Part shown: positions 1-64,000 of the stretch, piece by piece
Layout: every line of letters starts with the position of its first letter
Numbering within the stretch: position 1 is the stretch's first letter
Source: Candidatus Woesebacteria bacterium
GTDB lineage: Bacteria; Patescibacteriota; Microgenomatia; UBA8517
Assembly (NCBI GenBank): GCA_013426185.1
Contig: CP058602.1
Location: 271,123 to 335,122, forward strand
Direction: 5' to 3'
DNA length: 64,000 bases
Notes under the pieces: model-generated
The model's database searches: none
The model's input: the letters and a program-made list of their open reading frames with translations, nothing else
Told to the model about the DNA's origin: nothing
Made by a program: the position numbers and the translations under genes

Positions 1-22
1 CTAAAAAGCAAGGAATTTTCGT

Positions 23-625
23 ATGGAAACAGGAATAGATAACCCAAAATTTATCAACCTTAATAAAGGCAAAAAAGAAATAGGCTGGTGGAAAGACAAA
101 CCACAAAGTCTAATTCAAATTCCTGATACAGGTAATTCATATCGTCTGATTTATACTTTAAGATCAGAAAAAGAACCAAAAGAAGCAAGAGCTGAAGTCC
201 TAATTGCCATAGAAGAAGCTGGAAGAATGTGGAGAAAAAAGCTAGAAGAGAAACGTATCAAAGCAGACAACTTATTTATCTCTATTACCTCTCTTTTACG
301 CGGCCAAGAGCTTCAAGAAGAAATAAAAAGAAAAAGCGTAAATGCAAATGACACCAGCTCACATCTTTTTGGTGCTGCAGCCGATATAGATCCCAATGGA
401 TTTTACCTTTTAGAGAAAGGGAACTTTACTCCCATAAATAGTTCAAATTATAAAAATATAGAAGATCTAAGAAAAGCTCTTTTTGAAACACTGATTGAGA
501 TGGAGAAAGAAGAGTTGATAAGTTTTATTCCAGAATTTGAACCAAGAGAAGACAATAAATCCACTCTTTCCTGCTTTCACATCTGCCCCAACCCAGATAT
601 AGAAAAAATGTTAAAAGGTGAATAA
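23..625 (+). CDS. Hypothetical protein with an LAS/M15-type metallopeptidase-like motif (S-x-H-x-x-G-x-A-x-D: 'SSHLFGAAADID')
   Basis: ORF of 200 aa. The SxHxxGxAxD motif is typical of M15/VanY-type zinc peptidases. Nothing else in the protein is recognisable. Confidence 0.35.
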   Translation: METGIDNPKFINLNKGKKEIGWWKDKPQSLIQIPDTGNSYRLIYTLRSEKEPKEARAEVLIAIEEAGRMWRKKLEEKRIKADNLFISITSLLRGQELQEEIKRKSVNANDTSSHLFGAAADIDPNGFYLLEKGNFTPINSSNYKNIEDLRKALFETLIEMEKEELISFIPEFEPREDNKSTLSCFHICPNPDIEKMLKGE

Positions 626-627
626 TC

Positions 628-1506
628 TCACTTGCCCATCTTCCCTTTTAAAATCATCTCCAAAACACCAATACTCAAGCCAAAATCATAAACAATTTTA
701 AATATCAAAAACCTCAACTCCATATTTTTTATCCCCTTAAAAAGTCCCAACACCAAAGAAACCGGCAAAGAAGCTCTTATTAAAGCTACTAAATAACCCA
801 AATAACCCATTTTATACTTTCTTTTCCCTACCCACTTTGCATGATTATAAACCTCGCTCAAGCTTTCAGGGTTTTTATGATAAAAAATTGCGCCTTCTGC
901 ATTTTTGGCTTTATAACCAAGTTTTCTATAAAGACTCCAATCATCATCATAACCACCAGCTTCAAAGCCATTAACTCTTTCAAATTCGCTTTTTAAAATT
1001 GCCCTAAAAACAGGCTGAAAATCAGGATAATTTTTAGGGTGGCGACGTTTTTCTTCCCAATTCTCGTTGATATTCCAGCACCTGGCCCAGATATTGTCCC
1101 AATTTGAGACGTACTCTTCCTTGCTAAAAGTTCCCTTAGCTTTGCCTAAGACTATTGGCTCAACCAATTTTTTCAAGAAGTCCTTGTCAAAGGTCATATC
1201 AGCGTCAACAAAAACCAAAATTTCTCCTGTCGCGCTTTTTGTGCCCAAGTTTCTTGCCGCACCTGCGCCAAGATGGGACTCCCTTATCACTTTTAACTTT
1301 AAATTTTCAACTTTTAACTCCGACAAAACCTCCCAAGTTTTGTCGGTTGATCCATCATCAACCACTATAACCTCAAAGTCTTTATAAGTTTGATTTGCCA
1401 AAGACCTCAAGCACTTCCCAATTACTTTTTCCTCATTGTAAGTTGGAATAATTAGTGACGTTTTCATTTCTTTGTAATTTAAAAAGGCCAAAATTTTTTC
1501 CCACAT
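628..1506 (-). CDS. Family 2 glycosyltransferase (GT2)
   Basis: N-terminal 'LIIPTYNEE...EVIVVDDGSTDKT' GT-A signature and a 'VDAD' DxD-like motif. Confidence 0.7.
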   Translation of the reverse strand: MWEKILAFLNYKEMKTSLIIPTYNEEKVIGKCLRSLANQTYKDFEVIVVDDGSTDKTWEVLSELKVENLKLKVIRESHLGAGAARNLGTKSATGEILVFVDADMTFDKDFLKKLVEPIVLGKAKGTFSKEEYVSNWDNIWARCWNINENWEEKRRHPKNYPDFQPVFRAILKSEFERVNGFEAGGYDDDWSLYRKLGYKAKNAEGAIFYHKNPESLSEVYNHAKWVGKRKYKMGYLGYLVALIRASLPVSLVLGLFKGIKNMELRFLIFKIVYDFGLSIGVLEMILKGKMGK

Positions 1507-2758
1507 CTGTTAGTTTAATTGCTTCTTTATAACCAAAGCTTTGTATCTCCCAAACCTGAGTTTCAGAGAAATTGTAATCTAACGGTGCCAAAACATAAAG
1601 GGTTTTTGAGATGGGATAGTCCTCAACACCCAAAGGAGAAATGTTATTATTGAATCTCAAATAATATCTTAAGATATGACCCCGGGTATCAAAATCGTTG
1701 ATAACAACAACATTAAAGTCAAAAGGATTATCTCTTTTAATTTGTGAGGTAGCATAACTAATATTTTTTATAGTAAGGTCTTTCGGCATGCCGGTCGGTC
1801 TATCAAATTTCACCAATGAGGAACTGATATTGAAGAAAAGATAAACAGTCACAAGCAAGCATACTATCAGTTTGTTTTTATCCCAAATTTTAAACAATAA
1901 ATACCCTAAAATTAGTGCGACAACTGGCCAAAATTGCAAAAAATGATAATACGCAATTCCTGAAATTTCAGGTTTACTTATTGCATCAAGAAAATATTGC
2001 CATAAAACAGTTAGATTGTAAAAATTATGTCTCATGTCAAAAATTATCAGAGGCAAATTCGGAATTAACGACGAAGATATAAAAATCAAAAACGATTTAA
2101 CACGCTCCTTTGATAAAGCCAGCGTTAAGATCAAAACCAGTAAATAAGTAGGCAAGTAAAGATATTCCAATGAAATTCCGACACCTGAAAGAATTCCCAA
2201 CCAAAATACTTGCCAGTATTTAAATTTTGTTTTTTCTTCATGTAACAAGTACAAAGTCAAAACACCAACTAGTGGTAGATAATTCAAAATCCAAATAAAG
2301 AGCGAGTGGTAGATCATATAATTGTTAAATAAAAATAATATTAGAGAAAAGGTCGCAGTTTTTTTACCAAACATCCTCTTAGTAACCATGTAAAAAATCA
2401 GGGCGGTGAAAATGTTCAAAACAGAAAAATAAATAGATATTGGCAATACTTGATAATTAAAAACAAATAGTAATGGAATCAAAGAGTAGCTAAATAAAGA
2501 CCCTGAAAAGATTTTAAGTCCTCGCGAAGTGATTCTTTGAACATTTTCAATTCCAAGAAGGGAAAATTTCTCTTTGATCATATTAGCCGAAGTTTCCAGA
2601 CTTATCGCCTGCTCGGGACCAAAAGTAACTCTATTCTCAAAATTATAAAAACGAACAACCACTGCGACCAGAAAGATCACAATTACCAATAAATTATTTT
2701 TTGATAATATTTTTTTGAAAAAGTTCTTCATATCTCTCGGCAATTTTATCCCAATCAA
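1433..2758 (-). CDS. Polytopic integral membrane protein, possible GT-C-type glycosyltransferase or polymerase
   Basis: 441 aa with many hydrophobic helices. Overlaps the downstream GT2 ORF by ~70 nt, so the true start may be internal. Confidence 0.45.
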   Translation of the reverse strand: MIGIKLPRDMKNFFKKILSKNNLLVIVIFLVAVVVRFYNFENRVTFGPEQAISLETSANMIKEKFSLLGIENVQRITSRGLKIFSGSLFSYSLIPLLFVFNYQVLPISIYFSVLNIFTALIFYMVTKRMFGKKTATFSLILFLFNNYMIYHSLFIWILNYLPLVGVLTLYLLHEEKTKFKYWQVFWLGILSGVGISLEYLYLPTYLLVLILTLALSKERVKSFLIFISSSLIPNLPLIIFDMRHNFYNLTVLWQYFLDAISKPEISGIAYYHFLQFWPVVALILGYLLFKIWDKNKLIVCLLVTVYLFFNISSSLVKFDRPTGMPKDLTIKNISYATSQIKRDNPFDFNVVVINDFDTRGHILRYYLRFNNNISPLGVEDYPISKTLYVLAPLDYNFSETQVWEIQSFGYKEAIKLTDVGKNFGLFKLQRNENVTNYSNLQ

Positions 2759-3776
2759 ACTTCTTTGCCTGAAGCCGTGGAATATTTTTCCAATCCTTAT
2801 TCAAGGCCAAATCTAATGCCTTTGCGTATGAATCAATATCAGTCGGGTCAACTAAGACCCCAGCATCTCCAACAATTTCCCTGCGAATAGGATCGTCTGT
2901 TGCCACAACAGGAAGACCACAAGCCATCGCCTCAACCAAGACATTTCCAAAAGCTTCGCTTGATTCAGATGGCAGTGTAAAAACATTCGCCGCCTGATAT
3001 ATTTTTGGCATCTTCTCAAATGGGATGCTAATAACATTGAAGCGGTCCTTTCCTAAAATCTTCAATCCATAATCTATAATCTCCTGCTTTTTGTCTCCTC
3101 CCCCACCAGCAATAACCAGCTTGGCATCTTTTAACCTTGAAACCGCTTCTATCGCAAGCTCAAGTCTCTTTGACTTAACAAAAGCACCCACCGCAAGAAC
3201 TGTCTTTACTGCTTTTTTTTGTAATTTGGTTCTTGGAGCTTGGAATTTGTTTACATCTACTCCATTTGCAATCTCTACTACTTTAACAAAAGGATTTGCC
3301 TTCTTTGCCCAATTTTTGGCTTTTTCAGAAAGTGCAACAAAAACATCAGGAAAGCACCAAAGATTATTCCTATCATCCCACCCTATCCCTGATTGGCCGG
3401 AAATAATCATCTTGCCACCATAGAGCCAGGTTACAATCCTCAAAATAGCAGGCATAAAACCGCCATTTACAGGAATGATAATATCGTATCTTTCTTTCAA
3501 AATCTGGGTTAAAGACTTAAGGGTAAAAATAAAAATAACTCTGTTTTGGTAATCAAGAAAAACCCGCCTTAAAAAACGATCAGTAAAATCTTTTCTATCA
3601 GGATCAAATTTTATAGAAACCTTTTGAATTTTATAAACCTCTTTACCCTCTCTATCTCCTGCCTGAAAAACAGTTACCTGATGATTTTTAGACAAACGAC
3701 TGGCAAGCTCTTTGACAAAAGTCTCAGCTCCTCGATTAACTACCCCGTTATAGATATTTAAAAAAGCAATTTTCAT
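2694..3776 (-). CDS. GT4 (group 1) glycosyltransferase
   Basis: C-terminal 'E..FG.V..EAMA.G.PVV' GT-B/GT4 signature. Confidence 0.7.
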   Translation of the reverse strand: MKIAFLNIYNGVVNRGAETFVKELASRLSKNHQVTVFQAGDREGKEVYKIQKVSIKFDPDRKDFTDRFLRRVFLDYQNRVIFIFTLKSLTQILKERYDIIIPVNGGFMPAILRIVTWLYGGKMIISGQSGIGWDDRNNLWCFPDVFVALSEKAKNWAKKANPFVKVVEIANGVDVNKFQAPRTKLQKKAVKTVLAVGAFVKSKRLELAIEAVSRLKDAKLVIAGGGGDKKQEIIDYGLKILGKDRFNVISIPFEKMPKIYQAANVFTLPSESSEAFGNVLVEAMACGLPVVATDDPIRREIVGDAGVLVDPTDIDSYAKALDLALNKDWKNIPRLQAKKFDWDKIAERYEELFQKNIIKK

Positions 3777-5134
3777 TTACGCTTGAGTACTTCTATATTA
3801 CCAATCTTATCCTTCAAATCATAATTTTCCTTTACATAACCATACAACTTTTGTGGCACATAAGAAGAAAGGCCAGAATCGGTGTAAGGATAAAGTAAAA
3901 TCAAATTAGGTTTTTCTTCTTTAAGATCGTCGATTTCCTTTTCTTCAATTCCAGGCAAATTTTGATACCATGGAAGTTGAGGCACCCAAGGACGAGTGGC
4001 TGGCAAAGTATCACTTAAAGGATAGACGCTGTCCCACCAGTTAAGAACAAGAATTTTCTCACCAGGACTAGTACTTTTCTTAACATAAGAAATAACCTCT
4101 AGGACTTCTCTTTCGTAAAAACGTGTGCCTTTGCCACAATTTTTTAAGCAAAAAGACAAAACCAAATAAAAGGACGCCAAAAAATAAAAGGCTAAAAACA
4201 ATCGGAGAAAAAAAGAGCGAAAATTAAGATTTGATATTAGAAGAGAAGTGGCGATCGCAAGATAAGGAATTGCAGGTTGAAAATGGAAAAACTCAAAACG
4301 AGGAAAAGCGCCTAGAAAACCAGCAAAAGCCCATAAAAAAAGATTTAAGATTTTGGATTTTTGATTTAAGAACAGAGGTAAAAAAATTAAGAAAGGAAAA
4401 AGACTAGCAAGAATATTTCTTAAAGCTGGAAATTGTATCTGCCCTTGAGATTTGGGCAAAACAAAAATTCCAAATTTAATTGCCCAATTCCAGAAATCAG
4501 GCAAAATACCCAAAGCATAGACTAAAACAAAAAACAACGAGAAAACAATTACCGATCCCCCTACAAACTTCAATATTCTACCCTTTAAATGTCTGACCTT
4601 TAAAGATAGTCGCACAATAATTGAATAAGATATGGGAATCAAAAACCAAAAAGCGGTTTGTTTTGAAAGAAAAGCCAAAGCCCAAAAGACGCCCGCCCAA
4701 AACCAATCTTTCCTTAAAGCAAAATAAAAAGAACAAAAAGCAATAACACCCATATACAAATCAAACCAAAGGCCATTCCCTTCATAAAAAATCATCCAAA
4801 AAGAATAAAACAGAACTGAAAAAAGTGCTGTCTTTTTATTCCAGATTCTTTTGACTACAACAAAAATCAATAAATCAAATAGCAAAATTAAAAGCCAGGT
4901 AAAAATCTTAAGTTGAATTATTCCAACTCCAAAAATTTTATAAAAAATAGAAAGATCAAGAAGCATCAAAGGTGTGTGAGCAATTGCGATATCAGAGTAA
5001 GGCAGCCAACCTTTTATCATCAAATACGGCCAAAACAACATCTCAGGCCAAGCAGTAAAGCGAAGCCTTAATAAAAGAAAAAAGTGTATACCGGTGATTA
5101 GAAAAAACAAAAAAGTAATTTTTTTCCAGCTCAT
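3773..5134 (-). CDS. Polytopic membrane protein (glycan polymerase/ligase or GT-C candidate)
   Basis: 453 aa, at least 10 predicted TM helices, translationally coupled to the neighbouring GT4. Confidence 0.45.
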   Translation of the reverse strand: MSWKKITFLFFLITGIHFFLLLRLRFTAWPEMLFWPYLMIKGWLPYSDIAIAHTPLMLLDLSIFYKIFGVGIIQLKIFTWLLILLFDLLIFVVVKRIWNKKTALFSVLFYSFWMIFYEGNGLWFDLYMGVIAFCSFYFALRKDWFWAGVFWALAFLSKQTAFWFLIPISYSIIVRLSLKVRHLKGRILKFVGGSVIVFSLFFVLVYALGILPDFWNWAIKFGIFVLPKSQGQIQFPALRNILASLFPFLIFLPLFLNQKSKILNLFLWAFAGFLGAFPRFEFFHFQPAIPYLAIATSLLISNLNFRSFFLRLFLAFYFLASFYLVLSFCLKNCGKGTRFYEREVLEVISYVKKSTSPGEKILVLNWWDSVYPLSDTLPATRPWVPQLPWYQNLPGIEEKEIDDLKEEKPNLILLYPYTDSGLSSYVPQKLYGYVKENYDLKDKIGNIEVLKRK

Positions 5135-5135
5135 T

Positions 5136-6386
5136 TTATTTCATTAAAGCCAAAACAGATTTTTCTTCAGAATTATACATAAAAGTATACTTTCCAGAAA
5201 AACTTTCATTAATAAAAAGATCCAAAACATTATGTGCTAACATCAACCTAGCATCTCTTTCAAGATTTAAATCACTCAAATCTATCACTCTAGTAGAAGG
5301 CATATCCACCAAACTCCCTTCAACCCTTTTAACAACATTTTCTATAGAAACCTTTTGCCAACTTGGAAATACATGCCAGGCAATTTTGGGAAAAACAGAT
5401 CTACCCCCAAACAAAAATAGAAGCACAAGACACACCAAGATTGTCTTAAAATCAATCTTCCGCATAAAGAGAGAAATATAAATAGACAGATAAATAGAAG
5501 GAATATAAAGATAATACAACTCGCGTCTTGCTCCAAAGAACATAACTGGAAAAATTGTCATAGCAAAAATTAATAAAAATAAAACCGGCTTTAAATCCTT
5601 AAATAAAATAGGCAAAAAACAAAGAAAGAAAATCAATGGCCAACCCACATAAAAAGAAATAGCAGAAACAAGATTAGCAAAATCAAAAGTAACTCCATAG
5701 GATTTAACAAAAGATAAAGACTTAACAACAAACAAGAAATAAGATTGATATAAAGCATACAAAAACAAAACTATAAAAAACGGAAAAGATTTTTTAACAT
5801 TTATTCCTTTAATATAAGAAATCGCTAAGATAGCAAAAGGAAGACTATACGATAATTCTTTAGAAAAAAGAGCTAAGACATAGAAAATCAGAGAGAATAA
5901 GATGTTCTTGGGATACTTCAAAAACAAAAAGATAGAAATTAGACAAAATAAGGCTGCTGATATCTCGTGAATATTGGAAAAATAAAATAAATACAACCTA
6001 TTGAACAAAACAGATAAAAAGAAAGCGACAAAATCGTTGGAGCTGATTCTTTTTAAGATAAAAAACAGAAAAAACAAATTAAGAGTGTGAATTAAAAACA
6101 TCAAAATAATATAAGGAGCAGGATTTACTTTAAAGATCTCGAATAATGTTCCAAAAAATATGTAACCTATAAACTTCCTATACCCAAACATATCGCCATG
6201 AAGAAGGAAGTCAATAATCATTTTAAGGACTCCGTGATCCTTAAAATATTCAAGCACTCTAAAATCATCGACAGAAAAATATAAATTAGTACGAAAGGCA
6301 AAAAGCAGGTGCAAAAAGCTCAAAACGAATAAAAGCAATAAAAAGATAAAATTACTTAGACCTCTTAATTTAGATGCATTTCTCAT
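5136..6386 (-). CDS. Polytopic membrane protein
   Basis: 416 aa, highly hydrophobic, in an operon with GT genes. Confidence 0.45.
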   Translation of the reverse strand: MRNASKLRGLSNFIFLLLLFVLSFLHLLFAFRTNLYFSVDDFRVLEYFKDHGVLKMIIDFLLHGDMFGYRKFIGYIFFGTLFEIFKVNPAPYIILMFLIHTLNLFFLFFILKRISSNDFVAFFLSVLFNRLYLFYFSNIHEISAALFCLISIFLFLKYPKNILFSLIFYVLALFSKELSYSLPFAILAISYIKGINVKKSFPFFIVLFLYALYQSYFLFVVKSLSFVKSYGVTFDFANLVSAISFYVGWPLIFFLCFLPILFKDLKPVLFLLIFAMTIFPVMFFGARRELYYLYIPSIYLSIYISLFMRKIDFKTILVCLVLLFLFGGRSVFPKIAWHVFPSWQKVSIENVVKRVEGSLVDMPSTRVIDLSDLNLERDARLMLAHNVLDLFINESFSGKYTFMYNSEEKSVLALMK

Positions 6387-6417
6387 TCTTAAGTTTTAAT
6401 TTTAAACAATAAAAAAC

Positions 6418-7221
6418 TTATTCTTTTTCAGAAATTACCAAAAGATGTGATCCCCAATATTTAAAAGGATAAATACCCGTTCTTCCTAAAAAACCAAAAA
6501 TTCTCTGATAGAAAGATCGATTCGGTAATTCTTCCTCCCAACAAGAAGAGTAGTATCTTATGGTTAAACCTTTGTGTTTCAAAAACTTTAGTAAACTACC
6601 TAAATACGGCTCGATAGTAGTATCATCATCTATTTGATATTTCTGGCCTGTGTTTAAAGGCTCAACCTTATTCCAAGAAAGACTTTTAGAAAACATAAAA
6701 TCATTAACCAAACCAGCCATTAATTTTATAAATCTGTTTCCTCTGTAAGGAGGAGAAGCTCTATTAGGAGCTCCAAAGTTTGGAGAAACTATTAAAAACA
6801 AACCACCCGGCCTTAAAACTCTAATAGCCTCTTCTATTACCCTGGCAGGATCATCCAGATGTTCAAAGACAAAAGCAGAATAAACCAGATCAAAACTATC
6901 ATTTTTATAAGGAAGATTTTCAAGATCACCAACCAAAAAATTCAAATTTGGATATTTCTTTCTAGCAATAGAGATGGCTTTACTACTAATGTCTATACCG
7001 TATCCTTTCTGACCTTTCTTGACTAATTTAGAAAGTCTCGTACCATCTCCACAACCCATATCCAATATATCACTAGCTCTCGAAGCTAAATCTAAGAGTT
7101 TCTTCATAGCTGGATGCTCCAAACTAGAACTGCCAGATTCCGCAATCTTATAATAATAAGTTTTAAACCAAATATTTTTCAAAAGTATTTCTTTCAATAC
7201 CCAACACCTCCTTTTTTCCAA
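6418..7221 (-). CDS. Class I SAM-dependent methyltransferase
   Basis: Motif I 'ILDMGCGDGTR' and a post-I acidic residue. Resembles Methyltransf_11/12-type enzymes. Confidence 0.65.
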   Translation of the reverse strand: MEKRRCWVLKEILLKNIWFKTYYYKIAESGSSSLEHPAMKKLLDLASRASDILDMGCGDGTRLSKLVKKGQKGYGIDISSKAISIARKKYPNLNFLVGDLENLPYKNDSFDLVYSAFVFEHLDDPARVIEEAIRVLRPGGLFLIVSPNFGAPNRASPPYRGNRFIKLMAGLVNDFMFSKSLSWNKVEPLNTGQKYQIDDDTTIEPYLGSLLKFLKHKGLTIRYYSSCWEEELPNRSFYQRIFGFLGRTGIYPFKYWGSHLLVISEKE

Positions 7222-8045
7222 AATCTCCTTTTCAGCTTTTTTGGAAAAGTTTCAAAAAATGCTCTAAGAACATAATACCCACTTCTTTTCTGCCATGGGT
7301 CAAAAACAAAATCCGGCCTTTTTTGATAAAAAACTTCAGGATATTTAAAACCACGAGGAAAAGGAATTCCAAGTTCATACTTATACTTAATATTTCTTTT
7401 AATAACCTCTTTATCCTTAAAAACGGTTGAGGATCTCACAAGATGAGTGAAGTGAAGATAATAATCATCAAGATGAAGCCTTTTCTTATTATCTCTTTTC
7501 TGGATCAAAACCCCATCCCCATCATAAATACCCTGTCTTCCATGAGGATTTGAAAAATGAAGTCCTGGAATTTTTCTATTGAAAAATCTTATGGTCAAAT
7601 GCCCTGTCACGCCATCAATACTATACCTTCCAGCTTCTTCTTCCTGATAATGATAAATATCTCCAACTAAGTTGTAATACCTATGAACCAATGACTCTAA
7701 ATCATCACCCCTTTTATTAATAACATCAATCGCTCTTTTTATACCATCCTCCCACCAAACTTCATCGCCATCTAAAATCATCACCCAATCACAATTTGAG
7801 GCATCTAGCATCTCCTGCCTTACTTCTGTAAATTTTTGAGAGTCTACCTCACCTACTTGGCGAAAGCTGATTTTATCCCGATACTTTTTTACTAACTCCT
7901 TTTCAATTTCTATGCTTCTGTCTGTACTTCCCGTATCCCAAAGAAGAATCCTGTCAACATAAGGCGCAACTGAATTAACAGCAAACCAAAGCCACCGCTC
8001 TTCATTTTTGACAAGAGTATGAACAAAAACAGATTTATGAATCAT
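7194..8045 (-). CDS. GT2-like glycosyltransferase (KNEE / DTGSTD variant)
   Basis: 'LVKNEE...LWDTGSTDRS...LDGDE' resembles the GT-A fold family. Confidence 0.45.
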   Translation of the reverse strand: MIHKSVFVHTLVKNEERWLWFAVNSVAPYVDRILLWDTGSTDRSIEIEKELVKKYRDKISFRQVGEVDSQKFTEVRQEMLDASNCDWVMILDGDEVWWEDGIKRAIDVINKRGDDLESLVHRYYNLVGDIYHYQEEEAGRYSIDGVTGHLTIRFFNRKIPGLHFSNPHGRQGIYDGDGVLIQKRDNKKRLHLDDYYLHFTHLVRSSTVFKDKEVIKRNIKYKYELGIPFPRGFKYPEVFYQKRPDFVFDPWQKRSGYYVLRAFFETFPKKLKRRFWKKGGVGY

Positions 8046-8048
8046 GAT

Positions 8049-8441
8049 TTAAGATTTATGATTTAAGAAAACCTTAGACTTCTTTATAATCCCCTGCAAC
8101 AATTTGTGACACACATCCGCTTGATTCTTAAGAGTAAGATATACATTCTCATCAATGTAACCCACATCTTTAGATATAATCAGCTGATTTTTTAATTCCA
8201 CTAAAGAACCCTGAGCTAAATAATAAAACTGAATTTTCTCCTTGTAAGTCTGCCTCCCAAAACCCTCAGCAATATTACTAGTAACCGAGATGGAAGATCT
8301 TCTTATTTGATCAATCAAAGAATATCTTTCAGATCTTGGAAATTTATCTGTAATCTTATAAAGCATGAGAACTAGCCTATGCCCTTCTTTCCACACATCA
8401 AGATCAGTGAAATCCCTGATTCTATTTATGTTTTTATTCAT
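8049..8441 (-). CDS. Four-helix-bundle protein (TIGR02436 / 23S rRNA intervening-sequence protein family)
   Basis: 130 aa. Diagnostic 'DLDVWKEGHRLVLMLYKIT..FP..ERYSLIDQIRRSSISVTSNIAEGFGR..YKEKIQFYYLAQGSLVEL' pattern. Confidence 0.8.
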   Translation of the reverse strand: MNKNINRIRDFTDLDVWKEGHRLVLMLYKITDKFPRSERYSLIDQIRRSSISVTSNIAEGFGRQTYKEKIQFYYLAQGSLVELKNQLIISKDVGYIDENVYLTLKNQADVCHKLLQGIIKKSKVFLNHKS

Positions 8442-8588
8442 AAATCATAAATCAAAATTCTATAATCCAGTTCTTGATCTTTAAGTTAATCTGTTAATTG
8501 TTATATTGTGATTTTTTTGTAATTTGTACTTTGGAATTTGTACTTTGGAATTTGCCTGCCCTGAACCGAATTTATTCTGGTTCAAGGT
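8442..8588. repeat. Mosaic intergenic repeat: TCATAAA heptamers, AATTTGT/ACTTTGG units and the hairpin core (copy a, inverted, 8549-8587)
   Basis: The reverse complement of 8549-8587 is 'ccttgaaccagaataaattcggttcagggcaggcaaatt'. Confidence 0.8.
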
Positions 8589-9869
8589 TTAGGATTTAGA
8601 ATTTATTGTGTAATACTTAATTACTATTCCCCATGTATAAACCAAAAGAATTGTGTTTGTGATTCCAAATGTAATCGTTGGACCAAAGGCACCAAATTTT
8701 GGAATTAAAAGATAATTTAAAACCAAAATTGCCGCCGTCTGAAAAACTGAAAAAACACCAATAATCTTAGGTTTTTTCATTGCATAAATGATGGCCGAGA
8801 CCGAAGGAGCAGTAAATAAAAAGGGAATCATAGAAAGAGCCAAAGCCTGAAAGACTTTAAACGATTCAAGATATTTAGTGCCAAAAAGAAAAAGAACAAA
8901 AGGCTTGGCAATTATCACCCAGAAAATTATCCCCAAACTGATACCAAGTAATGCCAAAACAGATTTTAGGATAAACCTCTTTTCCTTCTCCTTATCTCCC
9001 ATCGAAGCAAGGCGTGGAGAAATAACAGCTGCAAAACTTGATGTTAAAACAGCAATAAAAAAAGCAAGACGACTGGCAACTGAATAATAACCAGTTACAG
9101 TTGCGCCAGCTAAAGCCGCAAGCATCTGGATATCCGCCCTTCCTGAAATAGAAGATAAAATTCTGTTTACTCCAAGCCAGCCGGAAAATTTAACTAAATC
9201 AAGATAAATGTCTTTTTTCGGTTTTGCCCTTAAAAAATCAAAACCCAAAACAAAATAGGTAACAACTACTGTAACAAGGCCGGTCAAAGCAAAAGCAAAA
9301 AGGGATTTTGATAGAGTAAGCCCAGCAAGAGCAAAAAGCAAAACAAAAACCACACGGCCAAAAGAGTAAGAAACCTCAACGAGCATTGAGGAAGAAAATC
9401 TCTTGTAAGCCTGAAGAACAGAAGAAACAAAACTTGATAAAGAAAGACCAATAAGAATAACTATCGCCCAGTAAACCAAAGAGATATCATCACTTGCCAA
9501 AAGTCTATTTGAAATAACGCGACCAAAAGCAAAGAGGATAAACGAAATAAAAAGAAAAAATAAAACTCTAATCACCAAACCCGCTTTTATGTATTCCTTT
9601 GCTTTTTTATCTTCACCCTGCTTGATACTCGCTATAAAGTTAATAAGCGCCGAACTTACACCAAGATCAAGAATAGGAACTATCATCAAGGCAAGATTGT
9701 TGACAGCCGAAAATACTCCGAAGTCAGAAACTGAAAGAGCTCTTGCCACAAACCAAGTGAAGACAAATCCCAAAAAAGCCGTGGCCACATTGCTGAAAAA
9801 AAGAATGTAAGTATCCCGCGCAGTAGATGAGCGAGCCAGGCCAAAAGCTTTGTCAAAATATCTTCTCAC
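8589..9869 (-). CDS. Polysaccharide biosynthesis protein / oligosaccharide flippase (MOP superfamily, Wzx-like)
   Basis: 426 aa, ~12-14 TM helices, glycine-rich helices typical of Wzx/MATE-like exporters. The C-terminal codons run into the intergenic repeat. Confidence 0.55.
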   Translation of the reverse strand: MRRYFDKAFGLARSSTARDTYILFFSNVATAFLGFVFTWFVARALSVSDFGVFSAVNNLALMIVPILDLGVSSALINFIASIKQGEDKKAKEYIKAGLVIRVLFFLFISFILFAFGRVISNRLLASDDISLVYWAIVILIGLSLSSFVSSVLQAYKRFSSSMLVEVSYSFGRVVFVLLFALAGLTLSKSLFAFALTGLVTVVVTYFVLGFDFLRAKPKKDIYLDLVKFSGWLGVNRILSSISGRADIQMLAALAGATVTGYYSVASRLAFFIAVLTSSFAAVISPRLASMGDKEKEKRFILKSVLALLGISLGIIFWVIIAKPFVLFLFGTKYLESFKVFQALALSMIPFLFTAPSVSAIIYAMKKPKIIGVFSVFQTAAILVLNYLLIPKFGAFGPTITFGITNTILLVYTWGIVIKYYTINSKS

Positions 9870-9929
9870 TCCTCTATTTTAACATTGAAGCGACAAAAGA
9901 GAGAGTAGCAAGTAGGAAGTAGTAAGGAG

Positions 9930-10262
9930 ACTCAATTTCTAAGCACTAATATCTAAATTCTAAACAAATTACAAGTTCCAAATTCCAATATACAAACAAA
10001 TTACAATAAAAAGAGCATAAATCCTAAATTCTAAATCCTAAATTCTAAATCCTAAATTCTAAATCCTAAACCCTGAACCAGAATAAATTCGATTCAGGGC
10101 AGGCAAATTACAAGAACCAAATCATAAATCATAAATCCTAAATCCATATTCAAGAGTCAAAAATTAGATTATTGATTATAGATTGTAGATTATAGAATTT
10201 GGCTTTCTACTTTCTACGTTCTACTTTCTACTTAAATTTCTTTTAACTTTGCACTTTGAAGT
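9930..10262. repeat. Mosaic intergenic repeat: ACAAATT array, (C/T)CTAAAT x8 array, hairpin core (copy b, 10071-10109), TCATAAA, GATTATA/GATTGTA, TACTTTC and AACTTTG heptamer arrays
   Basis: Direct reading. The modules recur in the spacers at 8442, 25380, 26380, 27405 and 29905. Confidence 0.85.
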
Positions 10263-10379
10263 TTTACGTTGTATCCGTATACTAGTACACAGACCAAACA
10301 AAGAAAGTCAATAAAAAAGGAAAACTAAAGCTATTTATCGATGTTAATACATCTACAACGATGATAAAGGTAAAAGGAT

Positions 10380-10408
10380 ACCCTTTAAAGGCCTGGCCTT
10401 TAAAAGGT
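10380..10408 (-). terminator. Palindromic hairpin (CCCTTTAAAGGCC / GGCCTTTAAAAGG) immediately 3' of CDS 10409..11419
   Basis: 13-bp near-perfect inverted repeat with a 1-nt loop. The A/T tract after it is weak. Confidence 0.35.
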
Positions 10409-11419
10409 TCAAGAATCAACCTTAATTATCACCTCTTTAAAAGCTTCGACAAAAGGAACACAAGCCGTAAAAAATCTACCGTTCTCAATCAATAAAGAAG
10501 GAATCGTTAAATAATAATAATTTTCCCTCTGCACTCTTTTCCTGTAAAATCTATTGTGCAGTTCGGCGTATAACTTAGCGGGTTTGATATTATGTTTGGT
10601 ATAGACAAAATATTCAAATAAACCGTTAACCAGAATTTCCTTCGTCTTAAACCAGAGATATGCCCAAAATTCATCTTCTGGAGCAATCTTTTTCACCAAT
10701 CTCAAAGCAAATTCATAAGCATTCTTTTCTTTCAGATACCGCCCTGCTTGAGAACCACTTTCCAGCAAAATTTTTTCGTGTCTTGCGTGTCCTAATTCAT
10801 GAACAAAAGTAAATATCTCGGGAAGTGTTTTTGTCACCAAATCGCATCTTATTTCAAATACATCCTTTCCACTGTTATAAATACAGGAGGCCTCTTGGTT
10901 CTTTCTTTTTATTCTTATCTTATTAATTAATTCTTTTGCTTTAGGGTCTGTCTTTTTCCAAACTCTATAAATTTCGTCTATTTCGTATTTCTTTTGAGAC
11001 CTGTGAGCAGGAAAAGGGAGATAAAATTCTGACCAATATTCTCTTGGAGTACCTTTTTTAAATTTCACCTTTTCATTTATAAAAGAAATTATTACATCCG
11101 AATTCTCAACAAAATTCTTTAAATCATTCTCGGGAATTTCACTTTTTTCTGATATCTCCTCAATAAAGTTTTTATAACCTTTGTAAACAGAGGATTTATT
11201 TAGAAGCTTTACAAACCTGGCAAAACTCCTATCAGCTTCTTTTAGATCTTTCTCATACTTTTTAAACTTCCTCAACTTCTCAGCATAATCGACCCGCGCA
11301 AAAAAGATTCTTCTCAATCTTTTTGCTTTAACATCAGTTACAAGACTTCTTATTTTATGAAGTTCTAATCCTGCTTCAAACAAAGTAGCCTTATAAAGAA
11401 GATCTTTATTCTTCATCAC
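10409..11419 (-). CDS. ImmA/IrrE-family (COG2856-like) HExxH metallopeptidase-domain protein
   Basis: 'FVHELGHARHEK' matches the HE[LI]GH..H signature of ImmA/IrrE zinc peptidases. The N-terminal ~200 aa is unassigned. Confidence 0.45.
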   Translation of the reverse strand: MMKNKDLLYKATLFEAGLELHKIRSLVTDVKAKRLRRIFFARVDYAEKLRKFKKYEKDLKEADRSFARFVKLLNKSSVYKGYKNFIEEISEKSEIPENDLKNFVENSDVIISFINEKVKFKKGTPREYWSEFYLPFPAHRSQKKYEIDEIYRVWKKTDPKAKELINKIRIKRKNQEASCIYNSGKDVFEIRCDLVTKTLPEIFTFVHELGHARHEKILLESGSQAGRYLKEKNAYEFALRLVKKIAPEDEFWAYLWFKTKEILVNGLFEYFVYTKHNIKPAKLYAELHNRFYRKRVQRENYYYLTIPSLLIENGRFFTACVPFVEAFKEVIIKVDS

Positions 11420-11429
11420 TAATCTTATA

Positions 11430-11500
11430 AAAATGGGGTGGGTAGAAACATCGAGAAAGAAATACTTGGTTTCAACCCACCCCCAGGTTGGCTGGTTATT
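11430..11500 (-). terminator. Putative rho-independent terminator (GC-rich stem GGGGTGGGT/ACCCACCCC followed by a T-run)
   Basis: Minus-strand read: 'ggggtgggttgaaacc...ctacccaccccatttttat'. Confidence 0.4.
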
Positions 11501-11511
11501 CTAAAAGGTCA

Positions 11512-11703
11512 TTAGTTTGAACCGTCCTGCCTAGCTTGATCCATGGCCTCTTTTGCCTCGGAGTCACTAACTCCCGTGTCTTTAGCTGCATCCTTGTAAG
11601 TATAACCATCTCTCGTTGCAAGCCACTCAGCTACTTCGTACGAAAGTTGGCTAACCTCCGGCTTGGTATCCTTATCGTCACTCTTCTTATCTCCAGGTCC
11701 CAT
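11512..11703 (-). CDS. Small acidic protein (63 aa) with N-terminal M-GPGDK, paralog of 25750..25950
   Basis: Strong SD (GGAGG, 7 nt upstream), a sigma70-like promoter and a downstream hairpin. Shares the N-terminal GPGDK and DGYT motifs and a 5'UTR motif GTTGGCT with the 25750 gene. Confidence 0.5.
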   Translation of the reverse strand: MGPGDKKSDDKDTKPEVSQLSYEVAEWLATRDGYTYKDAAKDTGVSDSEAKEAMDQARQDGSN

Positions 11704-11790
11704 AGTTAACCTCCTTACAATGTAAAAGTGCCAGCCAACCTTTAATAATCATATTTTAAAATAAATAGGCTTAATTTTCAAATTCTTCTA
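11704..11790 (-). promoter_or_regulatory. Sigma70-like promoter (TTGAAA-N17-TAAAAT) plus a ~45-nt leader with a GGAGG SD for the small acidic protein gene
   Basis: Read on the minus strand: 'ttgaaaattaagcctatttattttaaaat...gttggctggc...taaggaggttaactATG'. Confidence 0.45.
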
Positions 11791-11817
11791 CAGGTCACAG
11801 ACTTTTTAGACATTCCT

Positions 11818-12245
11818 CATTTCTCAATAAGGTAGCCTAATGGTGGTTTAAAGCCAAAAGACTCATGGAGTCTTTTGCTATTATAGAATATCAGATATTC
11901 TGCTAGTTTTTCATAAAAGAGTTTGGGATGATAGATTAAATCTGAATTTGGTTCTAAGAATTCTTCCTTTAAAGTTCTTTGATATCTTTCAATTACTCCA
12001 TTAATTTTGGGACAAAGAGAGGATAAATAAAGTAATTGGTAATTTGTCTTTTTGAAAGATATTTTTCAAAGATTCCTTGGAATTCTAACCCATTATCAGT
12101 CTGGATGGATCTAATTTGTCCTGGGTAAACTAACTCCAAATTCTTGAAGAAGTCTAAGGTATTGAAACTATTAAGCTTAAAATAGGGTAAAGAAAAACCA
12201 AATTTGAGCTTGATATTACAAGCAGAGTAAAGATAAAGTTTTACT
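11818..12245 (-). pseudogene. Degraded DDE integrase (rve-domain, IS481/IS3-like) transposase remnant, C-terminal part only, frameshifted
   Basis: Minus-strand translation gives '...LVYPGQIRSIQTDNGLEFQG...' then, after a frameshift, 'NGVIERYQRTLKEEF...YNSKRLHESFGFKPPLGY'. This matches the rve core (DNGxEF ... NGxVER..RTLK). There is no intact ORF and the N-terminus is missing. Confidence 0.6.
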
Positions 12246-12291
12246 TCTTGGCCAACTTCAAGCTAAACAAAATTGACAAGGTCCGTCCTTG

Positions 12292-13617
12292 TCACTTAGC
12301 ATCTACAATCTTCAATTTTTCAAAACCATAATAAGCGGCGACACAGGATGAAACCCAGCCTTTATTATCGGTAAAACTATCAAGACCGCCCACCGGTTTA
12401 ATATTTTTAATTTCAGGAAGATTTTTAACTTCCCTATCCCAGCTAACAGCATAGTTTGCTATCTCGGATCTAACAGACAACCAGTGAGAAAAGACCGACC
12501 TGGTCAAAAAGAAAATAGCAAAAAAATTTAAAAACAAAATAAGCACAAACATCTTTTTCTTAATAAAATCCGAAGAAAAATAATAATTGAACAAGCCAAA
12601 AAGAGAAAGCGAAATAATATAAAAAGAAAATAAAACAAAATAAAAGACAATAAAAAGAGTCCTTTCAGGAGGAATTATAGACATTGAATAATATCCGGAG
12701 AAAATAACCGCCATTGTAGAAAAAACTATATTTGCCAAAGCAAAAACTAAAATCAAAACCGTCTTTTTAGGATCGATTTTTATCTTTTTAGCAAAAAATA
12801 GAGTTGACGCAAAAATAATCAAAAGAGAATACAAAAAAGGCTTAAGACTTGCCATTCTCAAAAGGTACCATTTTGTGGCAAGAACTGAGGACTTAATAAC
12901 AAAAACCAAACTCTCAGGCTTTGTGACAGTCAGACTTCTTGCATCATTGCCAGGTGAAAGAGACATCAAAAAGAGAGAGACCAAAACTCCCAAAAAACCT
13001 GAAATAACAAATTTTAATCTTGACTTTAAGCCATCAAGCTTAAGAATATATAAAGAAGAAATAACTAAAAATATAAAGACCAAAAGACTAAGCGCAAAAG
13101 CTTCAGAAAAACCGGAAGCAATAAAAAGCAAAATGAAGCCCAATAAAAACCTGCGCTTATTTTCCCGAAGAATAAGAAGCGATAAAAAGGCATTCAAAAA
13201 TACAAAAGGAATAGTGTAATTTAAAGAACCAGTCTGCCAATAAAAAGACTGAATTATATTCGGCGCATTGATTAAAACCAAAAGAATAAAAACCACGGAA
13301 AAGATAATACTCTTAAAGAAGATAACACGAGAGGTCAAAACCAAAAGGGAAAATAAAACTAAAGGCAATATCCGAACAATCCACGGACCCATTGATTCAA
13401 ACAAATCAGTAAAAAAGACAGCAGAATATCTCCCTGTCCAACTTTTCCACCAGCCAATCTGCGCCCCGATAAAGCCATTATTCCGAAGAAAAACTGCGGA
13501 ACAAAAATCATCAACCCAATAACGGACGTAAAAAGAAGTGGTAATTATAAAATAAAGGCAAATTGAAATAAAAACGAGGTAAGTAAAATAGATGAGAAAC
13601 CTTTTAAAAATAGGCAT
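12292..13617 (-). CDS. Polytopic membrane protein (GT-C or polymerase candidate)
   Basis: 441 aa, highly hydrophobic, multi-TM. Confidence 0.45.
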   Translation of the reverse strand: MPIFKRFLIYFTYLVFISICLYFIITTSFYVRYWVDDFCSAVFLRNNGFIGAQIGWWKSWTGRYSAVFFTDLFESMGPWIVRILPLVLFSLLVLTSRVIFFKSIIFSVVFILLVLINAPNIIQSFYWQTGSLNYTIPFVFLNAFLSLLILRENKRRFLLGFILLFIASGFSEAFALSLLVFIFLVISSLYILKLDGLKSRLKFVISGFLGVLVSLFLMSLSPGNDARSLTVTKPESLVFVIKSSVLATKWYLLRMASLKPFLYSLLIIFASTLFFAKKIKIDPKKTVLILVFALANIVFSTMAVIFSGYYSMSIIPPERTLFIVFYFVLFSFYIISLSLFGLFNYYFSSDFIKKKMFVLILFLNFFAIFFLTRSVFSHWLSVRSEIANYAVSWDREVKNLPEIKNIKPVGGLDSFTDNKGWVSSCVAAYYGFEKLKIVDAK

Positions 13618-13800
13618 CAGATTACAAGCTCCAAATTACAAATCACAAATTACAATTTACAAACAACTAACAAATTACAATATACAAATTACAAATCACA
13701 ATATACAAGCACCAATAAACAAATTACAAGCTACAAATCACAAATCACAATATACAAATTCCAAATCACAAATTAACTCAAAACTTAAAAATCAAAGTCA
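13618..13800. repeat. 7-bp-periodic tandem array (ACAAATT/ACAAATC/ATATACA variants), ~25 units
   Basis: Direct reading: 'acaaatt acaaatc acaaatt acaattt acaaaca ...'. Related arrays occur in at least 8 other spacers. Confidence 0.85.
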
Positions 13801-13803
13801 AAA

Positions 13804-14148
13804 TTACTTAAATTTATTTATTATTGACGAAAGAATATTTCTGATTTCGATGCACTCTTTAATCAAATTTTCAAGTTCGAGCTTAAACTTTGGTTCGGCC
13901 TCGAGTAAAATATCCAACCAATAAGAAGTCTCTTTGGCTTCTTTTCTAGCAATTTTCAGCCTAAGGACAGAATCTTTTTTACTCAAGCTATCATTTGCTT
14001 CTCGATAATTGGCACCAACACTTGTGGCAGACCTTACAATTTGACTAATCAAAGGTATATTAATACTGTTTTTAGGAAGTTTCCTGCAAAGAGAAATCAC
14101 ATCTTTTGAGAAGGCTAAAGTTCTTTCCTCTAAGTCGTAAACCTTCAT
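13804..14148 (-). CDS. Four-helix-bundle protein (TIGR02436 family), second copy
   Basis: 'ERTLAFSKDVISLCRKLPKN...ISQIVRSATSVGANYREA...KIARKEAKETSYWLDIL' matches the family. Flanked on both sides by inverted heptamer arrays. Confidence 0.8.
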   Translation of the reverse strand: MKVYDLEERTLAFSKDVISLCRKLPKNSINIPLISQIVRSATSVGANYREANDSLSKKDSVLRLKIARKEAKETSYWLDILLEAEPKFKLELENLIKECIEIRNILSSIINKFK

Positions 14149-14159
14149 ATTATTTTGTT

Positions 14160-14290
14160 ATCAATTGTAATTTACTTCTTGGAATTTGTGATTTGTTTAT
14201 TGAGATTTGTTATTGTTTGTAATTTAGAATTTGGAGCTTGGGATTTGTTTGTAATTTGTGATTTGTAATTTGGAATTTTAACCAGAAGTA
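14160..14290. repeat. Heptamer tandem array in the opposite orientation (AATTTGT/GATTTGT/AATTTGG)
   Basis: Inverted relative to the 13618-13800 array. Overlaps the 3' end of CDS 14172..15911. Confidence 0.8.
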
Positions 14291-15911
14291 TTGCTTTTGC
14301 ATCCATTCTTTCATAATTCTTGGAGGGCTCAATCTGATACACACCCTTTAATTCATATTCTTCTGCAATTTTGTCGCATCCATCGCATTTCCATTTAGTC
14401 TTATCTTGCGGGTTTTCAAAAATCATTCTCCAATCCTCACCCATATAATAATTCGGGTCGTCAATTTTATAGCTTGTCAGATAAATCGCGTCAAAAGGTA
14501 TTGTTTGAGTTTTTTCGTCAATAAGTTGTTTTGGCTCAAGAGGAAACCAAACGGTTTTGCGTTCTCCATACCAAGTGCCCCAAGTATCAAGATTTGTAAC
14601 AATCACCTGGTTTGGCTCTGTATTCTCCTTTAAAATTTTTGAGAGTTCTACATAAACAGGTGGCTTGCCAACATTATGTGTCCTTGCCTCAAAGCGTGAG
14701 TCAAGAAGTAAAATTCCAAGAGTTTGACCAACAGCTAAGAAAAGCACCAATATACAAGATCCAATAAACAAAAAGCTTCGCTTTGTAACTTGCTTGGAAT
14801 TTGTTTGTGATTTGGAATTTGGAATTTGTAATTTGGAGCTTGGAATTTGTTTGTAATTTGTAATTTGGAATTTGTTAATTATTCCAACCAGTGTTCCTAC
14901 TCCAACTATATAAACCAAAGGCACAACGGGATGTATGTATCTAAAAAAAGGAATTCCAGCTGCTGTTACCAAAAGAGTTAAAACTACCATAAAAAAAGAC
15001 GCTACTTTAAAGCCAGTCTGAAGAGTAGTTTGCCCTTCTTTTGTCCTATCAAAAAGAGAAAATAATCCGATTACAAAAAGAGTAAAAAGATAAGGATTCA
15101 AAATTTGTGGCATCAACTTGTAAAAGTTGTAAAGGTTGTAGAAAACTTTCTTGAAAAGAGAAAGAAAATTAAAAGATTGTCGCGGCAAACCGCGCAAAGC
15201 GTCAGAAACTGCCATATTAGGGCTGTGCTGAAGAGAAACAAAATTGCCGATTGAAGTTACAGAATAAAGGAAGAACCTTCCTTGAAACTTTGGAATTAGA
15301 AAATAATCAACCAAAAGGCCAAATAAAACTAGACTTAAGAACCAAGACAAAGCCTTTTTTGGTTTAAAATTAATAAGTAACCAATAAAGAATAATTCCTG
15401 CGATATAAATAAAGGCTTGAGTGCGGGTAAAATACATTAAAATCAAAAAGAAAAACATCAAGAAATTAGCCCATTTTTTCTTCAAAGAAACAAAATATAA
15501 TGAGGCAACTATCTGAAAAATAAAAGTAGATTCTGAAGCCCCACTTGTTGCATAGTCAATTAGATTATAATTTGCGCCAACTGCCAAAGTAGAAAGGAAG
15601 CCTATTAGTTTTGAATTGAAGATCTTTTTTGCAAGAAGATAAACAAAGACTAAAGTTAAAAGAAAATAAAAAAAGGAATTGGCGATAACTGCAAAATCAG
15701 AAATTCCAAGGATTTTGAAAAAGAAAGCAATTGATAAAGAATGAAAAGGCAAAATGCCAGTGTTTTGGAAAAGAGGTTTTTCCAAAACTTCAAAAATCCT
15801 TTCTCCCCAAAAAGAAAAACTTGTCCCCCACCCCCTACCCAAAACAAAATTCCTAGCAACATCAGCATATTTTGCAGAATCAGAAAAAGTGAGATAAAAG
15901 TCCATATTCAT
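14172..15911 (-). CDS. GT-C-type polytopic membrane glycosyltransferase (ArnT/PMT-like). Carries a repeat-derived in-frame internal insertion and a repeat-derived C-terminal tail
   Basis: N-terminal region and TM architecture resemble the ArnT-like paralogs. Codons at ~14760-14885 and 14172-14290 are heptamer-repeat sequence translating to N/K/S/Q/T-rich peptide (NYKSQITN...). Confidence 0.5.
   Translation of the reverse strand: MNMDFYLTFSDSAKYADVARNFVLGRGWGTSFSFWGERIFEVLEKPLFQNTGILPFHSLSIAFFFKILGISDFAVIANSFFYFLLTLVFVYLLAKKIFNSKLIGFLSTLAVGANYNLIDYATSGASESTFIFQIVASLYFVSLKKKWANFLMFFFLILMYFTRTQAFIYIAGIILYWLLINFKPKKALSWFLSLVLFGLLVDYFLIPKFQGRFFLYSVTSIGNFVSLQHSPNMAVSDALRGLPRQSFNFLSLFKKVFYNLYNFYKLMPQILNPYLFTLFVIGLFSLFDRTKEGQTTLQTGFKVASFFMVVLTLLVTAAGIPFFRYIHPVVPLVYIVGVGTLVGIINKFQITNYKQIPSSKLQIPNSKSQTNSKQVTKRSFLFIGSCILVLFLAVGQTLGILLLDSRFEARTHNVGKPPVYVELSKILKENTEPNQVIVTNLDTWGTWYGERKTVWFPLEPKQLIDEKTQTIPFDAIYLTSYKIDDPNYYMGEDWRMIFENPQDKTKWKCDGCDKIAEEYELKGVYQIEPSKNYERMDAKAILLVKIPNYKSQITNKSQAPNSKLQTITNLNKQITNSKK
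14760..14885. repeat. Heptamer array embedded in-frame inside CDS 14172..15911
   Basis: 'ttggaatttgtttgtgatttggaatttggaatttgtaatttggagcttggaatttgtttgtaatttgtaatttggaattt'. Confidence 0.8.
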
Positions 15912-16034
15912 TCAGACTTAGTATACCTCCCCAAAATCTCGCTGACAAATTTAATAATCATTAAAAAGAATAATATATATACAATTACAAGGTAAACCAT
16001 TATAATAAGGAAAATTAGTAAAATAAAAAGGAGA

Positions 16035-16883
16035 ATGAAAAATCTCATAAGAAAATTAATTAATAAAGCCGAAAGAAATAGTTATTTTTCTGTGTTAAAG
16101 ACTATTTACCACAAGACTCCTGCCTATAATAGGCTGTTAAAAAAACAAAAAGAATTAAAATCAAAAGAAAAATCTATCATTAAAAAATATCTCAAGAATA
16201 ATTTCAAGATAAGGTACGATCCATTTTCAGGAATAAAGTACATCAAAAATTCATTTGGTAGTGTCCTGTTACCCAAAATAATTGGGTCTTATGAAGAACC
16301 TATACAGGAATGGATTAATCAGGCTATTAAAAGAAAATATTATAAGGTAATCGATTTGGGTTCTGCAGAGGGATATTACGCTATAGGCATGGCAAAAAAT
16401 TTACCACAATCAACTGTCTTAGCAAGTGACATAGATCCAAAAGCAAGGCACCTTTGCCGAATTTTAGCAAGAAAAAATAACTGTAATAATATAAAAATCG
16501 TAGGGAAGCTAGATCACCAAAGATTAAACAAGGAAATTATTAGAAATAAGACAATAATAATATGCGACATTGAAGGGAATGAGTTAGAACTGTTAGAACC
16601 AAACAAGGTTAAAAAATTAAATTTTTGTGATATTATTTGCGAACTACATGACGATCTAGTATCAAATAACATAACAGAAGAAATGATAAAAAGATTTCAT
16701 AAAACACACTCTATAGAAATAGTTGTAGATAGACCAAGAGAAAAAAATAGATATAAAATACTAAACTCACTACAAACAGATATTGTATCTTTCATACTAG
16801 ACGAAAGAAGATATGGTATATCAAGATGGGCAAGATTAATAAAAAACAATAATAAAAAGACAAGCAAGACTTCTCATATATGA
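16035..16883 (+). CDS. FkbM-family-like SAM-dependent methyltransferase
   Basis: 'VIDLGSAEGYYAIGMA' motif I with a downstream acidic loop. 282 aa. Confidence 0.5.
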   Translation: MKNLIRKLINKAERNSYFSVLKTIYHKTPAYNRLLKKQKELKSKEKSIIKKYLKNNFKIRYDPFSGIKYIKNSFGSVLLPKIIGSYEEPIQEWINQAIKRKYYKVIDLGSAEGYYAIGMAKNLPQSTVLASDIDPKARHLCRILARKNNCNNIKIVGKLDHQRLNKEIIRNKTIIICDIEGNELELLEPNKVKKLNFCDIICELHDDLVSNNITEEMIKRFHKTHSIEIVVDRPREKNRYKILNSLQTDIVSFILDERRYGISRWARLIKNNNKKTSKTSHI

Positions 16884-17803
16884 AGATAAACATAGGTTGC
16901 ACCTCAGATAACAACTACTCACAACACCTTGCGGTTATGCTAGAGTCCCTTTTTTACAATAACAAAAAACACAAAATCAAAGTCTACATATTCACAAACG
17001 ATATAGATAAAACAAATCAAGAAAAGATACTAAAGGTATCAGAAAAACACAATCAAAAGATAGTATTTCTTGGAGTTAAAATACCAAAAGAAATAAATAA
17101 AATTAGAATACCTGAAAAACATATCAGTATTAACGCTTACTACAAAGTATTGATACCAGAAAGCCTGCCTGAAAAAATAAGTAAAATTCTAATATTAGAT
17201 TGTGACTTAATCGTACTAAAAGACATTTCCAAATTGTATAACACTAAACTTGAGGAAAAAATAATCGGTGCAGTTCCAAATCCTCTCTCAGAAGATAGAT
17301 GTAAGATCTTGGGCATTTCCCCTAAGGATGGTTACTTCAATTCTGGTGTCATGATTGTAAATACAAAAAAGTGGAAAAGTCAAAAAATAGCAAAGAAAGT
17401 CATAGAGTATGCTATCTCTCATAATGATATTATAGCCAATGCCGAACAGGATCCTCTCAACTTTATATTAAAAAACAAGTGGAAAAAAATAGAATATGTA
17501 TATAATCAACAAACCATAATGTATGCTTATAATTACCGGCGCCTCAAGATCAAAAAAAAGGAATACTTAGAAGCTATAAAAAAACCCGTAATTATTCACT
17601 ACACATCCTCCAATAAACCATGGCTACTATCAGGCAACCACCCACAAAGAAGATTGTACTTTCAATATCTTAGAATGACACCTTACAAAAACTACAAATA
17701 CAAAGACTTTACCTTGAAATCTATAGTCCAACACTACTTAAATCCAAAAATCGAATACTGTATAGTTGACACATTAAAGGCCATAAGGTCTTTAAGATTT
17801 TAA
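16880..17803 (+). CDS. GT8 family glycosyltransferase (RfaJ / LPS glycosyltransferase-like)
   Basis: 'NIGCTSDNNYSQHLAVMLESL', DxD 'LDCDLIV' and 'FNSGVMIVN' are GT8 hallmarks. Confidence 0.7.
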   Translation: MKINIGCTSDNNYSQHLAVMLESLFYNNKKHKIKVYIFTNDIDKTNQEKILKVSEKHNQKIVFLGVKIPKEINKIRIPEKHISINAYYKVLIPESLPEKISKILILDCDLIVLKDISKLYNTKLEEKIIGAVPNPLSEDRCKILGISPKDGYFNSGVMIVNTKKWKSQKIAKKVIEYAISHNDIIANAEQDPLNFILKNKWKKIEYVYNQQTIMYAYNYRRLKIKKKEYLEAIKKPVIIHYTSSNKPWLLSGNHPQRRLYFQYLRMTPYKNYKYKDFTLKSIVQHYLNPKIEYCIVDTLKAIRSLRF

Positions 17804-17944
17804 CAGCCCTATAATATAAAGGCCCTATAAATCCTTATGTTTGGTCCACTTCTATCTTTCTAGTAAACAAAACTAGCAATCTTGGCCGAATATGGTTGGT
17901 GTCGTTAAAATCCGTAGACGGTAATAACATATACCTAAATCACA

Positions 17945-19045
17945 TTATAACTTTAATACATTTTTATAGACATTTAATGTTTCTTTTACTGTTTTGTTCC
18001 AAGAAAACTTCTCTACTTGTTCTAACCCCAATTTGCTTAAATCGTTTCTTAATTTGTCATCCTCTATTACTTTTTCAACCATATTTTTAATAGATTTATT
18101 GTCTTTAGGATTTATATACATCGCAGCTTTTCCACAAACTTCTGGAATTGAACTAGTATCACTTGCAACAACCGGACAACCCATTGAGAAAGCTTCTAAA
18201 GCTGTTAGACCAAAACCTTCGTAAAGAGAAGGTAATACATAAACCAGAGCATTTCTGTAAATATATGCCAGCTCAGAATCGTCTTTGAAACCAATTTGAA
18301 CGACTTGTCTTTCAATCCCAAGTCTTGAAATAAAAATCTTCTCACTCGATGAAAAAGGACCCCCGCCGGCACAAACAAGAAAAAGAGATTTGTCTCTTCT
18401 AAGAATAGGACTAATTGATTCCAGGAAAAAAGTAAAATTTTTATATCCTCGCCTACTGCCAACAAAAAGTAAATACTTACCTGGTAAGTCATCAACTTTA
18501 CTAGGATTTACATTCTCAAGAGGATTACCATGATAAATAACCTTTACCTTTTTACCATCAATACCATACAAATCAATAAGATCTCTCTTAGTATTCTCAG
18601 ATACAGAAATTACATAATCAGCCCTTAAAATGACTTCATTTTTGTAAGCTAAAGTTTTTTTTACACCTTTAAATTCGGCGGGAAAAAGTTCAGGAATCAT
18701 ATCGTGAACTGTAACTACAAAAGGCTTTCTGTTCAGCATACTTAAAAAATATGGATGGAAGTAAGTAGCATGTAAGAGATCAAAATCTCCACTTTTCAGA
18801 TAAGAACTATCAAGAAAAACATTCGCATAAAAACTCAAGACATTTTTGTAAGGCAAATTAATTTTCGGAAAGAAACCATCAACACCTCCTTTAAGTTTGG
18901 ATAAATAAATATTATTGGAAAATTTACCATCTACCAAAACTTCATTTTCCGTTCTTCCAACTCTGCTAATCAGCTCATAAAAATACCTAGAAATACCTCC
19001 ATAATTCTGAAAACTAAATATTTGTTGATCGTAAAGAATTTTCAT
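17945..19045 (-). CDS. GT4 glycosyltransferase
   Basis: 'EGFGLTALEAFSMGCPVVASD' C-terminal GT4 motif. Confidence 0.7.
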   Translation of the reverse strand: MKILYDQQIFSFQNYGGISRYFYELISRVGRTENEVLVDGKFSNNIYLSKLKGGVDGFFPKINLPYKNVLSFYANVFLDSSYLKSGDFDLLHATYFHPYFLSMLNRKPFVVTVHDMIPELFPAEFKGVKKTLAYKNEVILRADYVISVSENTKRDLIDLYGIDGKKVKVIYHGNPLENVNPSKVDDLPGKYLLFVGSRRGYKNFTFFLESISPILRRDKSLFLVCAGGGPFSSSEKIFISRLGIERQVVQIGFKDDSELAYIYRNALVYVLPSLYEGFGLTALEAFSMGCPVVASDTSSIPEVCGKAAMYINPKDNKSIKNMVEKVIEDDKLRNDLSKLGLEQVEKFSWNKTVKETLNVYKNVLKL

Positions 19046-19821
19046 TCCGAAGATCTAATTTTAAGACTATCACTAAATGTTTTACTTTTATAGAATATCG
19101 GCAAGAAAAAAGAAAAAAGAGGCGACAGTAAGCTTATTACTACCATAAATACATTAGGAATTCTTTTCTTAGAAAATATATGAATATTCCAACCATTAGT
19201 AGAAAATTTTAAACCCAAATCCTTAGCAAATATATCAAGGCTCTTTTTGGTGTACAAGACAATATGCTGGCCACCATCAGGGACAAAATACCACCAATCT
19301 TGAGGTGGGTTCCCGTTGTGAAGCATTGTACTAAATAATAGAATCTCTGGCTTGTATTTCTTAATCAGGTTTTTAATTTCTTTATGTGGATCTTCAAAAT
19401 GTTCAAACAACTCAAAAGCGGTAACCATACTATATTTTCTGCCATTTTTGTCTTCAAAACCTCTAGCAAAAATATTTTCAGCATACTTGTCAGTCCAATA
19501 AGCATCTACTCCGATATCTCTTAGCATCCTAGTCATCAAGCCATAACCGCCTCCGTAATCTAAAACCTTAGATTTTTTACCAATAAAAAGTAGATTAATT
19601 AAAGCAGCAATTTTAGAAAGTTTTATATTTCTAGATATTACCCCGGTGTCTGAATCAATAATAGGAGAAGAATAAGCTTCCTTTAACCAATAAGGCTTTT
19701 CTGTTTGTATCAAGCCACAATTATCACACTTAAAATACTTTACTTTATATCTGCGCAATATCTTTTTGCTAGCGAAAAAACTTGAGTTAGAACCGCAGAT
19801 CAAACATTCCATATCAAACAA
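19042..19821 (-). CDS. SAM-dependent methyltransferase with an N-terminal Cys4 zinc-ribbon
   Basis: 'CLICGS...CDNCGL' followed by a 'VLDYGGGYGLM' motif I. Confidence 0.6.
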   Translation of the reverse strand: MFDMECLICGSNSSFFASKKILRRYKVKYFKCDNCGLIQTEKPYWLKEAYSSPIIDSDTGVISRNIKLSKIAALINLLFIGKKSKVLDYGGGYGLMTRMLRDIGVDAYWTDKYAENIFARGFEDKNGRKYSMVTAFELFEHFEDPHKEIKNLIKKYKPEILLFSTMLHNGNPPQDWWYFVPDGGQHIVLYTKKSLDIFAKDLGLKFSTNGWNIHIFSKKRIPNVFMVVISLLSPLFSFFLPIFYKSKTFSDSLKIRSSE

Positions 19822-20743
19822 AAATTCTCTTAAAATACAGATACGGTATCAATAATAAAGACTTTAAAAAATTCTTATAATTACCTCCAAACAATTTTAT
19901 CCAAGTATACCTATCCGCATCAACGTCAACTGCAACCGCGCTAGGATGAATAATCTTGTCTATACTTTCTAATCTAACACTAACCAGATAATTCGGCATA
20001 CTAGCACTGTGTGTCGCACTTTTATCAAAACCAATATTTAGAACTAAATTACTGTTAGGGACAATAGCCAAACCTCTATTAACCCAACAAGTGTAAACCC
20101 ATTGATAATCCCAAGTGTCAAGAATACCTAATTTAACAGACATAAATACACTTCTCCAATAAATTCTTTCCCAAAAATTCATCTCGTGCTCGATCTCCTT
20201 AAACCTTTTGCTATTTAGATCTATGCCGAAAGAGTATTTTTTCCAAGCTCTTCTCCAAGTTGCCCAACCCCAAATATGGGGGTATTTGGAAAAATAATAG
20301 CTAGCCATCTTTTCACCTCTATGAACACCATTCTGAAAATTATTGCCGCTTATATGCATAACCTGTGAGTTACCTCTGTACCTTTTAAGAAGGGCCTCGC
20401 AATAATTAAAAAATGAGGGATCGGGTAAACAATCGTCTTCTAAAATGATCCCCTCTTCCACATTTTCAAAGAACCAACTAATAGCTTCGCTTACTGCTTT
20501 TCTACAGCCCAAATTACTCTCTCTGTAGAGTCTTTCGACCTTACAAGGCCAATCAATCTTTTCTGTTATTTCTCTTGTCTCCTCACATTTTTCTTTTTCA
20601 CCCATTCTATCTTTTCTAGGGCCATCAGCAGCAATAAAAAGACGAGAAGGTCTAACTTCTCTAATTGCTTTAAAAACCCTTTTCGTTGTCTCGGGCCGAT
20701 TAAAAATCAGAAAAAGTATTGGAACATCAAACCTTTTTGCCAT
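19814..20743 (-). CDS. Putative nucleotide-diphospho-sugar transferase (HlpA-like GT-A family)
   Basis: N-terminal 'PILFLIFNRPETTKRVFKAIREV.PSRLFIAADGPR' matches my recollection of the HlpA-like glycosyltransferase family. Confidence 0.4.
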   Translation of the reverse strand: MAKRFDVPILFLIFNRPETTKRVFKAIREVRPSRLFIAADGPRKDRMGEKEKCEETREITEKIDWPCKVERLYRESNLGCRKAVSEAISWFFENVEEGIILEDDCLPDPSFFNYCEALLKRYRGNSQVMHISGNNFQNGVHRGEKMASYYFSKYPHIWGWATWRRAWKKYSFGIDLNSKRFKEIEHEMNFWERIYWRSVFMSVKLGILDTWDYQWVYTCWVNRGLAIVPNSNLVLNIGFDKSATHSASMPNYLVSVRLESIDKIIHPSAVAVDVDADRYTWIKLFGGNYKNFLKSLLLIPYLYFKRIFV

Positions 20744-22115
20744 ATTTTTTCTCTCCTAAAAAACCACATAAAACCAGAAAAAAAAGAACAAAAACCAAGA
20801 CTTGCCAAACAATGCTAAATCTCTCTAAAGATCCCGATAAAGCTTTAAATTCTATATCTGTGGATATCAATCTGTAAAAAATAGATCCAAAAAATAATAT
20901 AAAAAGATACCATAATAAGAAAGTAGATAGCAAAAAAACTTCACTCTTAAGAACAATACGCCTATGTTTCAAAAAAATCATAATAGTAAACAAGATTAAA
21001 ATAAATACCTCCCAAATAACATATCTAAATATCATTACTAAAGGATCTAACAACCAAGATAAATTTATATTACCCGAGCTCAAAACAAACTGTTCGACAA
21101 AACCAAATTGATCTGTAAAAAACTTATTTGGGGTAAGACGATACCACTGATTATATTTGATAATAACAAAACCGACTATATAATTTATTGCAAAAAATAC
21201 TAACAAATACAAAATACTTTTGTCCTTAAGCAATTTCCTTTTAATTAGAAGATAAATTATCATAAAAGCGAAAACTGCCATCCAAACAGGCTCATTTCTA
21301 GTAAACCGAGCAAAGGAAAATAAAAGAGTAGCAACAAAAAAATCCTTACTTTTATCTTTTGAGAGCCATATAATCAAATAGAAAACCCCTAGAACCAGAA
21401 ATGTGGAATGGGTTAAATTTGTTAAAGGCTGAATAGAATGTTGATAAACTAAAGGGAAAGAGGAAACCGCAAAAGAAGCCACTATTGCAAACTTACGGCT
21501 AGAATACTTTCTTACAAAAGCATAGACTCCCATAATCAAAGCAAAAAAAACAAGCGTATAAACATATTGAGGATTAGTGCTACCAGCAACATACAAGATT
21601 GAATGCAGGAGAGAAGTTAAAAGGGGATATAAAATATCATAATAAGACTGCGCCGGAAAGAAAATACTCTGACTTTCCACAATCAATTTGGCCCTGTAAT
21701 CATACATCTGAACAGCATCCCACATCCAAATCGGCCAATATAGATTTCTAATTAAAGAAGTCAACAAAAAAAACACTATTCCTCCAACCAGAACTTTCTC
21801 TAACAAGTCCAGCTTCTTAAAAAACCCAACAACGGAAAAAATATCTAAAGAATATTTATTTTTTAGCATAAGATTGAGCAAAGTTAATAGCACATTTACA
21901 CCAATCAAAAAAAAGAGAATATTTTGAAAATTAAATTTATAACCAACAAATCCCAATAAAAACAGACCAAAAGTGGAAAAACCAATGCCCAGCATAAACC
22001 CCGAAGATAATTTTTCTGCCAAACCCGCCTTAAGTCGTAATAATTTTAAAAAATTAATACCTAGAAAAAGTATTAAAAGTATAAAAGTTATTTGTTTCAA
22101 AATACTTGCTATCAT
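20727..22115 (-). CDS. Polytopic membrane protein
   Basis: 462 aa, multi-TM. Confidence 0.45.
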   Translation of the reverse strand: MIASILKQITFILLILFLGINFLKLLRLKAGLAEKLSSGFMLGIGFSTFGLFLLGFVGYKFNFQNILFFLIGVNVLLTLLNLMLKNKYSLDIFSVVGFFKKLDLLEKVLVGGIVFFLLTSLIRNLYWPIWMWDAVQMYDYRAKLIVESQSIFFPAQSYYDILYPLLTSLLHSILYVAGSTNPQYVYTLVFFALIMGVYAFVRKYSSRKFAIVASFAVSSFPLVYQHSIQPLTNLTHSTFLVLGVFYLIIWLSKDKSKDFFVATLLFSFARFTRNEPVWMAVFAFMIIYLLIKRKLLKDKSILYLLVFFAINYIVGFVIIKYNQWYRLTPNKFFTDQFGFVEQFVLSSGNINLSWLLDPLVMIFRYVIWEVFILILFTIMIFLKHRRIVLKSEVFLLSTFLLWYLFILFFGSIFYRLISTDIEFKALSGSLERFSIVWQVLVFVLFFLVLCGFLGEKKYGKKV

Positions 22116-23212
22116 TTCTTTATTTTTATAATTCCCCAGACATCTTTTGTCCTGAAATTATCAGGATTATAATCTTCGTTAACCACTTTCTGCACATAGT
22201 TACCACCTTCTTCTATTATCAAATATATTATTTCGTCGGAACTCACAGAAAAGTCAGGCCAAATATAATCCTTTTTAGGTGGACCATCATAAACGCTGTG
22301 GAAGTACCCCTTTGCTATCAAAACATAATCAAAATCTTTAATATTAACTCCCGAATAAAAATTTTCTATCTTTCTATTCCCCAAAAATGGCCTCCAGTAT
22401 TCTTTTCTTGCATCTACACTATGAGGCGCTGATTCGTCTGGCAAAAGAATATAAGAGCCTTCAGACGTGTTATCTCGTACCAAAGCAATCACCTTGTAAA
22501 AAAGACCCCACTTTAACTGCATTTTTTGATCATAAGAATAATCAGGATGACTAAGTATAAAAACAAGATCAGAAAAAGCATCTCTAAATGTAGCTGCAAG
22601 ATTATTCATAAAATAAAAAAATAACAAAAAAAACAAAACAGCTAAAATAATGTTTCTCCCAAGCAAAGAGGTGGCATCTTTTGTCATCTTTCCAGTTTCT
22701 CTCAAACTCTCTCTAATCATCTCGGATTCTGAAAAAGACCGGAATCCTAACTTTCTAAAGATGCTTACCGCTTGTTCTTTTGTAAAGAAAAAATCTACTT
22801 TAAGTAAAAAAAGCGCTAAGCTCAAATAAACAATGTTAATAAAATTCTGAGGCTGTATGTGATAAGTCGCAAAAACATAATTTGGGTAATTTCTAGCATC
22901 TAGATAAATCATCAACAGATAAACAATAACTAAAGGCAAAAACAAAAATAAATTAACTTTAACTATTATTTTCTCAAACACGCTCTCTTTGTATTTTTTG
23001 TCTTTTAACTTATCATAAAAAATAAAGACGACAGACAAGAGAGATAATACTAAAAAAAACCTTGAGTCAACCAAAATATACTTTCTCAAAAAACCAATAT
23101 ACATATAGGATTCAAGGAGAAGAAAAAAATAAGTAATTCCAATTAAATAAGGGAAGATAGATTTGTTTAAATCTAACAATTTATTTTTTCTTTCTGTTTT
23201 TTTCTTACTCAT
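22112..23212 (-). CDS. Membrane protein with N-terminal TM helices and a C-terminal soluble domain
   Basis: 366 aa. Hydrophobic N-terminal half. Confidence 0.4.
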   Translation of the reverse strand: MSKKKTERKNKLLDLNKSIFPYLIGITYFFLLLESYMYIGFLRKYILVDSRFFLVLSLLSVVFIFYDKLKDKKYKESVFEKIIVKVNLFLFLPLVIVYLLMIYLDARNYPNYVFATYHIQPQNFINIVYLSLALFLLKVDFFFTKEQAVSIFRKLGFRSFSESEMIRESLRETGKMTKDATSLLGRNIILAVLFFLLFFYFMNNLAATFRDAFSDLVFILSHPDYSYDQKMQLKWGLFYKVIALVRDNTSEGSYILLPDESAPHSVDARKEYWRPFLGNRKIENFYSGVNIKDFDYVLIAKGYFHSVYDGPPKKDYIWPDFSVSSDEIIYLIIEEGGNYVQKVVNEDYNPDNFRTKDVWGIIKIKK

Positions 23213-23215
23213 AAA

Positions 23216-25270
23216 TCAGAAATCAAAAACTAAGCTACAAGTTTGTCTTATACGGGCCTTGGAAAAAACAACTAAAACGCAATTACCCTCCTTATAATAA
23301 ATTTCCTTAAAAGGTTCAAAACCATTTTCATAATCACCTTCCCTTGAGAGATTTATCAAACTCTCTGATAACTGCTTAGTTAGCCGATCCCTTTTCGATA
23401 AATCACCATCTTCATAATCTAAAACTATCTTATTCTTAACACCCTCAAATCTCAAAAAACGCTCAAGAGAAAATATTGGTTCGTAACTCCAAGGATTATC
23501 AGCTCTAAAAATAATAACCCTATTATCTTTATCTCTGACTTCTCGAGCAAGAGTAAGCACATTTTCTGTAAACAGATTTGTATACTTCACTGTATTCTCT
23601 TGTGCTCTTATCAGGGTATAATAACCTCTCAGCGGAACAAAGACAAGAAGTGTACTAAAAAAGAACCAATAAAAAAACAACACAATAAAATTCTTTAGTG
23701 TCTTATCAAAAATATAAGAACCTTTAACAGCTCTAGCAAATAAATATAAAGAAGATAACCAAAAAATATACTTTGATAAAATACCGGGGAAATCATATCT
23801 CCACCCACTAGGCCAGCTGCCTGAATAAAACACAAATTGAGAAAGATAAACCAAATAAGAAAAAAATATCAAAAATAATGAAAACTTATTTAAAATTGCG
23901 AACTGTATACGCTTCTTACTCCTTAAAAATGTAAAAGAAATCAAGAGAATTGGAAAAAAAATCAAATTCAGGCCAGTAAATGAGTTTCTTAAACCCAAAA
24001 CTAAATTCTTCAAAAGAACTGATTCATTAACATCATTAGCATAGAAGTTTTGACCAACTTTACTTACAGCCACAAAAACACCTAAAAATACAAAAAAAGA
24101 GAACAAAATATGCAAAGATAAATAAAATAAACCCTTCTTATTATCCTTGATAATTAGAGGATGAGCTAAAATCAAATAAATAGCAGGTAACGCCAAAACA
24201 ACCATATTTTCTTTTGATCCTATAGCCAAAATACCCCCCAACAGGAACAAAAGCCAAAAGAAAAGAGATTTGGGTTTACCATTAAGGATTTTGTATAAAG
24301 AAAGAGAATACAGAGAAAGACCTAGTACCACATAAATTTCACCAGGTCCAAGACGAGCCCAAATATCGTACCAGTATTTGTCGGTCATAATAAACAGGGT
24401 AAAGATGATTCCAGATAACAAACCAAAATACCGAGAAACCAAAAAAGTTACTGAAAAGACAAAAATAGAAAGAATGACAAAACGAGCAAAATACCAAAGA
24501 AAAGGGTTGTCACGCCACAAAGCGCTTTCAACTATCCGCACTAAATAATAAGATGGCCTAAACCTGAGAGCTTTTCCATAATTGCCGACTTCTGTTTTTA
24601 AAAGAAGTTTAGGTATTTCACCAAACAAGATTTTCTTATCAGATCCTAAAAAATAAGCTGTTTCATGATCATCTATCATTGACCATTTAGCCTTAAAATT
24701 TTCTTTAAATATAAGAAAACTAAAAACTAAAGAAAAAATAAGAATCAAAACCAAGGATAACTTAGTTTTTGGAGGATTGAACAACTTTTCTAAAGAAAAA
24801 AAGAACTTAGATTTAGCAAACTTTTCAATTAATGCATAAACTAAACTAAAATTATTTCTAAAATCTTTTTTTGAATCAAGAATTGTTCTCAAAAAAATAA
24901 CGGCAAAAAAAACTAGCAGATAATTTAATGGGGCTAAAGAAATGTGATACCTAGAAAAAACGAAATTAGGAAAATTCAATCTTTCTTCTATATTTAAGAA
25001 AATTGCAACAAACAAAATAAAAGGGGTTATGTAGAACACTGCTCTTTTTAATAAATAAGGGTAACGAACCTTATAGAAAATAATCAAGGCAACAGAAATA
25101 AGAAGAAAAACTTGAATAGGAACTTTTATATGATTAAAAACAACACCGGGATAAACAAAAACTTCAGCCAATAACAAAAAAAGAACAAAAGATAGAAAAA
25201 AAAGAAAAATTATAAATGATACTGTTTTTTTGGTCTTAGTCATAATATTGAAATTAAATGATAAACTCAA
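23216..25270 (-). CDS. Large polytopic membrane protein (684 aa), GT-C candidate
   Basis: At least 14 TM helices plus a C-terminal soluble domain. Confidence 0.45.
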   Translation of the reverse strand: MSLSFNFNIMTKTKKTVSFIIFLFFLSFVLFLLLAEVFVYPGVVFNHIKVPIQVFLLISVALIIFYKVRYPYLLKRAVFYITPFILFVAIFLNIEERLNFPNFVFSRYHISLAPLNYLLVFFAVIFLRTILDSKKDFRNNFSLVYALIEKFAKSKFFFSLEKLFNPPKTKLSLVLILIFSLVFSFLIFKENFKAKWSMIDDHETAYFLGSDKKILFGEIPKLLLKTEVGNYGKALRFRPSYYLVRIVESALWRDNPFLWYFARFVILSIFVFSVTFLVSRYFGLLSGIIFTLFIMTDKYWYDIWARLGPGEIYVVLGLSLYSLSLYKILNGKPKSLFFWLLFLLGGILAIGSKENMVVLALPAIYLILAHPLIIKDNKKGLFYLSLHILFSFFVFLGVFVAVSKVGQNFYANDVNESVLLKNLVLGLRNSFTGLNLIFFPILLISFTFLRSKKRIQFAILNKFSLFLIFFSYLVYLSQFVFYSGSWPSGWRYDFPGILSKYIFWLSSLYLFARAVKGSYIFDKTLKNFIVLFFYWFFFSTLLVFVPLRGYYTLIRAQENTVKYTNLFTENVLTLAREVRDKDNRVIIFRADNPWSYEPIFSLERFLRFEGVKNKIVLDYEDGDLSKRDRLTKQLSESLINLSREGDYENGFEPFKEIYYKEGNCVLVVFSKARIRQTCSLVFDF

Positions 25271-25379
25271 CTATCAGACGCAGACAAAGCATATTAGTAT
25301 AAACTCCCCCTATTTTAGCATCTTTAAAAATTTTTTGAGTATAAAACAGAAGTTAACTTAAAACTTATGATCAGATTAT

Positions 25380-25530
25380 AGAAACAAATTACAATATACA
25401 AGCTCCAAATTACAAACTAACTTAAAACTTAAAAATCAAAAGTCAAAAATATAACTCAAAAATTAAAACTCAAAAGTTAAAACATTGATTATAGAATTTT
25501 GATTTATGATTTATGAATTAAGAAGCAATC
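25380..25530. repeat. Mosaic intergenic repeat (ACAAATT heptamers, AAAACTT/AAAAGTC heptamers, TTGATTTATGA units)
   Basis: Shares modules with the spacers at 8442-8588, 9930-10260 and 27405-27780. Confidence 0.7.
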
Positions 25531-25666
25531 AACTCCGATATCCGAAGGCTGATAGCTGAAATCCGAATTCTTTCAACTTTGAACTATTGAATATTGATTT
25601 AAGAATTAGGAATCTCATTCATCTTTATTCTAAAACTACCAAAATTCTTCCTAGATGCACAACGAA

Positions 25667-25695
25667 TTGCCTTAAGACCAGATTTGTTGTAATAT
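25667..25695 (+). promoter_or_regulatory. Sigma70-like promoter TTGCCT-N17-TAATAT for the small acidic protein gene
   Basis: Followed by a leader containing 'GTTGGCT' and the SD 'AGGAGG' 6 nt before the ATG. Confidence 0.45.
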
Positions 25696-25749
25696 ACCAT
25701 TAGTAGGGTAAAAGTTGGCTCTTTCAAATTCTCAAAACAGGAGGCAAAG

Positions 25750-25950
25750 ATGTCTGGCCCTGGAGATAAAAGTGGAGTATCTGATATACAAGATAAGTTT
25801 GGAGTTGACGGTTACACTGTCTCTTCGAACGATTATGGTGGGCAACATCATACCGTCTTTGATTCTGACGGTGGTTCATACCGATTTTCTTGGGATACCG
25901 ACAGTAAAGGTGAATACGTCGATGGTAGCGCTCACATAAGTGAGCAATAA
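25750..25950 (+). CDS. Small acidic S/T/D/G/Y-rich protein (66 aa) with N-terminal MSGPGDK, paralog of 11512..11703
   Basis: Strong SD, promoter and a terminator hairpin immediately 3'. Preferred over the overlapping antisense ORF 25724..25987. Confidence 0.5.
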   Translation: MSGPGDKSGVSDIQDKFGVDGYTVSSNDYGGQHHTVFDSDGGSYRFSWDTDSKGEYVDGSAHISEQ

Positions 25951-25958
25951 TCTTTTTT

Positions 25959-26006
25959 GCTACAGGTCCTACCTCTATAGTAGCCAACTGCCTGTAGCAT
26001 TTTTTA
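25959..26006 (+). terminator. Rho-independent terminator candidate (GCTACAGG ... CCTGTAGC + ATTTTTTAT)
   Basis: 8-bp perfect inverted repeat followed by a T-run, directly after the stop codon at 25948-25950. Confidence 0.5.
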
Positions 26007-26007
26007 T

Positions 26008-26376
26008 ATGAGATACTTTACGGGAAAGAACAAAATTGAATTGCCTTTATCCAAATCAAAATGGAAGGAAATCCTTAAAGTCGTTAGGGCGGATGAAAGA
26101 AACCTAAGCGAAGAAGATGCCAAAAATATCTTCTGCCTATCTTTTGAGTTTTTCCTAAAAGGCAAACTTTCAATAGATGATATATCTTCAATCAATGGTA
26201 GGCTTTTGGAAGCCATAAGCGGTAGAACCAATAAATACCCAGAACTAATTGACGGACTAGAAGCAGGATCAGAACTAGGCTTTTACATTAGAGACATAAA
26301 CTTGATACTAAACTTTAAAAACTTTCTTGAAGAAGTCTTCTCTGTTTATAATTCACTCCGCTCTCAGACAAAATAA
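26008..26376 (+). CDS. Hypothetical soluble protein (122 aa)
   Basis: ORF only. No recognisable motif. Confidence 0.35.
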   Translation: MRYFTGKNKIELPLSKSKWKEILKVVRADERNLSEEDAKNIFCLSFEFFLKGKLSIDDISSINGRLLEAISGRTNKYPELIDGLEAGSELGFYIRDINLILNFKNFLEEVFSVYNSLRSQTK

Positions 26377-26379
26377 CAA

Positions 26380-26640
26380 TTAACAGTTAACAAATTAACA
26401 AATTAACTCAAAACTTGAGATTAGAATAAAGAACATAGAACAAAGGGAAAAATTACCCGCCTGCAAAAGCTATCGCTTTAGCGATTGCGGGCAGGCAAAT
26501 TCCAAATTCCAAATTACAAACAAAAAATTTCAACTTTTAACTTTGCACTTTGAACTTTTAACTATTTATTTTTATTAATTTGGCTTTCTACTTACTACGT
26601 TCTACTTTCTACTTAAATTTATTTTAACTTTGAACTTTTA
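26380..26640. repeat. Mosaic intergenic repeat (AACTTTT/AACTTTG heptamers, TACTTTC heptamers, a short palindrome GCAAAAGCTATCGCTTTAGCGATTGCGGGCAGGC)
   Basis: The 'ggctttctacttactacgttctactttctactt' and 'aacttttaactttgcactttgaacttttaac' modules recur at 10199-10262 and 30113-30185. Confidence 0.75.
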
Positions 26641-27404
26641 ACTATCATTCTTCTTCCCCAATTATTGAGCTTGTGAAGGAATAAGATCAAGGGGTTTTTG
26701 GTGTATTTTTGGACAATATCCTCGTCTTTTGTAAGTAATTTTTCAAATGATGTTGAAGAAGCATTTTCTCCGCTCATTCTGAATGATGAAAGATTTTTAT
26801 TAATTAAAAGAGGCATTCTCTCTTTTGAAATCTTAAGCCAAAGGTCGTATTCCATAACAAAGTGATCAGTGCCAATAAATGGGCCGAATTTTTGCCACGC
26901 CTTGCGGGTTATAAATACGGAAGGTTGAATAAGATAATTTACAATTAAAAGTATTGTTCTTAAGTTTAAAAATAAAAGTAAATTTTTATAGAAAGTAACA
27001 AGTTTTGCCACTTCTTTCCCCGCGCTATTTACCACTTTTCCTTTCCCTGCCACCCAAAGACAATCGGGATTTTTTTGATAAGTTTTTGCAACTTCAAAAA
27101 AAGCGTCTTTTTCATAAAAATCATCAGCATTAATAAAAGCTAAGATTTCACCTGTTGCTTTATCAAAGCCCTTATTAATTGCATCCCATTGGCCTTTATC
27201 TTTTTTGGATTCAAATTTAATAATTTTTGGATATTTTTGAGCGTATTTTCTAATAATTTCCAAAGTTCCGTCGGTTGACGCCCCATCCTGAATAATCACT
27301 TCTAAATTTGGGTAATTTTGGGAAATAATAGAGTCAATCGTCTTTTTAATAAATTGTTTTTTATTAAAAGAGGGAATGACTACTGAAATTTTGGGTAAGT
27401 CCAT
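26619..27404 (-). CDS. GT2 glycosyltransferase
   Basis: 'ISVVIPSFNKKQFIKKTIDSIISQ...EVIIQDGASTDGT' and a 'NADD' DxD-like motif. Confidence 0.7.
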   Translation of the reverse strand: MDLPKISVVIPSFNKKQFIKKTIDSIISQNYPNLEVIIQDGASTDGTLEIIRKYAQKYPKIIKFESKKDKGQWDAINKGFDKATGEILAFINADDFYEKDAFFEVAKTYQKNPDCLWVAGKGKVVNSAGKEVAKLVTFYKNLLLFLNLRTILLIVNYLIQPSVFITRKAWQKFGPFIGTDHFVMEYDLWLKISKERMPLLINKNLSSFRMSGENASSTSFEKLLTKDEDIVQKYTKNPLILFLHKLNNWGRRMIVKSSKLK

Positions 27405-27514
27405 AGGATTATTATAACAGGGTGAAAGGTAAAAGGTGAAAGTTAAAAGAAATTTGGACTTCAGACTTCGGACATCGGCTGCCGGATATCAGCTGCCAGA
27501 AGTTAGTCAAAGTT

Positions 27515-27702
27515 GGTGAAGCTGGCCAAAAGATAGTATTTAGTATCTTGTATTATGTATTATGCATAAAAATGCATCGTCCCCATAATACATAATTCAT
27601 AATACTAAGTTCAGATTTTTTCCCTTTGTTCTTTGTTCTAATCTAGTAAGTAAAAGGCAAGAGGTAAAAGGTAAAAGAGATGCAAGTAGAAAGTAGAAAG
27701 CC
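27515..27702. repeat. Inverted-repeat element copy A (~185 bp) with a central 13-bp-stem hairpin (ATTATGTATTATG / CATAATACATAAT)
   Basis: Near-perfect reverse complement of 30161-30345, except the asymmetric hairpin loop, which keeps the same orientation. Confidence 0.8.
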
Positions 27703-27707
27703 AAATT

Positions 27708-28844
27708 CTATAATCTACAATCTATAATCAATAATCTAATTTTTGACTTTTGACTTTTAAGTTTTGAGTTAATAAAAGATCCCAACGAAAGATAAATAAA
27801 AGGAAGAATTATAAGAAAATAACGGCTGAAAGGAGCATTAAAGATATTTATCAAAAAATAAAAAATAGGAAAAATAAAAATAAAATCCTTCTTTTCCAGC
27901 CTTTTGATATTTTTAATCTGCAAAATCCCAAAAACAAAACCCAAAGGCCAGAAGAAATTCCAAACATCAGCTTTTAAGATTCTTCCCTTCTCCCACCAAC
28001 TCACAAAATGACCACTGAAAAACAAAAGTAGATTATTGCCAAAAATAGAAGTGGTATTGTGAGAAAGCATAAACTTAAGCATTTTTAATTCAAAAAGAAA
28101 AATGTTAAAAAGGCCGCCATAATTTATGAAAGTCTTGATATAAGTAAGACTGAAAGTAAAAAAGGCTACCAAAAAACTCAAAAACATATTTTTATAATCA
28201 ACCTTTTCTTTAATCAAAAATTTTCTGTAAAGAAAAATAAAAACCACAAGAAGCAAGCTTGAGCTCCAAAACTTGGAGGCAAAAAGAAGACCCAAGACAA
28301 AACCGTTCAAAAGAAAATTATTGGGAAAATATAAAGCCAAAATTATGTAAAATAAAGAAAACACAGCTTGTGCCGGATCCAAAAGCAATTGTGTAATATT
28401 ATCCTTTAGAAGTGGGTCAAAAACAAGAAAAAGCGAGGCCAAAAAAGCAACTTCTCTCTTCTTAAAAGCCATCTTTCCCAAAAGATAAGTCAAGAATATT
28501 AAAAATAAAGCAAAGAAAATTTGCACCCAATAGGGATTTACAAAAAAGAGGGTAGCAAAACCAAAAAGATACTTTACAAGAGGAGGATGCTGAAAATTAA
28601 ATTTTGTCGGGTCCTCACCCTTGGCATAAAGATAACCTGTGGCAAGGTAAATTTCAGAATCAGATAAAAATATTCTATCTTTTATTTTGTCTTCTTTATC
28701 TTCTATATCTTGGCTGCGAAAATAATTATCGATTAGACCTTCATCAAAACGATATTTGAAAATATCAGGATTTTTAAAATAGGAAAAAACCAAAAAGAGA
28801 ATAAAAAGCAAAAACAAAAGCCAAAAATCAACTTTTTTAAGCAT
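27708..28844 (-). CDS. Polytopic membrane protein
   Basis: 378 aa, multi-TM. Lies between the inverted repeat copies together with gmd. Confidence 0.45.
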   Translation of the reverse strand: MLKKVDFWLLFLLFILFLVFSYFKNPDIFKYRFDEGLIDNYFRSQDIEDKEDKIKDRIFLSDSEIYLATGYLYAKGEDPTKFNFQHPPLVKYLFGFATLFFVNPYWVQIFFALFLIFLTYLLGKMAFKKREVAFLASLFLVFDPLLKDNITQLLLDPAQAVFSLFYIILALYFPNNFLLNGFVLGLLFASKFWSSSLLLVVFIFLYRKFLIKEKVDYKNMFLSFLVAFFTFSLTYIKTFINYGGLFNIFLFELKMLKFMLSHNTTSIFGNNLLLFFSGHFVSWWEKGRILKADVWNFFWPLGFVFGILQIKNIKRLEKKDFIFIFPIFYFLINIFNAPFSRYFLIILPFIYLSLGSFINSKLKSQKSKIRLLIIDCRL

Positions 28845-28853
28845 TAATAGAGG

Positions 28854-29864
28854 CTACTTCAAACGAGCCAGATTAGCATCAACAAGCATCTGAACAAGCT
28901 CTTTAAAAGAGGTTTTGGGCTTCCAGCCAAGAACTTTCTTTGCTTTTGATGGATCAGCCACAAGAGGCCCAGTTTCAGTAGGTCTTATGAAACGAGGATC
29001 AACATAAATATACTTTTTATAGTCAAGGCCAACATAAGAAAAGGCCTCTTCACAAAGCTCTTTGATAGAGTGAGTTTCACCTGTACCTACAACAAAATCA
29101 TCAGGTTCTTTGTGCTGAAGCATTAGCCACATGCTTTCTACATAATCACCAGCAAAACCCCAATCTCGTCTTGCTTCGAGATTGCCAAGTGCCACTTTTC
29201 CATCTTTAACAATGGGTTCTCCCTCTTCATTCAAATGCTGACTAGTTCTAATACCAAGCTTTGCACAGGCAGCAGCATAAGTAACTTTTTGGGTTACAAA
29301 ACCAAGACCACGGCGAGGCGACTCGTGATTAAATAAAATACCACAGGAAATAAACATTTTATAACTCTTTCGATAAATTCTGGCAATATTATGAGCATAA
29401 AGCTTTGCGGCAGCATAAGGATTTGCGGGATTAAAGGGCGTTTCTTCATTTTGTGGAATCTCCTTCACCCATCCGAACATCTCGCTAGATGACGCTTGAT
29501 AAAACCTCGCATTAGGAACTACGTCTAAAGCAGCATCCATTACTCTATGAGCACCAATACCAGTTATTTCAGCTGTGTGAATAGGCTGTCTGAAGGATTC
29601 GGCGGGATGAGATTGAGAAGCTAAATTATAAATTTCATCGGGCTTAACTTTTTGTATAGCCTCTCTTATTGCCACAGGGTCAAGTAAATCTGCCTGAATA
29701 AGATTAAGCCTCTCTTGAATGTGAGCAATATTGGCATAATAAAAGTGGCTAGTTTTTCTTACAATACCCGAGACCTCGTAACCCTTTTTAAGAAGAAATT
29801 CAGCCAAGTAAGAACCGTCTTGACCAGTGATACCCGTAATAAGTGCCTTTTTCTTCTTTGACAT
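28854..29864 (-). CDS. gmd: GDP-mannose 4,6-dehydratase
   Basis: 'ALITGITGQDGSYLAEFLLKKGYEVSGIVR' N-terminus, a YxxxK active site, and the conserved 'RRGxxFVTxK' region. Full length of 336 aa. Confidence 0.9.
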   Translation of the reverse strand: MSKKKKALITGITGQDGSYLAEFLLKKGYEVSGIVRKTSHFYYANIAHIQERLNLIQADLLDPVAIREAIQKVKPDEIYNLASQSHPAESFRQPIHTAEITGIGAHRVMDAALDVVPNARFYQASSSEMFGWVKEIPQNEETPFNPANPYAAAKLYAHNIARIYRKSYKMFISCGILFNHESPRRGLGFVTQKVTYAAACAKLGIRTSQHLNEEGEPIVKDGKVALGNLEARRDWGFAGDYVESMWLMLQHKEPDDFVVGTGETHSIKELCEEAFSYVGLDYKKYIYVDPRFIRPTETGPLVADPSKAKKVLGWKPKTSFKELVQMLVDANLARLK

Positions 29865-29904
29865 AAAAGTATCAGTATTATAAACCCATTAATGATAGAT
29901 AAGC

Positions 29905-30160
29905 AAGAGACAAACAATGCATAAAACAAATTCCAAGTTCCAATATACAAATTACAAACAAATCACAATATACAAATTCCAAATTACAAATCACAAACTA
30001 CAAGAAACAAATTCTAAATTCTAATATCTAAATTCTAAATCCTAAACCCTGAACCAGAATAAATTCGATTCAGGGCAGGCAAATTCCAAATCACAAATTA
30101 CAAACAAAAAAATTCCAACTTTTAACTTTTAACTTTGAACTTTTAACTATTTATTAATTT
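29905..30160. repeat. Mosaic intergenic repeat: ACAAATT and CTAAATC heptamer arrays, a hairpin core (copy c, 30047-30085), AACTTTT heptamers
   Basis: The core 'ccctgaaccagaataaattcgattcagggcaggcaaatt' also occurs at 10071-10109 and, inverted, at 8549-8587. Confidence 0.8.
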
Positions 30161-30400
30161 GGCTTTCTACTTTCTACTTGCATCTCTTTTACCTTTTACC
30201 TCTTGCCTTTTACTTACTAGATTAGAACAAAGAACAAAGGGAAAAAATCTGAACTTAGTATTATGAATTATGTATTATGCAGAAAAATGCATTGTTCCCA
30301 TAATACATAATACAAGATACTAGATACAATCTTCCGGCCAGCTTTTGACCAACTCCACTGCAAGCGGGGACTAGCTTCGACCAGCTTCGACCAGCTTCGA
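30161..30400. repeat. Inverted-repeat element copy B (inverse of 27515-27702) followed by a 3x 10-mer 'CAGCTTCGAC' tandem
   Basis: The reverse complement aligns with copy A over ~185 bp. The hairpin stem is at 30267-30279 / 30299-30311. Confidence 0.8.
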
Positions 30401-30406
30401 CCAGTT

Positions 30407-31606
30407 TCACGCTACCCAATAGCCCCTGATGAAATAGGTAAGAAGAATAAATTGAAGAATAATCAGAAATGGTATTACCAACTTTACAAGACGTGGATAT
30501 TTTTCTGCCAAAAAAGGAAAAATCAAAAAGGCGGTTAAAGTATAACGAGGCATTGAGGTTAGAGTTCCTGTTAGGGTAGGTATAATTAAAACCAAAAAAG
30601 TAAAAATAAAATAAGAAAACCTCATTTTTCTGATAAAAAGAAAAAGCAAAGAAAAAAACAAAAGGGCAAGTAACAACTCAAATAAAGCAATGTTAAATTG
30701 ATAAGAAAAGATCGGAGTGTGAATAAAAATTTTGAAGTATCTATAAACTACTTGAGGCAAAAGAATAATTGGTTTGTCGCTTCTTTCTGCTGCAAAAAGA
30801 GGTTGTGCCTCAACAAAATAAAAAGGCTTACCAAAAAATTTCCAAAGATAAAACATATAAAAAACAAGACCTAAAGGAGAAATCAAAACTCCCAAAAAAT
30901 CTTTTAGAAATTGCTTTGACAGTTTTATTTTGCCTTTATAATTTAGATAAAACTCAATAAGAATAAGCAGAAAAAGACAAACTCCAACTACCTTTGTGAG
31001 AGAAGCAAAAGCGGCAAAAATACCTGCAAACAAAAATTTTTTCTTGAAAGAAAAATAAACAGAAAGAGAAGCTAAAAACAAAAACAAAGATTCGGTATAA
31101 ATAGCTCCAAAATAAAAACCAGTCGGCCAGGACAAAAGCAAGATAAGAGAAAGAAGAGCAGTTTTTGAATTAAAAATATTTTTGACTAGAAGATAAAAGG
31201 CATAAAAAGCCAACAAAGCAAAAACGTTTGAGACCAAAAGGGCAACGGCAAAAAAAGAGGGATCAACATAAACACTGGTATCAAGAGCCATATCTTTGGG
31301 CAAGAAATTCAAAATTCTAACGAGGAAAGGATAGAGAGGAAAAAATGCCTGAGAAGGTATAAAATCATAGCCGTTTTGAGCTATCCTTAAATAATGCACT
31401 CCATCAAAACCTCCCCATCCCCAAAGCCAAGGTGGAAGTTTGGTTATCTCCAAAACCCTTTCAACATAAGGAAACCAATGGCCATAATTGGGTACTAAAA
31501 AAACAGAAAGATAAGAAACAACAAAAAGTAAAATTCTCCATAATAAAAAGACAAAGAAAACAAGAAGAAAATCATTTCGCAACAATTTAGAAAAGAATTT
31601 TTTCAT
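30407..31606 (-). CDS. GT-C mannosyltransferase-like membrane protein (PIG-V / GT76-like, bacterial DUF-type)
   Basis: 'PWLWGWGGFDGVHYLRIAQNGYDF...AFFPLYP' resembles the PIG-V family W-DG-HY..IA..GY motif. Multi-TM. Confidence 0.45.
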   Translation of the reverse strand: MKKFFSKLLRNDFLLVFFVFLLWRILLFVVSYLSVFLVPNYGHWFPYVERVLEITKLPPWLWGWGGFDGVHYLRIAQNGYDFIPSQAFFPLYPFLVRILNFLPKDMALDTSVYVDPSFFAVALLVSNVFALLAFYAFYLLVKNIFNSKTALLSLILLLSWPTGFYFGAIYTESLFLFLASLSVYFSFKKKFLFAGIFAAFASLTKVVGVCLFLLILIEFYLNYKGKIKLSKQFLKDFLGVLISPLGLVFYMFYLWKFFGKPFYFVEAQPLFAAERSDKPIILLPQVVYRYFKIFIHTPIFSYQFNIALFELLLALLFFSLLFLFIRKMRFSYFIFTFLVLIIPTLTGTLTSMPRYTLTAFLIFPFLAEKYPRLVKLVIPFLIILQFILLTYFIRGYWVA

Positions 31607-32720
31607 AAACCTTCAAAGTTTCTCTTGCTGTTTTTAACCAAGAAAAATCTTCGACTCTTTTTAAACCCTTTTCAACAAGCCTTTTCCTTAAATCTTTTTG
31701 AGAAATTATTTCATTAAGCTTCTCTTTGAGATCAGAAACACTATAAGGATCAAAAAACAAAGCAGCATCAGAAGCTATTTCTCTATGCGCACCTATATCG
31801 CTTGCCAAAACAGGCGTTCCACAGGACATTGCTTCAAGCAAAGGAAGACCAAAGCCTTCATAAAAAGAGGGTTGAACATAAAGTGTCGCCAAATTGTAGA
31901 TAGCAACAAGGTCATTATCAGGCACAAAACCCAAACGAACAACTTTTTTACTCTTAGATATAATTTTAGAGAGATTTTTAAGATGACTAATTTCTGGGTG
32001 AGATTTGCCGAACAAAAATCTTACCCAATCCATTGGTCCTGCCAAATTTTTCTCTTGATGCAAATTGTCAATTTCGAGAGCTTGCTTGCCTACTATTACC
32101 AATGTTAAATCAAGGCTATCACATGCCTCAACTAAAGTGGATATGTTTTTATTGTAATTAACATCACCAACATAAAGTACAAACTTATCAGGCAAACTGT
32201 AGCGCTTCGCAACTTCCAACTGCCAACTTCCAGCTGACAGCCGTTTGAAAATATCGCGGGGTGCAAGATAAATAACATCAATTTTTCCTTGCGGGTAAGA
32301 AAGAAACTTAACTATATCTTTTTTGGAGGTTTCAGAGATGGTAACTATTCTATCAACATCAGAAAGCCTTGATTTTTGAAACTTAAAATTAAGCCTTCCC
32401 CTGACACCTGGCGGATAATGACTTGGATAGATAAGAGGAATCAAGTCGTGAATAGTAAGAACAACTTTATTGGCAGGCTTTGAGAGAGGAAGAGTTTTAA
32501 AAAAGGGATGAAAGTATTGATAATGAACAAGATCAAAATTTGATAAATCAAAGGATGAAAAATCAACTGCTTTAACCTTTATTTTGTTTTTGCCAAAAAC
32601 AAAATCAGACTTGGGTAATTTCTCAAAAGCAGATATTAACTCACGAGTGTTTACTCCAATACCCCGAACCTTATGTCCAGATATTAAAGGAGATGTGTCA
32701 ACAGCAACTTTTTTAATCAT
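31587..32720 (-). CDS. GT4 glycosyltransferase
   Basis: 'EGFGLPLLEAMSCGTPVLASD' motif. Confidence 0.7.
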   Translation of the reverse strand: MIKKVAVDTSPLISGHKVRGIGVNTRELISAFEKLPKSDFVFGKNKIKVKAVDFSSFDLSNFDLVHYQYFHPFFKTLPLSKPANKVVLTIHDLIPLIYPSHYPPGVRGRLNFKFQKSRLSDVDRIVTISETSKKDIVKFLSYPQGKIDVIYLAPRDIFKRLSAGSWQLEVAKRYSLPDKFVLYVGDVNYNKNISTLVEACDSLDLTLVIVGKQALEIDNLHQEKNLAGPMDWVRFLFGKSHPEISHLKNLSKIISKSKKVVRLGFVPDNDLVAIYNLATLYVQPSFYEGFGLPLLEAMSCGTPVLASDIGAHREIASDAALFFDPYSVSDLKEKLNEIISQKDLRKRLVEKGLKRVEDFSWLKTARETLKVYEKILF

Positions 32721-33469
32721 ACCTTTTCCCTTCTTGATTCCTCATAATAATTCTTGGGATAAATCGAGATTTCTTCTTTTAAAGTACCGTTTTTTATCTT
32801 TGCAATAATCGTTTTTGCTAGATCAATAGGATCAAGATAAGCTTTGCCCTTTTTGTTCTTCTTTATCTTCTCCTCAAGAGTCAAGGGACCAAAAGCAGTT
32901 AGAACACTCCCCAAAGTCAAAAGAATAAAATTAACATTTGTATTTTTATATTCCTTGGCAAGAGAAAGCATTAAGCCGCGAAGCCCAAATTTACTGGCGC
33001 AGTAAGCGCTTCTTTTTGAGACTGCTATTTTCCCCATCCCGGAACCCATACTAAAAACTAAGGACTTCTGAGATTTCTTAAGAAGAGGCAAAAATTCCTT
33101 AATCACCAAAAAAACTGAATCAAGGTTAATAGATAAAGACTTCCTCCACTCATCAAAACTCAAATCCTCAAGCTTCTTATAAATACCAATTCCGGCGGCA
33201 TTAACTAAGATGTCAATATTTTTAAAACTAGAAGACACTTTTCTTACCAGCCTTCTCACTTCTTTTTCAGAAGAAATATCTGTTTTAAATATAAACATCT
33301 TCCCTTTAAAGCCCAAGCTTTTTATTTCTTTTTGAAGAGCTTTTAAAATCAACACTCTTCTCCCAACCAAAACCAAGTTAGTGCCTTCAAGAGCAAAAGC
33401 AAAAGACAACGCCCGTCCAATGCCACCCGTTGCTCCTATTATCACCACATTTTTATCTTTAAGCTGCAT
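32717..33469 (-). CDS. Short-chain dehydrogenase/reductase (SDR)
   Basis: 'VVIIGATGGIGRALSFAFALEG' Rossmann TGxxxGxG, 'NAAG', and a YxxxK ('YCASKFG'). Confidence 0.75.
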   Translation of the reverse strand: MQLKDKNVVIIGATGGIGRALSFAFALEGTNLVLVGRRVLILKALQKEIKSLGFKGKMFIFKTDISSEKEVRRLVRKVSSSFKNIDILVNAAGIGIYKKLEDLSFDEWRKSLSINLDSVFLVIKEFLPLLKKSQKSLVFSMGSGMGKIAVSKRSAYCASKFGLRGLMLSLAKEYKNTNVNFILLTLGSVLTAFGPLTLEEKIKKNKKGKAYLDPIDLAKTIIAKIKNGTLKEEISIYPKNYYEESRREKV

Positions 33470-33507
33470 ATTTAATCAAGTTTAACAAAACAAATAGGAT
33501 AAAAATA

Positions 33508-35145
33508 CTATCTTGTTGAGACAATATAAAAAGCCACCTTGCCATTTGAAAGATAAATCTTCTCAAGCAACTTATCGCCTAAAACTTTCTCGTCAGGGAA
33601 GCTCCACGGGCTACCTACTAAAAGAGCATTCTTATTTAATGAATCCCTATACCAATTAATATAACCAAAAGCATATTTATCAAATGAAAAATAGGGCTCA
33701 TCTTGGTATATATCTCTTATTTTTTCTATAGTCTGATACTTTTCGGGGTCATATTTTGAATAAAACAAGAGATACATATGGGGATTATTTACCATATAAG
33801 GCCCATCAACACCCCTTCTGATATCAAAGATAACCTTATCATACTTATCTTGATATTTAAGGACGGCATAAACAACTTCTCTTAAACCTTCGTCAAAAGA
33901 TTCGCTTTTTTGATAAGGGAAATGAACTCTAAAAACAAGAAAAGCAAAAACCAAATTTAAAATAACTAAAGACGAAAAAACAAATATAAAAGAAAATCTA
34001 AGCAACCTATTTTTGAAAGAGAAAATCCATTTTATAAAGCTAAAGGCACCAAGAGTAGTCAAAAAGAAGATTATAGGAGTAAGATGTAAGAGACGGCCAG
34101 CATGTTGCTCATTGTTGGTAATAGAATCAGGAATTATCCCGGTAAATAACCAAATCAAAAGAATATCTTTATTTCTATTTTTCCATTTTACAAACTCAAA
34201 AATACCAAAGCCTAAAAACAAAGCCTCAAATGGACACAATAAACCCAAACCCATATTTGATGGTAAGACCATCTGCAAAGCATTTGAAAAAATGAAAAAC
34301 GGCTGGAGATAATTAAGGTATCTTTTAATCCAAAAGAAAAAAAGATAAATATAATCAACAAGACCGTTTAGATAACCAAAAATAACATAACGAACATAAT
34401 TTATATCATTTGCAATAAATACCATCTTAAAACGTGTACTTGCACCTTGAAATAAAGAAACATAAACAAGAGGCAAAGACAAAAACAAAAAGGTAAGAAT
34501 AAACAAACTAGTTTGTTTTTTACTTTTCAAGAGGTCCTTAATTTTAAAGACAGATATTGCAAAAACAAAGATAGGAATAAAAAGCCTCTGAGCAAAACCT
34601 GTATACATTGTTAAAACCATAAAAAGAGCTGAAAGAAATGAAAATCTTAGTTTTCTGTCATCAAGCATCTTCATAAAAAACCAAATACCAAGCATAGAGA
34701 AAAAACTTGCTATTAACGGTTCATAAGCAAAGCGAGAATAAAAAATATTCCAAGGAGAAATTGATAAAAATAGACTCCCCAAAAGAGCAAAATTATCTTT
34801 TCCAGTCAAATATTTAAGAAAAAAGAAAAAGAAAAAAACGAAAAGGGTGCCAAAAAGAGCATTCTGAAAACGTATAGCAAAATCAGAAACTCCAAATATT
34901 TTAAAAGACAAAACCATAAGGTAGGCCGGCAGAGGGTTTTTGTAATCGCCGATTGACTCGATAACCAGCGGTAAAAACCTCCCCGATTCATCTCTACCCG
35001 TTTCCAAAATTGAGTAAGCAGCATAGCCAAAAGATATCTCATCACCGGTCAGGCTAGTAGGATTTTTATCTACTTTATAGAATCTCAAAAATCCCCCAAA
35101 CAAAGTGATAATAATTAAAATCAAAAGAGTATTTTTCTTTATCAT
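33508..35145 (-). CDS. GT-C glycosyltransferase, ArnT/PMT-like (GT39/GT83-like, PMT_2-type)
   Basis: N-terminal TM helix then 'TGDEISFGYAAYSILETGRDESGRFLPL' DE-loop typical of ArnT/PMT. 545 aa, polytopic, with a C-terminal soluble domain. Confidence 0.65.
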   Translation of the reverse strand: MIKKNTLLILIIITLFGGFLRFYKVDKNPTSLTGDEISFGYAAYSILETGRDESGRFLPLVIESIGDYKNPLPAYLMVLSFKIFGVSDFAIRFQNALFGTLFVFFFFFFLKYLTGKDNFALLGSLFLSISPWNIFYSRFAYEPLIASFFSMLGIWFFMKMLDDRKLRFSFLSALFMVLTMYTGFAQRLFIPIFVFAISVFKIKDLLKSKKQTSLFILTFLFLSLPLVYVSLFQGASTRFKMVFIANDINYVRYVIFGYLNGLVDYIYLFFFWIKRYLNYLQPFFIFSNALQMVLPSNMGLGLLCPFEALFLGFGIFEFVKWKNRNKDILLIWLFTGIIPDSITNNEQHAGRLLHLTPIIFFLTTLGAFSFIKWIFSFKNRLLRFSFIFVFSSLVILNLVFAFLVFRVHFPYQKSESFDEGLREVVYAVLKYQDKYDKVIFDIRRGVDGPYMVNNPHMYLLFYSKYDPEKYQTIEKIRDIYQDEPYFSFDKYAFGYINWYRDSLNKNALLVGSPWSFPDEKVLGDKLLEKIYLSNGKVAFYIVSTR

Positions 35146-36320
35146 CTTATTTTTACTTCTTGGATTTTGCCATAATATCTAATAAATCTTTCCTTTTCTT
35201 TGGTTCTAATATCATAAAGCGTAAAAATAAACTGGAAAATTAATATAAATAAAGAAAGAATGATTAAAAATCGAAAACGCAAGCCTTTAGAATCAGACAG
35301 AGAAGAAAAGCCGTAACTAATAAGATAAATAACGACGGGAAAAAACAAAATTAGTCTATCTATGTTTATAAGATTAAGAGACATTAATGATGGCAAAAGC
35401 AATACCAGACCTAAAATTAGATACTTATTTCTAGAGATAAAAGATTTATAAAGACCATAAACAAAAGGAATCAAAAAACCTAAAAATATAGGGGGGCTGA
35501 AAGAAAAACCAAACATCTTTTCCTGAGATGTAAAAAATGTAGCGGGAGTTAAACTCTGCAATAATTTCAAAACAATAAATTCAAAACCCAAAATATATTT
35601 ATTCTCAACAATCTTTGAAAGAAAACCAAAGCCTTCTCTAACTGACTCGCCGCGATAGGTATTAATCATATTGATAAAACCGGGATCACCAAAGGCGCTC
35701 AATTCATTCTTAAAATATGAAAAGACAGCTTCTTTATTAACCAAGTAAGTGACAACAATTAAAGAAAAAACCAATATCAAGGAAAATATTAGAAATTTCT
35801 CTACCGTGCTTCTTAATTTTTTATCTTCCACTAAAAGGTAAAATAAAAACCAGAACAAAGGCAAAATAAAAAGGAAAAATAACGAGGTTGATATCCCAAG
35901 AAATAAGGAAAAAGTAATGACAAAAATAGATAATCCCTTATTCTCTTTTAGCAAGATGATACCCAAAACAAAAAGAAGTACTATAGACAAAAAGAAAATG
36001 TATGGAGAAACAAATGCAGTATGATAAAAAGACCAAGGACTAAAAGAATAAATCAAAAGAGGTAAAAGTGGGTTCTTGTCTGCAAAAAAATAATTACCTA
36101 AAACAAAAATCAAAAATAAATTAAAAAATTCTGATAAGTAAATGAATGTTTTAGTAATATAAAATTCTTTACCTAGAAAAGTAGAAATAAAAAACTTGTC
36201 TGGCAAAATAGAAACCCCAGACAAATGTTTTGATAAAAAATAAACCAAAAGAAAATGGAGAAAAACAATCAAAAAAAATCTAGGAAGGTATTTATTTACT
36301 CTTAGGAAAGACATGATCAA
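35142..36320 (-). CDS. Polytopic membrane protein
   Basis: 392 aa, multi-TM, translationally coupled on both sides. Confidence 0.45.
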   Translation of the reverse strand: MIMSFLRVNKYLPRFFLIVFLHFLLVYFLSKHLSGVSILPDKFFISTFLGKEFYITKTFIYLSEFFNLFLIFVLGNYFFADKNPLLPLLIYSFSPWSFYHTAFVSPYIFFLSIVLLFVLGIILLKENKGLSIFVITFSLFLGISTSLFFLFILPLFWFLFYLLVEDKKLRSTVEKFLIFSLILVFSLIVVTYLVNKEAVFSYFKNELSAFGDPGFINMINTYRGESVREGFGFLSKIVENKYILGFEFIVLKLLQSLTPATFFTSQEKMFGFSFSPPIFLGFLIPFVYGLYKSFISRNKYLILGLVLLLPSLMSLNLINIDRLILFFPVVIYLISYGFSSLSDSKGLRFRFLIILSLFILIFQFIFTLYDIRTKEKERFIRYYGKIQEVKIR

Positions 36321-37177
36321 GAATTCTTAAGATACCTGAAATAAGCCCTTGGGAACCTTAAAGCTGAAAAGAAGCTGAAGACTATCCCCTGCCAGCCATC
36401 AAGTATACCCTTATGTCTTATTTGAGTTAAAAAGAACCAATGCAAGGGTTTAAAAACAAAGAAATTTAGAAATTGAACAGGGTTTTTACCAACTCCATCT
36501 TTCTTCAAATTTTTTGCAATCAGGTCTATATACCTTGAATTCCTTTCAAGGTATCTTTTGAAATTAGGCGAATCATAATGAAAAAGCGGTTTACTAAGCC
36601 ATCCAACCCTACCTTGAACTACTATTTGCTCATGAACATCCTTGCAAGGAAAATAAGCCTTTCCCTTTTTGACCAATCTAATGACACCATCTGGATAAGT
36701 ACCACCATACTTTAGAAACTTACCTAAAAAATAGTTTCTTCTTGGGATAAAAAAACCAGCATACTCCCCATTTCCCCCTATTTTTCCATCTCTTTCTTCA
36801 AGCAAAGCCTGATGTCTTAAAAACAAATCTCTTTCTTTTAAAGATTTTTGATACAAATCAATTTCTTCCTCACTCATATTAATTATTTTTTTAATTTCGC
36901 AAGCAAGATCTTTTGAGACAACTTCATCAGCATCAAGCTGCAAAATCCAACTATACCGCGCAAGATCTAACGCCTTTTGCTTATTGATATGGAATATTGG
37001 AGGATTATCAGTAACTAAAACTTTAGCTTTAAATCTTTTTGCTATTTGGACAGTTTTATCCTTTGAAGAGCCATCAACAACAACTATTTCACTGGCAATA
37101 TCAATAACCGAATCAAGACATCTGCCAATATTTTCTTCCTCATTATATGTCGCTAAAACTACCGAAAGTTTATTCAT
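36317..37177 (-). CDS. GT2 glycosyltransferase (paralog of 61346..62179 and 63146..end)
   Basis: 'LSVVLATYNEEENIGRCLDSV...VVVDGSSKDKTVQIAKRFKAKV' and 'LDADE'. Confidence 0.7.
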   Translation of the reverse strand: MNKLSVVLATYNEEENIGRCLDSVIDIASEIVVVDGSSKDKTVQIAKRFKAKVLVTDNPPIFHINKQKALDLARYSWILQLDADEVVSKDLACEIKKIINMSEEEIDLYQKSLKERDLFLRHQALLEERDGKIGGNGEYAGFFIPRRNYFLGKFLKYGGTYPDGVIRLVKKGKAYFPCKDVHEQIVVQGRVGWLSKPLFHYDSPNFKRYLERNSRYIDLIAKNLKKDGVGKNPVQFLNFFVFKPLHWFFLTQIRHKGILDGWQGIVFSFFSALRFPRAYFRYLKNS

Positions 37178-37178
37178 A

Positions 37179-38777
37179 CTAATAACTTGAAACTATATAA
37201 AAAGCGTCACTGCCATTTGGATATTTTACCAGCTTTAAGACTGAAAAATCCTCCCTTCTTCTAAGACCAGTATACTTATAAGGCTCAATTACGTAAATAA
37301 CTCCATCAAGAGGTGTACTTTCAATCCAATCCCAACCGCCAAACTGATACCTGTCAAAAGAAAATACTGTATTGAAACTACTAGCAGTTGTTCTATCGTA
37401 TTTTACTGTTCTGAGAAATTCCGGCAAAGGCACTTTTTCATACCAAAGGAAGAAAACATATGGCTGTTGACGAATATTATCTACATAAACCTGATTATAT
37501 TTAGGATTATTTTTCAAAAAATATACAATATCTTTCATACCATACTGCCATTCAATAGCCTTTTCTGAATAATTTTTAAAATAAGAATAAATCTGAGGAA
37601 ACAATTCCCAAAAAAATAAAACAAAAACAGAAATTAAAATCAAACCCTTAAAGTATTTAGAGGAAAAAAGATCAATTAACCTAAAAAAACCATAACCCGA
37701 AAGAAATTCAATTGGACCAAGCATAAAAATAGCCCTAGTTGCATTTGCTTCGCCCCCAGCAAAAACAGCAGGAAGAGGAGCTAGTACAACCCACAAGATA
37801 AAAATTAAAAGAATAGAAAATTTCCTGCTAGAAAATAACAAAATAAAACCCAATAAAGCTAAAGAAAATACAACTTTTGAAAAGAGACCTCCATAACCCA
37901 TACTCGCGCGAGGAGAGACACTACCTTCTTTAAAAAGATAGTTGTAAGAAAAATAGTCCTTATAACCCGAAAGTCTGTATTCCAACTGTCCCAAAAGCCC
38001 GCTACCAGTCTTCTGAAAAAGATAGGTCTTTGCCACAACTTCACTAGACAATTTATTCTGATTGATTCTTGCTATCCCTAAAAGGCGTGGCTCAAAGAAC
38101 AAGACACTAATAAAGACCAAAAAAACAAAAAAGCCAATGGCAAACCACCTGAATAATTTAAAAAGATCTCGAATAAAAACAAATGTTAAAAGTAAAACAA
38201 GAGGAGGAACAACTATCAAGGCCGAGTGATAAGAAAGAAGAGAAACGCCAAAAGAAAAGCAAGAAAAGGGTAAGAGAACTTCTCTACCCTTTTTGCTCAA
38301 GGAGGCTTTAAACAAGACTAGACCCAAAACGAAAAAGAAAAGAGCAAAATGGGCTTCCCAAAGACCACGCGAGTAATGAATATCATAAGAAGAAAAAGCA
38401 ATTGCAAAAGCTGAAAAAAGACCTGCCAAGTCGCTGCCAAAATAAAGCTTACCCAATAAGAAAAATAAGGGAATTAAAAGTATCCCAAGCAAAGCTGAAG
38501 AAAAACGTGCAGAAAAATCACTAACCCCAAGAAAATTAAAAACCATAGAAGTGATATAGATATGGACAGGCCTTTTATCATCCCGAAACGAAGCAAAAAC
38601 CAAGGGCAAGGTTTTCCCCCATTCATCTTTTGCCCAATTTTTAATAGTATAAGCATTATAAGAAGCAGCCACTTCATCCCAATTCAAAGAAGGAGGAATT
38701 TGATCAAGCTTATAAAGCCTTAAAAAAGATCCTATCAAAAAAATAAAAATAAAGATAAAAGAATAAATTCTTTTCAT
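37179..38777 (-). CDS. GT-C glycosyltransferase, ArnT/PMT-like paralog
   Basis: 'NWDEVAASYNAYTIKNWAKDEWGKTLPL' N-terminal loop motif. 532 aa. Confidence 0.65.
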   Translation of the reverse strand: MKRIYSFIFIFIFLIGSFLRLYKLDQIPPSLNWDEVAASYNAYTIKNWAKDEWGKTLPLVFASFRDDKRPVHIYITSMVFNFLGVSDFSARFSSALLGILLIPLFFLLGKLYFGSDLAGLFSAFAIAFSSYDIHYSRGLWEAHFALFFFVLGLVLFKASLSKKGREVLLPFSCFSFGVSLLSYHSALIVVPPLVLLLTFVFIRDLFKLFRWFAIGFFVFLVFISVLFFEPRLLGIARINQNKLSSEVVAKTYLFQKTGSGLLGQLEYRLSGYKDYFSYNYLFKEGSVSPRASMGYGGLFSKVVFSLALLGFILLFSSRKFSILLIFILWVVLAPLPAVFAGGEANATRAIFMLGPIEFLSGYGFFRLIDLFSSKYFKGLILISVFVLFFWELFPQIYSYFKNYSEKAIEWQYGMKDIVYFLKNNPKYNQVYVDNIRQQPYVFFLWYEKVPLPEFLRTVKYDRTTASSFNTVFSFDRYQFGGWDWIESTPLDGVIYVIEPYKYTGLRRREDFSVLKLVKYPNGSDAFYIVSSY

Positions 38778-38780
38778 AAA

Positions 38781-40343
38781 CTATTTTTGATAAACAAAAA
38801 ATGCAACCTTATCTGTCACTAATATCTTATCAATCAAAAATCTCTCCTGCCCCACCATTTCTTTATCAGAAAAAACCAAAACTTCTTCTCTTAGATCCTG
38901 ATCTTCAACTTTCTTAAACACAAATTTATCAAAAGAATAAACAGTTGAAAAACCCCATCTATCATAAGAATTGTAGGTCACTGATCGCCAAAATTCTTTT
39001 GGGTCATAACTATTATAGAAAAGTGCAAAGATATAAGGCTGAGCATAATTTTCAGAAACAACTACCTTCTCGCTTTTTCTAATTAAATCTTTTCTATCGT
39101 AAAAAACCTGCTTGTACTCGCTCTGCCAGCTTGAAGCTGAAATCAAATTATAAGTTTTCAAAAAACGCAGAAAATAAATACCAAATAAAACTAGATAAGA
39201 AAAACAGACAATATTAAAAACCATTTTTTGTTTTCTCTTCTCAAAAATAGCCACAAAATCAATAATTCCAAGAGAAATAGCTAAAGGCATAAGAAAAGCA
39301 AAAAGAATAGATCTTAAAGAATGGGGGGATTCTTTAGTAAGGCTTGCTGGAATTGGAGCAATCAAAAAGAGGAAAATCAAAAACAAAGACTTAAAATCCT
39401 TTTTTCTTGCAAGCTTTAAAAGACCAAGAAACAAAAACGGCAAACTAAGAGGATAAATTTCACCGAAACCAGGCATCTGGCTTCTTAAATTTTTATCCCC
39501 GCCAAAAAATAAAAAATCAAAAGAAAAATGAGAAAAGTAGTTTCTGACAAAAGCAATCAACTTGTCTTTCCTTTCGCCTTCTAAAGAAAGAACTTGAAAA
39601 CGAAACGCACCACTATCAAATTTATACAAGCGATATGCAGGAAGCAAAGAGACTCCAATAATTATAAAGGATAAAAGCAAAAATATTAATTTCCTGCCCA
39701 AATTGCCACTTTGTTTAGAGAAAGCATCTAAAAATAGAAAAGTAAAAGTCAAAGGAGAAATAATGCGAAAAGAATTATAAGAATAAAAAGAAAGGACAAG
39801 AGGCAACAAAAGCAAAAACATCACTCCAAAGATCTTTAAAGAAAATTTGCCGGTATCAAACACAAGAGGACTAAAAACAAACCACAAAAATATAAAAAGC
39901 AAATAAAAGAAAAGACCCGAAGAGGCTTCATAACCCGTCCTTGAAAAAATAAAATTCCAAGGCAAAATCAAGAAAAGAAAAGAAGATAACAAAGCAAGCT
40001 TTTCTTCTTTAAAGATTCTCTTAACAAGTAAATAAATTAGAATAAGGGAGAGAAAAGAATAAAAAACTGAAGGCAATCTGAGAGAAAGCTCGTTCAATCC
40101 AAGGAAATAGACAAAAGGAATAACAGAATAAATATAAACAGGCAACTTAAACTCCCCAAAAGCGCGAAAATGCAGTGGCAAGAATTCCCTCCACTCATCA
40201 CGGCCGGTTTTTAAAACCGAATAAGCATTATAGCCAATCGAAGCCTCATCCCAATAAACAGACGAAGGAATAGAATTTATCTTATATAAACGGGTAAAAA
40301 GAAAAAGTATTATCAAAAGCAAGAATATTTCTTTGTTTTTCAT
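38781..40343 (-). CDS. GT-C glycosyltransferase, ArnT/PMT-like paralog
   Basis: 'YWDEASIGYNAYSVLKTGRDEWREFLPLHFRAFGEFKLPVYIY'. Confidence 0.65.
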   Translation of the reverse strand: MKNKEIFLLLIILFLFTRLYKINSIPSSVYWDEASIGYNAYSVLKTGRDEWREFLPLHFRAFGEFKLPVYIYSVIPFVYFLGLNELSLRLPSVFYSFLSLILIYLLVKRIFKEEKLALLSSFLFLILPWNFIFSRTGYEASSGLFFYLLFIFLWFVFSPLVFDTGKFSLKIFGVMFLLLLPLVLSFYSYNSFRIISPLTFTFLFLDAFSKQSGNLGRKLIFLLLSFIIIGVSLLPAYRLYKFDSGAFRFQVLSLEGERKDKLIAFVRNYFSHFSFDFLFFGGDKNLRSQMPGFGEIYPLSLPFLFLGLLKLARKKDFKSLFLIFLFLIAPIPASLTKESPHSLRSILFAFLMPLAISLGIIDFVAIFEKRKQKMVFNIVCFSYLVLFGIYFLRFLKTYNLISASSWQSEYKQVFYDRKDLIRKSEKVVVSENYAQPYIFALFYNSYDPKEFWRSVTYNSYDRWGFSTVYSFDKFVFKKVEDQDLREEVLVFSDKEMVGQERFLIDKILVTDKVAFFVYQK

Positions 40344-41980
40344 TCAAATACATTAAACGCTCTCTTTCCATTAAGAAAGTCAACCGAATAAAGTAAGCTT
40401 GTTCCTTGAGGGGTTTCATCGGGAGTAGCTATAAACAATATTTTCTTGCCTGCAAATTCTTTTCTGATATCACTAACTTTCGTTCCTTCATCACCAAGAT
40501 CGGGAAAATAAAACTTATCAAACTTAAGAACACGCACCCAGTCGTAAGTTTCAAAACGAATAAGGTTTTTATCATCTTGAAACTTACTTGGAGGATAATT
40601 CAAATAAAACAAAGTAAACATATGAGGTTCCCCATACTCACGAGTAAAAACTATTAGATCATACTTACTATAGTTTTCCTTTATATACTCGACAACCTGT
40701 TTATTGCCATATTGCCAATCGCGAGAGTACAAAACTGGATACTGGTTATAGAAATAGAGTTGGTATCTAATAAATTGATAAAGAAAAATAGTAAAACAAG
40801 TAGTAATTAGTAAGTAGTAAGTAGTAAGGTTAAGAGATTTTAAGTAAGAAAAGGCATAGTAAAAACCAATCGCTGTTAAAATCTGATAAACAGGTGCTGC
40901 ATTTAGCGTTCTTAGAGCATGAGGAATACTGTCACGAGTTAGTGATACTGGAATAAAAGCAGTCAAAAGCCACAAAATTAAAATCCACCTATATCTATTT
41001 TTCTTTCTAAAAAGAAGGTAAAGTCCCAAAATTAAAAACGGAGCTTGAATAAAGTATAACTGACCTATTTTTTGCGGATGGTGCTGCTTATGCCCCGCTC
41101 CTGAGACAAAAAGAAAGTCAGGAGTAAAATGAGCCAAATAATTTTTAGCTACATAAAAACTAACAAAAGTGTATCTATTGTAAATCAACCTTTTAAATAA
41201 AAATGGTAAAGTTGATAAATTTCTTCTTTCCTCAATCCTTGGGATAAGACCCGCTTCATCAGTAACACTCACCAACTTATAACGGGCTCTTCCTTCCCCG
41301 AAGAAAAGAAAATAAAAAATAGGCAAAATCAAAACAGAAAGAAAAAGAATTGGTAAAAAAATCTCTTTGCGCTTTTGCCATACTTTTTTGAAATAAACTA
41401 CAATTAAAAGAAAAATAAATATAGGGATAAAACCGCGAGCTGAATTGTAAGTATACATTGAAAGAGCCAAAAACAAACTAGAAAGAAAGAAAAATTTACT
41501 GTTTTTAATCCCTTTGACTAAAAATAAAATTCCTAAAATAAGCCACATCAAAGCAAAAGATGCTTCAAAAGAAGCTCTTGTTAATTGGATATGCCAGGGA
41601 GAAACTGCCAGGAAAAAGGCTGAAATTAAAGCTATAGTTTTTAATTTAGTAATCTCAAGAGTCAAAAAATACAAAAACAAGATAGTAAGTGTTCCATAAA
41701 TAACTGGGGTAATACGAACAGAAAAGTCATTCAAGCCAAAAATAAAAATTGCAGGAATGGAAAAATAAATTTGTCCAGGGAGCTTATATTCACCATAAGA
41801 TTTGAAATGCAAAGGTAAGAACTGACCCCATTCATCACGACCTGTTTTTAAGATCGAATAAGCATTATACCCAATTGATACCTCGTCCCAATTCAAAGAA
41901 GGAGGAACCTCAAGAACCTTGTAAAATCTAAGAAAAAAGGCCAAGATAATAATAAGAAAAAGTAAGATTTTATTTTTCAT
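40340..41980 (-). CDS. GT-C glycosyltransferase, ArnT/PMT-like paralog
   Basis: 'NWDEVSIGYNAYSILKTGRDEWGQFLPLHFKSYGEYKLPGQIY', near-identical motif to 38781..40343. Confidence 0.65.
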   Translation of the reverse strand: MKNKILLFLIIILAFFLRFYKVLEVPPSLNWDEVSIGYNAYSILKTGRDEWGQFLPLHFKSYGEYKLPGQIYFSIPAIFIFGLNDFSVRITPVIYGTLTILFLYFLTLEITKLKTIALISAFFLAVSPWHIQLTRASFEASFALMWLILGILFLVKGIKNSKFFFLSSLFLALSMYTYNSARGFIPIFIFLLIVVYFKKVWQKRKEIFLPILFLSVLILPIFYFLFFGEGRARYKLVSVTDEAGLIPRIEERRNLSTLPFLFKRLIYNRYTFVSFYVAKNYLAHFTPDFLFVSGAGHKQHHPQKIGQLYFIQAPFLILGLYLLFRKKNRYRWILILWLLTAFIPVSLTRDSIPHALRTLNAAPVYQILTAIGFYYAFSYLKSLNLTTYYLLITTCFTIFLYQFIRYQLYFYNQYPVLYSRDWQYGNKQVVEYIKENYSKYDLIVFTREYGEPHMFTLFYLNYPPSKFQDDKNLIRFETYDWVRVLKFDKFYFPDLGDEGTKVSDIRKEFAGKKILFIATPDETPQGTSLLYSVDFLNGKRAFNVFE

Positions 41981-43637
41981 AATTTCTCTTCTCTCTAATA
42001 TTCTTCCAGATTAAAAAGGAAAATACAAACAAACTAATCAAAGTTGTAAATAAAGATACGTTAATTATTAATGTTCTTTTAAAAACAACTTCTATCTCGC
42101 TTGAAGACCTAGAAACAAAGACCTTCAAAAATGGTTCGCTTTTGATATCTTGCTTCACATAAACACCATCTACTAAGACACTAACAAAAGGATAATTAAA
42201 TTTTGGTAATAATATGCTTTTCTCTTCGTCAAATAAAATTTTATACTTACTAGAATTTATACTTTCTGAGACTAAGCTAATCTGACTTTCGTTAATTATT
42301 TTTTCCTTAAGTTTGGTGTCAATAGAAAATAAACTAGCTCCCTTGGGAAAATACTCGTTATAAGTGCTTGTTGTTGACTCGCTTTCAATAAACGGCCTAA
42401 ATTCATTCTCAGCAAGAAACATATTAGGCCGAATATGGTTTCGGTTTGTATAAAAGGCGACAAAGAGAATTAAAAAAGGAAAAATATAATAAAAAATCTT
42501 GCTTTTTACCTCTTCTGTCAATAAAACAAACAAAAGGCTGGTTAAAAATACATTGGGGTAAATAAAACGAAAAGGAAAGTCAAGACCAGTCTTTGAGATA
42601 AACTTTTCCCAAAACAAAGACGAAGAATAATTAGTAAAAAATATGTTAATTAAGAAAGCAAGAATCAAAAATAAAACCAGGCTATCAAACTTAAACGACC
42701 TGAATAATCCCAAGAGGACAACTGACAGAGAAAACAAAAAAATAAGCCACTGGGCTATTCCAATCTGAAAAGAAAAAGGATTTTCAGAAGCAGATTTAAC
42801 AATTATTCCAAATCCCCATTTGGAATAAATAAGCTGGCTTAAATTAACAAAACCCATTTCAAATATTCTTGGCAAGCCGAGGATATAATTTTTGTAATAA
42901 AAAGCAGGAAACAAGTAGAAAGATGAAATTCCTAGAGAAAGAAATACTGAAAATAATATCGTTTTTAGAAATTTAATCTTAAACTTTGATTTAAAAAGAA
43001 AATATAAAGACAAAAAGAAAAAGGATGGTAAAAAAACAATCAAAGTGGGAAAATGAGAAAGGATAACGCCTGAAAGGCCGGATGTCATCAACAAACCCCC
43101 ATCTAACAGCCTACCTTTTTGAATCCTTAAAAGTCCCAAAGCTATCAATGGAATAAAAATAAAAGTAAAGGAAATACCCACTGCAGCCGAAACAAAAATA
43201 ATTAAAAATCTATAAGGAGCAATAAGGTAAAGAAAACTAGAAACAAGAGATAAATATCTCCTACGAGAAAGCTCAAAAGCTAAAAGGTACATAGTGACAC
43301 CTGATAAGAAAAAGCTTAAGAAAAACAAAATTTTAACAACAGAGACATCACTTAACCCAAAAAACATAAAAATTGAACCAAAGATCCAAGGCAAATGATA
43401 AGAAAACAAAAACAAAGGATAACCAAAACCTGAAGCCGCATCTGAAAGATAATAAGGAGGAAATTGGCCCTCTTTCAAAGCTTGAAAATAATAATTAAGC
43501 CGAGCCAAATTGTGCCAAATATCATGAGCTGTATAAATGCCAGACTGAAAAATATAACGAAGTGTAAATAAAGAGAAAATAAGAATAAACAAAAAAGACA
43601 AAAAGTCTTTCTTCCTTAAAAAATTCAAAAAAAACAT
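41970..43637 (-). CDS. Large polytopic membrane protein of the second paralog family (YfhO-like / uncharacterised GT-C candidate)
   Basis: 'SGFGYPLFLFSYHLPWIFGS' and '...FPFRFIYPN' motifs, shared with 53574..55247, 55216..56883 and the C-terminal domain of 56864..59362. Confidence 0.5.
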   Translation of the reverse strand: MFFLNFLRKKDFLSFLFILIFSLFTLRYIFQSGIYTAHDIWHNLARLNYYFQALKEGQFPPYYLSDAASGFGYPLFLFSYHLPWIFGSIFMFFGLSDVSVVKILFFLSFFLSGVTMYLLAFELSRRRYLSLVSSFLYLIAPYRFLIIFVSAAVGISFTFIFIPLIALGLLRIQKGRLLDGGLLMTSGLSGVILSHFPTLIVFLPSFFFLSLYFLFKSKFKIKFLKTILFSVFLSLGISSFYLFPAFYYKNYILGLPRIFEMGFVNLSQLIYSKWGFGIIVKSASENPFSFQIGIAQWLIFLFSLSVVLLGLFRSFKFDSLVLFLILAFLINIFFTNYSSSLFWEKFISKTGLDFPFRFIYPNVFLTSLLFVLLTEEVKSKIFYYIFPFLILFVAFYTNRNHIRPNMFLAENEFRPFIESESTTSTYNEYFPKGASLFSIDTKLKEKIINESQISLVSESINSSKYKILFDEEKSILLPKFNYPFVSVLVDGVYVKQDIKSEPFLKVFVSRSSSEIEVVFKRTLIINVSLFTTLISLFVFSFLIWKNIREKRNYEK

Positions 43638-43640
43638 AGA

Positions 43641-45143
43641 CTATTGAGCCTTGTTCATTACCAAAAAACGCCAAAAAAATGGTATTCTTAATTCTGATAT
43701 TTTACTTGATTCAACAATCGGACAAGACTTGCTTTGGCAAGCAAGCTCAAAGGAATTGTAAATATACTTGACATTAAAAAATAAACCTAAAATCACGATA
43801 ACCAAAATCATAAGCTGAGTTGTTTTTTGAATAAACTTCTTTCTAAACAAAAGATTTAATATCGGCAAAAAGAAAAAGAAAACAATCCAAAACCTATATT
43901 GGTGTGGCAGAACGTTAGGATGAAAAGGGTTAACCAAAAGCATTCGGTTGCCAAGCAATAACCCAAAAGCTAAAAACATACTAAAGAAATCGGATTTCTT
44001 AAGAATAAGCAACAGACCCCAAGCAATTAGAATAGACAAGAAAGGATAAGAAGGGAAACGATACCAAGCCAATAAATCATTTTCCCCTCCTGAAACCATA
44101 ACCACCAACACCCAAAAGACAAAAGCCATTAAAACGACAAATTTATCGCCTTTTAATCCTTTGAAGAGAAAATAAGCAGAAGAAAGTAAACCAAAAACAA
44201 ACCAGCTATCACGAGTTATTTGTGTATCAAAAGACGGCGTGATAAAAAACCATGCAAGGCTGCCAAAACCAACAGGTCTTGATGACTGTATAGAGTTAAT
44301 TCTCTTAAAGACCTCCCAATCAAGATGATATCCCCACCAAAAATAAAAACCCACAAAAGGTAAAGTCAAAAACAACAAAAGAAAGGAATAAATAAAAGCT
44401 TTTCTATAGGAACTTTTCCTGCAAAGATCCATAAAGACAAAAAATATGGCAAATAAAATGATAAAAAAGCCTGTAGGTTTTGAAAGGCCAGCTACACCGG
44501 CAAGAATAGGCATTAGAATAAGGTACCAAAACGATTGTTTTTTTCTAAAAAGAAGAATTAGATAAACAAGAATAGAAAAACACAAAGTTATTAATGTTTC
44601 AGGCATAGCTGTTCTTGATGCAAAGACAAAGATTGGAACAGTACCATAAATTAGCATTGAAAGCATTCCAACCCAAAAACCAGATATATGAGAAGCTATT
44701 AGAAAAACAAAAATAGAAGTTAAAGCCGATATAAAAATCATAGGATAACGAATAAAAGTAGATGGGACAAAATCACGCTCTTCTACTCCAAATTTATTAG
44801 CAAAAAAACCAACCAGATAAGAGAAAAGAGGTGGTTCATCAAGCCAAGGTTTATAAAGAGTAACCGAAGCCTTAGGATCTCCACCTTTATAATTTATCTC
44901 TCCCCTATACACCTCTCTACTTTTCGGATAATCAAGGGTAGACCAAGAAATAGGAACCCCCGACTTGATTAAACTAACTCCACTTAAAGCGTAAAGTTGT
45001 TCGTCTAGATGCCCTACCCCTGGTGTTTTCTCATAATTATGAGCTCGCAAGATAAATGTAAAAATAAGAACTAGCAAGAAAACAAAGAACTTAAAAAGAA
45101 AAATTTTGAACCTAAAGCCAGACTTTAAAAGATGCTTCATCAA
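43641..45143 (-). CDS. GT-C-type membrane glycosyltransferase candidate (PMT_2-like, divergent)
   Basis: 'VGHLDEQLYALSGVSLIKSGVPISW' DE-loop after the first TM. 500 aa, polytopic. Confidence 0.5.
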   Translation of the reverse strand: MMKHLLKSGFRFKIFLFKFFVFLLVLIFTFILRAHNYEKTPGVGHLDEQLYALSGVSLIKSGVPISWSTLDYPKSREVYRGEINYKGGDPKASVTLYKPWLDEPPLFSYLVGFFANKFGVEERDFVPSTFIRYPMIFISALTSIFVFLIASHISGFWVGMLSMLIYGTVPIFVFASRTAMPETLITLCFSILVYLILLFRKKQSFWYLILMPILAGVAGLSKPTGFFIILFAIFFVFMDLCRKSSYRKAFIYSFLLLFLTLPFVGFYFWWGYHLDWEVFKRINSIQSSRPVGFGSLAWFFITPSFDTQITRDSWFVFGLLSSAYFLFKGLKGDKFVVLMAFVFWVLVVMVSGGENDLLAWYRFPSYPFLSILIAWGLLLILKKSDFFSMFLAFGLLLGNRMLLVNPFHPNVLPHQYRFWIVFFFFLPILNLLFRKKFIQKTTQLMILVIVILGLFFNVKYIYNSFELACQSKSCPIVESSKISELRIPFFWRFLVMNKAQ

Positions 45144-45172
45144 ATGAATTATAACATTATAGAAGAATAATC

Positions 45173-46816
45173 TTACCTTTCAGAGCAGGGCTTGTTTGTA
45201 TTGTAACCAAAAAGATAAGCTTCGCCTCTTAGATCTTCAATCTCAAAAACTTTAGTAAGGAAATGAGATTTCATTTGATCCTGAGACACAGAAAATCTAT
45301 CTCCAACTAAAAGCAAGTCTTTACCACAAATCTCACCCCACTCAATAGGCTTAATTATAATATTGTCTATCACAAAAATCTCATAAGGATTAACTTCACC
45401 ACTATAGTAAGGCGTTATCAGTTGCGACTTCAGATTATTCTGCATCAAATATGGGTCAGCGCCCAGAATATAAGCCGACACCGTTCCTATACCCCATGCT
45501 CTGTCTGTCCTATCAATATAGATTTTGTTTTCCCTATACTTATCTATCTGCTTCAAAAGCTTAAGATAAGGGAAACTGCCCTCTGAATTTACTATCCGAT
45601 ATTTAAAAAGCACAAACCTCGAAGTGTACAAAATAAATAAAGAGTAGATAAGCAGTAGGGAAAAAACCAATAAACGAAATAGCCCATTCTTAATAAATTT
45701 AAAAACCATATAGAAACCATAAGAAATAATGTTAGTAATTAACCAAAGAAACACCAACACCCTAATAGGAAAAAAGATATCTCCTGTAAGACCAGCAGGA
45801 ACTGGAGATATTAAAATCAAAAAACTAAAAACTTTTACAATATTCCTATCTATATTATTGATAAAACCTCTCAACCCCAAGACGGCTAAAAACAAAAACA
45901 AAGGATAAAAAACACTCAAATCAGGACCTACTCTACCGAGCTCATTACCTGAATTAAAGAATAAATTTTTGGGAGAAAAATAATCAAGATAATGGCCGGC
46001 AAAATTTTTAAAGGCAAACAATACCTTTCCACTAAAGTCTGAGTTAACAAAAGCGGGATCACTAAAATAACCTACCTGTGCCAATCTTCTTGTCAAAGCG
46101 CCTGTTTTTGCAATATACAAATGAGGCAAGATAAATAAAAGAAAAACAAAGAACCCATAAAGCAAAGCTTTCTTGTTAGCTTTAAAGTAATTTCTAGACA
46201 AAATGATAAAAAAGAAAATGTACAAAAAGGCTGTAACTCTTTCCGTGTAATAAGTATGTGTTGAAAGACCCAAAAACAAACAACCAAGGACAAAAAATAA
46301 AGTTTGTCTTCTACTTTTCTCAAGAGATAAAAGGGTAAAAAACACACCCAACCCAAAAACTAAAACTACCAGATTTCCCTCAGCAGTAAGTCTCCCAAAA
46401 TGAACAGACCATGGAGAAATGGCTACAAACAAAGCAGCGAAAACGCCCTGCAAAATTTTTTCTTCTTTTTTTCCCAAACCGAAAAACTTCCAAAAATAAA
46501 AAGAAAGAATCACTAAAAGAACTCCCGAAAAAGCCGAGACAAACCTAGCAGCGAAAATGGTGTTACCAAATAAAAATACTGGAATAGTAGTTAAATAGGT
46601 ATAAACAGGAGGCTGATATGAACCGTTAGCCCGAAAAAGAATAGGAAAGGTTTGGCCGTACATATCGCGACCTGTTTTAATAAGCGAGTAAGCATTGTAA
46701 GCTATTGAGGATTCATCAGCATGAAAGTGAAAAGAAATATCCCCTAGTTTCCAAAATCGCAGGACGAAAGCCAAAACAAAAATAGCAAAAAGAGATAATT
46801 TTTGCGCTTTACTCAT
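45173..46816 (-). CDS. GT-C glycosyltransferase, ArnT/PMT-like paralog
   Basis: 'HADESSIAYNAYSLIKTGRDMYGQTFPILFRANGSYQPPVYTY'. Confidence 0.65.
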   Translation of the reverse strand: MSKAQKLSLFAIFVLAFVLRFWKLGDISFHFHADESSIAYNAYSLIKTGRDMYGQTFPILFRANGSYQPPVYTYLTTIPVFLFGNTIFAARFVSAFSGVLLVILSFYFWKFFGLGKKEEKILQGVFAALFVAISPWSVHFGRLTAEGNLVVLVFGLGVFFTLLSLEKSRRQTLFFVLGCLFLGLSTHTYYTERVTAFLYIFFFIILSRNYFKANKKALLYGFFVFLLFILPHLYIAKTGALTRRLAQVGYFSDPAFVNSDFSGKVLFAFKNFAGHYLDYFSPKNLFFNSGNELGRVGPDLSVFYPLFLFLAVLGLRGFINNIDRNIVKVFSFLILISPVPAGLTGDIFFPIRVLVFLWLITNIISYGFYMVFKFIKNGLFRLLVFSLLLIYSLFILYTSRFVLFKYRIVNSEGSFPYLKLLKQIDKYRENKIYIDRTDRAWGIGTVSAYILGADPYLMQNNLKSQLITPYYSGEVNPYEIFVIDNIIIKPIEWGEICGKDLLLVGDRFSVSQDQMKSHFLTKVFEIEDLRGEAYLFGYNTNKPCSER

Positions 46817-47310
46817 AATTTCAAAGACTTTCTAATAAATCTAAGAAAGACACAAAATCCTAAAAATATAGAAAAAAAGAATAAGGGCAAGTATAAAAGC
46901 AAAGATCTTTCAGATGGTAACAAGATACTGAAAAACATAGCCAAAACAAGGTATATAAAAAACTCAAATAGAAAGTTTTTAACAAGATAAAAAAGACCAG
47001 CAAATAAAAATGGCAAAACAAAATAAAACAGAAGGTATTTTTCTAGGTAAGGCCTGAAATCCAAAGGATAAGCTGCTTTATTGAGAAATTTGTTAAAAAA
47101 ATAGGCTCTTTTACCCATAAACAGACGCGAAGCCTTGAGATTAAACAAAAAACCAAGTTCGCTATTCAATAAATGGCTATCATTTTCCTGAATTATCTGT
47201 TTATCAAGATCGGGGATAAAAAGGATATTTCTGTCAAAATATTTAAGAGAAAGGTAAATTCCCAAGAAAAATAAAAAAATAATAAGTAAATATGAGATTT
47301 TTTTATTCAT
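46813..47310 (-). CDS. Small membrane protein (165 aa), possible accessory or flippase-like component
   Basis: 2-4 TM helices. Lies between the Dpm1-like GT2 and a GT-C. Not recognisably GtrA. Confidence 0.35.
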   Translation of the reverse strand: MNKKISYLLIIFLFFLGIYLSLKYFDRNILFIPDLDKQIIQENDSHLLNSELGFLFNLKASRLFMGKRAYFFNKFLNKAAYPLDFRPYLEKYLLFYFVLPFLFAGLFYLVKNFLFEFFIYLVLAMFFSILLPSERSLLLYLPLFFFSIFLGFCVFLRFIRKSLKL

Positions 47311-48050
47311 CTAAATCTTCTATCCCTCTTAATGCCAAGACGATGGAGGTAATAAAAAAAGATAGTCAAAAATCCCTCTAAAACAAATTTAGAGCCTTTC
47401 CAAAATCTAATAGAAGAAGCTTTTTCGTGGTATCGAGTTGGAATGGGAATCTCGCCAATTCTAAAACCATAACTTAAAGCTGAGATTGTCATTTCCTGAT
47501 CAAAGACAAAATCATTAGAAAAACGTTGAAAAGGAACTTTCCTTAAAAGCTTGGCGCTATACGCCCTAAAACCTGAAAAATGCTCAGTAAAATTAACTCC
47601 CAAAAGAATATTCTGAATAAAACAAACTATTCTATTGACATAATATTTAAGAGGAGGCATTCCCCCTTCAAGAGCTCCCTTTTTTGTGGCAATACGGCTA
47701 CCAAACATAAAATCATACTTTCCATCAAGAATTGGCTGAACAAGGTAAGGAATCATTGTCGCATCATATTGATAATCAGGATGAAGCATTACAACAACAT
47801 CTGGCTTTAATTTCAGAGCTTCCCAATAACAAGTCTTTTGGTTTCCACCATAACCTAAATTATTAGGGTGAGCAAAAACTTTAATACCAAGTTTTTTTGC
47901 TACTTTTGTCGTATCATCTGAACTATTATCATCAACCAGAATAACATGCTTCCTATACTCAAGAGGAGTCTCGCGATAGGTATCTTCTACAGTTTTTGCC
48001 GCATTGTAAGCGGGCATAACAATAACTACTTTTCCAGTTTTTTTACTCAT
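47307..48050 (-). CDS. Polyprenyl-phosphate sugar synthase-type GT2 (dolichol-phosphate mannosyltransferase / GtrB / ArnC-like)
   Basis: 'VVIVMPAYNAAKTVEDTY...VILVDDNSSDDT...' followed by '...HPDYQYD' and 'FSGFRAY', as in Dpm1-like enzymes. Confidence 0.75.
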   Translation of the reverse strand: MSKKTGKVVIVMPAYNAAKTVEDTYRETPLEYRKHVILVDDNSSDDTTKVAKKLGIKVFAHPNNLGYGGNQKTCYWEALKLKPDVVVMLHPDYQYDATMIPYLVQPILDGKYDFMFGSRIATKKGALEGGMPPLKYYVNRIVCFIQNILLGVNFTEHFSGFRAYSAKLLRKVPFQRFSNDFVFDQEMTISALSYGFRIGEIPIPTRYHEKASSIRFWKGSKFVLEGFLTIFFYYLHRLGIKRDRRFR

Positions 48051-49708
48051 TTCTTATATGATTCTTTAATCAAAATAGGTCTTGTGCCTATTCTAAAATT
48101 AATAACCTTATAATCAGATATGATATCCTTAAGTATAACAAAATCACCAATAAACAAACAACGACCGCTACAACTTTCAATAAAGAAATCTAGATCTTTA
48201 TTTGGCACATCAACAATAAAAATATTATCAAAATTTCTAACCCAAAATCCTTTAATCTTGGGGTTTTCCTGATTCTGCCTCTGAACCTCCTTTGGATCTA
48301 CTTTTCCATAAACCTCATAAGCATACTCTATATTTTCTATACTTTTTGACAAAAAGACATAATCATATTTATTCTTAACTTTTGAAACAAACTCAAAAAC
48401 ATCTCTCGCTTGATATGACCATAAATCAGCATTTTTATAAGGCAAAAGAAAATTAGCACGGGCAAATCCCAAAGCCAATTGGAAAAATACCAAAAAGCAA
48501 ACTGCAAATAAACCAAGCCTCGCCAAAACATTTTTCCTCTTCTCAAACAGTTGATAAAAACCCAAAGCACTAATTAACAAAAGCGGTGGAAGCATAAAAC
48601 TATTGCGCAAAGCATGTTCTTCCAAAAGCAAAAAAGAACCAAGAGGTGCAATAAAAAGCCAGGAAAAAATAAACAAAAACGGCTTAAAATTCTTGGTCTT
48701 AAACACCATAAAAGCAAAAGCTAAAACACCCAAAAAAATAAGCAAAAAATCAGCATAATACATTTGCCCAAATTCAAACAGATTGTGTTTGGGATTTTTG
48801 TCTCCAGAAATAAAAAGAAAATCCGGCGAGAAGTTGTTCAAATAAGCACCTATTAAAAGATTGAAATAATAAAAAGCCTTATTAGAAAGTAAAAATTCAA
48901 TTTTTTCTGGCAGTTTTACCAGACCTCTCTCCCAAGCAACTTCTGAAGTAATTTCATCTTTTACATCCTTTCTTGAAAAAACGTTAATAGAAAGAAATCT
49001 TTCTTCAGAAAATCCTTTAAAGGTTTCATTGAGAGAAAGAGCAATAGCGAAAAAACCAAGAAAAATTGAAATTAAGATAGGAAAAAAACTTTTCTTGTCT
49101 TTTAAAGAAACTTTTAAATCTTCAAAAACATAAAAAAACAAAAATGGCAAGAAAAGAAAAAGAACCAACTTATAAACTGGATAAGTGTGGATAGACAACC
49201 CCCAAGATAAAGAAAAAACCACATACAACCAAGGTCTACCTTTTGAATAAAGCAAAGAGGCCACACCCAAAAGAGCCAAAAAAAGAGCAAAATGCGCTTC
49301 AAATCCAACCCGCGACAAGGAGATATCCCAAAAAGAAACAGCAGTAAACAAAGAAGCTATAAGGCCTATTCTTTCGTTGAAAAGCTTTTTGCCAAGAAAA
49401 TAAATTAAAATTATTATCCCTAAACCCGATAAAAAAGATAAAAACCTTACTCCCCAAGCTGTAGGGCCAAAAATAGCCACGAAGGGAATACTAAAATAAA
49501 CATATCCAGCTGGTCTACCAGCACCCATTTTGAAGGTTAGAGGTAAAAAATTACCAAGCTGGTCTTTACCAGTTCTCAATAAAGAATAAGAATCATAAAC
49601 CATAGTCAACTCGTCGCCATAAAGTGGAAGATTGGCCAATTTATAAAACCTGAGGCAAAAACCAATAAAAAGGATCAAGACCAAGACAAGCAAACTTTTT
49701 TTATTCAT
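48047..49708 (-). CDS. GT-C glycosyltransferase, ArnT/PMT-like paralog
   Basis: 'YGDELTMVYDSYSLLRTGKDQLGNFLPLTFKMGAGRPAGYVY'. Confidence 0.65.
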   Translation of the reverse strand: MNKKSLLVLVLILFIGFCLRFYKLANLPLYGDELTMVYDSYSLLRTGKDQLGNFLPLTFKMGAGRPAGYVYFSIPFVAIFGPTAWGVRFLSFLSGLGIIILIYFLGKKLFNERIGLIASLFTAVSFWDISLSRVGFEAHFALFLALLGVASLLYSKGRPWLYVVFSLSWGLSIHTYPVYKLVLFLFLPFLFFYVFEDLKVSLKDKKSFFPILISIFLGFFAIALSLNETFKGFSEERFLSINVFSRKDVKDEITSEVAWERGLVKLPEKIEFLLSNKAFYYFNLLIGAYLNNFSPDFLFISGDKNPKHNLFEFGQMYYADFLLIFLGVLAFAFMVFKTKNFKPFLFIFSWLFIAPLGSFLLLEEHALRNSFMLPPLLLISALGFYQLFEKRKNVLARLGLFAVCFLVFFQLALGFARANFLLPYKNADLWSYQARDVFEFVSKVKNKYDYVFLSKSIENIEYAYEVYGKVDPKEVQRQNQENPKIKGFWVRNFDNIFIVDVPNKDLDFFIESCSGRCLFIGDFVILKDIISDYKVINFRIGTRPILIKESYKK

Positions 49709-49734
49709 AGTCTAAGTATAATATAATAGCTTAA

Positions 49735-51714
49735 ATGTTTCTGGTAAATACACTTTTTTTTCTTTTTATCTCTTTTGTTTTTTTCCTAAACCCGGGGCTT
49801 TTAATCTTAAGACTTTCAAAAGTTAAAAAGATAGGTTTTGAGGAGATATTAATATCATTTGTTTTTGGATTATGCCTTTATAACTTATCTTCCCTATTAT
49901 TCCATAATCTCGGCGTTCCTCATATTTTGCTAGCGTTTGTAATTATCGCCAATATAATTTTATTAAAACAAGGGCCACTTGTAACAAAAATACCCACTGC
50001 CAATAAAAAAACCTATATCTTATTTGCAATCTTAATTCTTGGTATCATAGGTCAACTTCTAGTAATATCTCCAAGCGGTATTAAAAATAAACAAGGAGAT
50101 ATGGTTTTTTACAGTTCAAATGGCCATGATGGAGCCTGGCATATAGCCATAATGAACGAGGTGCAAAAAAAATTCCCGCTTCAAAATCCAAGTTATGCCG
50201 GAGAAAAACTGACTAACTATCATTTCCTTTCAGATATTGCTCCATCTGATATTAACCTTTTTTTCAAACTAAACAAGACCGACCTCTACTTCAGATTTTT
50301 CCCTCTACTTTATTCCATATTGCTTGGTCTTTTAGCTTACTTTTTGGGGAAAATAATATCAAAAAGTGTAAACGGAGGTTTGTGGAGTGTTTTTTTTACC
50401 TATTTTGCGGGAAGCTTTGGCTATATCGTCACTCTAATAAGAGAAGGTAAAATCAGCGGGGAAAGTTTGTTCTGGAGCTCGCAGGTCCAAAGTGTATCAG
50501 GCAATCCACCTCAAGCTTTTGCTCTAACAATCATTCTTGCCATCCTCATCTCCATTCAAAAATATGGAAAGGACAAGAAAATAATTTGGCTATTAATGCT
50601 TACCGCGATGGCAACTTCCCTTTCTCTTATAAAAATATACGCTTTTATAGTTTTGGTGTTATCGCTGGGATTTTTATCTTTATACCAAATAATAAAAAGA
50701 AAAAACTACAAATATTTAATAGCAACAATCATAATAGGTGTTTTATCATTTTCAATCTACTTCTTAAGCACCTCAAATCCAATGGAATCAAAATCCTTTT
50801 TAATCTTTGAGCCATGGTGGTATATCAGAACAATGGTGGTAGAACCAAGTAGATTAAACTTACTTGACTGGGAGTTAAGGAGACAAACCTATTTATATGA
50901 AAGAAACTTCTTAAGAGTAATACAAATTGAATTTCAAAGTTTCATTATCTTCCTTATTGGAAACCTGGGAACAAGAATAATAGCCATTTATTGGCTAATC
51001 AAAGAAAGGAAAAAAATATTTTTAAATCAACTATACATAAACTTAATAATCATAATTCTGATTTCCCTAACATTCCCCCTATTTTTCATTCAAAAGGGAG
51101 TAGCAGGTAATACAATTCAGACTTTTCAATATGTTCTTTTGATAACAGGAATATTAGCAGGTGTTTCAACAGCAAAAATAATGGAAAAAATAAAAACTAA
51201 GATCCTAAAAATCTTCCTCGCTATATTAATTATTGTTGTTTCAATGCCAACTCAAGTTGCACTAATTTATGAATTCTATTCAAAACCACCAATAGCCAAA
51301 ATAAGTATAGGTGAAATAGAAGCTCTAAATTTCTTAAAAGAAAAAACATCAAAAGATTCAATCATCTTAACTCCTCTTTACAACCAATATTCAAAATTCA
51401 AAAACCAAAGTACACCCAAAATCTGGGCATGGTTTGATAGTTCTTATATTGCCGCTTTTTCAGAAAGAAAGACTTTCTTTTCCGACTTTGAACAGATGGA
51501 TATCATGGGTTATGACATAAACAAAAGAAGAAAAATAGTGCAAGAAATTCTTATGAGCCCGAACATAGACTTATTCAAAAATTTATTAATTGAAAACAAA
51601 ATAGATTATCTATATATTCCAAGGGAATTAAAAGACGAAATAAAGCTTTATCCCGAAGTTCTTAAAAAGGTATTTGAAAATAGTGAAGTAGAAATTTGGC
51701 AATTGAGAACCTAA
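49735..51714 (+). CDS. Large polytopic membrane protein (659 aa) with a C-terminal soluble domain
   Basis: Divergent from the minus-strand operon, separated by a 26-bp spacer containing TATAATATAAT. Confidence 0.45.
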   Translation: MFLVNTLFFLFISFVFFLNPGLLILRLSKVKKIGFEEILISFVFGLCLYNLSSLLFHNLGVPHILLAFVIIANIILLKQGPLVTKIPTANKKTYILFAILILGIIGQLLVISPSGIKNKQGDMVFYSSNGHDGAWHIAIMNEVQKKFPLQNPSYAGEKLTNYHFLSDIAPSDINLFFKLNKTDLYFRFFPLLYSILLGLLAYFLGKIISKSVNGGLWSVFFTYFAGSFGYIVTLIREGKISGESLFWSSQVQSVSGNPPQAFALTIILAILISIQKYGKDKKIIWLLMLTAMATSLSLIKIYAFIVLVLSLGFLSLYQIIKRKNYKYLIATIIIGVLSFSIYFLSTSNPMESKSFLIFEPWWYIRTMVVEPSRLNLLDWELRRQTYLYERNFLRVIQIEFQSFIIFLIGNLGTRIIAIYWLIKERKKIFLNQLYINLIIIILISLTFPLFFIQKGVAGNTIQTFQYVLLITGILAGVSTAKIMEKIKTKILKIFLAILIIVVSMPTQVALIYEFYSKPPIAKISIGEIEALNFLKEKTSKDSIILTPLYNQYSKFKNQSTPKIWAWFDSSYIAAFSERKTFFSDFEQMDIMGYDINKRRKIVQEILMSPNIDLFKNLLIENKIDYLYIPRELKDEIKLYPEVLKKVFENSEVEIWQLRT

Positions 51715-51716
51715 TT

Positions 51717-52394
51717 CTACCTTTCCCTTCTTAAAAAATAAATAATTAAAGATGTTAACAAAAATAAAGTAGCAACAAAAAAGTAGAAAAAGGATGAATC
51801 TTGATAAAAACGACTAAACCAAGAGTTATAGATATCAATAACCAAAGAAAGCCGACTTTTGGGAGCAAAATAAAGTAAAAAGGAGATTGGTTTTTCAACC
51901 GGCATATCATTAATATAAAGACTACCCGCAAAATCTTGGGGCTCATTAGTCGTATAGACTTCATAAGCTTTTTCTTTACCAACCTCAAGAGTAGAAAGCT
52001 TAAATACATAACTAACTGAACGGGAATTGGGTATTTTGTCAAAAGTAAATATTACAATATCACCATCTTTAATCGAGCTGCCAGAAACTACAGATCTTCT
52101 TATTAGACCCCCTCTTGAATAAACTTCAAGAATAACATCCCCTTTACTTTGCAAATTAAAATTCCTGATACTAACACCAATGGCAGTCAGGTTATCTTGA
52201 GGTGAGATAAACTCTTGAGAAAGACTTTGTTCGTTAAACAATTTTTCACTACCAAAAAGTGGGGGTTGAAAAGAATAAGGAATATACCTCAAGCCCAAAC
52301 TCATAAATATGGGCGAGACAAAAACTAAAACCAAAAAAAAGCTTAATAAAAATAATAAAATCTTTACTTCTTTATGTAATTTATATTTTTCCAT
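51717..52394 (-). CDS. Single-pass membrane-anchored protein (225 aa)
   Basis: N-terminal TM helix then a soluble domain, plus a C-terminal TM helix. Confidence 0.35.
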   Translation of the reverse strand: MEKYKLHKEVKILLFLLSFFLVLVFVSPIFMSLGLRYIPYSFQPPLFGSEKLFNEQSLSQEFISPQDNLTAIGVSIRNFNLQSKGDVILEVYSRGGLIRRSVVSGSSIKDGDIVIFTFDKIPNSRSVSYVFKLSTLEVGKEKAYEVYTTNEPQDFAGSLYINDMPVEKPISFLLYFAPKSRLSLVIDIYNSWFSRFYQDSSFFYFFVATLFLLTSLIIYFLRRER

Positions 52395-53581
52395 AATAAG
52401 AATAAGGCCAAAGAACTAGAAGCTGTCTGTAACAAAGATTGCAAATAATATGAATTGTAAACCTTCTGGACAATAACAAAAGGATAAGGGATAAGACTAA
52501 AATACCTTGAAAAAAGTGAAAATAAAGATACTGTCATTTGTTTATCATCATAAAGAAACGGCAAGAAAAACATAACCAAAAACCATAAAACAGCAATAAA
52601 ATAATTTTCCTTATATTTAACTAAAAACAAAATAAGAAGCGGCAAAATCCAAACCAACCATTGTATATGGAAATGTATAAAACTTAAGACAACTACTAGT
52701 AATAGAAAAAAATAAAGTTCGATGCGCTTATCTAGGCGTGAAAGAAGATAAACAATAAAAATAATCAAAAATGGAATTATAATCCTCACACCAAAACCTA
52801 AATCAATAGAAGGAGCAAAAATTCTATTCATCAATCCTGAAGAAATAGCCCCACTAATAAAAGATTTCGAGAAAAACGGATAAGATAAAGACAGAAATGT
52901 TGCCAGAACAACTAAAAACATTTTAAGGAAATCGCCAAACTTATTTACTTTAAGGAAAATGATAGGTAATAAAAGCAGAGGATAAGCCTTAAAAAGAGAA
53001 CCCAAAACCAAGAAAAAACTTGATAAAACCAGCCTATCCTTCTTTGCCAAATACAAAGATAAAAGAACCAAGAAAGAAACAATAATATCAAAACCAGAAT
53101 AAGCATAAATAATAAAAATAGAAAATGGATTTAGAAGCCAAAGCGTAAACACTCTTGATTTCCTCTTCTTGTCATCAAAAAATGAAGCAAGGAGAAAAGC
53201 TGTCAGAACATCAAAAAATAAAAGTGGCAACTTAAGCAAAAAAATAAAGCGAAAAATTCTAAAATTTTCAACAGACTGCTGACTTGCATCCCAAAGCCAT
53301 TCTTTAAAACCGCTCCCCAATAGAGGTTTGATTAATACTTGATATGACCCCCAAAAAAGATAAGCGAGAGGTTGGTATACAAATTCCTCTCTAAAAGGCA
53401 GTTCTTGCTTTCTTTCATTTAAAAAGTCATAGATATTCAAAACTCCACTACTCAAAAAAGAGGATTGGAAATTGTATATTTTTATATCGGGGTGATACAA
53501 AAAGGGCATGATCAAAAGCCTCACCAATAAAGCAAAAACAAAAAGATACCGAGGAATGGGAATTTGGAAAAAGTCACGCAT
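52364..53581 (-). CDS. Polytopic membrane protein (GT-C candidate)
   Basis: 405 aa, at least 10 TM helices. Confidence 0.45.
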   Translation of the reverse strand: MRDFFQIPIPRYLFVFALLVRLLIMPFLYHPDIKIYNFQSSFLSSGVLNIYDFLNERKQELPFREEFVYQPLAYLFWGSYQVLIKPLLGSGFKEWLWDASQQSVENFRIFRFIFLLKLPLLFFDVLTAFLLASFFDDKKRKSRVFTLWLLNPFSIFIIYAYSGFDIIVSFLVLLSLYLAKKDRLVLSSFFLVLGSLFKAYPLLLLPIIFLKVNKFGDFLKMFLVVLATFLSLSYPFFSKSFISGAISSGLMNRIFAPSIDLGFGVRIIIPFLIIFIVYLLSRLDKRIELYFFLLLVVVLSFIHFHIQWLVWILPLLILFLVKYKENYFIAVLWFLVMFFLPFLYDDKQMTVSLFSLFSRYFSLIPYPFVIVQKVYNSYYLQSLLQTASSSLALFLLWKNINYIKK

Positions 53582-55247
53582 ATTTTTTCTTATTTAAAAA
53601 TAGATACAAACATAATAAAAACGACAAAAATGAAACCAAATCTAACAATTTATTCCTTAAAGTCTCATTATAAAAAACCTCAAGATCGTGCTCACCTTTT
53701 GCAACCGAGACTACAATCTGACCAAAAGGCTTGCCTGAGTCAATAGTAACCTCTTCCCCATCCAATTTTACCACCCAACCAGGAAAATAGTATCTTCTGA
53801 TATTGACATCTGTTTTGTCTTCAAAAACTTCTATCTTGGCTTTAAAATCAAGACTGTTATTTTCCTTAAAATCCTTAACTATAAAATTAGAACCAAATAG
53901 AATCGGCATCACCCTATCTGGCCTTAATTCTGTTAAAACAGGCAATCTTAGGTATTCTTCAGAGGTTTTTTTGTACTCCTCACTTGCCTCAGGAAGAGGT
54001 ATATAACGATTAAGATAATAGCCATCCTGTCTATTCAAATATTCACTTGGCTTAAAATAAGAGAAACCAAAATATAAAGATAGACAAATTAAAGAAAATA
54101 TCACAAGCTCCCTTATCTTTAACTTTTCAAAAGTTATGACAAAAATGGCAGAAGTAAAAATTACCAAAGTCAAAAACCGCCAAGGAAATTGGAAATAAGG
54201 TAAAAAGGGAAAATTCTGCCAAATAAAGCTTGATCTATGGTTAGTCATAAAAATAGAAGCAAAAAATACAATAAAAGACCAAATTAAGACTGAAGACTTG
54301 TCAAGAGAAAACTTCTTAAAATTACGAAAAAGCAAAAATATCGAAAGCACTAAAACTACAATCTGTGGCAGACCGATAAAAAATGACATACCATCATAAG
54401 GTCCGGGAACCGAGGCGCCATAACCAAAATAAGGAGTAATAAGCTGCTTAAAAGTGGGAAAGTGATCAGAATAATTAAATACTGTGTCGTACTTCATTAA
54501 TCTGATGTCAAGAATTGCTGGCACCCAAAAATAAGAAGAGGCAAGAAAACCCAATAGAAAAGTAAGCAAAAAGGGCTTAACGATCAGACGACCATGCTTT
54601 AGAAAAAGACCAAAAAAGACAAGAGACGACAAAGGTAAAAACATATAAGAGGTTATGTTGTGAGACAAAACTAAACAAAAAATAGACAAAGAAGCAATAG
54701 CAACCCATCGCCAATTAATTTTCTTTTTGTCTTCATCCAAAAGGGAGAAAAAAGAAAGTAAAACCAAAGGTAAAAAGACAAAAGCCAAAGATTCCCCGAT
54801 TGCTCCCCTTACATAGACATCTGTCGCTCGATATGGAGCATAAAGATAAATAGTTGCACCAAGAAGACTAAGATACTTGTCGGTAAACTTTTTTAGAAGT
54901 AAGTACATAGAAAAAAACGACAAAAATAAGCTTAAAGCAAGTACTATTTTTACGCTATTAACTAAGCTAAAACCTAAAAGATGAAAAACTTCACCCAGGT
55001 AAAATGGCAAGGGAAAAACAAAATTAAAAAGAGGGTAGCCAAAACCATAACTTAAGCTGGGAGTATATCTTGGGGGGAACTTGCCAGACCTAATTGCCTG
55101 GTCCATTTCATAAAGCCAAGCAATATGCATATCATCAGACACACCAAAATATCCTGGTTTTAAAAACAAAGCAAGAATAGAGGGCAAAGGAATCAAAAAA
55201 AGAACAAGCCAAAAATTATGATCTAAAAAATTTAAAAGCTTTTTCAT
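53574..55247 (-). CDS. YfhO-like / second-family GT-C membrane protein
   Basis: 'SYGFGYPLFNFVFPLPFYLGE' and 'QFPWRFLTLVIF'. Confidence 0.5.
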   Translation of the reverse strand: MKKLLNFLDHNFWLVLFLIPLPSILALFLKPGYFGVSDDMHIAWLYEMDQAIRSGKFPPRYTPSLSYGFGYPLFNFVFPLPFYLGEVFHLLGFSLVNSVKIVLALSLFLSFFSMYLLLKKFTDKYLSLLGATIYLYAPYRATDVYVRGAIGESLAFVFLPLVLLSFFSLLDEDKKKINWRWVAIASLSIFCLVLSHNITSYMFLPLSSLVFFGLFLKHGRLIVKPFLLTFLLGFLASSYFWVPAILDIRLMKYDTVFNYSDHFPTFKQLITPYFGYGASVPGPYDGMSFFIGLPQIVVLVLSIFLLFRNFKKFSLDKSSVLIWSFIVFFASIFMTNHRSSFIWQNFPFLPYFQFPWRFLTLVIFTSAIFVITFEKLKIRELVIFSLICLSLYFGFSYFKPSEYLNRQDGYYLNRYIPLPEASEEYKKTSEEYLRLPVLTELRPDRVMPILFGSNFIVKDFKENNSLDFKAKIEVFEDKTDVNIRRYYFPGWVVKLDGEEVTIDSGKPFGQIVVSVAKGEHDLEVFYNETLRNKLLDLVSFLSFLLCLYLFLNKKKYA

Positions 55248-56883
55248 ATTTTATGAAAACAACCAACAAAAACAAACTTAAAAGTGAAATCCAATTAGAA
55301 ATTCTTCTAACTCGCGTGTCTACTAGCTTACCTTCAACCATATATTCACCTCTTGGCAAACTCACTACTACAAGACCTTTATCGCTTGTTTCATAATTCA
55401 AAAACTTATTACCTGATTTTACCTCCCAAACAGGAAAATTAAACACCGGCACTTCTACTTTCCCTTCCCTTTCCGCCTTAACCAAAAAACTCCAACTATC
55501 AGTCTTTCGATTAAAATTTGAAACAACAATACTGTCATCCACGCTAGATACCTGAAGAGGAGCTGGAGAATCTGGAACAAGAGCGCCAACAGGCAAATAG
55601 TCATTAATTGACCCTTTTTGCATTATTCTCAAGCTTTCGCCGCTCAACATCTCTTTGTCACTTGTTTTGAAAAATCTCTCGGGTCTAAAGTACCTATAAT
55701 TCAAGAAGATAGTCAGAAGAACCATAAAAATAAAAAACCACCTGAAGTTCTTCACACCCAAACCAGCAAGGCGCGATATAAAAAAACCTCCAATAATTGA
55801 TGAGGAAAAAATTGATAATGATAAAAATCTCCAAGGAAACTGAGTAAAACTTAAAATAGGAATTCTTTCCCAGATAAAAGCCGACTTATTGTGAATCATA
55901 AAAATTGAAAAGACAAAAACAAAAAACATAAAGAGAGAAAGCAAAAGACCTAAATCAAATTTCTTTTTCTTGACGATATAGAAAATTATGAATGGCAGAG
56001 ATAAAAATACAATGAACCAATGCGGCCAACCAATTTGAAAAGAGATAGTATCCTCCTTTTGAGGATTTGAAGCGCTATAATGCCAACTTCTATCCCAAAA
56101 AAGCTGACTAACTTTCACAAAATGAGCTCTAAAATTAAGTTCATCTTTGGTCATAGATTCTATCTGAACTAAATTTTTCTCAAAAAAGGCTGGCAAGAGA
56201 AAAAAACTTGAAACACCAAGGCTAATAAAAAGAGAGACTAACAAAATCTTTAGACCGAGTCCTTTTTTATAAAGATACACCAAGATCATCCAAATGATAA
56301 TTAACGGAGAAAAAAGCATCACCATAACATTGTGTGACAAAAAGAAAGAAGTTAAAGATATCACCAAACCCAAAAAATACTTTTTTTCTTTCTTTTGGGA
56401 CAATTTATAAACAAAATAAAAAATAAAAGGGACAAGAGAAATAGCAAAGATTTCAGCCAAAGCCCCCCTAACATAAACATCAAGAGCCCGATATGGAGCA
56501 TAGGTAAAAAGCACAGACGAGAAAATTGCTGCCCAAACTCCAAAAAATTCTTTTGTTAAAAGATACATCCCCAAAAAAGAAAGGATAAAGGTTAACAAAA
56601 AAAGAATTTTTACTGAAGTAATATAGCCAAAAACAAAACTCAAAAGCCCACCTAAATAATAGGCAAAAGGAGCATAATAATTAAAAAGAGGAAAACCATA
56701 GCCATAGCCCATATCAGGCACCCAACGGCAAGGAATCTGGAGATCAAGAAGACATTTTTTCATTTCGTAAACTCTAATCACCTGTAAATTATCATGATGA
56801 GTAAAGAAACCGGGAACAAAAAGAGGCCAAATTACAAAGATTAAGATCAAAAACAAAAGAAAGCTAAGAAGTTTTTTGCTCAT
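55216..56883 (-). CDS. YfhO-like / second-family GT-C membrane protein
   Basis: 'CRWVPDMGYGYGFPLFNYYAPFAYYLGG' and 'QFPWRFLSLSIF'. Confidence 0.5.
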   Translation of the reverse strand: MSKKLLSFLLFLILIFVIWPLFVPGFFTHHDNLQVIRVYEMKKCLLDLQIPCRWVPDMGYGYGFPLFNYYAPFAYYLGGLLSFVFGYITSVKILFLLTFILSFLGMYLLTKEFFGVWAAIFSSVLFTYAPYRALDVYVRGALAEIFAISLVPFIFYFVYKLSQKKEKKYFLGLVISLTSFFLSHNVMVMLFSPLIIIWMILVYLYKKGLGLKILLVSLFISLGVSSFFLLPAFFEKNLVQIESMTKDELNFRAHFVKVSQLFWDRSWHYSASNPQKEDTISFQIGWPHWFIVFLSLPFIIFYIVKKKKFDLGLLLSLFMFFVFVFSIFMIHNKSAFIWERIPILSFTQFPWRFLSLSIFSSSIIGGFFISRLAGLGVKNFRWFFIFMVLLTIFLNYRYFRPERFFKTSDKEMLSGESLRIMQKGSINDYLPVGALVPDSPAPLQVSSVDDSIVVSNFNRKTDSWSFLVKAEREGKVEVPVFNFPVWEVKSGNKFLNYETSDKGLVVVSLPRGEYMVEGKLVDTRVRRISNWISLLSLFLLVVFIKYEKAFKFFRS

Positions 56884-59362
56884 ATTTTCCTTTGACTAAC
56901 AAGAATATTATTGCACAAAAAGAAACCAAAGAGATAATATTTGCAATTTTTCTAACTGGCGTGTCTTTCAATCTAATTTCAACATTATATCTACCATAAT
57001 CAAGGTCAAAAGTTACAAGGCCAAGACAATATTTCTGCGAAGAGCAGTCGTTATTAAAATGAGGAATTGTCTTTCCGTTTGCCAAAACCACCATTCCAGG
57101 AAAATCAAAAATAGGAGCGCGAATGCGAGCCTTATCACTTAAAACTATAACTTCCCCAATTTGATAATCACTTCCTTTGTTGTATGACAAAATTTTAGCA
57201 TCACCAAAAATAATTTCGGGAGATTCAGGCGCCTTTGACCACGGAGGTAAAGTAGCATAAATTGGCAGATAATCAAAGATACTAATAGTTAATTGCCTTT
57301 CCCAAAGCTCGCCCGAAAACTTCTTTGAATCATCAATATCAAAATACCAATCACGAGGTTTAAAATAATTTATATTCAAAAAAATTGCCAGAACAGAAAT
57401 CAAAATACCTAAAAATAATCTACTTTTCCTCCTAAAAAGTGTTAGGCCGATACCTGTAACAAAAGCAGAAAGGAAAAGAGCTACTGTCATAAAGCGCCAA
57501 GGAAACTGAAACAAGGCTAAAAATGGCAAATTCTCCCAGATAAAAATTGATCTTGGGTGGATAATAAACAAAGAAAAAAGAATTAACAAAAAGCCTATAA
57601 AAATCATCAAATCATAATTAGATTGTTTTTTGGTCTTCAAAATAAATTTACGAAAAGAAAATATCAAAAAGAAAATAAGAGGGAAAAACCACTGCACAAA
57701 ACCTAAAGATAAATTAAGTTTCTCGTCCTTGAAGCCTGAGGAACCATAACCCCACTCCCTATCAAAAAGCAACTTATAAATACCCAAAAAATGCTTCCTG
57801 TAATCAAAATAACCCATTGTCATTGTTTCAATATGAGCATATTGCCTTTCAAAAGCGACAGGTAAAACAAAGAAAGCAGAAAGAGCAAATGCAAAAATTC
57901 CTGAAAGTAAAACTCGAAAAAGGCTCGAAACCTTTTTTTCGTGAAGAGCCCAAAACAAAACCCAAACCAAGAAAGGAACAAAAAAGGATATTGTCATTAA
58001 GATGTGAGTAGTAAAAAGCGAGGCCAAAAATAAAGACAACAGAACAAAATAAATACTCTTGCCTTTCTTAATCAAAAGATAAGAAGACCAAAAAATAAGA
58101 GGAAAAAAGACAAAAGCCCAAAACTCGCTCAAGGCTCCCCTTACATAGACCTCAACTGCTTTATAAGGAGCGTAAGTATAAACAAGACTAGCCACCAAAG
58201 CAGGTAAATTACCCGTAAACAACCTTAACAAAATAAACATTGATAAAGCAGATAGAAGATAACCCAAGACAAAAAGTATCTTAACAGTGTCAACAAATTC
58301 AAAACCTAAAAGATGAATTAATTCGCCCAAATAATAGACAAAAGGAGGGTAATAATTAAATTGAGGATAGCCATATCCGTAACCAGCATCAGGAACCCAA
58401 CGACAAGGAATCTGTAAGTCCTTAAAGCATTTATCCATTTGCTGGACCCGGAAAGCTTGAAGATCATCCTGCATATAAAAAAACCCTCTTCTTAACAAAG
58501 GAGAAATCGTAGGCAAAACAAGTAGTAATAAAAGAATAACACTTAAAATAGTGCCCCTTTTATTTCTAAAAAGATTGGAAAATCTGATTATAGAATTAAT
58601 AAGGTAATGATTAACTGTGCCATAATAGATCTTGCTTGAAGGAATTAATCTCTTCCACTGATCTTTATCGGAAGCTAAATTCTTTCCGCTTTGCCCATGA
58701 AGATGAATTATTTCAGAATCTGGAAGATAGTAGACTTTCAAACCTTTTTTGTTAACTCGCCTGCAATAATCAAGGTCCTCAAAATACATAAAATAACGCT
58801 CATCAAACAGGCCGACCTTTTTAAGAGCAATAGGGGTAATCAGAAAAGCAGCACCTACTGCTGATTCTACAACTGTTGGTTTTTTGCCCGTAGGATAAAA
58901 TTTATCAAGTAATCCCTTTTGACCTAAGAAATATTGCTTGAACGCTCTTGAGACAGAAGGCAGATTAAAACAGGATGGTTGTATTGAATTATCCGCATTA
59001 AGAAGACGAGGGGCAATAACACCAGCGTCTTTTGTCCTTCTAGCAAAGTCGATAAGTTTTTTTATCGCGCCTTTTTTAACTGTTGTATCTGAATTTAAAA
59101 GTAAAATATATTCACCCCTTGAAAGCTTTATTCCCTGATTTACTGCTTTTGCAAAACCAAGATTTTCTTTATTTCTTACCAAGACCAAATTTTTCCACTT
59201 TAATTCATTAAACTTATCAAACGATCCATCTGTTGAAGCGTTATCAATCAGAATTATTTCATAAGGAGGAATACTTTTGTCTTTGGCAATAGAAGACAGG
59301 CAGTCAATTGTCAAATCAGAAGTATTGTAATTTACAATAATTATTGAAATTGCCTTTTTCAC
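56864..59362 (-). CDS. Fusion protein: N-terminal GT2 (WbbL/rhamnosyltransferase-like GT-A) + C-terminal second-family GT-C membrane domain
   Basis: Residues 1-~250 read 'IIIVNYNTSDLTIDCLSSI...IILIDNASTDGS...FEDLDYCRR'. The remainder is homologous to 55216..56883 ('CRWVPDAGYGYGYPQFNYYPPFVYYLGE', 'QFPWRFMTVALF'). Confidence 0.6.
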   Translation of the reverse strand: MKKAISIIIVNYNTSDLTIDCLSSIAKDKSIPPYEIILIDNASTDGSFDKFNELKWKNLVLVRNKENLGFAKAVNQGIKLSRGEYILLLNSDTTVKKGAIKKLIDFARRTKDAGVIAPRLLNADNSIQPSCFNLPSVSRAFKQYFLGQKGLLDKFYPTGKKPTVVESAVGAAFLITPIALKKVGLFDERYFMYFEDLDYCRRVNKKGLKVYYLPDSEIIHLHGQSGKNLASDKDQWKRLIPSSKIYYGTVNHYLINSIIRFSNLFRNKRGTILSVILLLLLVLPTISPLLRRGFFYMQDDLQAFRVQQMDKCFKDLQIPCRWVPDAGYGYGYPQFNYYPPFVYYLGELIHLLGFEFVDTVKILFVLGYLLSALSMFILLRLFTGNLPALVASLVYTYAPYKAVEVYVRGALSEFWAFVFFPLIFWSSYLLIKKGKSIYFVLLSLFLASLFTTHILMTISFFVPFLVWVLFWALHEKKVSSLFRVLLSGIFAFALSAFFVLPVAFERQYAHIETMTMGYFDYRKHFLGIYKLLFDREWGYGSSGFKDEKLNLSLGFVQWFFPLIFFLIFSFRKFILKTKKQSNYDLMIFIGFLLILFSLFIIHPRSIFIWENLPFLALFQFPWRFMTVALFLSAFVTGIGLTLFRRKSRLFLGILISVLAIFLNINYFKPRDWYFDIDDSKKFSGELWERQLTISIFDYLPIYATLPPWSKAPESPEIIFGDAKILSYNKGSDYQIGEVIVLSDKARIRAPIFDFPGMVVLANGKTIPHFNNDCSSQKYCLGLVTFDLDYGRYNVEIRLKDTPVRKIANIISLVSFCAIIFLLVKGKYEQKTS

Positions 59363-60261
59363 TTTTTAAAGCTATCAAGTATAAATTCATCAGCCACGAG
59401 ACTTTCCTTGCTTTCCTTCTTACGCATTTTTATTACATCCCTAACTTTCAGAAGAGCCATAAAAACAATTAGCAAATAACCTGGATGCCTAAACAAACGC
59501 TGAAAAAGGCCAGCTATGTGCTTGGTCATAAGTCTTCTGCTCGTTAAATTCTTCCAAATAAAAAGAAGCTGATTCCTTTCCTGAATACGCGCCTTTTTCT
59601 TCTGATTGAATTTCCCTATCGTCGCTTCATGCTGATGAATTACTTTAGCTTGTGGATCCCAATAAAGTTCATAGCCACGCTTCAAGGCACGGTAAGATAA
59701 ATCAACATCTTCCCAATAAAACGGTATAAACAATTTCTCATCCATCCAACCCAATTCTATCCATATATCTCTTCTGAATACTCCGCTGCCGCCACTTACC
59801 CAGAAAGTCTTTCGCGGCCTCTTAGACAAAGGAAGCGGCTTGTGGACTATAAAACCATCCTCAAAATAACCACAAGCAGGACCATATAAACCCTCATTTA
59901 AAGAAACAGCAAACACCTTGTCATTTTTATCAAAAATATCAAAAACAGATTCTAGAAAATCTTCTGTACAAGATACATCGTTATTCAAAAGACATACCAA
60001 GTTTCCTTTAGCTAGTCTTACTCCCGTATTTGTGGCAACAGCAAATCCTCTATTTTTTTTATGAGAAATAACACGTACTCCTGGAAAATTTCTCTTTAAA
60101 AAATTAACGCTACCATCAGATGAGGCATCGTCAACCATTATTATCTCAATTATCCTATTTTTGGGGTTTTCTTTGGCCTTAATTAAAGAAGGTAAATTTT
60201 TGGAAAGAAGATCTTTGCCATTATAATTTGTAACAATAACAGAAACTTTAAATTTATCCAT
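59359..60261 (-). CDS. GT2 glycosyltransferase
   Basis: 'VSVIVTNYNGKDLLSKNLPSL...IIMVDDASSDGS', 'WEDVDLSYR'. Confidence 0.7.
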   Translation of the reverse strand: MDKFKVSVIVTNYNGKDLLSKNLPSLIKAKENPKNRIIEIIMVDDASSDGSVNFLKRNFPGVRVISHKKNRGFAVATNTGVRLAKGNLVCLLNNDVSCTEDFLESVFDIFDKNDKVFAVSLNEGLYGPACGYFEDGFIVHKPLPLSKRPRKTFWVSGGSGVFRRDIWIELGWMDEKLFIPFYWEDVDLSYRALKRGYELYWDPQAKVIHQHEATIGKFNQKKKARIQERNQLLFIWKNLTSRRLMTKHIAGLFQRLFRHPGYLLIVFMALLKVRDVIKMRKKESKESLVADEFILDSFKK

Positions 60262-60267
60262 ATTTTT

Positions 60268-61329
60268 TCAAGCACGATTAATCAAGTTTTTTATTCTATC
60301 AGAAAAAGCTTGATAAGAAAAATTGGCACTTTTTTCAATTGAAGCATAACTCAACCTTTGAAAAAGAGAATTATCCGCCGCAATTTTTTGGGTAAGATCA
60401 ATCAATTCATCTTTTTCATTCCACAAAAACCCGTCCCTACCTTGACTAACTATCTCTTTATGACCACCTGCATTAAAGACAATAGGAACAGCGCCTGAAG
60501 CCATAGCTTCAACTACTGTGATACCAAAATGCTCAACTTTCTCCGGATTATATTCCTCACTAACTCCAAAACCACTTGCAGACCAAAAAATGCTAGCCCT
60601 CTCATACAAAGATTTGATTTCCCTAAAATCAGGATTTTCTATGATTTCAACCGGAAGCCTGCGGGAAAGAAGATGTAGTTTTCTAACATAGTCCTTGCCT
60701 CCCACCTCAGAACCACCAGCAAGAATTAATCTCCAATCAGAAAAACCTTGCTTATACATCCTTGAGAAAACTTCAACCAAAATATGTTGATTTTTGGCCT
60801 GTTTTAATTGAGAGAAACGACCAACCGAAAGAATAACTTTTTCTTTATTCTTTAAACTAGGTTTAAATGTTTCTACATCAACAGGAGGATACAAAACCAC
60901 GCTATTAACTTTATATTCTCTATCTACAAACTTCTTGGTAAAAAAAGAGTTTACTACAACTTTATTTACTCTCAAAAACTTAATCCTGTTTATTAAAGAA
61001 CCGCCACCTACACCTTTAAAAGGAACTTGAAAATGAATAAAATTTCGACCCGCAAAAAGAAGAGGCACACTCCCATCAGAAAGCCAAAAACAAAAATCGT
61101 AACCCCGACCTCTTTTAATACTGTCTACAATATTGACACCTGACAAATCAACACCAAATCTAGACTCAAGTTTAGGCAATATGTCTTTGTCTTTCCACTC
61201 AAGATCTACTCTATAACCCAAATCAAGAAGAACTCTTGCTACCCCCATAAGATATCTTTCCCCTCCTCCAAGAGTATCAAGATAAGGGCTGTAAATTGAT
61301 GCGAACATAAAAGATAATTTAAAACGCAA
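60268..61329 (-). CDS. GT4 glycosyltransferase
   Basis: 'EHFGITVVEAMASGAVPIVFNAGGHKE'. Confidence 0.7.
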   Translation of the reverse strand: MRFKLSFMFASIYSPYLDTLGGGERYLMGVARVLLDLGYRVDLEWKDKDILPKLESRFGVDLSGVNIVDSIKRGRGYDFCFWLSDGSVPLLFAGRNFIHFQVPFKGVGGGSLINRIKFLRVNKVVVNSFFTKKFVDREYKVNSVVLYPPVDVETFKPSLKNKEKVILSVGRFSQLKQAKNQHILVEVFSRMYKQGFSDWRLILAGGSEVGGKDYVRKLHLLSRRLPVEIIENPDFREIKSLYERASIFWSASGFGVSEEYNPEKVEHFGITVVEAMASGAVPIVFNAGGHKEIVSQGRDGFLWNEKDELIDLTQKIAADNSLFQRLSYASIEKSANFSYQAFSDRIKNLINRA

Positions 61330-61345
61330 AAATTAAAAGTCAAAA

Positions 61346-62179
61346 CTAGAAAAGCTTAAGGTCAAACAAATCGTTATTCATTTTTGACTTTTGAGTTTTA
61401 AGTTTTGAGTTATTTTCTTGCATTTCCCAAAGTTTGGCGTAACTTAAAAATCTGCTCCAAACTTGGTATATGCCGTAAATCACGCCCTCAACACCATCAA
61501 GAAAAGCCAGTTGTTTTATCATTCTTAAATAAAACTCACGAAAAATAGATGAGGCAAAACGCAGAAAATTCATGGGCGGGTGGCAAGCATTAAACATCAA
61601 CTTAGCCTCAATAAGAGACCATTTATTAGTCTTCTCTACTATGTCAAAAAGGTTATCATGTTTTATATGAATAAAATAATTGTTCATATATCCCAACCTA
61701 CCTTTAACAAGAGGTGTCTCATGCAAATCTCCCTGCCAAGTAACAAAATCTTTCTTCTTAAAAAGCCTGACTACATAATCAGGCCAAAGCCCACAGTGCT
61801 TCATCTTTTTGCCAAAAACAAAATTAGAACGAGGAATAGCATAATGAGAAAAGCTACTAGAAGAAATCGCTTCTAAAATTTCCTCCCTTAAACCTTCTGT
61901 TATTCTTTCGTCAGAATCAATATGCAAAACCCACTCTCCTCGTGCCTTTTTGGTGCCAAAATTCCGTCTTTCAGCAAAGCTTTCTTTTATAAACTCAAAT
62001 ATTTTAGCTTTAAATCTCTTAGCTAAACTACAAGTTGCATCCACAGAACCACCATCCACCAAAATTATTTCATCCACCCAACCAAGAGATCTCAAACATT
62101 CATTTATCTTTTTTTCTTCATTTTTAGCCAAAATAACAACGCTTATATTAATTTTATTTTTATTCTCTCTACTTGCCAT
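61346..62179 (-). CDS. GT2 glycosyltransferase (paralog of 36317..37177 and 63146..end)
   Basis: 'ISVVILAKNEEKKINECLRSL...ILVDGGSVDATCSLAKRFKAKIFEF', 'IDSDE'. Confidence 0.6.
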   Translation of the reverse strand: MASRENKNKINISVVILAKNEEKKINECLRSLGWVDEIILVDGGSVDATCSLAKRFKAKIFEFIKESFAERRNFGTKKARGEWVLHIDSDERITEGLREEILEAISSSSFSHYAIPRSNFVFGKKMKHCGLWPDYVVRLFKKKDFVTWQGDLHETPLVKGRLGYMNNYFIHIKHDNLFDIVEKTNKWSLIEAKLMFNACHPPMNFLRFASSIFREFYLRMIKQLAFLDGVEGVIYGIYQVWSRFLSYAKLWEMQENNSKLKTQKSKMNNDLFDLKLF

Positions 62180-62221
62180 ATTTACAAAATATTTACTACA
62201 GATACATCGATGTATTTATAG

Positions 62222-63139
62222 TTATTTCCAGCTACCTTTTCCGAATTTACCAAGGTAAAAATCCCTCACCCCAATTTTCTGCCACTTTCTACCTCTTAAT
62301 AGGAACCTTAGACTTTCCCTGAACAAAGCGATTTTTGTTCTAGTTGGCGCATACTTGAAACCAAACAAAAGACGATTACGACTGATAAAATAATCATTCA
62401 AATCACTACCAATACCCGAGCTTTGAGCAACTTTGTGCCAAACTATACCCTTTGGCTGAAACATAACTTTATAACCAGCTTTTTTAATCCGCAGGGAAAG
62501 ATCCACATCTTCAAAATACATAAAATAACGCTTGTCATAAAGACCTACATCTTTTAAAACAGAAACAGGAAAAAGACTACAGCAACCAGTTGAGAAATCT
62601 ACTTCCTTAACTTCACCAAATTGTCCTTGATCTACCTCATCAACACCTGAGTTAATACCCATCACATTATCCCAATCTACTTTACCACCAGCATACCAAA
62701 TTACCTTACCTAAATCACGAGCTGAATATCTTTCTTTATGAAACTCAAAACCTTTAGCAAAATAGATTTTGGGCGATACTACACCAACTCCTCTATTGTC
62801 TTCAAAGACAGATAAGAGATGAGAGAAGATTTTCCTATCAACCAGGGTATCATTATTCAAAACCATCACATAATCAAAACCTTTAGAGATTGCGTACCTT
62901 AAACCTACATTATTACCTTCGGCAAATCCCAAATTGGATGCGTTTTTAATCAACTTAAAATCAAATTTTTTCTTAAATTTTTCGAGCTTATGTATAGAAT
63001 CATCACTTGAGGCATTATCAACAACCAAAACTTCAGGATCGAAAGAAAACGCATCAACATGAGACAGACTTTCAAGACAAGAAATAGTATCTTTCCACCT
63101 ATTCCAATTTAAAACAACAGTAGCAACTTTTTTCTTCAT
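62222..63139 (-). CDS. GT2 glycosyltransferase (WbbL/RfbF-like)
   Basis: 'VATVVLNWNRWKDTISCLESL...VLVVDNASSDDS', 'FEDVDLSLR'. Confidence 0.7.
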   Translation of the reverse strand: MKKKVATVVLNWNRWKDTISCLESLSHVDAFSFDPEVLVVDNASSDDSIHKLEKFKKKFDFKLIKNASNLGFAEGNNVGLRYAISKGFDYVMVLNNDTLVDRKIFSHLLSVFEDNRGVGVVSPKIYFAKGFEFHKERYSARDLGKVIWYAGGKVDWDNVMGINSGVDEVDQGQFGEVKEVDFSTGCCSLFPVSVLKDVGLYDKRYFMYFEDVDLSLRIKKAGYKVMFQPKGIVWHKVAQSSGIGSDLNDYFISRNRLLFGFKYAPTRTKIALFRESLRFLLRGRKWQKIGVRDFYLGKFGKGSWK

Positions 63140-63145
63140 CCAAGG

Positions 63146-64000
63146 TTAAGAAATCCTTAATTTTCTTTTAAGTCTTAAAAAAAGAGAGTTGATCTTTTTG
63201 TTTTTGTTAATCTTAAGAAGCATATCAGCCTTCCAATAATTTAATTCTCTTTCACTTTTTATCAGTTCTTGATTTAAATCATCAAGATCAAAAACAACTT
63301 CCTTAAACTTATTTGCTTGCCACAACTTAAGATAAAGCACCAATTCCGAAAAAGATTGTAGTAAAGCCAAAGCCAAACCATGAAGGCCATCTTTATAACC
63401 ACTAGCCGAAAAAAAGCGGCTGACAAATTCAGCTGTTGGCCTTCTTATTAAATCTTTCCAATCAAAGACATAACCTTCTTTTATCTTATCTTGAGCTTGT
63501 ATATCGGTATATCTATTCATCCTAAGAATATAAGAAGAAACTGATGAGTAATTTCTGTGAACAATGGCATATTTTTCCTTGGGTAATAAATTTATTCCTT
63601 TACCTTTGGTCTCAGGCTGGCTATGTATTTCATCTTTCCAGATAACCGAACCTTTCCTAAAAAACCTGATGTTATAGTCAGGCCACCACAAAGAATGTCT
63701 TATCCACTTACCAAAGATCAAATTCTTGCGAGGGATATTAACAAAATCATATTGATTTTCTTTGACAATCTTTTTAAGCTTCGCCAAAAGTTGTGGTGTT
63801 GCTCTTTCGTCAGCGTCTAAGATAAAAACCCAGTCACCACTTGCTTTGCTGATAGCAAAATTCCGAGCTGGCTCCACATAACTTTTCCTCTCAAAGGTAA
63901 AAACCCTGGCTCCAAGGCTTTCTGCCACCTCGCAAGTCTTATCTTCAGAATGCATATCAACAACTACCACCTCATCAGCAAACTGACGCACAGACCTGAT
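63146..64000 (-). CDS. GT2 glycosyltransferase, 5' end beyond the window (partial)
   Basis: 'VVVVDMHSEDKTCEVAESLGARVF...LDADE' is homologous to 61346..62179. The expected N-terminal NEE motif is missing because the gene runs off the window edge. Confidence 0.6.
   Translation of the reverse strand: MRSVRQFADEVVVVDMHSEDKTCEVAESLGARVFTFERKSYVEPARNFAISKASGDWVFILDADERATPQLLAKLKKIVKENQYDFVNIPRKNLIFGKWIRHSLWWPDYNIRFFRKGSVIWKDEIHSQPETKGKGINLLPKEKYAIVHRNYSSVSSYILRMNRYTDIQAQDKIKEGYVFDWKDLIRRPTAEFVSRFFSASGYKDGLHGLALALLQSFSELVLYLKLWQANKFKEVVFDLDDLNQELIKSERELNYWKADMLLKINKNKKINSLFLRLKRKLRIS

Follow-up and report, generated by a model that had tools for sequence, protein, structure and literature searches.

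The hallmarks of extracytoplasmic glycosylation by GT-C enzymes have been set out previously (PMC11127046), and the features of the gene array described here fit them. GtrB and GT-C enzymes are reported to O-glycosylate Ser/Thr-rich regions in monoderm bacteria (PMC11092751). In archaea, the GT-C-like protein Agl23 is paired with the Dpm1-like Agl22. A role as flippase for hexose-P-Dol has been proposed for Agl23, and in proteoliposomes a lipid-linked oligosaccharide was translocated by the purified protein (PMC11182771).

The DNA analyzed here (the window, 64 kb) is from an uncultured bacterium with a tiny genome, belonging to the Microgenomates/Woesebacteria group. Genes are named by their lower coordinate in the window.

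Organization of the gene run

An ORF scan of the window recovered 15 co-directional, mostly overlapping open reading frames on the minus strand, from 49708 down to 30407. All 15 genes had been counted in the preliminary description, but the run had been bounded at 32717-49708, which takes in only 13 of them. Junctions within the run range from -20 to +38 nt, with a 4-nt overlap at nine, and a 542-nt gap follows the 30407 gene. This packing suggests that the run is a single operon. Promoter- or terminator-like sites inside the run showed no excess over shuffled expectation. A long AU-rich hairpin with a U-run behind it (30240..30322, minus strand; fold -49.5 kcal/mol, z -2.3) lies ~85-170 nt past the last stop codon and is a candidate terminator; a second copy, 87% identical, was found after the next gene pair at 27540-27607. 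The six GT-C paralogs originally counted are real, but the count was too low, as ten of the 15 genes are of GT-C (ArnT/PMT) type, the other four being 43641, 35142, 41970, and 30407.

The remaining genes of the run encode a small membrane protein, two GT2s, a GT4, and a dehydrogenase. The GT2 36317 (36317..37177, 286 aa; Glycos_transf_2, 68.6 bits) is GmaR/SunS/WaaE-like, matches GmaR and SunS in the PDB, and has orthologs in 68 loci at 56% identity. The cytoplasmic GT4 glycosyltransferase (31587..32720, 377 aa; Glycos_transf_1, 120 bits) has orthologs in 57 loci. The classical short-chain dehydrogenase (32717..33469, 250 aa; adh_short, 152 bits) gave only generic SDR/FabG-type NCBIfam matches, below cut-off, and has a counterpart at the syntenic position in two compared loci (L001 and L002).

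The second GT2 (47307..48050, 247 aa; Glycos_transf_2, 68 bits) and the small membrane protein (46813..47310, 165 aa, ~4 TM) lie between 48047 and 45173, where they had been placed before. The short GT2 is a putative polyprenyl-phosphate sugar synthase. Its description as Dpm1/GtrB/ArnC-like agrees with its only PDB sequence match (P. furiosus DPMS, 5MLZ, E 2.6e-5), with its best NCBIfam matches (AglJ, PpgS, and Dol-P-hexose transferase, all below cut-off), and with an AF2 model (pLDDT 87) whose top Foldseek matches are GtrB, DPMS, and ArnC interleaved with GpgS, a search that does not separate polyprenyl-P transferases from soluble GpgS/MpgS. The metal motif HPDYQYD stands in place of DxD, homologs throughout the lineage show 75-98% identity, and dN/dS is 0.085.

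The small membrane protein 46813 had no Pfam or NCBIfam match and lacks a GtrA/SMR signature. Its residues 82-165 align with family-A residues 284-406 (hhalign 92.9%, E 3.8e-7), making it a standalone homolog of the GT-C TM8-TM10 module. Direct search recovered homologs in only two clusters, while iterative search gave a family of 165-250 aa in at least 15 loci, with the gene immediately upstream of a 45173-type gene in 13 of 14. The protein thus looks like a free-standing GT-C C-terminal membrane module, and the conserved adjacency points to a partner of the 45173-type paralog. A GtrA-type flippase was ruled out by the missing signature and this homology, and the parallel once drawn with three-component Gtr/Arn systems is not supported, on the same grounds and because the conserved neighbor is the 45173-type GT-C rather than the GT2.

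Family-A paralogs and related GT-C proteins

Six full-length proteins (family A) were confirmed as true paralogs by BLASTP: any two of them match at E 1e-21 to 1e-75 and share 24-37% identity. Since orthologs across orders are 44-60% identical, the duplications are ancient and the copies non-redundant. The first gene of the run (48047..49708, 553 aa; PMT_2, 40.7 bits) has orthologs in 24 loci at ~44% identity and a dN/dS of 0.23 against same-species contigs. The strain-variable member, 45173 (45173..46816, 547 aa), scored 42.7 bits for PMT_2. The most conserved member, 40340 (40340..41980, 546 aa; PMT 36.9, PMT_2 36.2 bits), has more than 3,220 homologs. Protein 38781 (38781..40343, 520 aa) fell below the PMT_2/PMT threshold (18.7-19.7 bits) and is nevertheless an unambiguous paralog because it matches 40340 at E 2e-75; its orthologs, in 43 loci, all carry the DE pair. 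The remaining members are 37179 (37179..38777, 532 aa; PMT_2 39, PMT 23.1 bits), with orthologs in 43 loci at ~45% identity, and 33508 (33508..35145, 545 aa; PMT_2 41.2, PMT 36.8 bits; E 2e-70 to 40340). Five of the six therefore exceed the PMT_2 gathering score, in line with the ArnT/PMT-type identity first proposed.

The D-E catalytic loop after TM1 is kept in all six. The N-terminal motif originally quoted has an invariant D-E core, but as a string it is a consensus, with no exact common version. The invariant core is D32-E33-x4-Y38-x2-Y41-x7-D49-x6-P56 (40340 protein numbering), with R89, R135, E139, R233, and R357 also invariant. These core columns are conserved in ~370 members from more than 80 loci, and D32, E33, D49, R89, R135, E139, R233, and R357 are kept in all six ortholog groups. 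The AlphaFold (AF2) model of 40340 (pLDDT 92.4) has 11 TM helices and a C-terminal alpha/beta domain, and in Foldseek it matches the GT-C_A fold, including STT3/AglB, ArnT (TM 0.58), Pmt4, Pmt1/2, PglB, ALG9/12, and Emb. The PMT_2/PMT-type, GT-C_A assignment of the six is thus borne out by both profiles and fold. The outward-facing DE loop that had been anticipated is also predicted, as the K+R counts, biased 8 to 2, put this loop and the C-terminal domain on the outside.

A seventh DE-loop GT-C, outside family A (43641..45143, 500 aa; PMT_2, 57 bits, above threshold), aligns with the family (hhalign 93.8%), its LDE on the family-A WDE, and has orthologs in 19 loci. The family-B membrane protein 41970 (41970..43637, 555 aa) had no direct Pfam match and was assigned as PTPS_related/YfhO-like by paralogy and hhalign (96.1% to family A); two of its three paralogs 53574, 55216, and 56864 (E 1e-22 to 1e-36) pass PTPS_related (PF10131), and its Asp after TM1 is invariant, accompanied by a GFGYPLF motif. 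The last gene of the run, 30407 (30407..31606, 399 aa), encodes a PIG-V/PMT_2-like GT-C with both scores above cut-off (Mannosyl_trans2 35.4, PMT_2 28.5 bits) and orthologs in 50 loci. On the plus strand, a divergent neighbor (49735..51714, 659 aa) encodes a polytopic membrane protein without a Pfam match that is distantly GT-C-like (hhalign 91.9% against family A over 421 columns), with orthologs in 23 loci.

Conservation across the lineage

The existence of the GT-C array is confirmed, and its conservation extends throughout the lineage. Four to seven copies occur in 44 of the 49 full-length loci, which come from Woesebacteria, Daviesbacteria, and Shapirobacteria, so that an array once called unusual is the norm within Microgenomates. 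Between 2 and 9 copies occur per 21 kb, and every paralog is matched by orthologs of its own in other loci. Among 83 loci searched, the trio 40340-38781-37179, its conserved core partner GT2 36317, the GT4, and the PIG-V-like gene are syntenic in 43-68, and this arrangement extends across orders. The module of GT2 47307, mini-protein, and 45173/48047-type genes is restricted to about one in four loci. Values of dN/dS, given only where substitutions sufficed for an estimate, were 0.04-0.3 in the run, and 40340 is under strong purifying selection (0.04-0.07).

Possible roles of the array

Most likely, the array makes or decorates a glycan of the cell surface, acting outside the cell through polyprenyl-phosphate-sugar-dependent glycosylation. 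The reading favored here, at a probability of roughly 0.45, places the array at the core of an island for cell-envelope glycan assembly, with either a glycopolymer (surface or secondary cell-wall) or the glycan part of a surface-layer glycoconjugate as the acceptor. Judged by gene content, the whole window belongs to a glycan-synthesis island of at least 64 kb. It encodes at least 15 GT-C-type proteins and, outside the run, a Wzx-like flippase (8589-9869), ~10 GT2, 4 GT4, a GT8, methyltransferases, and a GDP-mannose dehydratase, which make up a polysaccharide-type toolkit. Among the profiled ORFs of the window, neither an initiating phosphoglycosyltransferase nor a ligase (LCP, WaaL-like) was recognized.

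The PMT Pfam matches and the DE motif suit protein O-glycosylation equally well. Here a polyprenyl-P-sugar would serve Ser/Thr of secreted or surface proteins (e.g. S-layer protein, pilins, disordered regions of membrane proteins), with separate paralogs, or heteromers as in Pmt1-Pmt2, for separate substrates; stoichiometric co-production would fit the 4-nt overlaps. Three paralogs score above the gathering cut-off of PF02366 (the GT39-specific PMT model), the DE motif directly follows TM1 in a protein modeled with 11 TM helices, the fold matches include Pmt4 and Pmt1/2, and the closest named homologs of 40340 at NCBI are Patescibacteria entries called 'glycosyltransferase family 39 protein'. 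The O-glycosylation reported in monoderm bacteria (PMC11092751) offers a precedent. The explanation is nonetheless somewhat unlikely, as the Pfam scans reported no PMT_4TMC or MIR domain, the C-terminal domain is STT3/ArnT-like, the island context is polysaccharide-like, and the window encodes no Ser/Thr-rich candidate acceptor.

Improbable, though with archaeal precedent, is that some members flip, scramble, or chaperone lipid-linked sugars rather than transfer them, as Agl23 may (PMC11182771). Candidates would be the mini-protein 46813, a full-length paralog adjoining the GT2, or 35142 (35142..36320, 392 aa), a truncated family-A-like protein without the DE loop or C-terminal domain. The latter has no Pfam match and aligns with family-A residues 93-426 (hhalign 98.7%, E 1.4e-16), and the DE loop is absent from its orthologs (0 of 11). 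TIGR03663, 'flippase activity-associated protein Agl23', is the only NCBIfam match of 33508 (55 bits), 45173, and 37179 (E 7e-15 to 7e-8), and the run contains no recognizable flippase. Against this, the TIGR03663 scores are under half of the cut-off, the DE pair and the Arg/Glu set expected of active GT-Cs persist in each of the six full-length groups, and sequence alone does not reveal flippase activity.

An oligosaccharyltransferase-like role, with glycans preassembled on polyprenyl-diphosphate carriers, moved by the Wzx-like flippase, and transferred en bloc onto proteins or polymers, is more doubtful still. The best Foldseek E-values of the 40340 model were to STT3, AglB, and PglB, and 48047 weakly matches archaeo_STT3, but the highest TM-scores were to ArnT, which is also the only significant PDB sequence match, and Pfam gave no STT3 match. 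At the sequence level, similarity points to ArnT/PMT_2 instead. A 'DWQYG' string directly after the last TM helix in 40340 orthologs recalls WWDYG but is not conserved among the paralogs. Least credible are largely interchangeable decorators for antigenic or phage-receptor variation, as in Gtr seroconversion and with no ordered pathway, an idea that draws on the divergence of 45173 between same-species contigs (87% nt identity against 97-99% for its neighbors, falling to 66% in a patch at 45451-45850; the L001 ortholog is split), on two seemingly frameshifted orthologs that adjoin, in the nearest genus, a transposase gene of the IS200/IS605 type, and on the variable copy number and patchy GT2 module, and that runs counter to the syntenic core, the purifying selection on 40340, and paralog identities too low for recent variants.

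In the favored assembly of an envelope glycan, the cytoplasmic, membrane-associated GT2 47307 would transfer a monosaccharide from a nucleotide sugar to polyprenyl phosphate, other GT2/GT4 enzymes might contribute to lipid-sugar loading, and a flippase would move the lipid-linked sugar to the outer face. With a single Dpm1-like synthase for ten GT-Cs, most donors are unaccounted for. Outside, the seven DE-loop GT-C_A enzymes (the six of family A and 43641), and likewise 41970 and 30407, would use lipid-linked donors to add sugars to an extracytoplasmic acceptor, each enzyme being specific for a particular linkage or acceptor. Stepwise extracytoplasmic assembly by the GT-C paralogs can reasonably be inferred, the acceptor glycopolymer being extended and branched beyond the membrane. 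Mycobacterial Emb/Aft/Pim enzymes extend and branch glycopolymers stepwise outside the membrane with decaprenyl-P-sugars, and the proposed pathway would resemble theirs.

Gene run and GT-C-type enzymes

All 15 minus-strand genes of the run from 49708 to 30407 were recovered by ORF scan, in agreement with the preliminary description, with junctions of -20 to +38 nt and 4-nt overlaps at nine of them. The last gene, 30407, is followed by a gap of 542 nt, and a divergent plus-strand gene (49735-51714) begins 26 nt from the first. Counts of promoter- and terminator-like sites within the run did not exceed those in shuffled sequence, which leaves gene packing as the basis of the operon call. An AU-rich hairpin (~68 nt) with a U-run lies at 30255-30322 (minus strand), ~85-170 nt past the final stop codon of the run, and an 87%-identical hairpin copy is found at 27540-27607, after the next gene pair (GMD and a membrane protein). 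Judged by sequence, both are likely intrinsic terminators outside the coverage of a simple scan. No tRNAs or Rfam families were found in the window, where G+C content is ~32% throughout.

Six genes of the run, each named by its lower ORF coordinate (33508, 37179, 38781, 40340, 45173 and 48047), encode GT-C paralogs, here termed family A, that were linked over their full length by all-against-all BLASTP (E-values of 1e-21 to 1e-75, 24-37% identity). The N-terminal motif previously ascribed to them has a common core, although it is a consensus rather than an exact string; the invariant core of the six paralogs is D32-E33-x4-Y-x2-Y-x7-D-x6-P together with R89, R135, E139, R233 and R357. D32-E33, invariant in the six, is present in at least 91% of the sequences of each ortholog group (~370 sequences in total), and the catalytic columns are retained across all six groups. 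The Pfam PMT_2 profile (gathering score 26.1 bits) was passed at 36-57 bits by 48047, 45173, 43641, 40340, 37179 and 33508, while 38781 fell below the threshold yet is a paralog by BLASTP at E 2e-75. PMT (PF02366) was above its gathering score for 40340 (36.9), 33508 (36.8) and 37179 (23.1 versus 22.7), whereas 38781, 45173 and 48047 gave a lower score or no match.

The 40340 protein was modelled with AlphaFold2 from 49 input sequences (pLDDT 92.4); the model has 11 TM helices, with 65 residues in the loop that follows TM1, and its C-terminal alpha/beta domain comprises 129 residues. The top Foldseek matches of this model in the PDB were all GT-C enzymes, with the best E-values for STT3 and AglB and the best TM-score for ArnT (0.58), followed further down by PglB, Pmt4, ALG9/12, DPY19 and Emb. 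Short loops predicted to be cytoplasmic carry eight Lys and Arg residues versus two in those outside, so that in the predicted topology the DE loop and the C-terminal domain both lie on the outer side. Family A belongs to the GT-C_A fold and PMT_2 superfamily by every feature tested, namely profile, the acidic residue after TM1 and structural likeness.

The six GT-C genes previously proposed are all present, and the count was too low, since GT-C-type genes make up ten of the 15 in the run; additional members were found by profile-profile comparison (hhalign) with family A. These include 43641-45143 (93.8%, PMT_2 57 bits), whose LDE aligns on the family-A WDE, and 41970-43637 (96.1%), which represents a second paralog family (family B). 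Although 41970 itself has no Pfam match, it is linked by BLASTP (E ~1e-36) to its paralogs 55216 and 53574, which pass PTPS_related (PF10131) at 49.2 and 29.3 bits, and the Asp after TM1 is invariant in this family. The 392-aa product of 35142-36320 (minus strand), also without a Pfam match, aligns with family-A residues 93-426 only (98.7%). It has neither the DE loop, absent in 11 of 11 orthologs examined, nor the C-terminal domain, and may be a non-catalytic subunit or flippase-like member. Gene 30407-31606 passes both PIG-V and PMT_2.

Outside the run, the divergent gene 49735-51714 matched family A at 91.9%, and a second tandem set at 53574-59362 (minus strand) consists of three further genes of family B, the PTPS_related/YfhO-like GT-C type. 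In one of these, 56864-59362 (832 aa), an N-terminal GT2 domain is fused to the PTPS_related/YfhO-like GT-C, a predicted combination of cytoplasmic GT-A and extracytoplasmic GT-C in one polypeptide. PMT_2 proteins elsewhere in the window are encoded by 3773 and 20727, with weak matches for 14172 and 1433; the remainder comprises ~10 GT2, four GT4, one GT8, methyltransferases and a GDP-mannose dehydratase. As annotated from sequence, the whole 64-kb window is glycan machinery, and GT-C-type membrane enzymes account for at least 15 of its proteins.

Block-separating intergenic regions of the island (8484-8579, 9958-10260, 13618-13796, 25384-25504, 26482-26641 and 29916-30220) share 7-nt tandem repeats (ATTACAA, ACAAATT, TAAATCC, AACTTTT and CTTTCTA) in up to 22 copies, as well as longer modules with 86-94% identity from site to site. 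A role in promotion, regulation or recombination is possible for these repeats. Heptamer-type repeats also occur at 14184-14272 and 14792-14880, inside the PMT_2-like ORF 14172-15911 (minus strand), where they encode low-complexity stretches such as QIPNSKSQTNSKQ, mid-protein and C-terminal; they may be insertions, or the ORF may be over-extended. Furthermore, a 130-aa four-helix '23S rRNA-intervening sequence protein' (127 bits, with a weak bAvd-like match) is encoded at 8049-8441 (minus strand), between a GT2 and a Wzx-like flippase gene. Neither a reverse transcriptase nor a template/variable repeat pair was noticed close to it.

Distribution, orthology and variation

Homologs of 40340 number more than 3,220; those with names come from Patescibacteria and bear the label 'glycosyltransferase family 39 protein' or 'ArnT-like'. 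Searching with a profile built from the six paralogs recovered 6,152 cluster representatives (50% clustering) at E<=1e-30. A scan of species-representative genomes yielded 80 loci, the informative names being Woesebacteria, Daviesbacteria, Shapirobacteria, Microgenomates and 'Patescibacteria group' and the rest a generic label, with Woesebacteria Ch104a the closest locus (73% identity). Window positions 37307-58050 were found with 97% DNA identity and identical gene order in three contigs from independent samples. Among the 49 loci flanked by a full ±10 kb, 44 held between four and seven family-A copies, with a range of two to nine over all 49, and the number of paralogs, earlier called unusual, is thus ordinary for this lineage.

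Out of 83 loci, orthologs were counted in 68 for the GT2 gene 36317, 57 for the GT4 gene 31587, 50 for the PIG-V-like GT-C gene 30407, 43 each for 37179 and 38781, 24 for 48047 and 18 for 45173. Identity is higher between orthologs (44-60%) than between paralogs (24-37%), so the duplications are older than the divergence of these groups; a recent tandem duplication was rejected on the same grounds. Values of dN/dS against same-species contigs were 0.04-0.3 where substitutions suffice for an estimate. The possibility that the full-length paralogs are pseudoenzymes was rejected, given these low values and the retained catalytic columns. Given the conservation of the array across Woesebacteria, Daviesbacteria and Shapirobacteria, together with the large size of the family, its product is probably a central envelope component of a major bacterial lineage.

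Gene 45173 was the exception among the three same-species contigs, with 87% DNA identity between strains versus 97-99% elsewhere and a ~400-nt patch at 66% identity (45451-45850; aa ~322-455, TM8-TM11), a pattern suggestive of this single paralog having recombined or diversified. Locus L001, from the nearest other genus (KatS3mg088-like, 79% identity), has two overlapping ORFs in place of each of the 45173 and 33508 orthologs (5082-6795 and 16856-18506), through apparent frameshifts or possibly assembly error, and they lie next to a Y1_Tnp (IS200/IS605-type) transposase gene within the array (L001:18540-19232). Many loci with Microgenomates-type arrays (L005, L007-L009, L012 and others) are 'MAG TPA_asm' records titled 'uncultured Gammaproteobacteria bacterium', apparently an organism label that is generic or wrong.

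The superfamily is a known one, public records already give these proteins 'GT39 family' labels, and the expected mechanism is conventional. The array itself is real and lineage-wide; no description of such arrays was found in the literature searched, mostly outside subscription journals, on GT-C enzymes of CPR, Patescibacteria, Microgenomates or Woesebacteria, for which absence is not proof.

The Dpm1-like GT2 and the adjacent small membrane protein

The best NCBIfam matches of the Dpm1-like GT2 encoded by 47307 (247 aa) were AglJ, PpgS (second-best) and Dol-P-hexose transferase, all below cut-off, and P. furiosus DPMS was its only PDB sequence match. The first fold matches of its model (pLDDT 87) were GtrB, DPMS and ArnC; soluble GpgS and MpgS score equally, and the fold alone is therefore indecisive on function. 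With only one C-terminal helix, the protein is a short form, and its residues 90-96 are an invariant HPDYQYD versus DADLQH in DPMS, the first Asp of the DxD being His in 35 of 35 aligned homologs. Homologs of 47307 are 75-98% identical, compared with 58-63% for the GT-C neighbours, and 17 loci contained GT2 genes of this type at E<1e-100. A related Woesebacteria-type genome has, at the end of its syntenic cluster (L002:20890-21665), a gene for a 217-aa GT2 and after it one for a small DUF2304 membrane protein, presumably matching the mycobacterial PpgS/Rv3632 pairing; this pair would be a candidate for a second polyprenyl-P-sugar synthase module, absent from the window.

The small membrane protein (165 aa) of 46813-47310 (minus strand) matched no Pfam or NCBIfam family, and no GtrA, SMR or MATE match was obtained even at E<=1. 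Direct search returned only two homolog clusters, and iterative search of related loci extended the family to at least 15 loci, including L041:7685-8329, L034:7583-8269, L012:5121-5768 and L009:4507-5007. Its members are fast-evolving, 165-250 aa in length, and share the motif LDPNLYFFxSHPRER. The family profile aligns on family-A residues 284-406, spanning the FTPDFLF loop and TM8-TM10 (hhalign 92.9%, E 3.8e-7), a score that compositional bias of membrane segments could inflate. Among the 14 loci examined, the gene is directly upstream of a 45173-type paralog in 13, while the Dpm1-like GT2 precedes it in only four. The protein therefore does not correspond to the Gtr-like flippase that a three-component arrangement had implied, since it carries no GtrA/SMR/MATE signal, is GT-C-derived by hhalign and has a GT-C, not the GT2, as its regular neighbour. 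A free-standing GT-C-derived fragment that serves as putative accessory partner of the 45173-type gene is the likely reading. The sole Wzx/MATE-like gene of the window, a Wzx-like flippase at 8589-9869, is 37 kb from 46813. No flippase was recognised within the run, and neither an initiating transferase nor a ligase was identified among the window ORFs profiled.

Proposed role and comparison with known systems

The analysis shows the fold and motifs of these enzymes, their predicted topology, their paralogs and orthologs, the synteny of the array and purifying selection. From what is known of GT-C enzymes, those encoded here would use polyprenyl-phosphate-linked sugars at the outer face of the membrane (PMC11127046), with the 47307 GT2 supplying at least one polyprenyl-phosphate-sugar donor. 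Each specialised paralog would contribute its own residue or linkage to one extracytoplasmic acceptor shared by all. The favoured acceptor, on account of the island's polysaccharide-type toolkit, is a surface or cell-wall glycopolymer, a tentative reading to which a probability of roughly 0.45 is assigned.

Patescibacteria have ~0.8-Mb genomes and presumably spend their lives attached to other cells. Complete genomes of relatives measure 0.77-0.98 Mb, and at least 64 kb devoted to glycan assembly would amount to roughly 8% of a ~0.8-Mb genome, assuming a size like that of the relatives. The structure of the product and its acceptor would inform wall building, host attachment and phage recognition, and the family would add compact, well-modelled GT-C enzymes for mechanistic work. 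Rather improbably, the product could be a lineage-specific Microgenomates surface glycoconjugate assembled mostly outside the membrane by a conserved 'assembly line' of specialised GT-C paralogs, with the GT-C fragments 35142 and 46813 repurposed as non-catalytic subunits or, as reported for Agl23, lipid-sugar flippases/scramblases. If so, the array would represent a GT-C-only solution for donor flipping and transfer, and the glycan would become a candidate for the factor by which these episymbiont-like bacteria attach to hosts or are recognised by phages.

The main rival to a glycopolymer acceptor is PMT-like protein O-glycosylation, which is possible though somewhat unlikely. Family A resembles the GT39 Pmts (Pmt1/2, Pmt4 and actinobacterial Pmt) in the DE motif directly after TM1, in PF02366 being passed by three paralogs, in eleven TM helices with a predicted N-in/C-out orientation, and in the putative use of a lipid-P-sugar donor from a Dpm1-type synthase. 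It differs in its C-terminal domain, the 129-residue alpha/beta domain standing where no PMT_4TMC or MIR was reported for any paralog (Pfam scans, E<=0.01), and in the six to seven tandem paralogs of the run. Flippase or accessory roles for some members are doubtful, and are suggested by analogy with the archaeal Agl22/Agl23 system of Haloarcula hispanica, in which a Dpm1-like hexose-P-dolichol synthase accompanies a TIGR03663 GT-C-like protein, Agl23, to which a flippase role has been assigned (PMC11182771). TIGR03663 is the only NCBIfam family matched by three family-A paralogs; unlike Agl23, the window paralogs retain the full catalytic signature, and their TIGR03663 scores are less than half of the cut-off. 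En bloc transfer of the OST type is quite improbable: STT3, AglB and PglB gave the best Foldseek E-values (1e-8) and have a similarly placed C-terminal alpha/beta domain, but identity is 13-16%, no STT3 Pfam match was obtained, the archaeo_STT3 model scored 18.6 bits versus a 450-bit cut-off, and WWDYG is not conserved, a 'DWQYG' being confined to 40340 orthologs and not conserved among the paralogs. A variable decoration repertoire, for which the divergent 45173 patch and the split orthologs of L001 speak, is very improbable.

Among known systems, ArnT (GT83; Cupriavidus metallidurans 5EZM) is the sole significant PDB match by sequence (E ~1e-5, over the 160 residues of TM2-TM7) and has the best TM-score (0.58/0.59), the GT-C_A fold and an extracytoplasmic C-terminal alpha/beta domain. 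ArnC, among the fold matches of 47307, likewise represents a GT2 that makes a polyprenyl-P-monosaccharide donor, as is supposed here. Identity of ArnT to the window protein is only ~10%, its structure presumably has 13 TM helices compared with 11 in the 40340 model, and the ArnC model scores 20.9 bits on 47307 versus a 529-bit cut-off. No arnA/B/D/E/F partners or ArnE/F-type SMR were found among the window ORFs profiled, and to our knowledge lipid A, the ArnT acceptor, is not expected in Patescibacteria.

Three-component systems (GtrA/GtrB/Gtr*; CsbB/GtcA/YfhO; C. youngae ORF12-15) follow a logic of post-export decoration of envelope glycans (PMC11127046; PMC5836110). The array is similar in that a synthase-like GT2 adjoins GT-C genes and in the resemblance of family B to YfhO/PTPS_related. 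It is unlike them in that the GT2 has no adjoining GtrA/SMR/MATE flippase gene, the adjacent small protein being GT-C-derived, in the many GT-Cs per synthase, and in being chromosomal and class-wide conserved rather than an accessory serotype module. The mycobacterial arabinogalactan/LAM machinery (EmbA/B/C, AftA-D, PimE and Mpt; donors DPA and PPM; PpgS with Rv3779) also has multiple GT-C paralogs, some in tandem (embCAB), which build the polymer stepwise and extracytoplasmically from polyprenyl-P-sugars. Emb and AftD are among the fold matches of 40340, although distant only (TM 0.2-0.4), and the array differs in its unrelated organism and envelope and in having no CBM-type C-terminal domains or DprE1/UbiA-type genes; the SDR gene of the run, considered for a DprE2-like role, gave only generic SDR matches. 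Specific features of four narrower groups were not found, namely the PMT_4TMC or MIR domain of GT39, the partner genes of GT83/arn, the profile match and WWDYG of STT3 and the dedicated flippase of the canonical three-component systems. Its nearest functional analogues would appear to be Gtr/YfhO-type systems and, by enzyme number, the mycobacterial Emb/Aft/Pim machinery.

Follow-up and report, generated by a model that had tools for sequence, protein, structure and literature searches.

Four minus-strand open reading frames of the window, the 64,000-nt stretch of DNA that was analysed, encoded multi-TM proteins, here designated M1 to M4, and one of these, M1, also carried an N-terminal GT2 domain (GT2f; Table 1). 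The start codon of M1 was GTG and overlapped the upstream stop codon as GTGA. In an all-vs-all BLASTP comparison of the 51 ORFs of the window, M1 to M4 formed a single group with full-length alignments of 23-39% identity (E 1e-22 to 3e-103), the paralogous part of M1 being the C-terminal ~565 aa of 56864-59362. M2 matched M1 with 37.8% identity over 556 aa (E 3e-103); M3 matched M2 (30.1%, E 8e-59) and M1 (29.8%, E 4e-57); and M4 matched M2 and M3 over its full length (27-29%, E 2e-36) and M1 with 24.3% identity (E 1e-22). The sole link to the PMT_2/ArnT-like set, of which the window holds at least 13 PMT_2-type copies, was a marginal, local match between the ORFs at 38781 and 41970 (E 2e-4, 156 aa). 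On this basis, the four proteins were considered to be distinct from that family, as the sequence-only reading had claimed when it described them as paralogs separate from the ArnT-like set. The motifs that it quoted were also present: CRWVPDxGYGYGxPxFNYYxPFxYYLG was found in M1 and M2 and in degenerate forms in M3 and M4, and QFPWRF was found in three of the four paralogs, with DFPFRF instead in M4.

Table 1. Features of the M1-M4 genes and their neighbourhood (positions in the window)
Feature	Position	Strand	Description
M1, fusion	56864..59362	-	832 aa; cytoplasmic GT2 (GT-A) plus PF10131/YfhO-like GT-C membrane domain
M1, GT2 catalytic domain	58673..59362	-	aa 1-~230; NSDT aa 90-93, FEDLD aa 194-198
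M1, two-helix linker	58565..58669	-	aa 232-247 and 249-266 (DSSP of model); conserved QWxRLIPSSKxYHG
M1, GT-C transmembrane core	57353..58564	-	aa 267-~670; TM1 aa 268-290
M1, core sites		-	loop 1 D299/D300 (nt 58463-58468); APY 398-400; R408; H453; FPWRF 620-624 (nt 57491-57505)
M1, extracytoplasmic region	56963..57274	-	after last core TM; DYLP aa 697-700; beta-sandwich aa ~716-798 with C773/C779 pair
M1, C-terminal TM anchor	56870..56959	-	aa 802-831, then basic tail
M2, standalone paralog	55216..56883	-	555 aa; PF10131 E 3.9e-13; 20-nt overlap with M1
M3, standalone paralog	53574..55247	-	557 aa; PF10131 E 4.1e-7; 32-nt overlap with M2
M4, divergent paralog	41970..43637	-	555 aa; among PMT_2-type genes
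GT2u, free GT2	59359..60261	-	300 aa (Pfam); always upstream; partner in GT4-GT2u-GT2f block
GT4 glycosyltransferase	60268..61329	-	Pfam; position conserved; part of cytoplasmic block
Weak GT87-like membrane protein	52364..53581	-	405 aa; PF09594 E 1.3e-3, below cutoff
Soluble DPM/AglJ/PpgS-like GT2	47307..48050	-	putative synthase of the polyprenyl-phosphate-sugar donor for GT-C enzymes of the island

Three of the four membrane domains, those of M1 (E 5.5e-11), M2 and M3, passed the Pfam gathering score of PF10131 (PTPS_related), M3 scoring 29.3 bits where 26.4 are required, and the alignment covered only the N-terminal ~300 of the 621 profile positions. No Pfam match was obtained for M4, even at E≤5; despite this result, its full-length BLASTP matches to M2 and M3 place it with its paralogs. 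PF10131 belongs to the GT-C clan CL0111 and its function is unknown (PMC7801869). No characterised member was found in the literature, in line with the earlier impression of a poorly characterised family. Among 51 close homologs, 50 matched PF10131, 29 matched PMT_2 and 15 matched YfhO (PF09586; best E 1.8e-11); M1 to M4 themselves did not reach the YfhO model in the Pfam search.

Structure prediction, which had been suggested earlier as a way of looking for a GT-C fold, gave AF2 models with a pLDDT of 92.8 and pTM of 0.88 for the whole M1 chain and a pLDDT of 84.2 and pTM of 0.89 for M2, which is membrane-only. The fold of the M1 core was assigned from the M2 model, for which the leading Foldseek matches in the PDB were almost all GT-C enzymes, none of them close; STT3, AglB, ArnT, ALG12, Pmt4, DPY19, PglB, AftA, AftD and Emb made up the top 28. 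Similarity to these solved enzymes was moderate (best E 9e-4, TM 0.35-0.46), and no sequence-level link between the M proteins and any PDB chain was found. That the membrane domain is a transporter or scaffold with no enzyme activity is very improbable: a few MFS transporters appeared low in the Foldseek list at a probability of ≤0.2, but all high-probability structural matches were GT-C enzymes, every Pfam match was to a GT-C clan family, and polar residues, among them the invariant Asp of loop 1, were kept across paralogs of 23-39% identity. The membrane domains of M1 to M4 thus represent an uncharacterised PF10131/YfhO-like lineage of GT-C fold.

The loop-1 Asp (D299 in M1), K361, APY, H453, FPxRF and a [DE]Y..P motif were common to all four paralogs, and these residues recurred in 91 homologs. 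M4 retained the D, K, APY, H, FPxRF and EY.P elements, and R408 was not conserved in it. Beta-strands were assigned at M1 residues 716-798 by DSSP of the model; P700 was invariant in the 91 sequences, and C773 and C779 were conserved in ≥90%. An extracytoplasmic location of loop 1 and the beta-sandwich is consistent with the near-invariant cysteine pairs in each (C312/C320 and C773/C779). The N-termini of the M proteins were K-rich and the C-termini basic. In M1, the linker helices joined GT2 directly to TM1 and probably lie at the membrane interface.

This layout of 13 TM helices, the last two of which flank an extracellular domain, fits what is described for YfhO, a multi-TM core followed by an extracytoplasmic domain ahead of the final TM helix (PMC5836110). 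Together with the PF09586 matches of the homologs, it made the original guess of a YfhO-like protein a good one. That family includes B. subtilis YfhO, which acts in GlcNAc modification of lipoteichoic acid, and L. monocytogenes Lmo1079, which acts in that of wall teichoic acid; such enzymes work together with a flippase and with CsbB as the GT-A partner. The M proteins share with YfhO a Pfam clan, an acidic motif in the first loop outside the membrane and a GT-A gene directly upstream. They differ from YfhO in their size (~555 aa), their shorter outside domain (~135 aa compared to 389 aa), their conserved tandem arrangement in Microgenomates and the lack of a teichoic-acid context, and in that the neighbouring or fused GT2 of M1 looks like a glycan-extending enzyme, not a lipid-phosphate glycosyltransferase of the CsbB/GtrB type. 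The PF10131 model, although matched by most family members, leaves out the C-terminal half (DYLP, beta-sandwich and terminal TM), and the M proteins have no PTPS domain. To the PMT_2/ArnT/PMT enzymes (GT39/GT83) they are similar in fold class, in weak PMT_2 cross-matches, in presumed use of lipid-phosphate-sugar donors and in their presence on the same island, but they belong to another sequence family, with other loop-1 and FPWRF motifs and another C-terminal domain.

The GT2-GT-C fusion in M1 is genuine. The 832-aa ORF was intact in an independent public contig (DYEL01000004.1, 97.4% identical DNA) and, at 61% identity, in a complete Woesebacteria chromosome (L008), and full-length homologs with 49-61% identity and 97-100% coverage formed at least 65 protein clusters in NCBI, JGI, ENA and Logan data. 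Separate GT2 and membrane ORFs, which the sequence-only reading had proposed looking for, were found as adjacent overlapping genes, GT2f just upstream of M1, in locus L013 and seven other loci; in further genomes GT2f was missing, including clean absences next to M1 in L003, L004, L014, L018 and L052. Free-standing GT2f orthologs were 262-302 aa long, were 54-74% identical and ended at the two-helix linker. These separate genes, a T-rich junction and a 1-nt indel in the junction region of L005 might suggest that a frameshift or lost stop had joined two genes by assembly or sequencing error. This explanation was effectively refuted by the independent occurrences of the intact ORF and is also opposed by the modelling of the whole chain; the situation appears to be reversed, with the 'split' form of L005 being the product of the indel. 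Other in-frame fusions of adjoining modules also exist (GT2~M~M and M2~M3). Fused and unfused forms were placed in an NJ tree without support values; the occurrence of both reflects true fusion and fission events in evolution, and the fused gene of the window is not erroneous.

The N-terminal ~266 aa of M1 were identified as GT2 by Pfam (PF00535, E 1e-24; PF13641, E 4e-16). Consistent with the earlier description of a soluble WbbL-like domain, the best NCBIfam match was the WbbL-type rhamnosyltransferase model TIGR01556 (E 2e-18, far below cutoff). The MftF, EpsD and GlfT1 profiles were also matched, so that the best matches were to glycan-extending GT2s. All of these assignments lie far below the NCBIfam cutoffs, so that GT2f may instead have a polyprenyl-phosphate acceptor, and we considered whether GT2f might be a GtrB/CsbB/DPM1-like polyprenyl-phosphate-sugar synthase that makes the donor of its attached GT-C domain, as a covalent csbB-yfhO-type pair. 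GT-A/GT-C operon pairs are a known paradigm (ykcC-ykcB, csbB-yfhO, ykoT-ykoS; PMC5836110). In every context examined the gene directly following a GT2f ortholog was of the GT-C type (M1 in L013 and other loci, a PMT_2-type gene in L006 and L007), although such adjacency is weak evidence because the island is very dense in GT-C genes. TM-less DPM1-type synthases need a membrane tether, and in the model the two conserved helices between GT2 and TM1 could bind lipid phosphate. However, GT2f matched ArnC (E 1e-3) and AglJ (E 7e-4) only poorly and PpgS not at all in NCBIfam, whereas the GT2 at 47307-48050, in which no TM segment was found, matched AglJ (E 3e-21), PpgS (E 1.6e-17) and dolichyl-P-hexose transferase (E 6e-14), all below equivalog cutoffs. 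The top Foldseek matches of GT2f were WrtF, ppGalNAc-T2 and TarP, with DPMS and GtrB absent from its top 50; by BLASTP its similarity to the DPM-like GT2 was lower than that to the cluster's remaining soluble GT2s; and M1 orthologs are commonly without an adjoining GT2f. Taken together, a donor-synthesising role for GT2f appears doubtful, and a glycan-extending role is preferred.

The M1, M2 and M3 genes formed a tandem trio that is conserved across Microgenomates, 1:1 orthologs being found in tandem in ~45 of 79 genomes, and adjoining genes shared 20, 32 and 8 nt at their junctions. M2 orthologs came after M1 in most loci, M3 orthologs (42-57% identity) were third in most, and homologs of the GT87-like gene came after M3 in many. 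M4 also had syntenic orthologs, with 57-59% identity, in fusion-carrying genomes (including KatS3mg088, gene 435 compared to gene 423). M1 to M3 are therefore an ancient trio and not a local expansion, and the earlier term 'expanded family' was misleading. In L003 and L004, where M1 is a standalone gene, the GT2 preceding it shared 54-59% identity with GT2u, and a Wzx-type flippase was a conserved neighbour. The island as a whole contained the GT2/GT4 block, Wzx, the DPM-like synthase, many GT-C proteins, and GT87-like and PIG-V-like proteins.

We propose, with a probability of about 0.6, that M1 to M4 are polyprenyl-phosphate-sugar-dependent GT-C transferases that act outside the membrane, and that the GT2 of M1 is a cytoplasmic glycan-extending glycosyltransferase of the same pathway. 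The paralogy, the family and fold, the topology markers, the fusion with its evolutionary lability and the conserved synteny rest on the results above; donor type, catalytic residues, acceptor and step order are what we infer in this scheme. Each M protein would have a cytoplasmic N-terminus, a core of ~13 helices and an extracytoplasmic first loop, of which the invariant Asp may be catalytic or metal-binding; K361, APY, H453 and FPxRF may form the binding site for the lipid-phosphate donor, and the post-core [DE]Y..P motif and ~100-aa beta-sandwich, followed by the final TM anchor, may bind the acceptor. A glycan or glycoconjugate at the outer face of the membrane would receive single sugars from polyprenyl-phosphate-sugar donors, with M1, M2 and M3 as a translationally coupled trio carrying out three distinct steps. 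GT2f would be a nucleotide-sugar-dependent transferase with a separate activity, encoded last in the conserved GT4-GT2-GT2 block that would build the lipid-linked precursor; joining to its downstream neighbour may tether it to the membrane and perhaps link it to an assembly complex. The GT2 at 47307-48050, a separate DPM/PpgS-like protein of the same island, could supply the donors.

Transfer of a preassembled glycan from polyprenyl-diphosphate to protein, wall polymer or a growing chain, by an oligosaccharyltransferase-, ligase- or polymerase-like GT-C enzyme, is unlikely. STT3 and AglB were the best Foldseek matches, and the conserved flippase would suit this role, but Foldseek does not separate GT-C subfamilies, and ArnT, Pmt4, ALG12 and AftD scored similarly. 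Oligosaccharyltransferases carry WWDYG after the last core TM, roughly at the position of the [DE]-Y-x(0-2)-P motif, which lies ~30 residues past that helix in the M proteins; WWDYG itself was absent, and Pfam STT3 was matched at E≤0.1 by none of the 51 members. The nearest sequence families, YfhO and PMT_2, are monosaccharide transferases, and three to four conserved, non-redundant tandem paralogs suit stepwise transferases better.

In stepwise lipid-linked glycan assembly, cytoplasmic Leloir glycosyltransferases and a flippase are followed by several GT-C enzymes. The gene content of the island, rather than orthology, mirrors this logic as it is known from eukaryotic ALG and from mycobacterial arabinogalactan/LAM synthesis (WbbL, GlfT, AftA-D, Emb, GT87). 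Here, by contrast, the host is a Patescibacterium of ~0.8-1 Mb, and M1 joins one cytoplasmic and one extracytoplasmic enzyme in a single polypeptide.

The sequence-only reading had described four minus-strand ORFs as a membrane-protein family distinct from the ArnT-like set, with the last carrying an N-terminal GT2 domain. All four (M1 to M4; Table) were found as described and the quoted shared motifs were present in their sequences. All-versus-all BLASTP of the 51 ORFs of the window placed M1, the GT2-membrane fusion, in one group with the standalone membrane proteins M2, M3 and M4, with full-length alignments: M1 and M2 shared 37.8% identity over 556 aa (E 3e-103), M2 and M3 30% (E 8e-59), M1 and M3 30% (E 4e-57), M4 and either M2 or M3 27-29% (E 2e-36), and M1 and M4 24% (E 1e-22). 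The PMT/PMT_2 (ArnT-like) proteins of the window formed a separate group, the sole link to the M family being a local match (E 2e-4). The paralogy was thus confirmed, far above chance expectation. Neighbouring genes of the M region share overlaps of 4, 20, 32 and 8 nt, which indicates a single, translationally coupled operon.

Features of the M region and the surrounding glycosylation island (window positions)
Feature	Positions	Strand	Description
23S rRNA intervening sequence protein	8049-8441	minus	130 aa
Wzx-type flippase	8589-9869		
DUF6056 protein	12292-13617		
GDP-mannose 4,6-dehydratase	28854-29864		
PIG-V-like protein	30407-31606		
M4	41970-43637	minus	555 aa
Small membrane protein	46813-47310	minus	165 aa, 4-5 TM helices; next after the DPM-like GT2
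DPM-like GT2	47307-48050	minus	soluble, DPM/AglJ/PpgS-like
X659	49735-51714	plus	659 aa, ~11 TM helices; sole plus-strand gene of the region
Two-TM protein	51717-52394	minus	225 aa, no family
8-TM protein	52364-53581	minus	405 aa; GT87 match sub-threshold only
M3	53574-55247	minus	557 aa
M2	55216-56883	minus	555 aa
M1 fusion	56864-59362	minus	832 aa, GTG start
GT2u	59359-60261		free GT2 upstream

The M proteins share a common layout. A basic N-terminus is followed by TM1 and by loop 1, in which a helix carries an Asp shared without exception by 91 sequences and all four paralogs (D299, within QDD, in M1, the numbering of which is used throughout; HDN, SDD and HDI in M2, M3 and M4, respectively). 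After a GYGYPxFNYY segment, approximately 12 further helices carry the invariant residues K361, A-P-Y (398-400), H453, S605/W609 and F-P-x-R-F (620-624). Beyond these helices lie a conserved [DE]-Y-x(0-2)-P motif (DYLP, 697-700, in M1; P700 is invariant in the 91 sequences), a beta-sandwich of about 100 aa and, at the C-terminus, one more TM helix and a basic tail. Loop 1 (C312/C320) and the sandwich (C773/C779) each have a near-invariant Cys pair, in keeping with a predicted position of both regions outside the cytoplasm. YfhO likewise has a multi-TM core and then, enclosed by its last two TM helices, an extracellular domain, but that domain comprises 389 aa (PMC5836110), compared to about 135 aa (sandwich ~100-135 aa) in the M proteins.

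M1, M2 and M3 scored 42.1, 49.2 and 29.3 bits, respectively, against the Pfam family PF10131 (PTPS_related), all above the whole-protein gathering cutoff of 26.4 bits, and are members of this family by score, with the matches covering only the N-terminal ~300 positions (1 to ~300) of 621. M4 had no Pfam match, even at E≤5, and was assigned to the lineage because of its BLASTP paralogy (E 2e-36). No NCBIfam match was obtained for the membrane domain. Clan CL0111 (GT-C) includes PF10131, the function of which is given as unknown (PMC7801869), and a literature search found nothing that characterised PF10131 or PTPS-related membrane proteins. Among 51 close homologs, 50 matched PF10131, 29 also matched PMT_2 and 15 matched YfhO (E≤0.1; best E 1.8e-11); these cross-matches place the M lineage in an intermediate position between these GT-C families. 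The family had been guessed to be YfhO-like; none of the four window proteins matched the YfhO model PF09586 at E≤0.01, and the M family is a relative of the YfhO family, not a member. A profile of the lineage recovered 17,597 representative clusters at E≤1e-3, of which 5,905 reached E≤1e-30.

No sequence relative of the membrane domain was found among PDB chains, either with a single sequence or with the 51-sequence profile (E≤10). AlphaFold2 models were obtained for the M1 fusion (pLDDT 92.8, pTM 0.88) and for M2 (pLDDT 84.2, pTM 0.89). Since the 50 Foldseek matches listed for the whole fusion were all to GT-A proteins, the membrane-only M2 model was used for this domain; solved GT-C enzymes showed a moderate three-dimensional resemblance to it, with STT3 and AglB as the top structural matches. 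Hydropathy and DSSP analysis of the AlphaFold2 models gave about 13 core TM helices plus one terminal helix, with basic N- and C-termini, in keeping with the 8-13 TM helices and cytoplasmic N-terminus of GT-C enzymes. D299 provides the acidic motif of the first extracytoplasmic loop, defined as DxD/DDx/DEx-type (PMC5836110). By every feature that could be tested, M1 to M4 belong to the GT-C superfamily; the alternative that the membrane domain is not an enzyme was given a very low probability and is effectively refuted. We infer that the sugar donor of the M proteins would be polyprenyl-phosphate-linked and used on the extracytoplasmic side of the membrane.

The structural matches to STT3 and AglB also bear on a different reading, in which the M proteins would be en-bloc enzymes of the oligosaccharyltransferase or ligase type. 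Oligosaccharyltransferases carry a WWDYG motif after TM13; at the comparable position the M proteins have only D-Y-L-P or [DE]Y..P, which is suggestive. However, none of the 51 family members matched the STT3 Pfam model at E≤0.1, and the tandem arrangement of M1, M2 and M3 points to stepwise enzymes. An en-bloc role was therefore considered improbable.

Residues 1 to ~230 of M1 constitute a GT-A-fold GT2 domain (PF00535, E 1e-24, 87.7 bits, cutoff 23.3) with intact NSDT (aa 90-93) and FEDLD (aa 194-198) motifs. The earlier description of this domain as WbbL-like held in that the best NCBIfam model was TIGR01556, a WbbL-type rhamnosyltransferase (66.7 bits, E 1.8e-18), but not as family membership, the curated cutoff being 200.55 bits. 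MftF, EpsD, PgaC and GlfT1 were the next matches. ArnC and AglJ scored 17.8 and 19.1 bits (cutoffs 529 and 325; both E ~1e-3) and PpgS gave no NCBIfam match, so that the fused GT2 falls outside the polyprenyl-phosphate glycosyltransferase models (GtrB/CsbB/ArnC/DPM1/AglJ/PpgS). By model cutoffs, the window proteins are not members of the YfhO, STT3, WbbL (TIGR01556) or polyprenyl-phosphate GT2 families. The best Foldseek matches of the GT2 domain (E ~1e-10) were WrtF, an O-polysaccharide fucosyltransferase (PMC12595478), ppGalNAc-T2 (GalNAc-T2) and TarP. In the model, two helices (232-266) run without a linker from the GT2 domain into TM1, which is topologically consistent with a cytoplasmic GT2. 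These profile and fold matches disfavour a reading of M1 as a covalent csbB-yfhO pair, in which the GT-C domain would receive its lipid-phosphate-sugar donor from the attached GT2; moreover, M1 often occurs without this GT2. Donor coupling of this kind is unlikely, though it retains some weight.

The fusion itself is genuine. The ORF is intact in DYEL01000004.1 (GCA_020725745.1), which is 97.4% identical to the window over 17.1 kb, and the complete Woesebacteria chromosome CP055308.1 encodes an 832-aa ortholog (61% identity) in the same gene order. Four data sources together contributed at least 65 protein clusters with homologs of the whole fusion (97-100% query coverage, 49-61% identity). 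The GT2-GT-C fusion in one polypeptide that had been noticed in the sequence is thus upheld, and a frameshift artefact, an explanation effectively refuted by these intact ORFs, has next to no probability left. No paper characterising a single-chain GT-A/GT-C fusion of the M1 kind was found in the literature.

A search with the GT2 domain alone recovered more than 100 free-standing orthologs (262-302 aa, 54-74% identity). In a survey of 79 species-representative loci, this GT2 (GT2f) was fused to M1 at six loci, with two further divergent fusions, and was a separate gene immediately upstream of M1 at eight; separate GT2 and membrane ORFs, which the sequence-only reading had proposed to look for, therefore do occur. 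No GT2f lay between the conserved upstream GT2u and M1 at three loci, and other genes preceded M1 at the remainder. At one locus with separate genes (L013), the GT2 ends in ...KWKKLSS* and overlaps by 22 nt an M1 with its own start, MEKAQQLIKK; at L006 and L007, the gene after the free GT2f encodes a PMT_2-type GT-C in place of M1. Two candidate split forms were rejected. The GT2 upstream of a standalone M1 at L003 and L004 shares no more than 26-30% identity with the fused GT2 and is an ortholog of GT2u (54-59% identity). In the closest metagenomic relative (L005), the break (3480-3650) results from a 1-nt indel where TM1 is encoded by a poly-T tract, and probably reflects either a sequencing error in the homopolymer or recent pseudogene formation. 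Many of the TPA MAG records among the surveyed loci L010 to L079 are titled "uncultured Gammaproteobacteria bacterium" (one "Pseudomonadales") and carry typical Microgenomates clusters; these titles look like placeholder or erroneous taxonomy.

Fused and unfused forms were interspersed in a neighbour-joining tree of the membrane domain, constructed without support values, which suggests repeated fusion and fission of GT2 and M1. Single ORFs also join other neighbouring modules in frame (P0018, P0241, P0245, P0253, P0286 and L020). They include a GT2-M-M protein of 1387 aa (P0018), M2-M3 fusions of 1093-1094 aa (P0241, 1093 aa; also L020), and larger proteins, of 1670 and 3329 aa, in each of which four stretches matched the M family. 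The 3329-aa protein (P0253) and P0245 come from high-GC, evidently non-CPR organisms.

M1, M2 and M3 had 1:1 orthologs in the same tandem order at approximately 45 of the 79 loci, in Woesebacteria, Daviesbacteria, Shapirobacteria, Amesbacteria and other Microgenomates. M4 orthologs were also syntenic; in the KatS3mg088 genome, genes 435 and 423 encode the M4 ortholog and the fusion, respectively. The earlier idea of an expanded family stands with regard to the four paralogs, but not as a recent local expansion, since these data show the copies to be ancient and individually conserved, which in turn implies that they probably have distinct roles. After the trio there usually come genes for a GT87-like protein, a small two-TM protein and a PMT_2 protein, homologs of the two-TM and 8-TM proteins being conserved there in many genomes; PMT, Wzx and a ~575-aa multi-TM homolog of X659 often lie before it. 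X659 had no Pfam or NCBIfam match, even at E≤5, and was rejected as a further M-family member (hhalign probability 2%); its homologs (30-36% identity) adjoin M1 in most of the 79 loci, so it is a conserved member of the M module, without a family assignment. No characterisation of CPR/Microgenomates glycosyltransferases or of the Microgenomates cluster was found in the literature.

The best supported reading of these data, with a probability of about 0.6 as a whole, is a four-step one. A cytoplasmic GT4, GT2u and GT2f would lengthen a lipid-linked glycan from nucleotide sugars; the Wzx-type flippase would export it; and on the outer side M1 to M3 with other GT-C enzymes would attach more sugars, using polyprenyl-phosphate-sugars that the DPM-like GT2 would make. 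Within each M protein, the loop-1 Asp may act in catalysis, K361/H453/R623 may bind the phosphate of the lipid, and the DYLP-plus-sandwich region may engage the acceptor. The fusion would keep GT2f tethered to the membrane beside enzymes of the same pathway. A bolder and rather doubtful proposal is that GT2f, M1, M2 and M3 work as one glycan assembly line, physically coupled across the membrane and peculiar to Microgenomates, that the recurrent fusions (GT2-M1, M2-M3 and GT2-M-M) reflect an obligate complex joining a cytoplasmic Leloir step with successive extracytoplasmic GT-C steps, and that the DYLP and beta-sandwich lineage is a new GT-C functional class, building a surface glycoconjugate that may serve these ultra-small episymbionts in envelope integrity or host attachment.

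The general logic of lipid-linked assembly by GT-A plus GT-C enzymes is already established, and the nearest characterised relatives are YfhO-type GT-C enzymes and their GT-A partners. Recognition of GT-C enzymes is difficult, and a function is known for few of their families; PF10131 has none, yet the lineage profile finds ~17,600 representative clusters. Handles on it are now available in a confident model, a few candidate catalytic residues, a three-gene module conserved as 1:1 orthologs and natural fusions to a specific cytoplasmic GT2; they offer a tractable entry to both a large GT-C family and CPR surface glycan synthesis. If the fusion couples steps physically, it would be a compact model of how cytoplasmic and extracytoplasmic glycosylation are coordinated.

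The whole window (1-64000) is one glycosylation island, nearly all on the minus strand. It encodes at least 13 PMT/PMT_2-type GT-C proteins and the four M proteins (PF10131-like), together with a GT87-like protein, many GT2, GT4 and GT8 enzymes, and methyltransferases. Microgenomates genomes are ~0.8-1 Mb; the commitment of at least 64 kb and ~18 GT-C genes to one island indicates that its product probably has a central role in the life of these uncultivated bacteria. The DPM-like GT2 matched the NCBIfam models for AglJ (76.1 bits), PpgS (63.7 bits) and DPM-hexose transferase (51.5 bits). With the adjacent small membrane protein it forms a candidate polyprenyl-phosphate-sugar synthase and flippase pair that could supply the GT-C enzymes; the small protein matched no family, and its assignment as a GtrA-type flippase was rejected, there being no Pfam support even at E≤5. 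Also inside the island is a gene for a "23S rRNA intervening sequence protein" (PF05635, E 4e-37), which is bAvd-like too.
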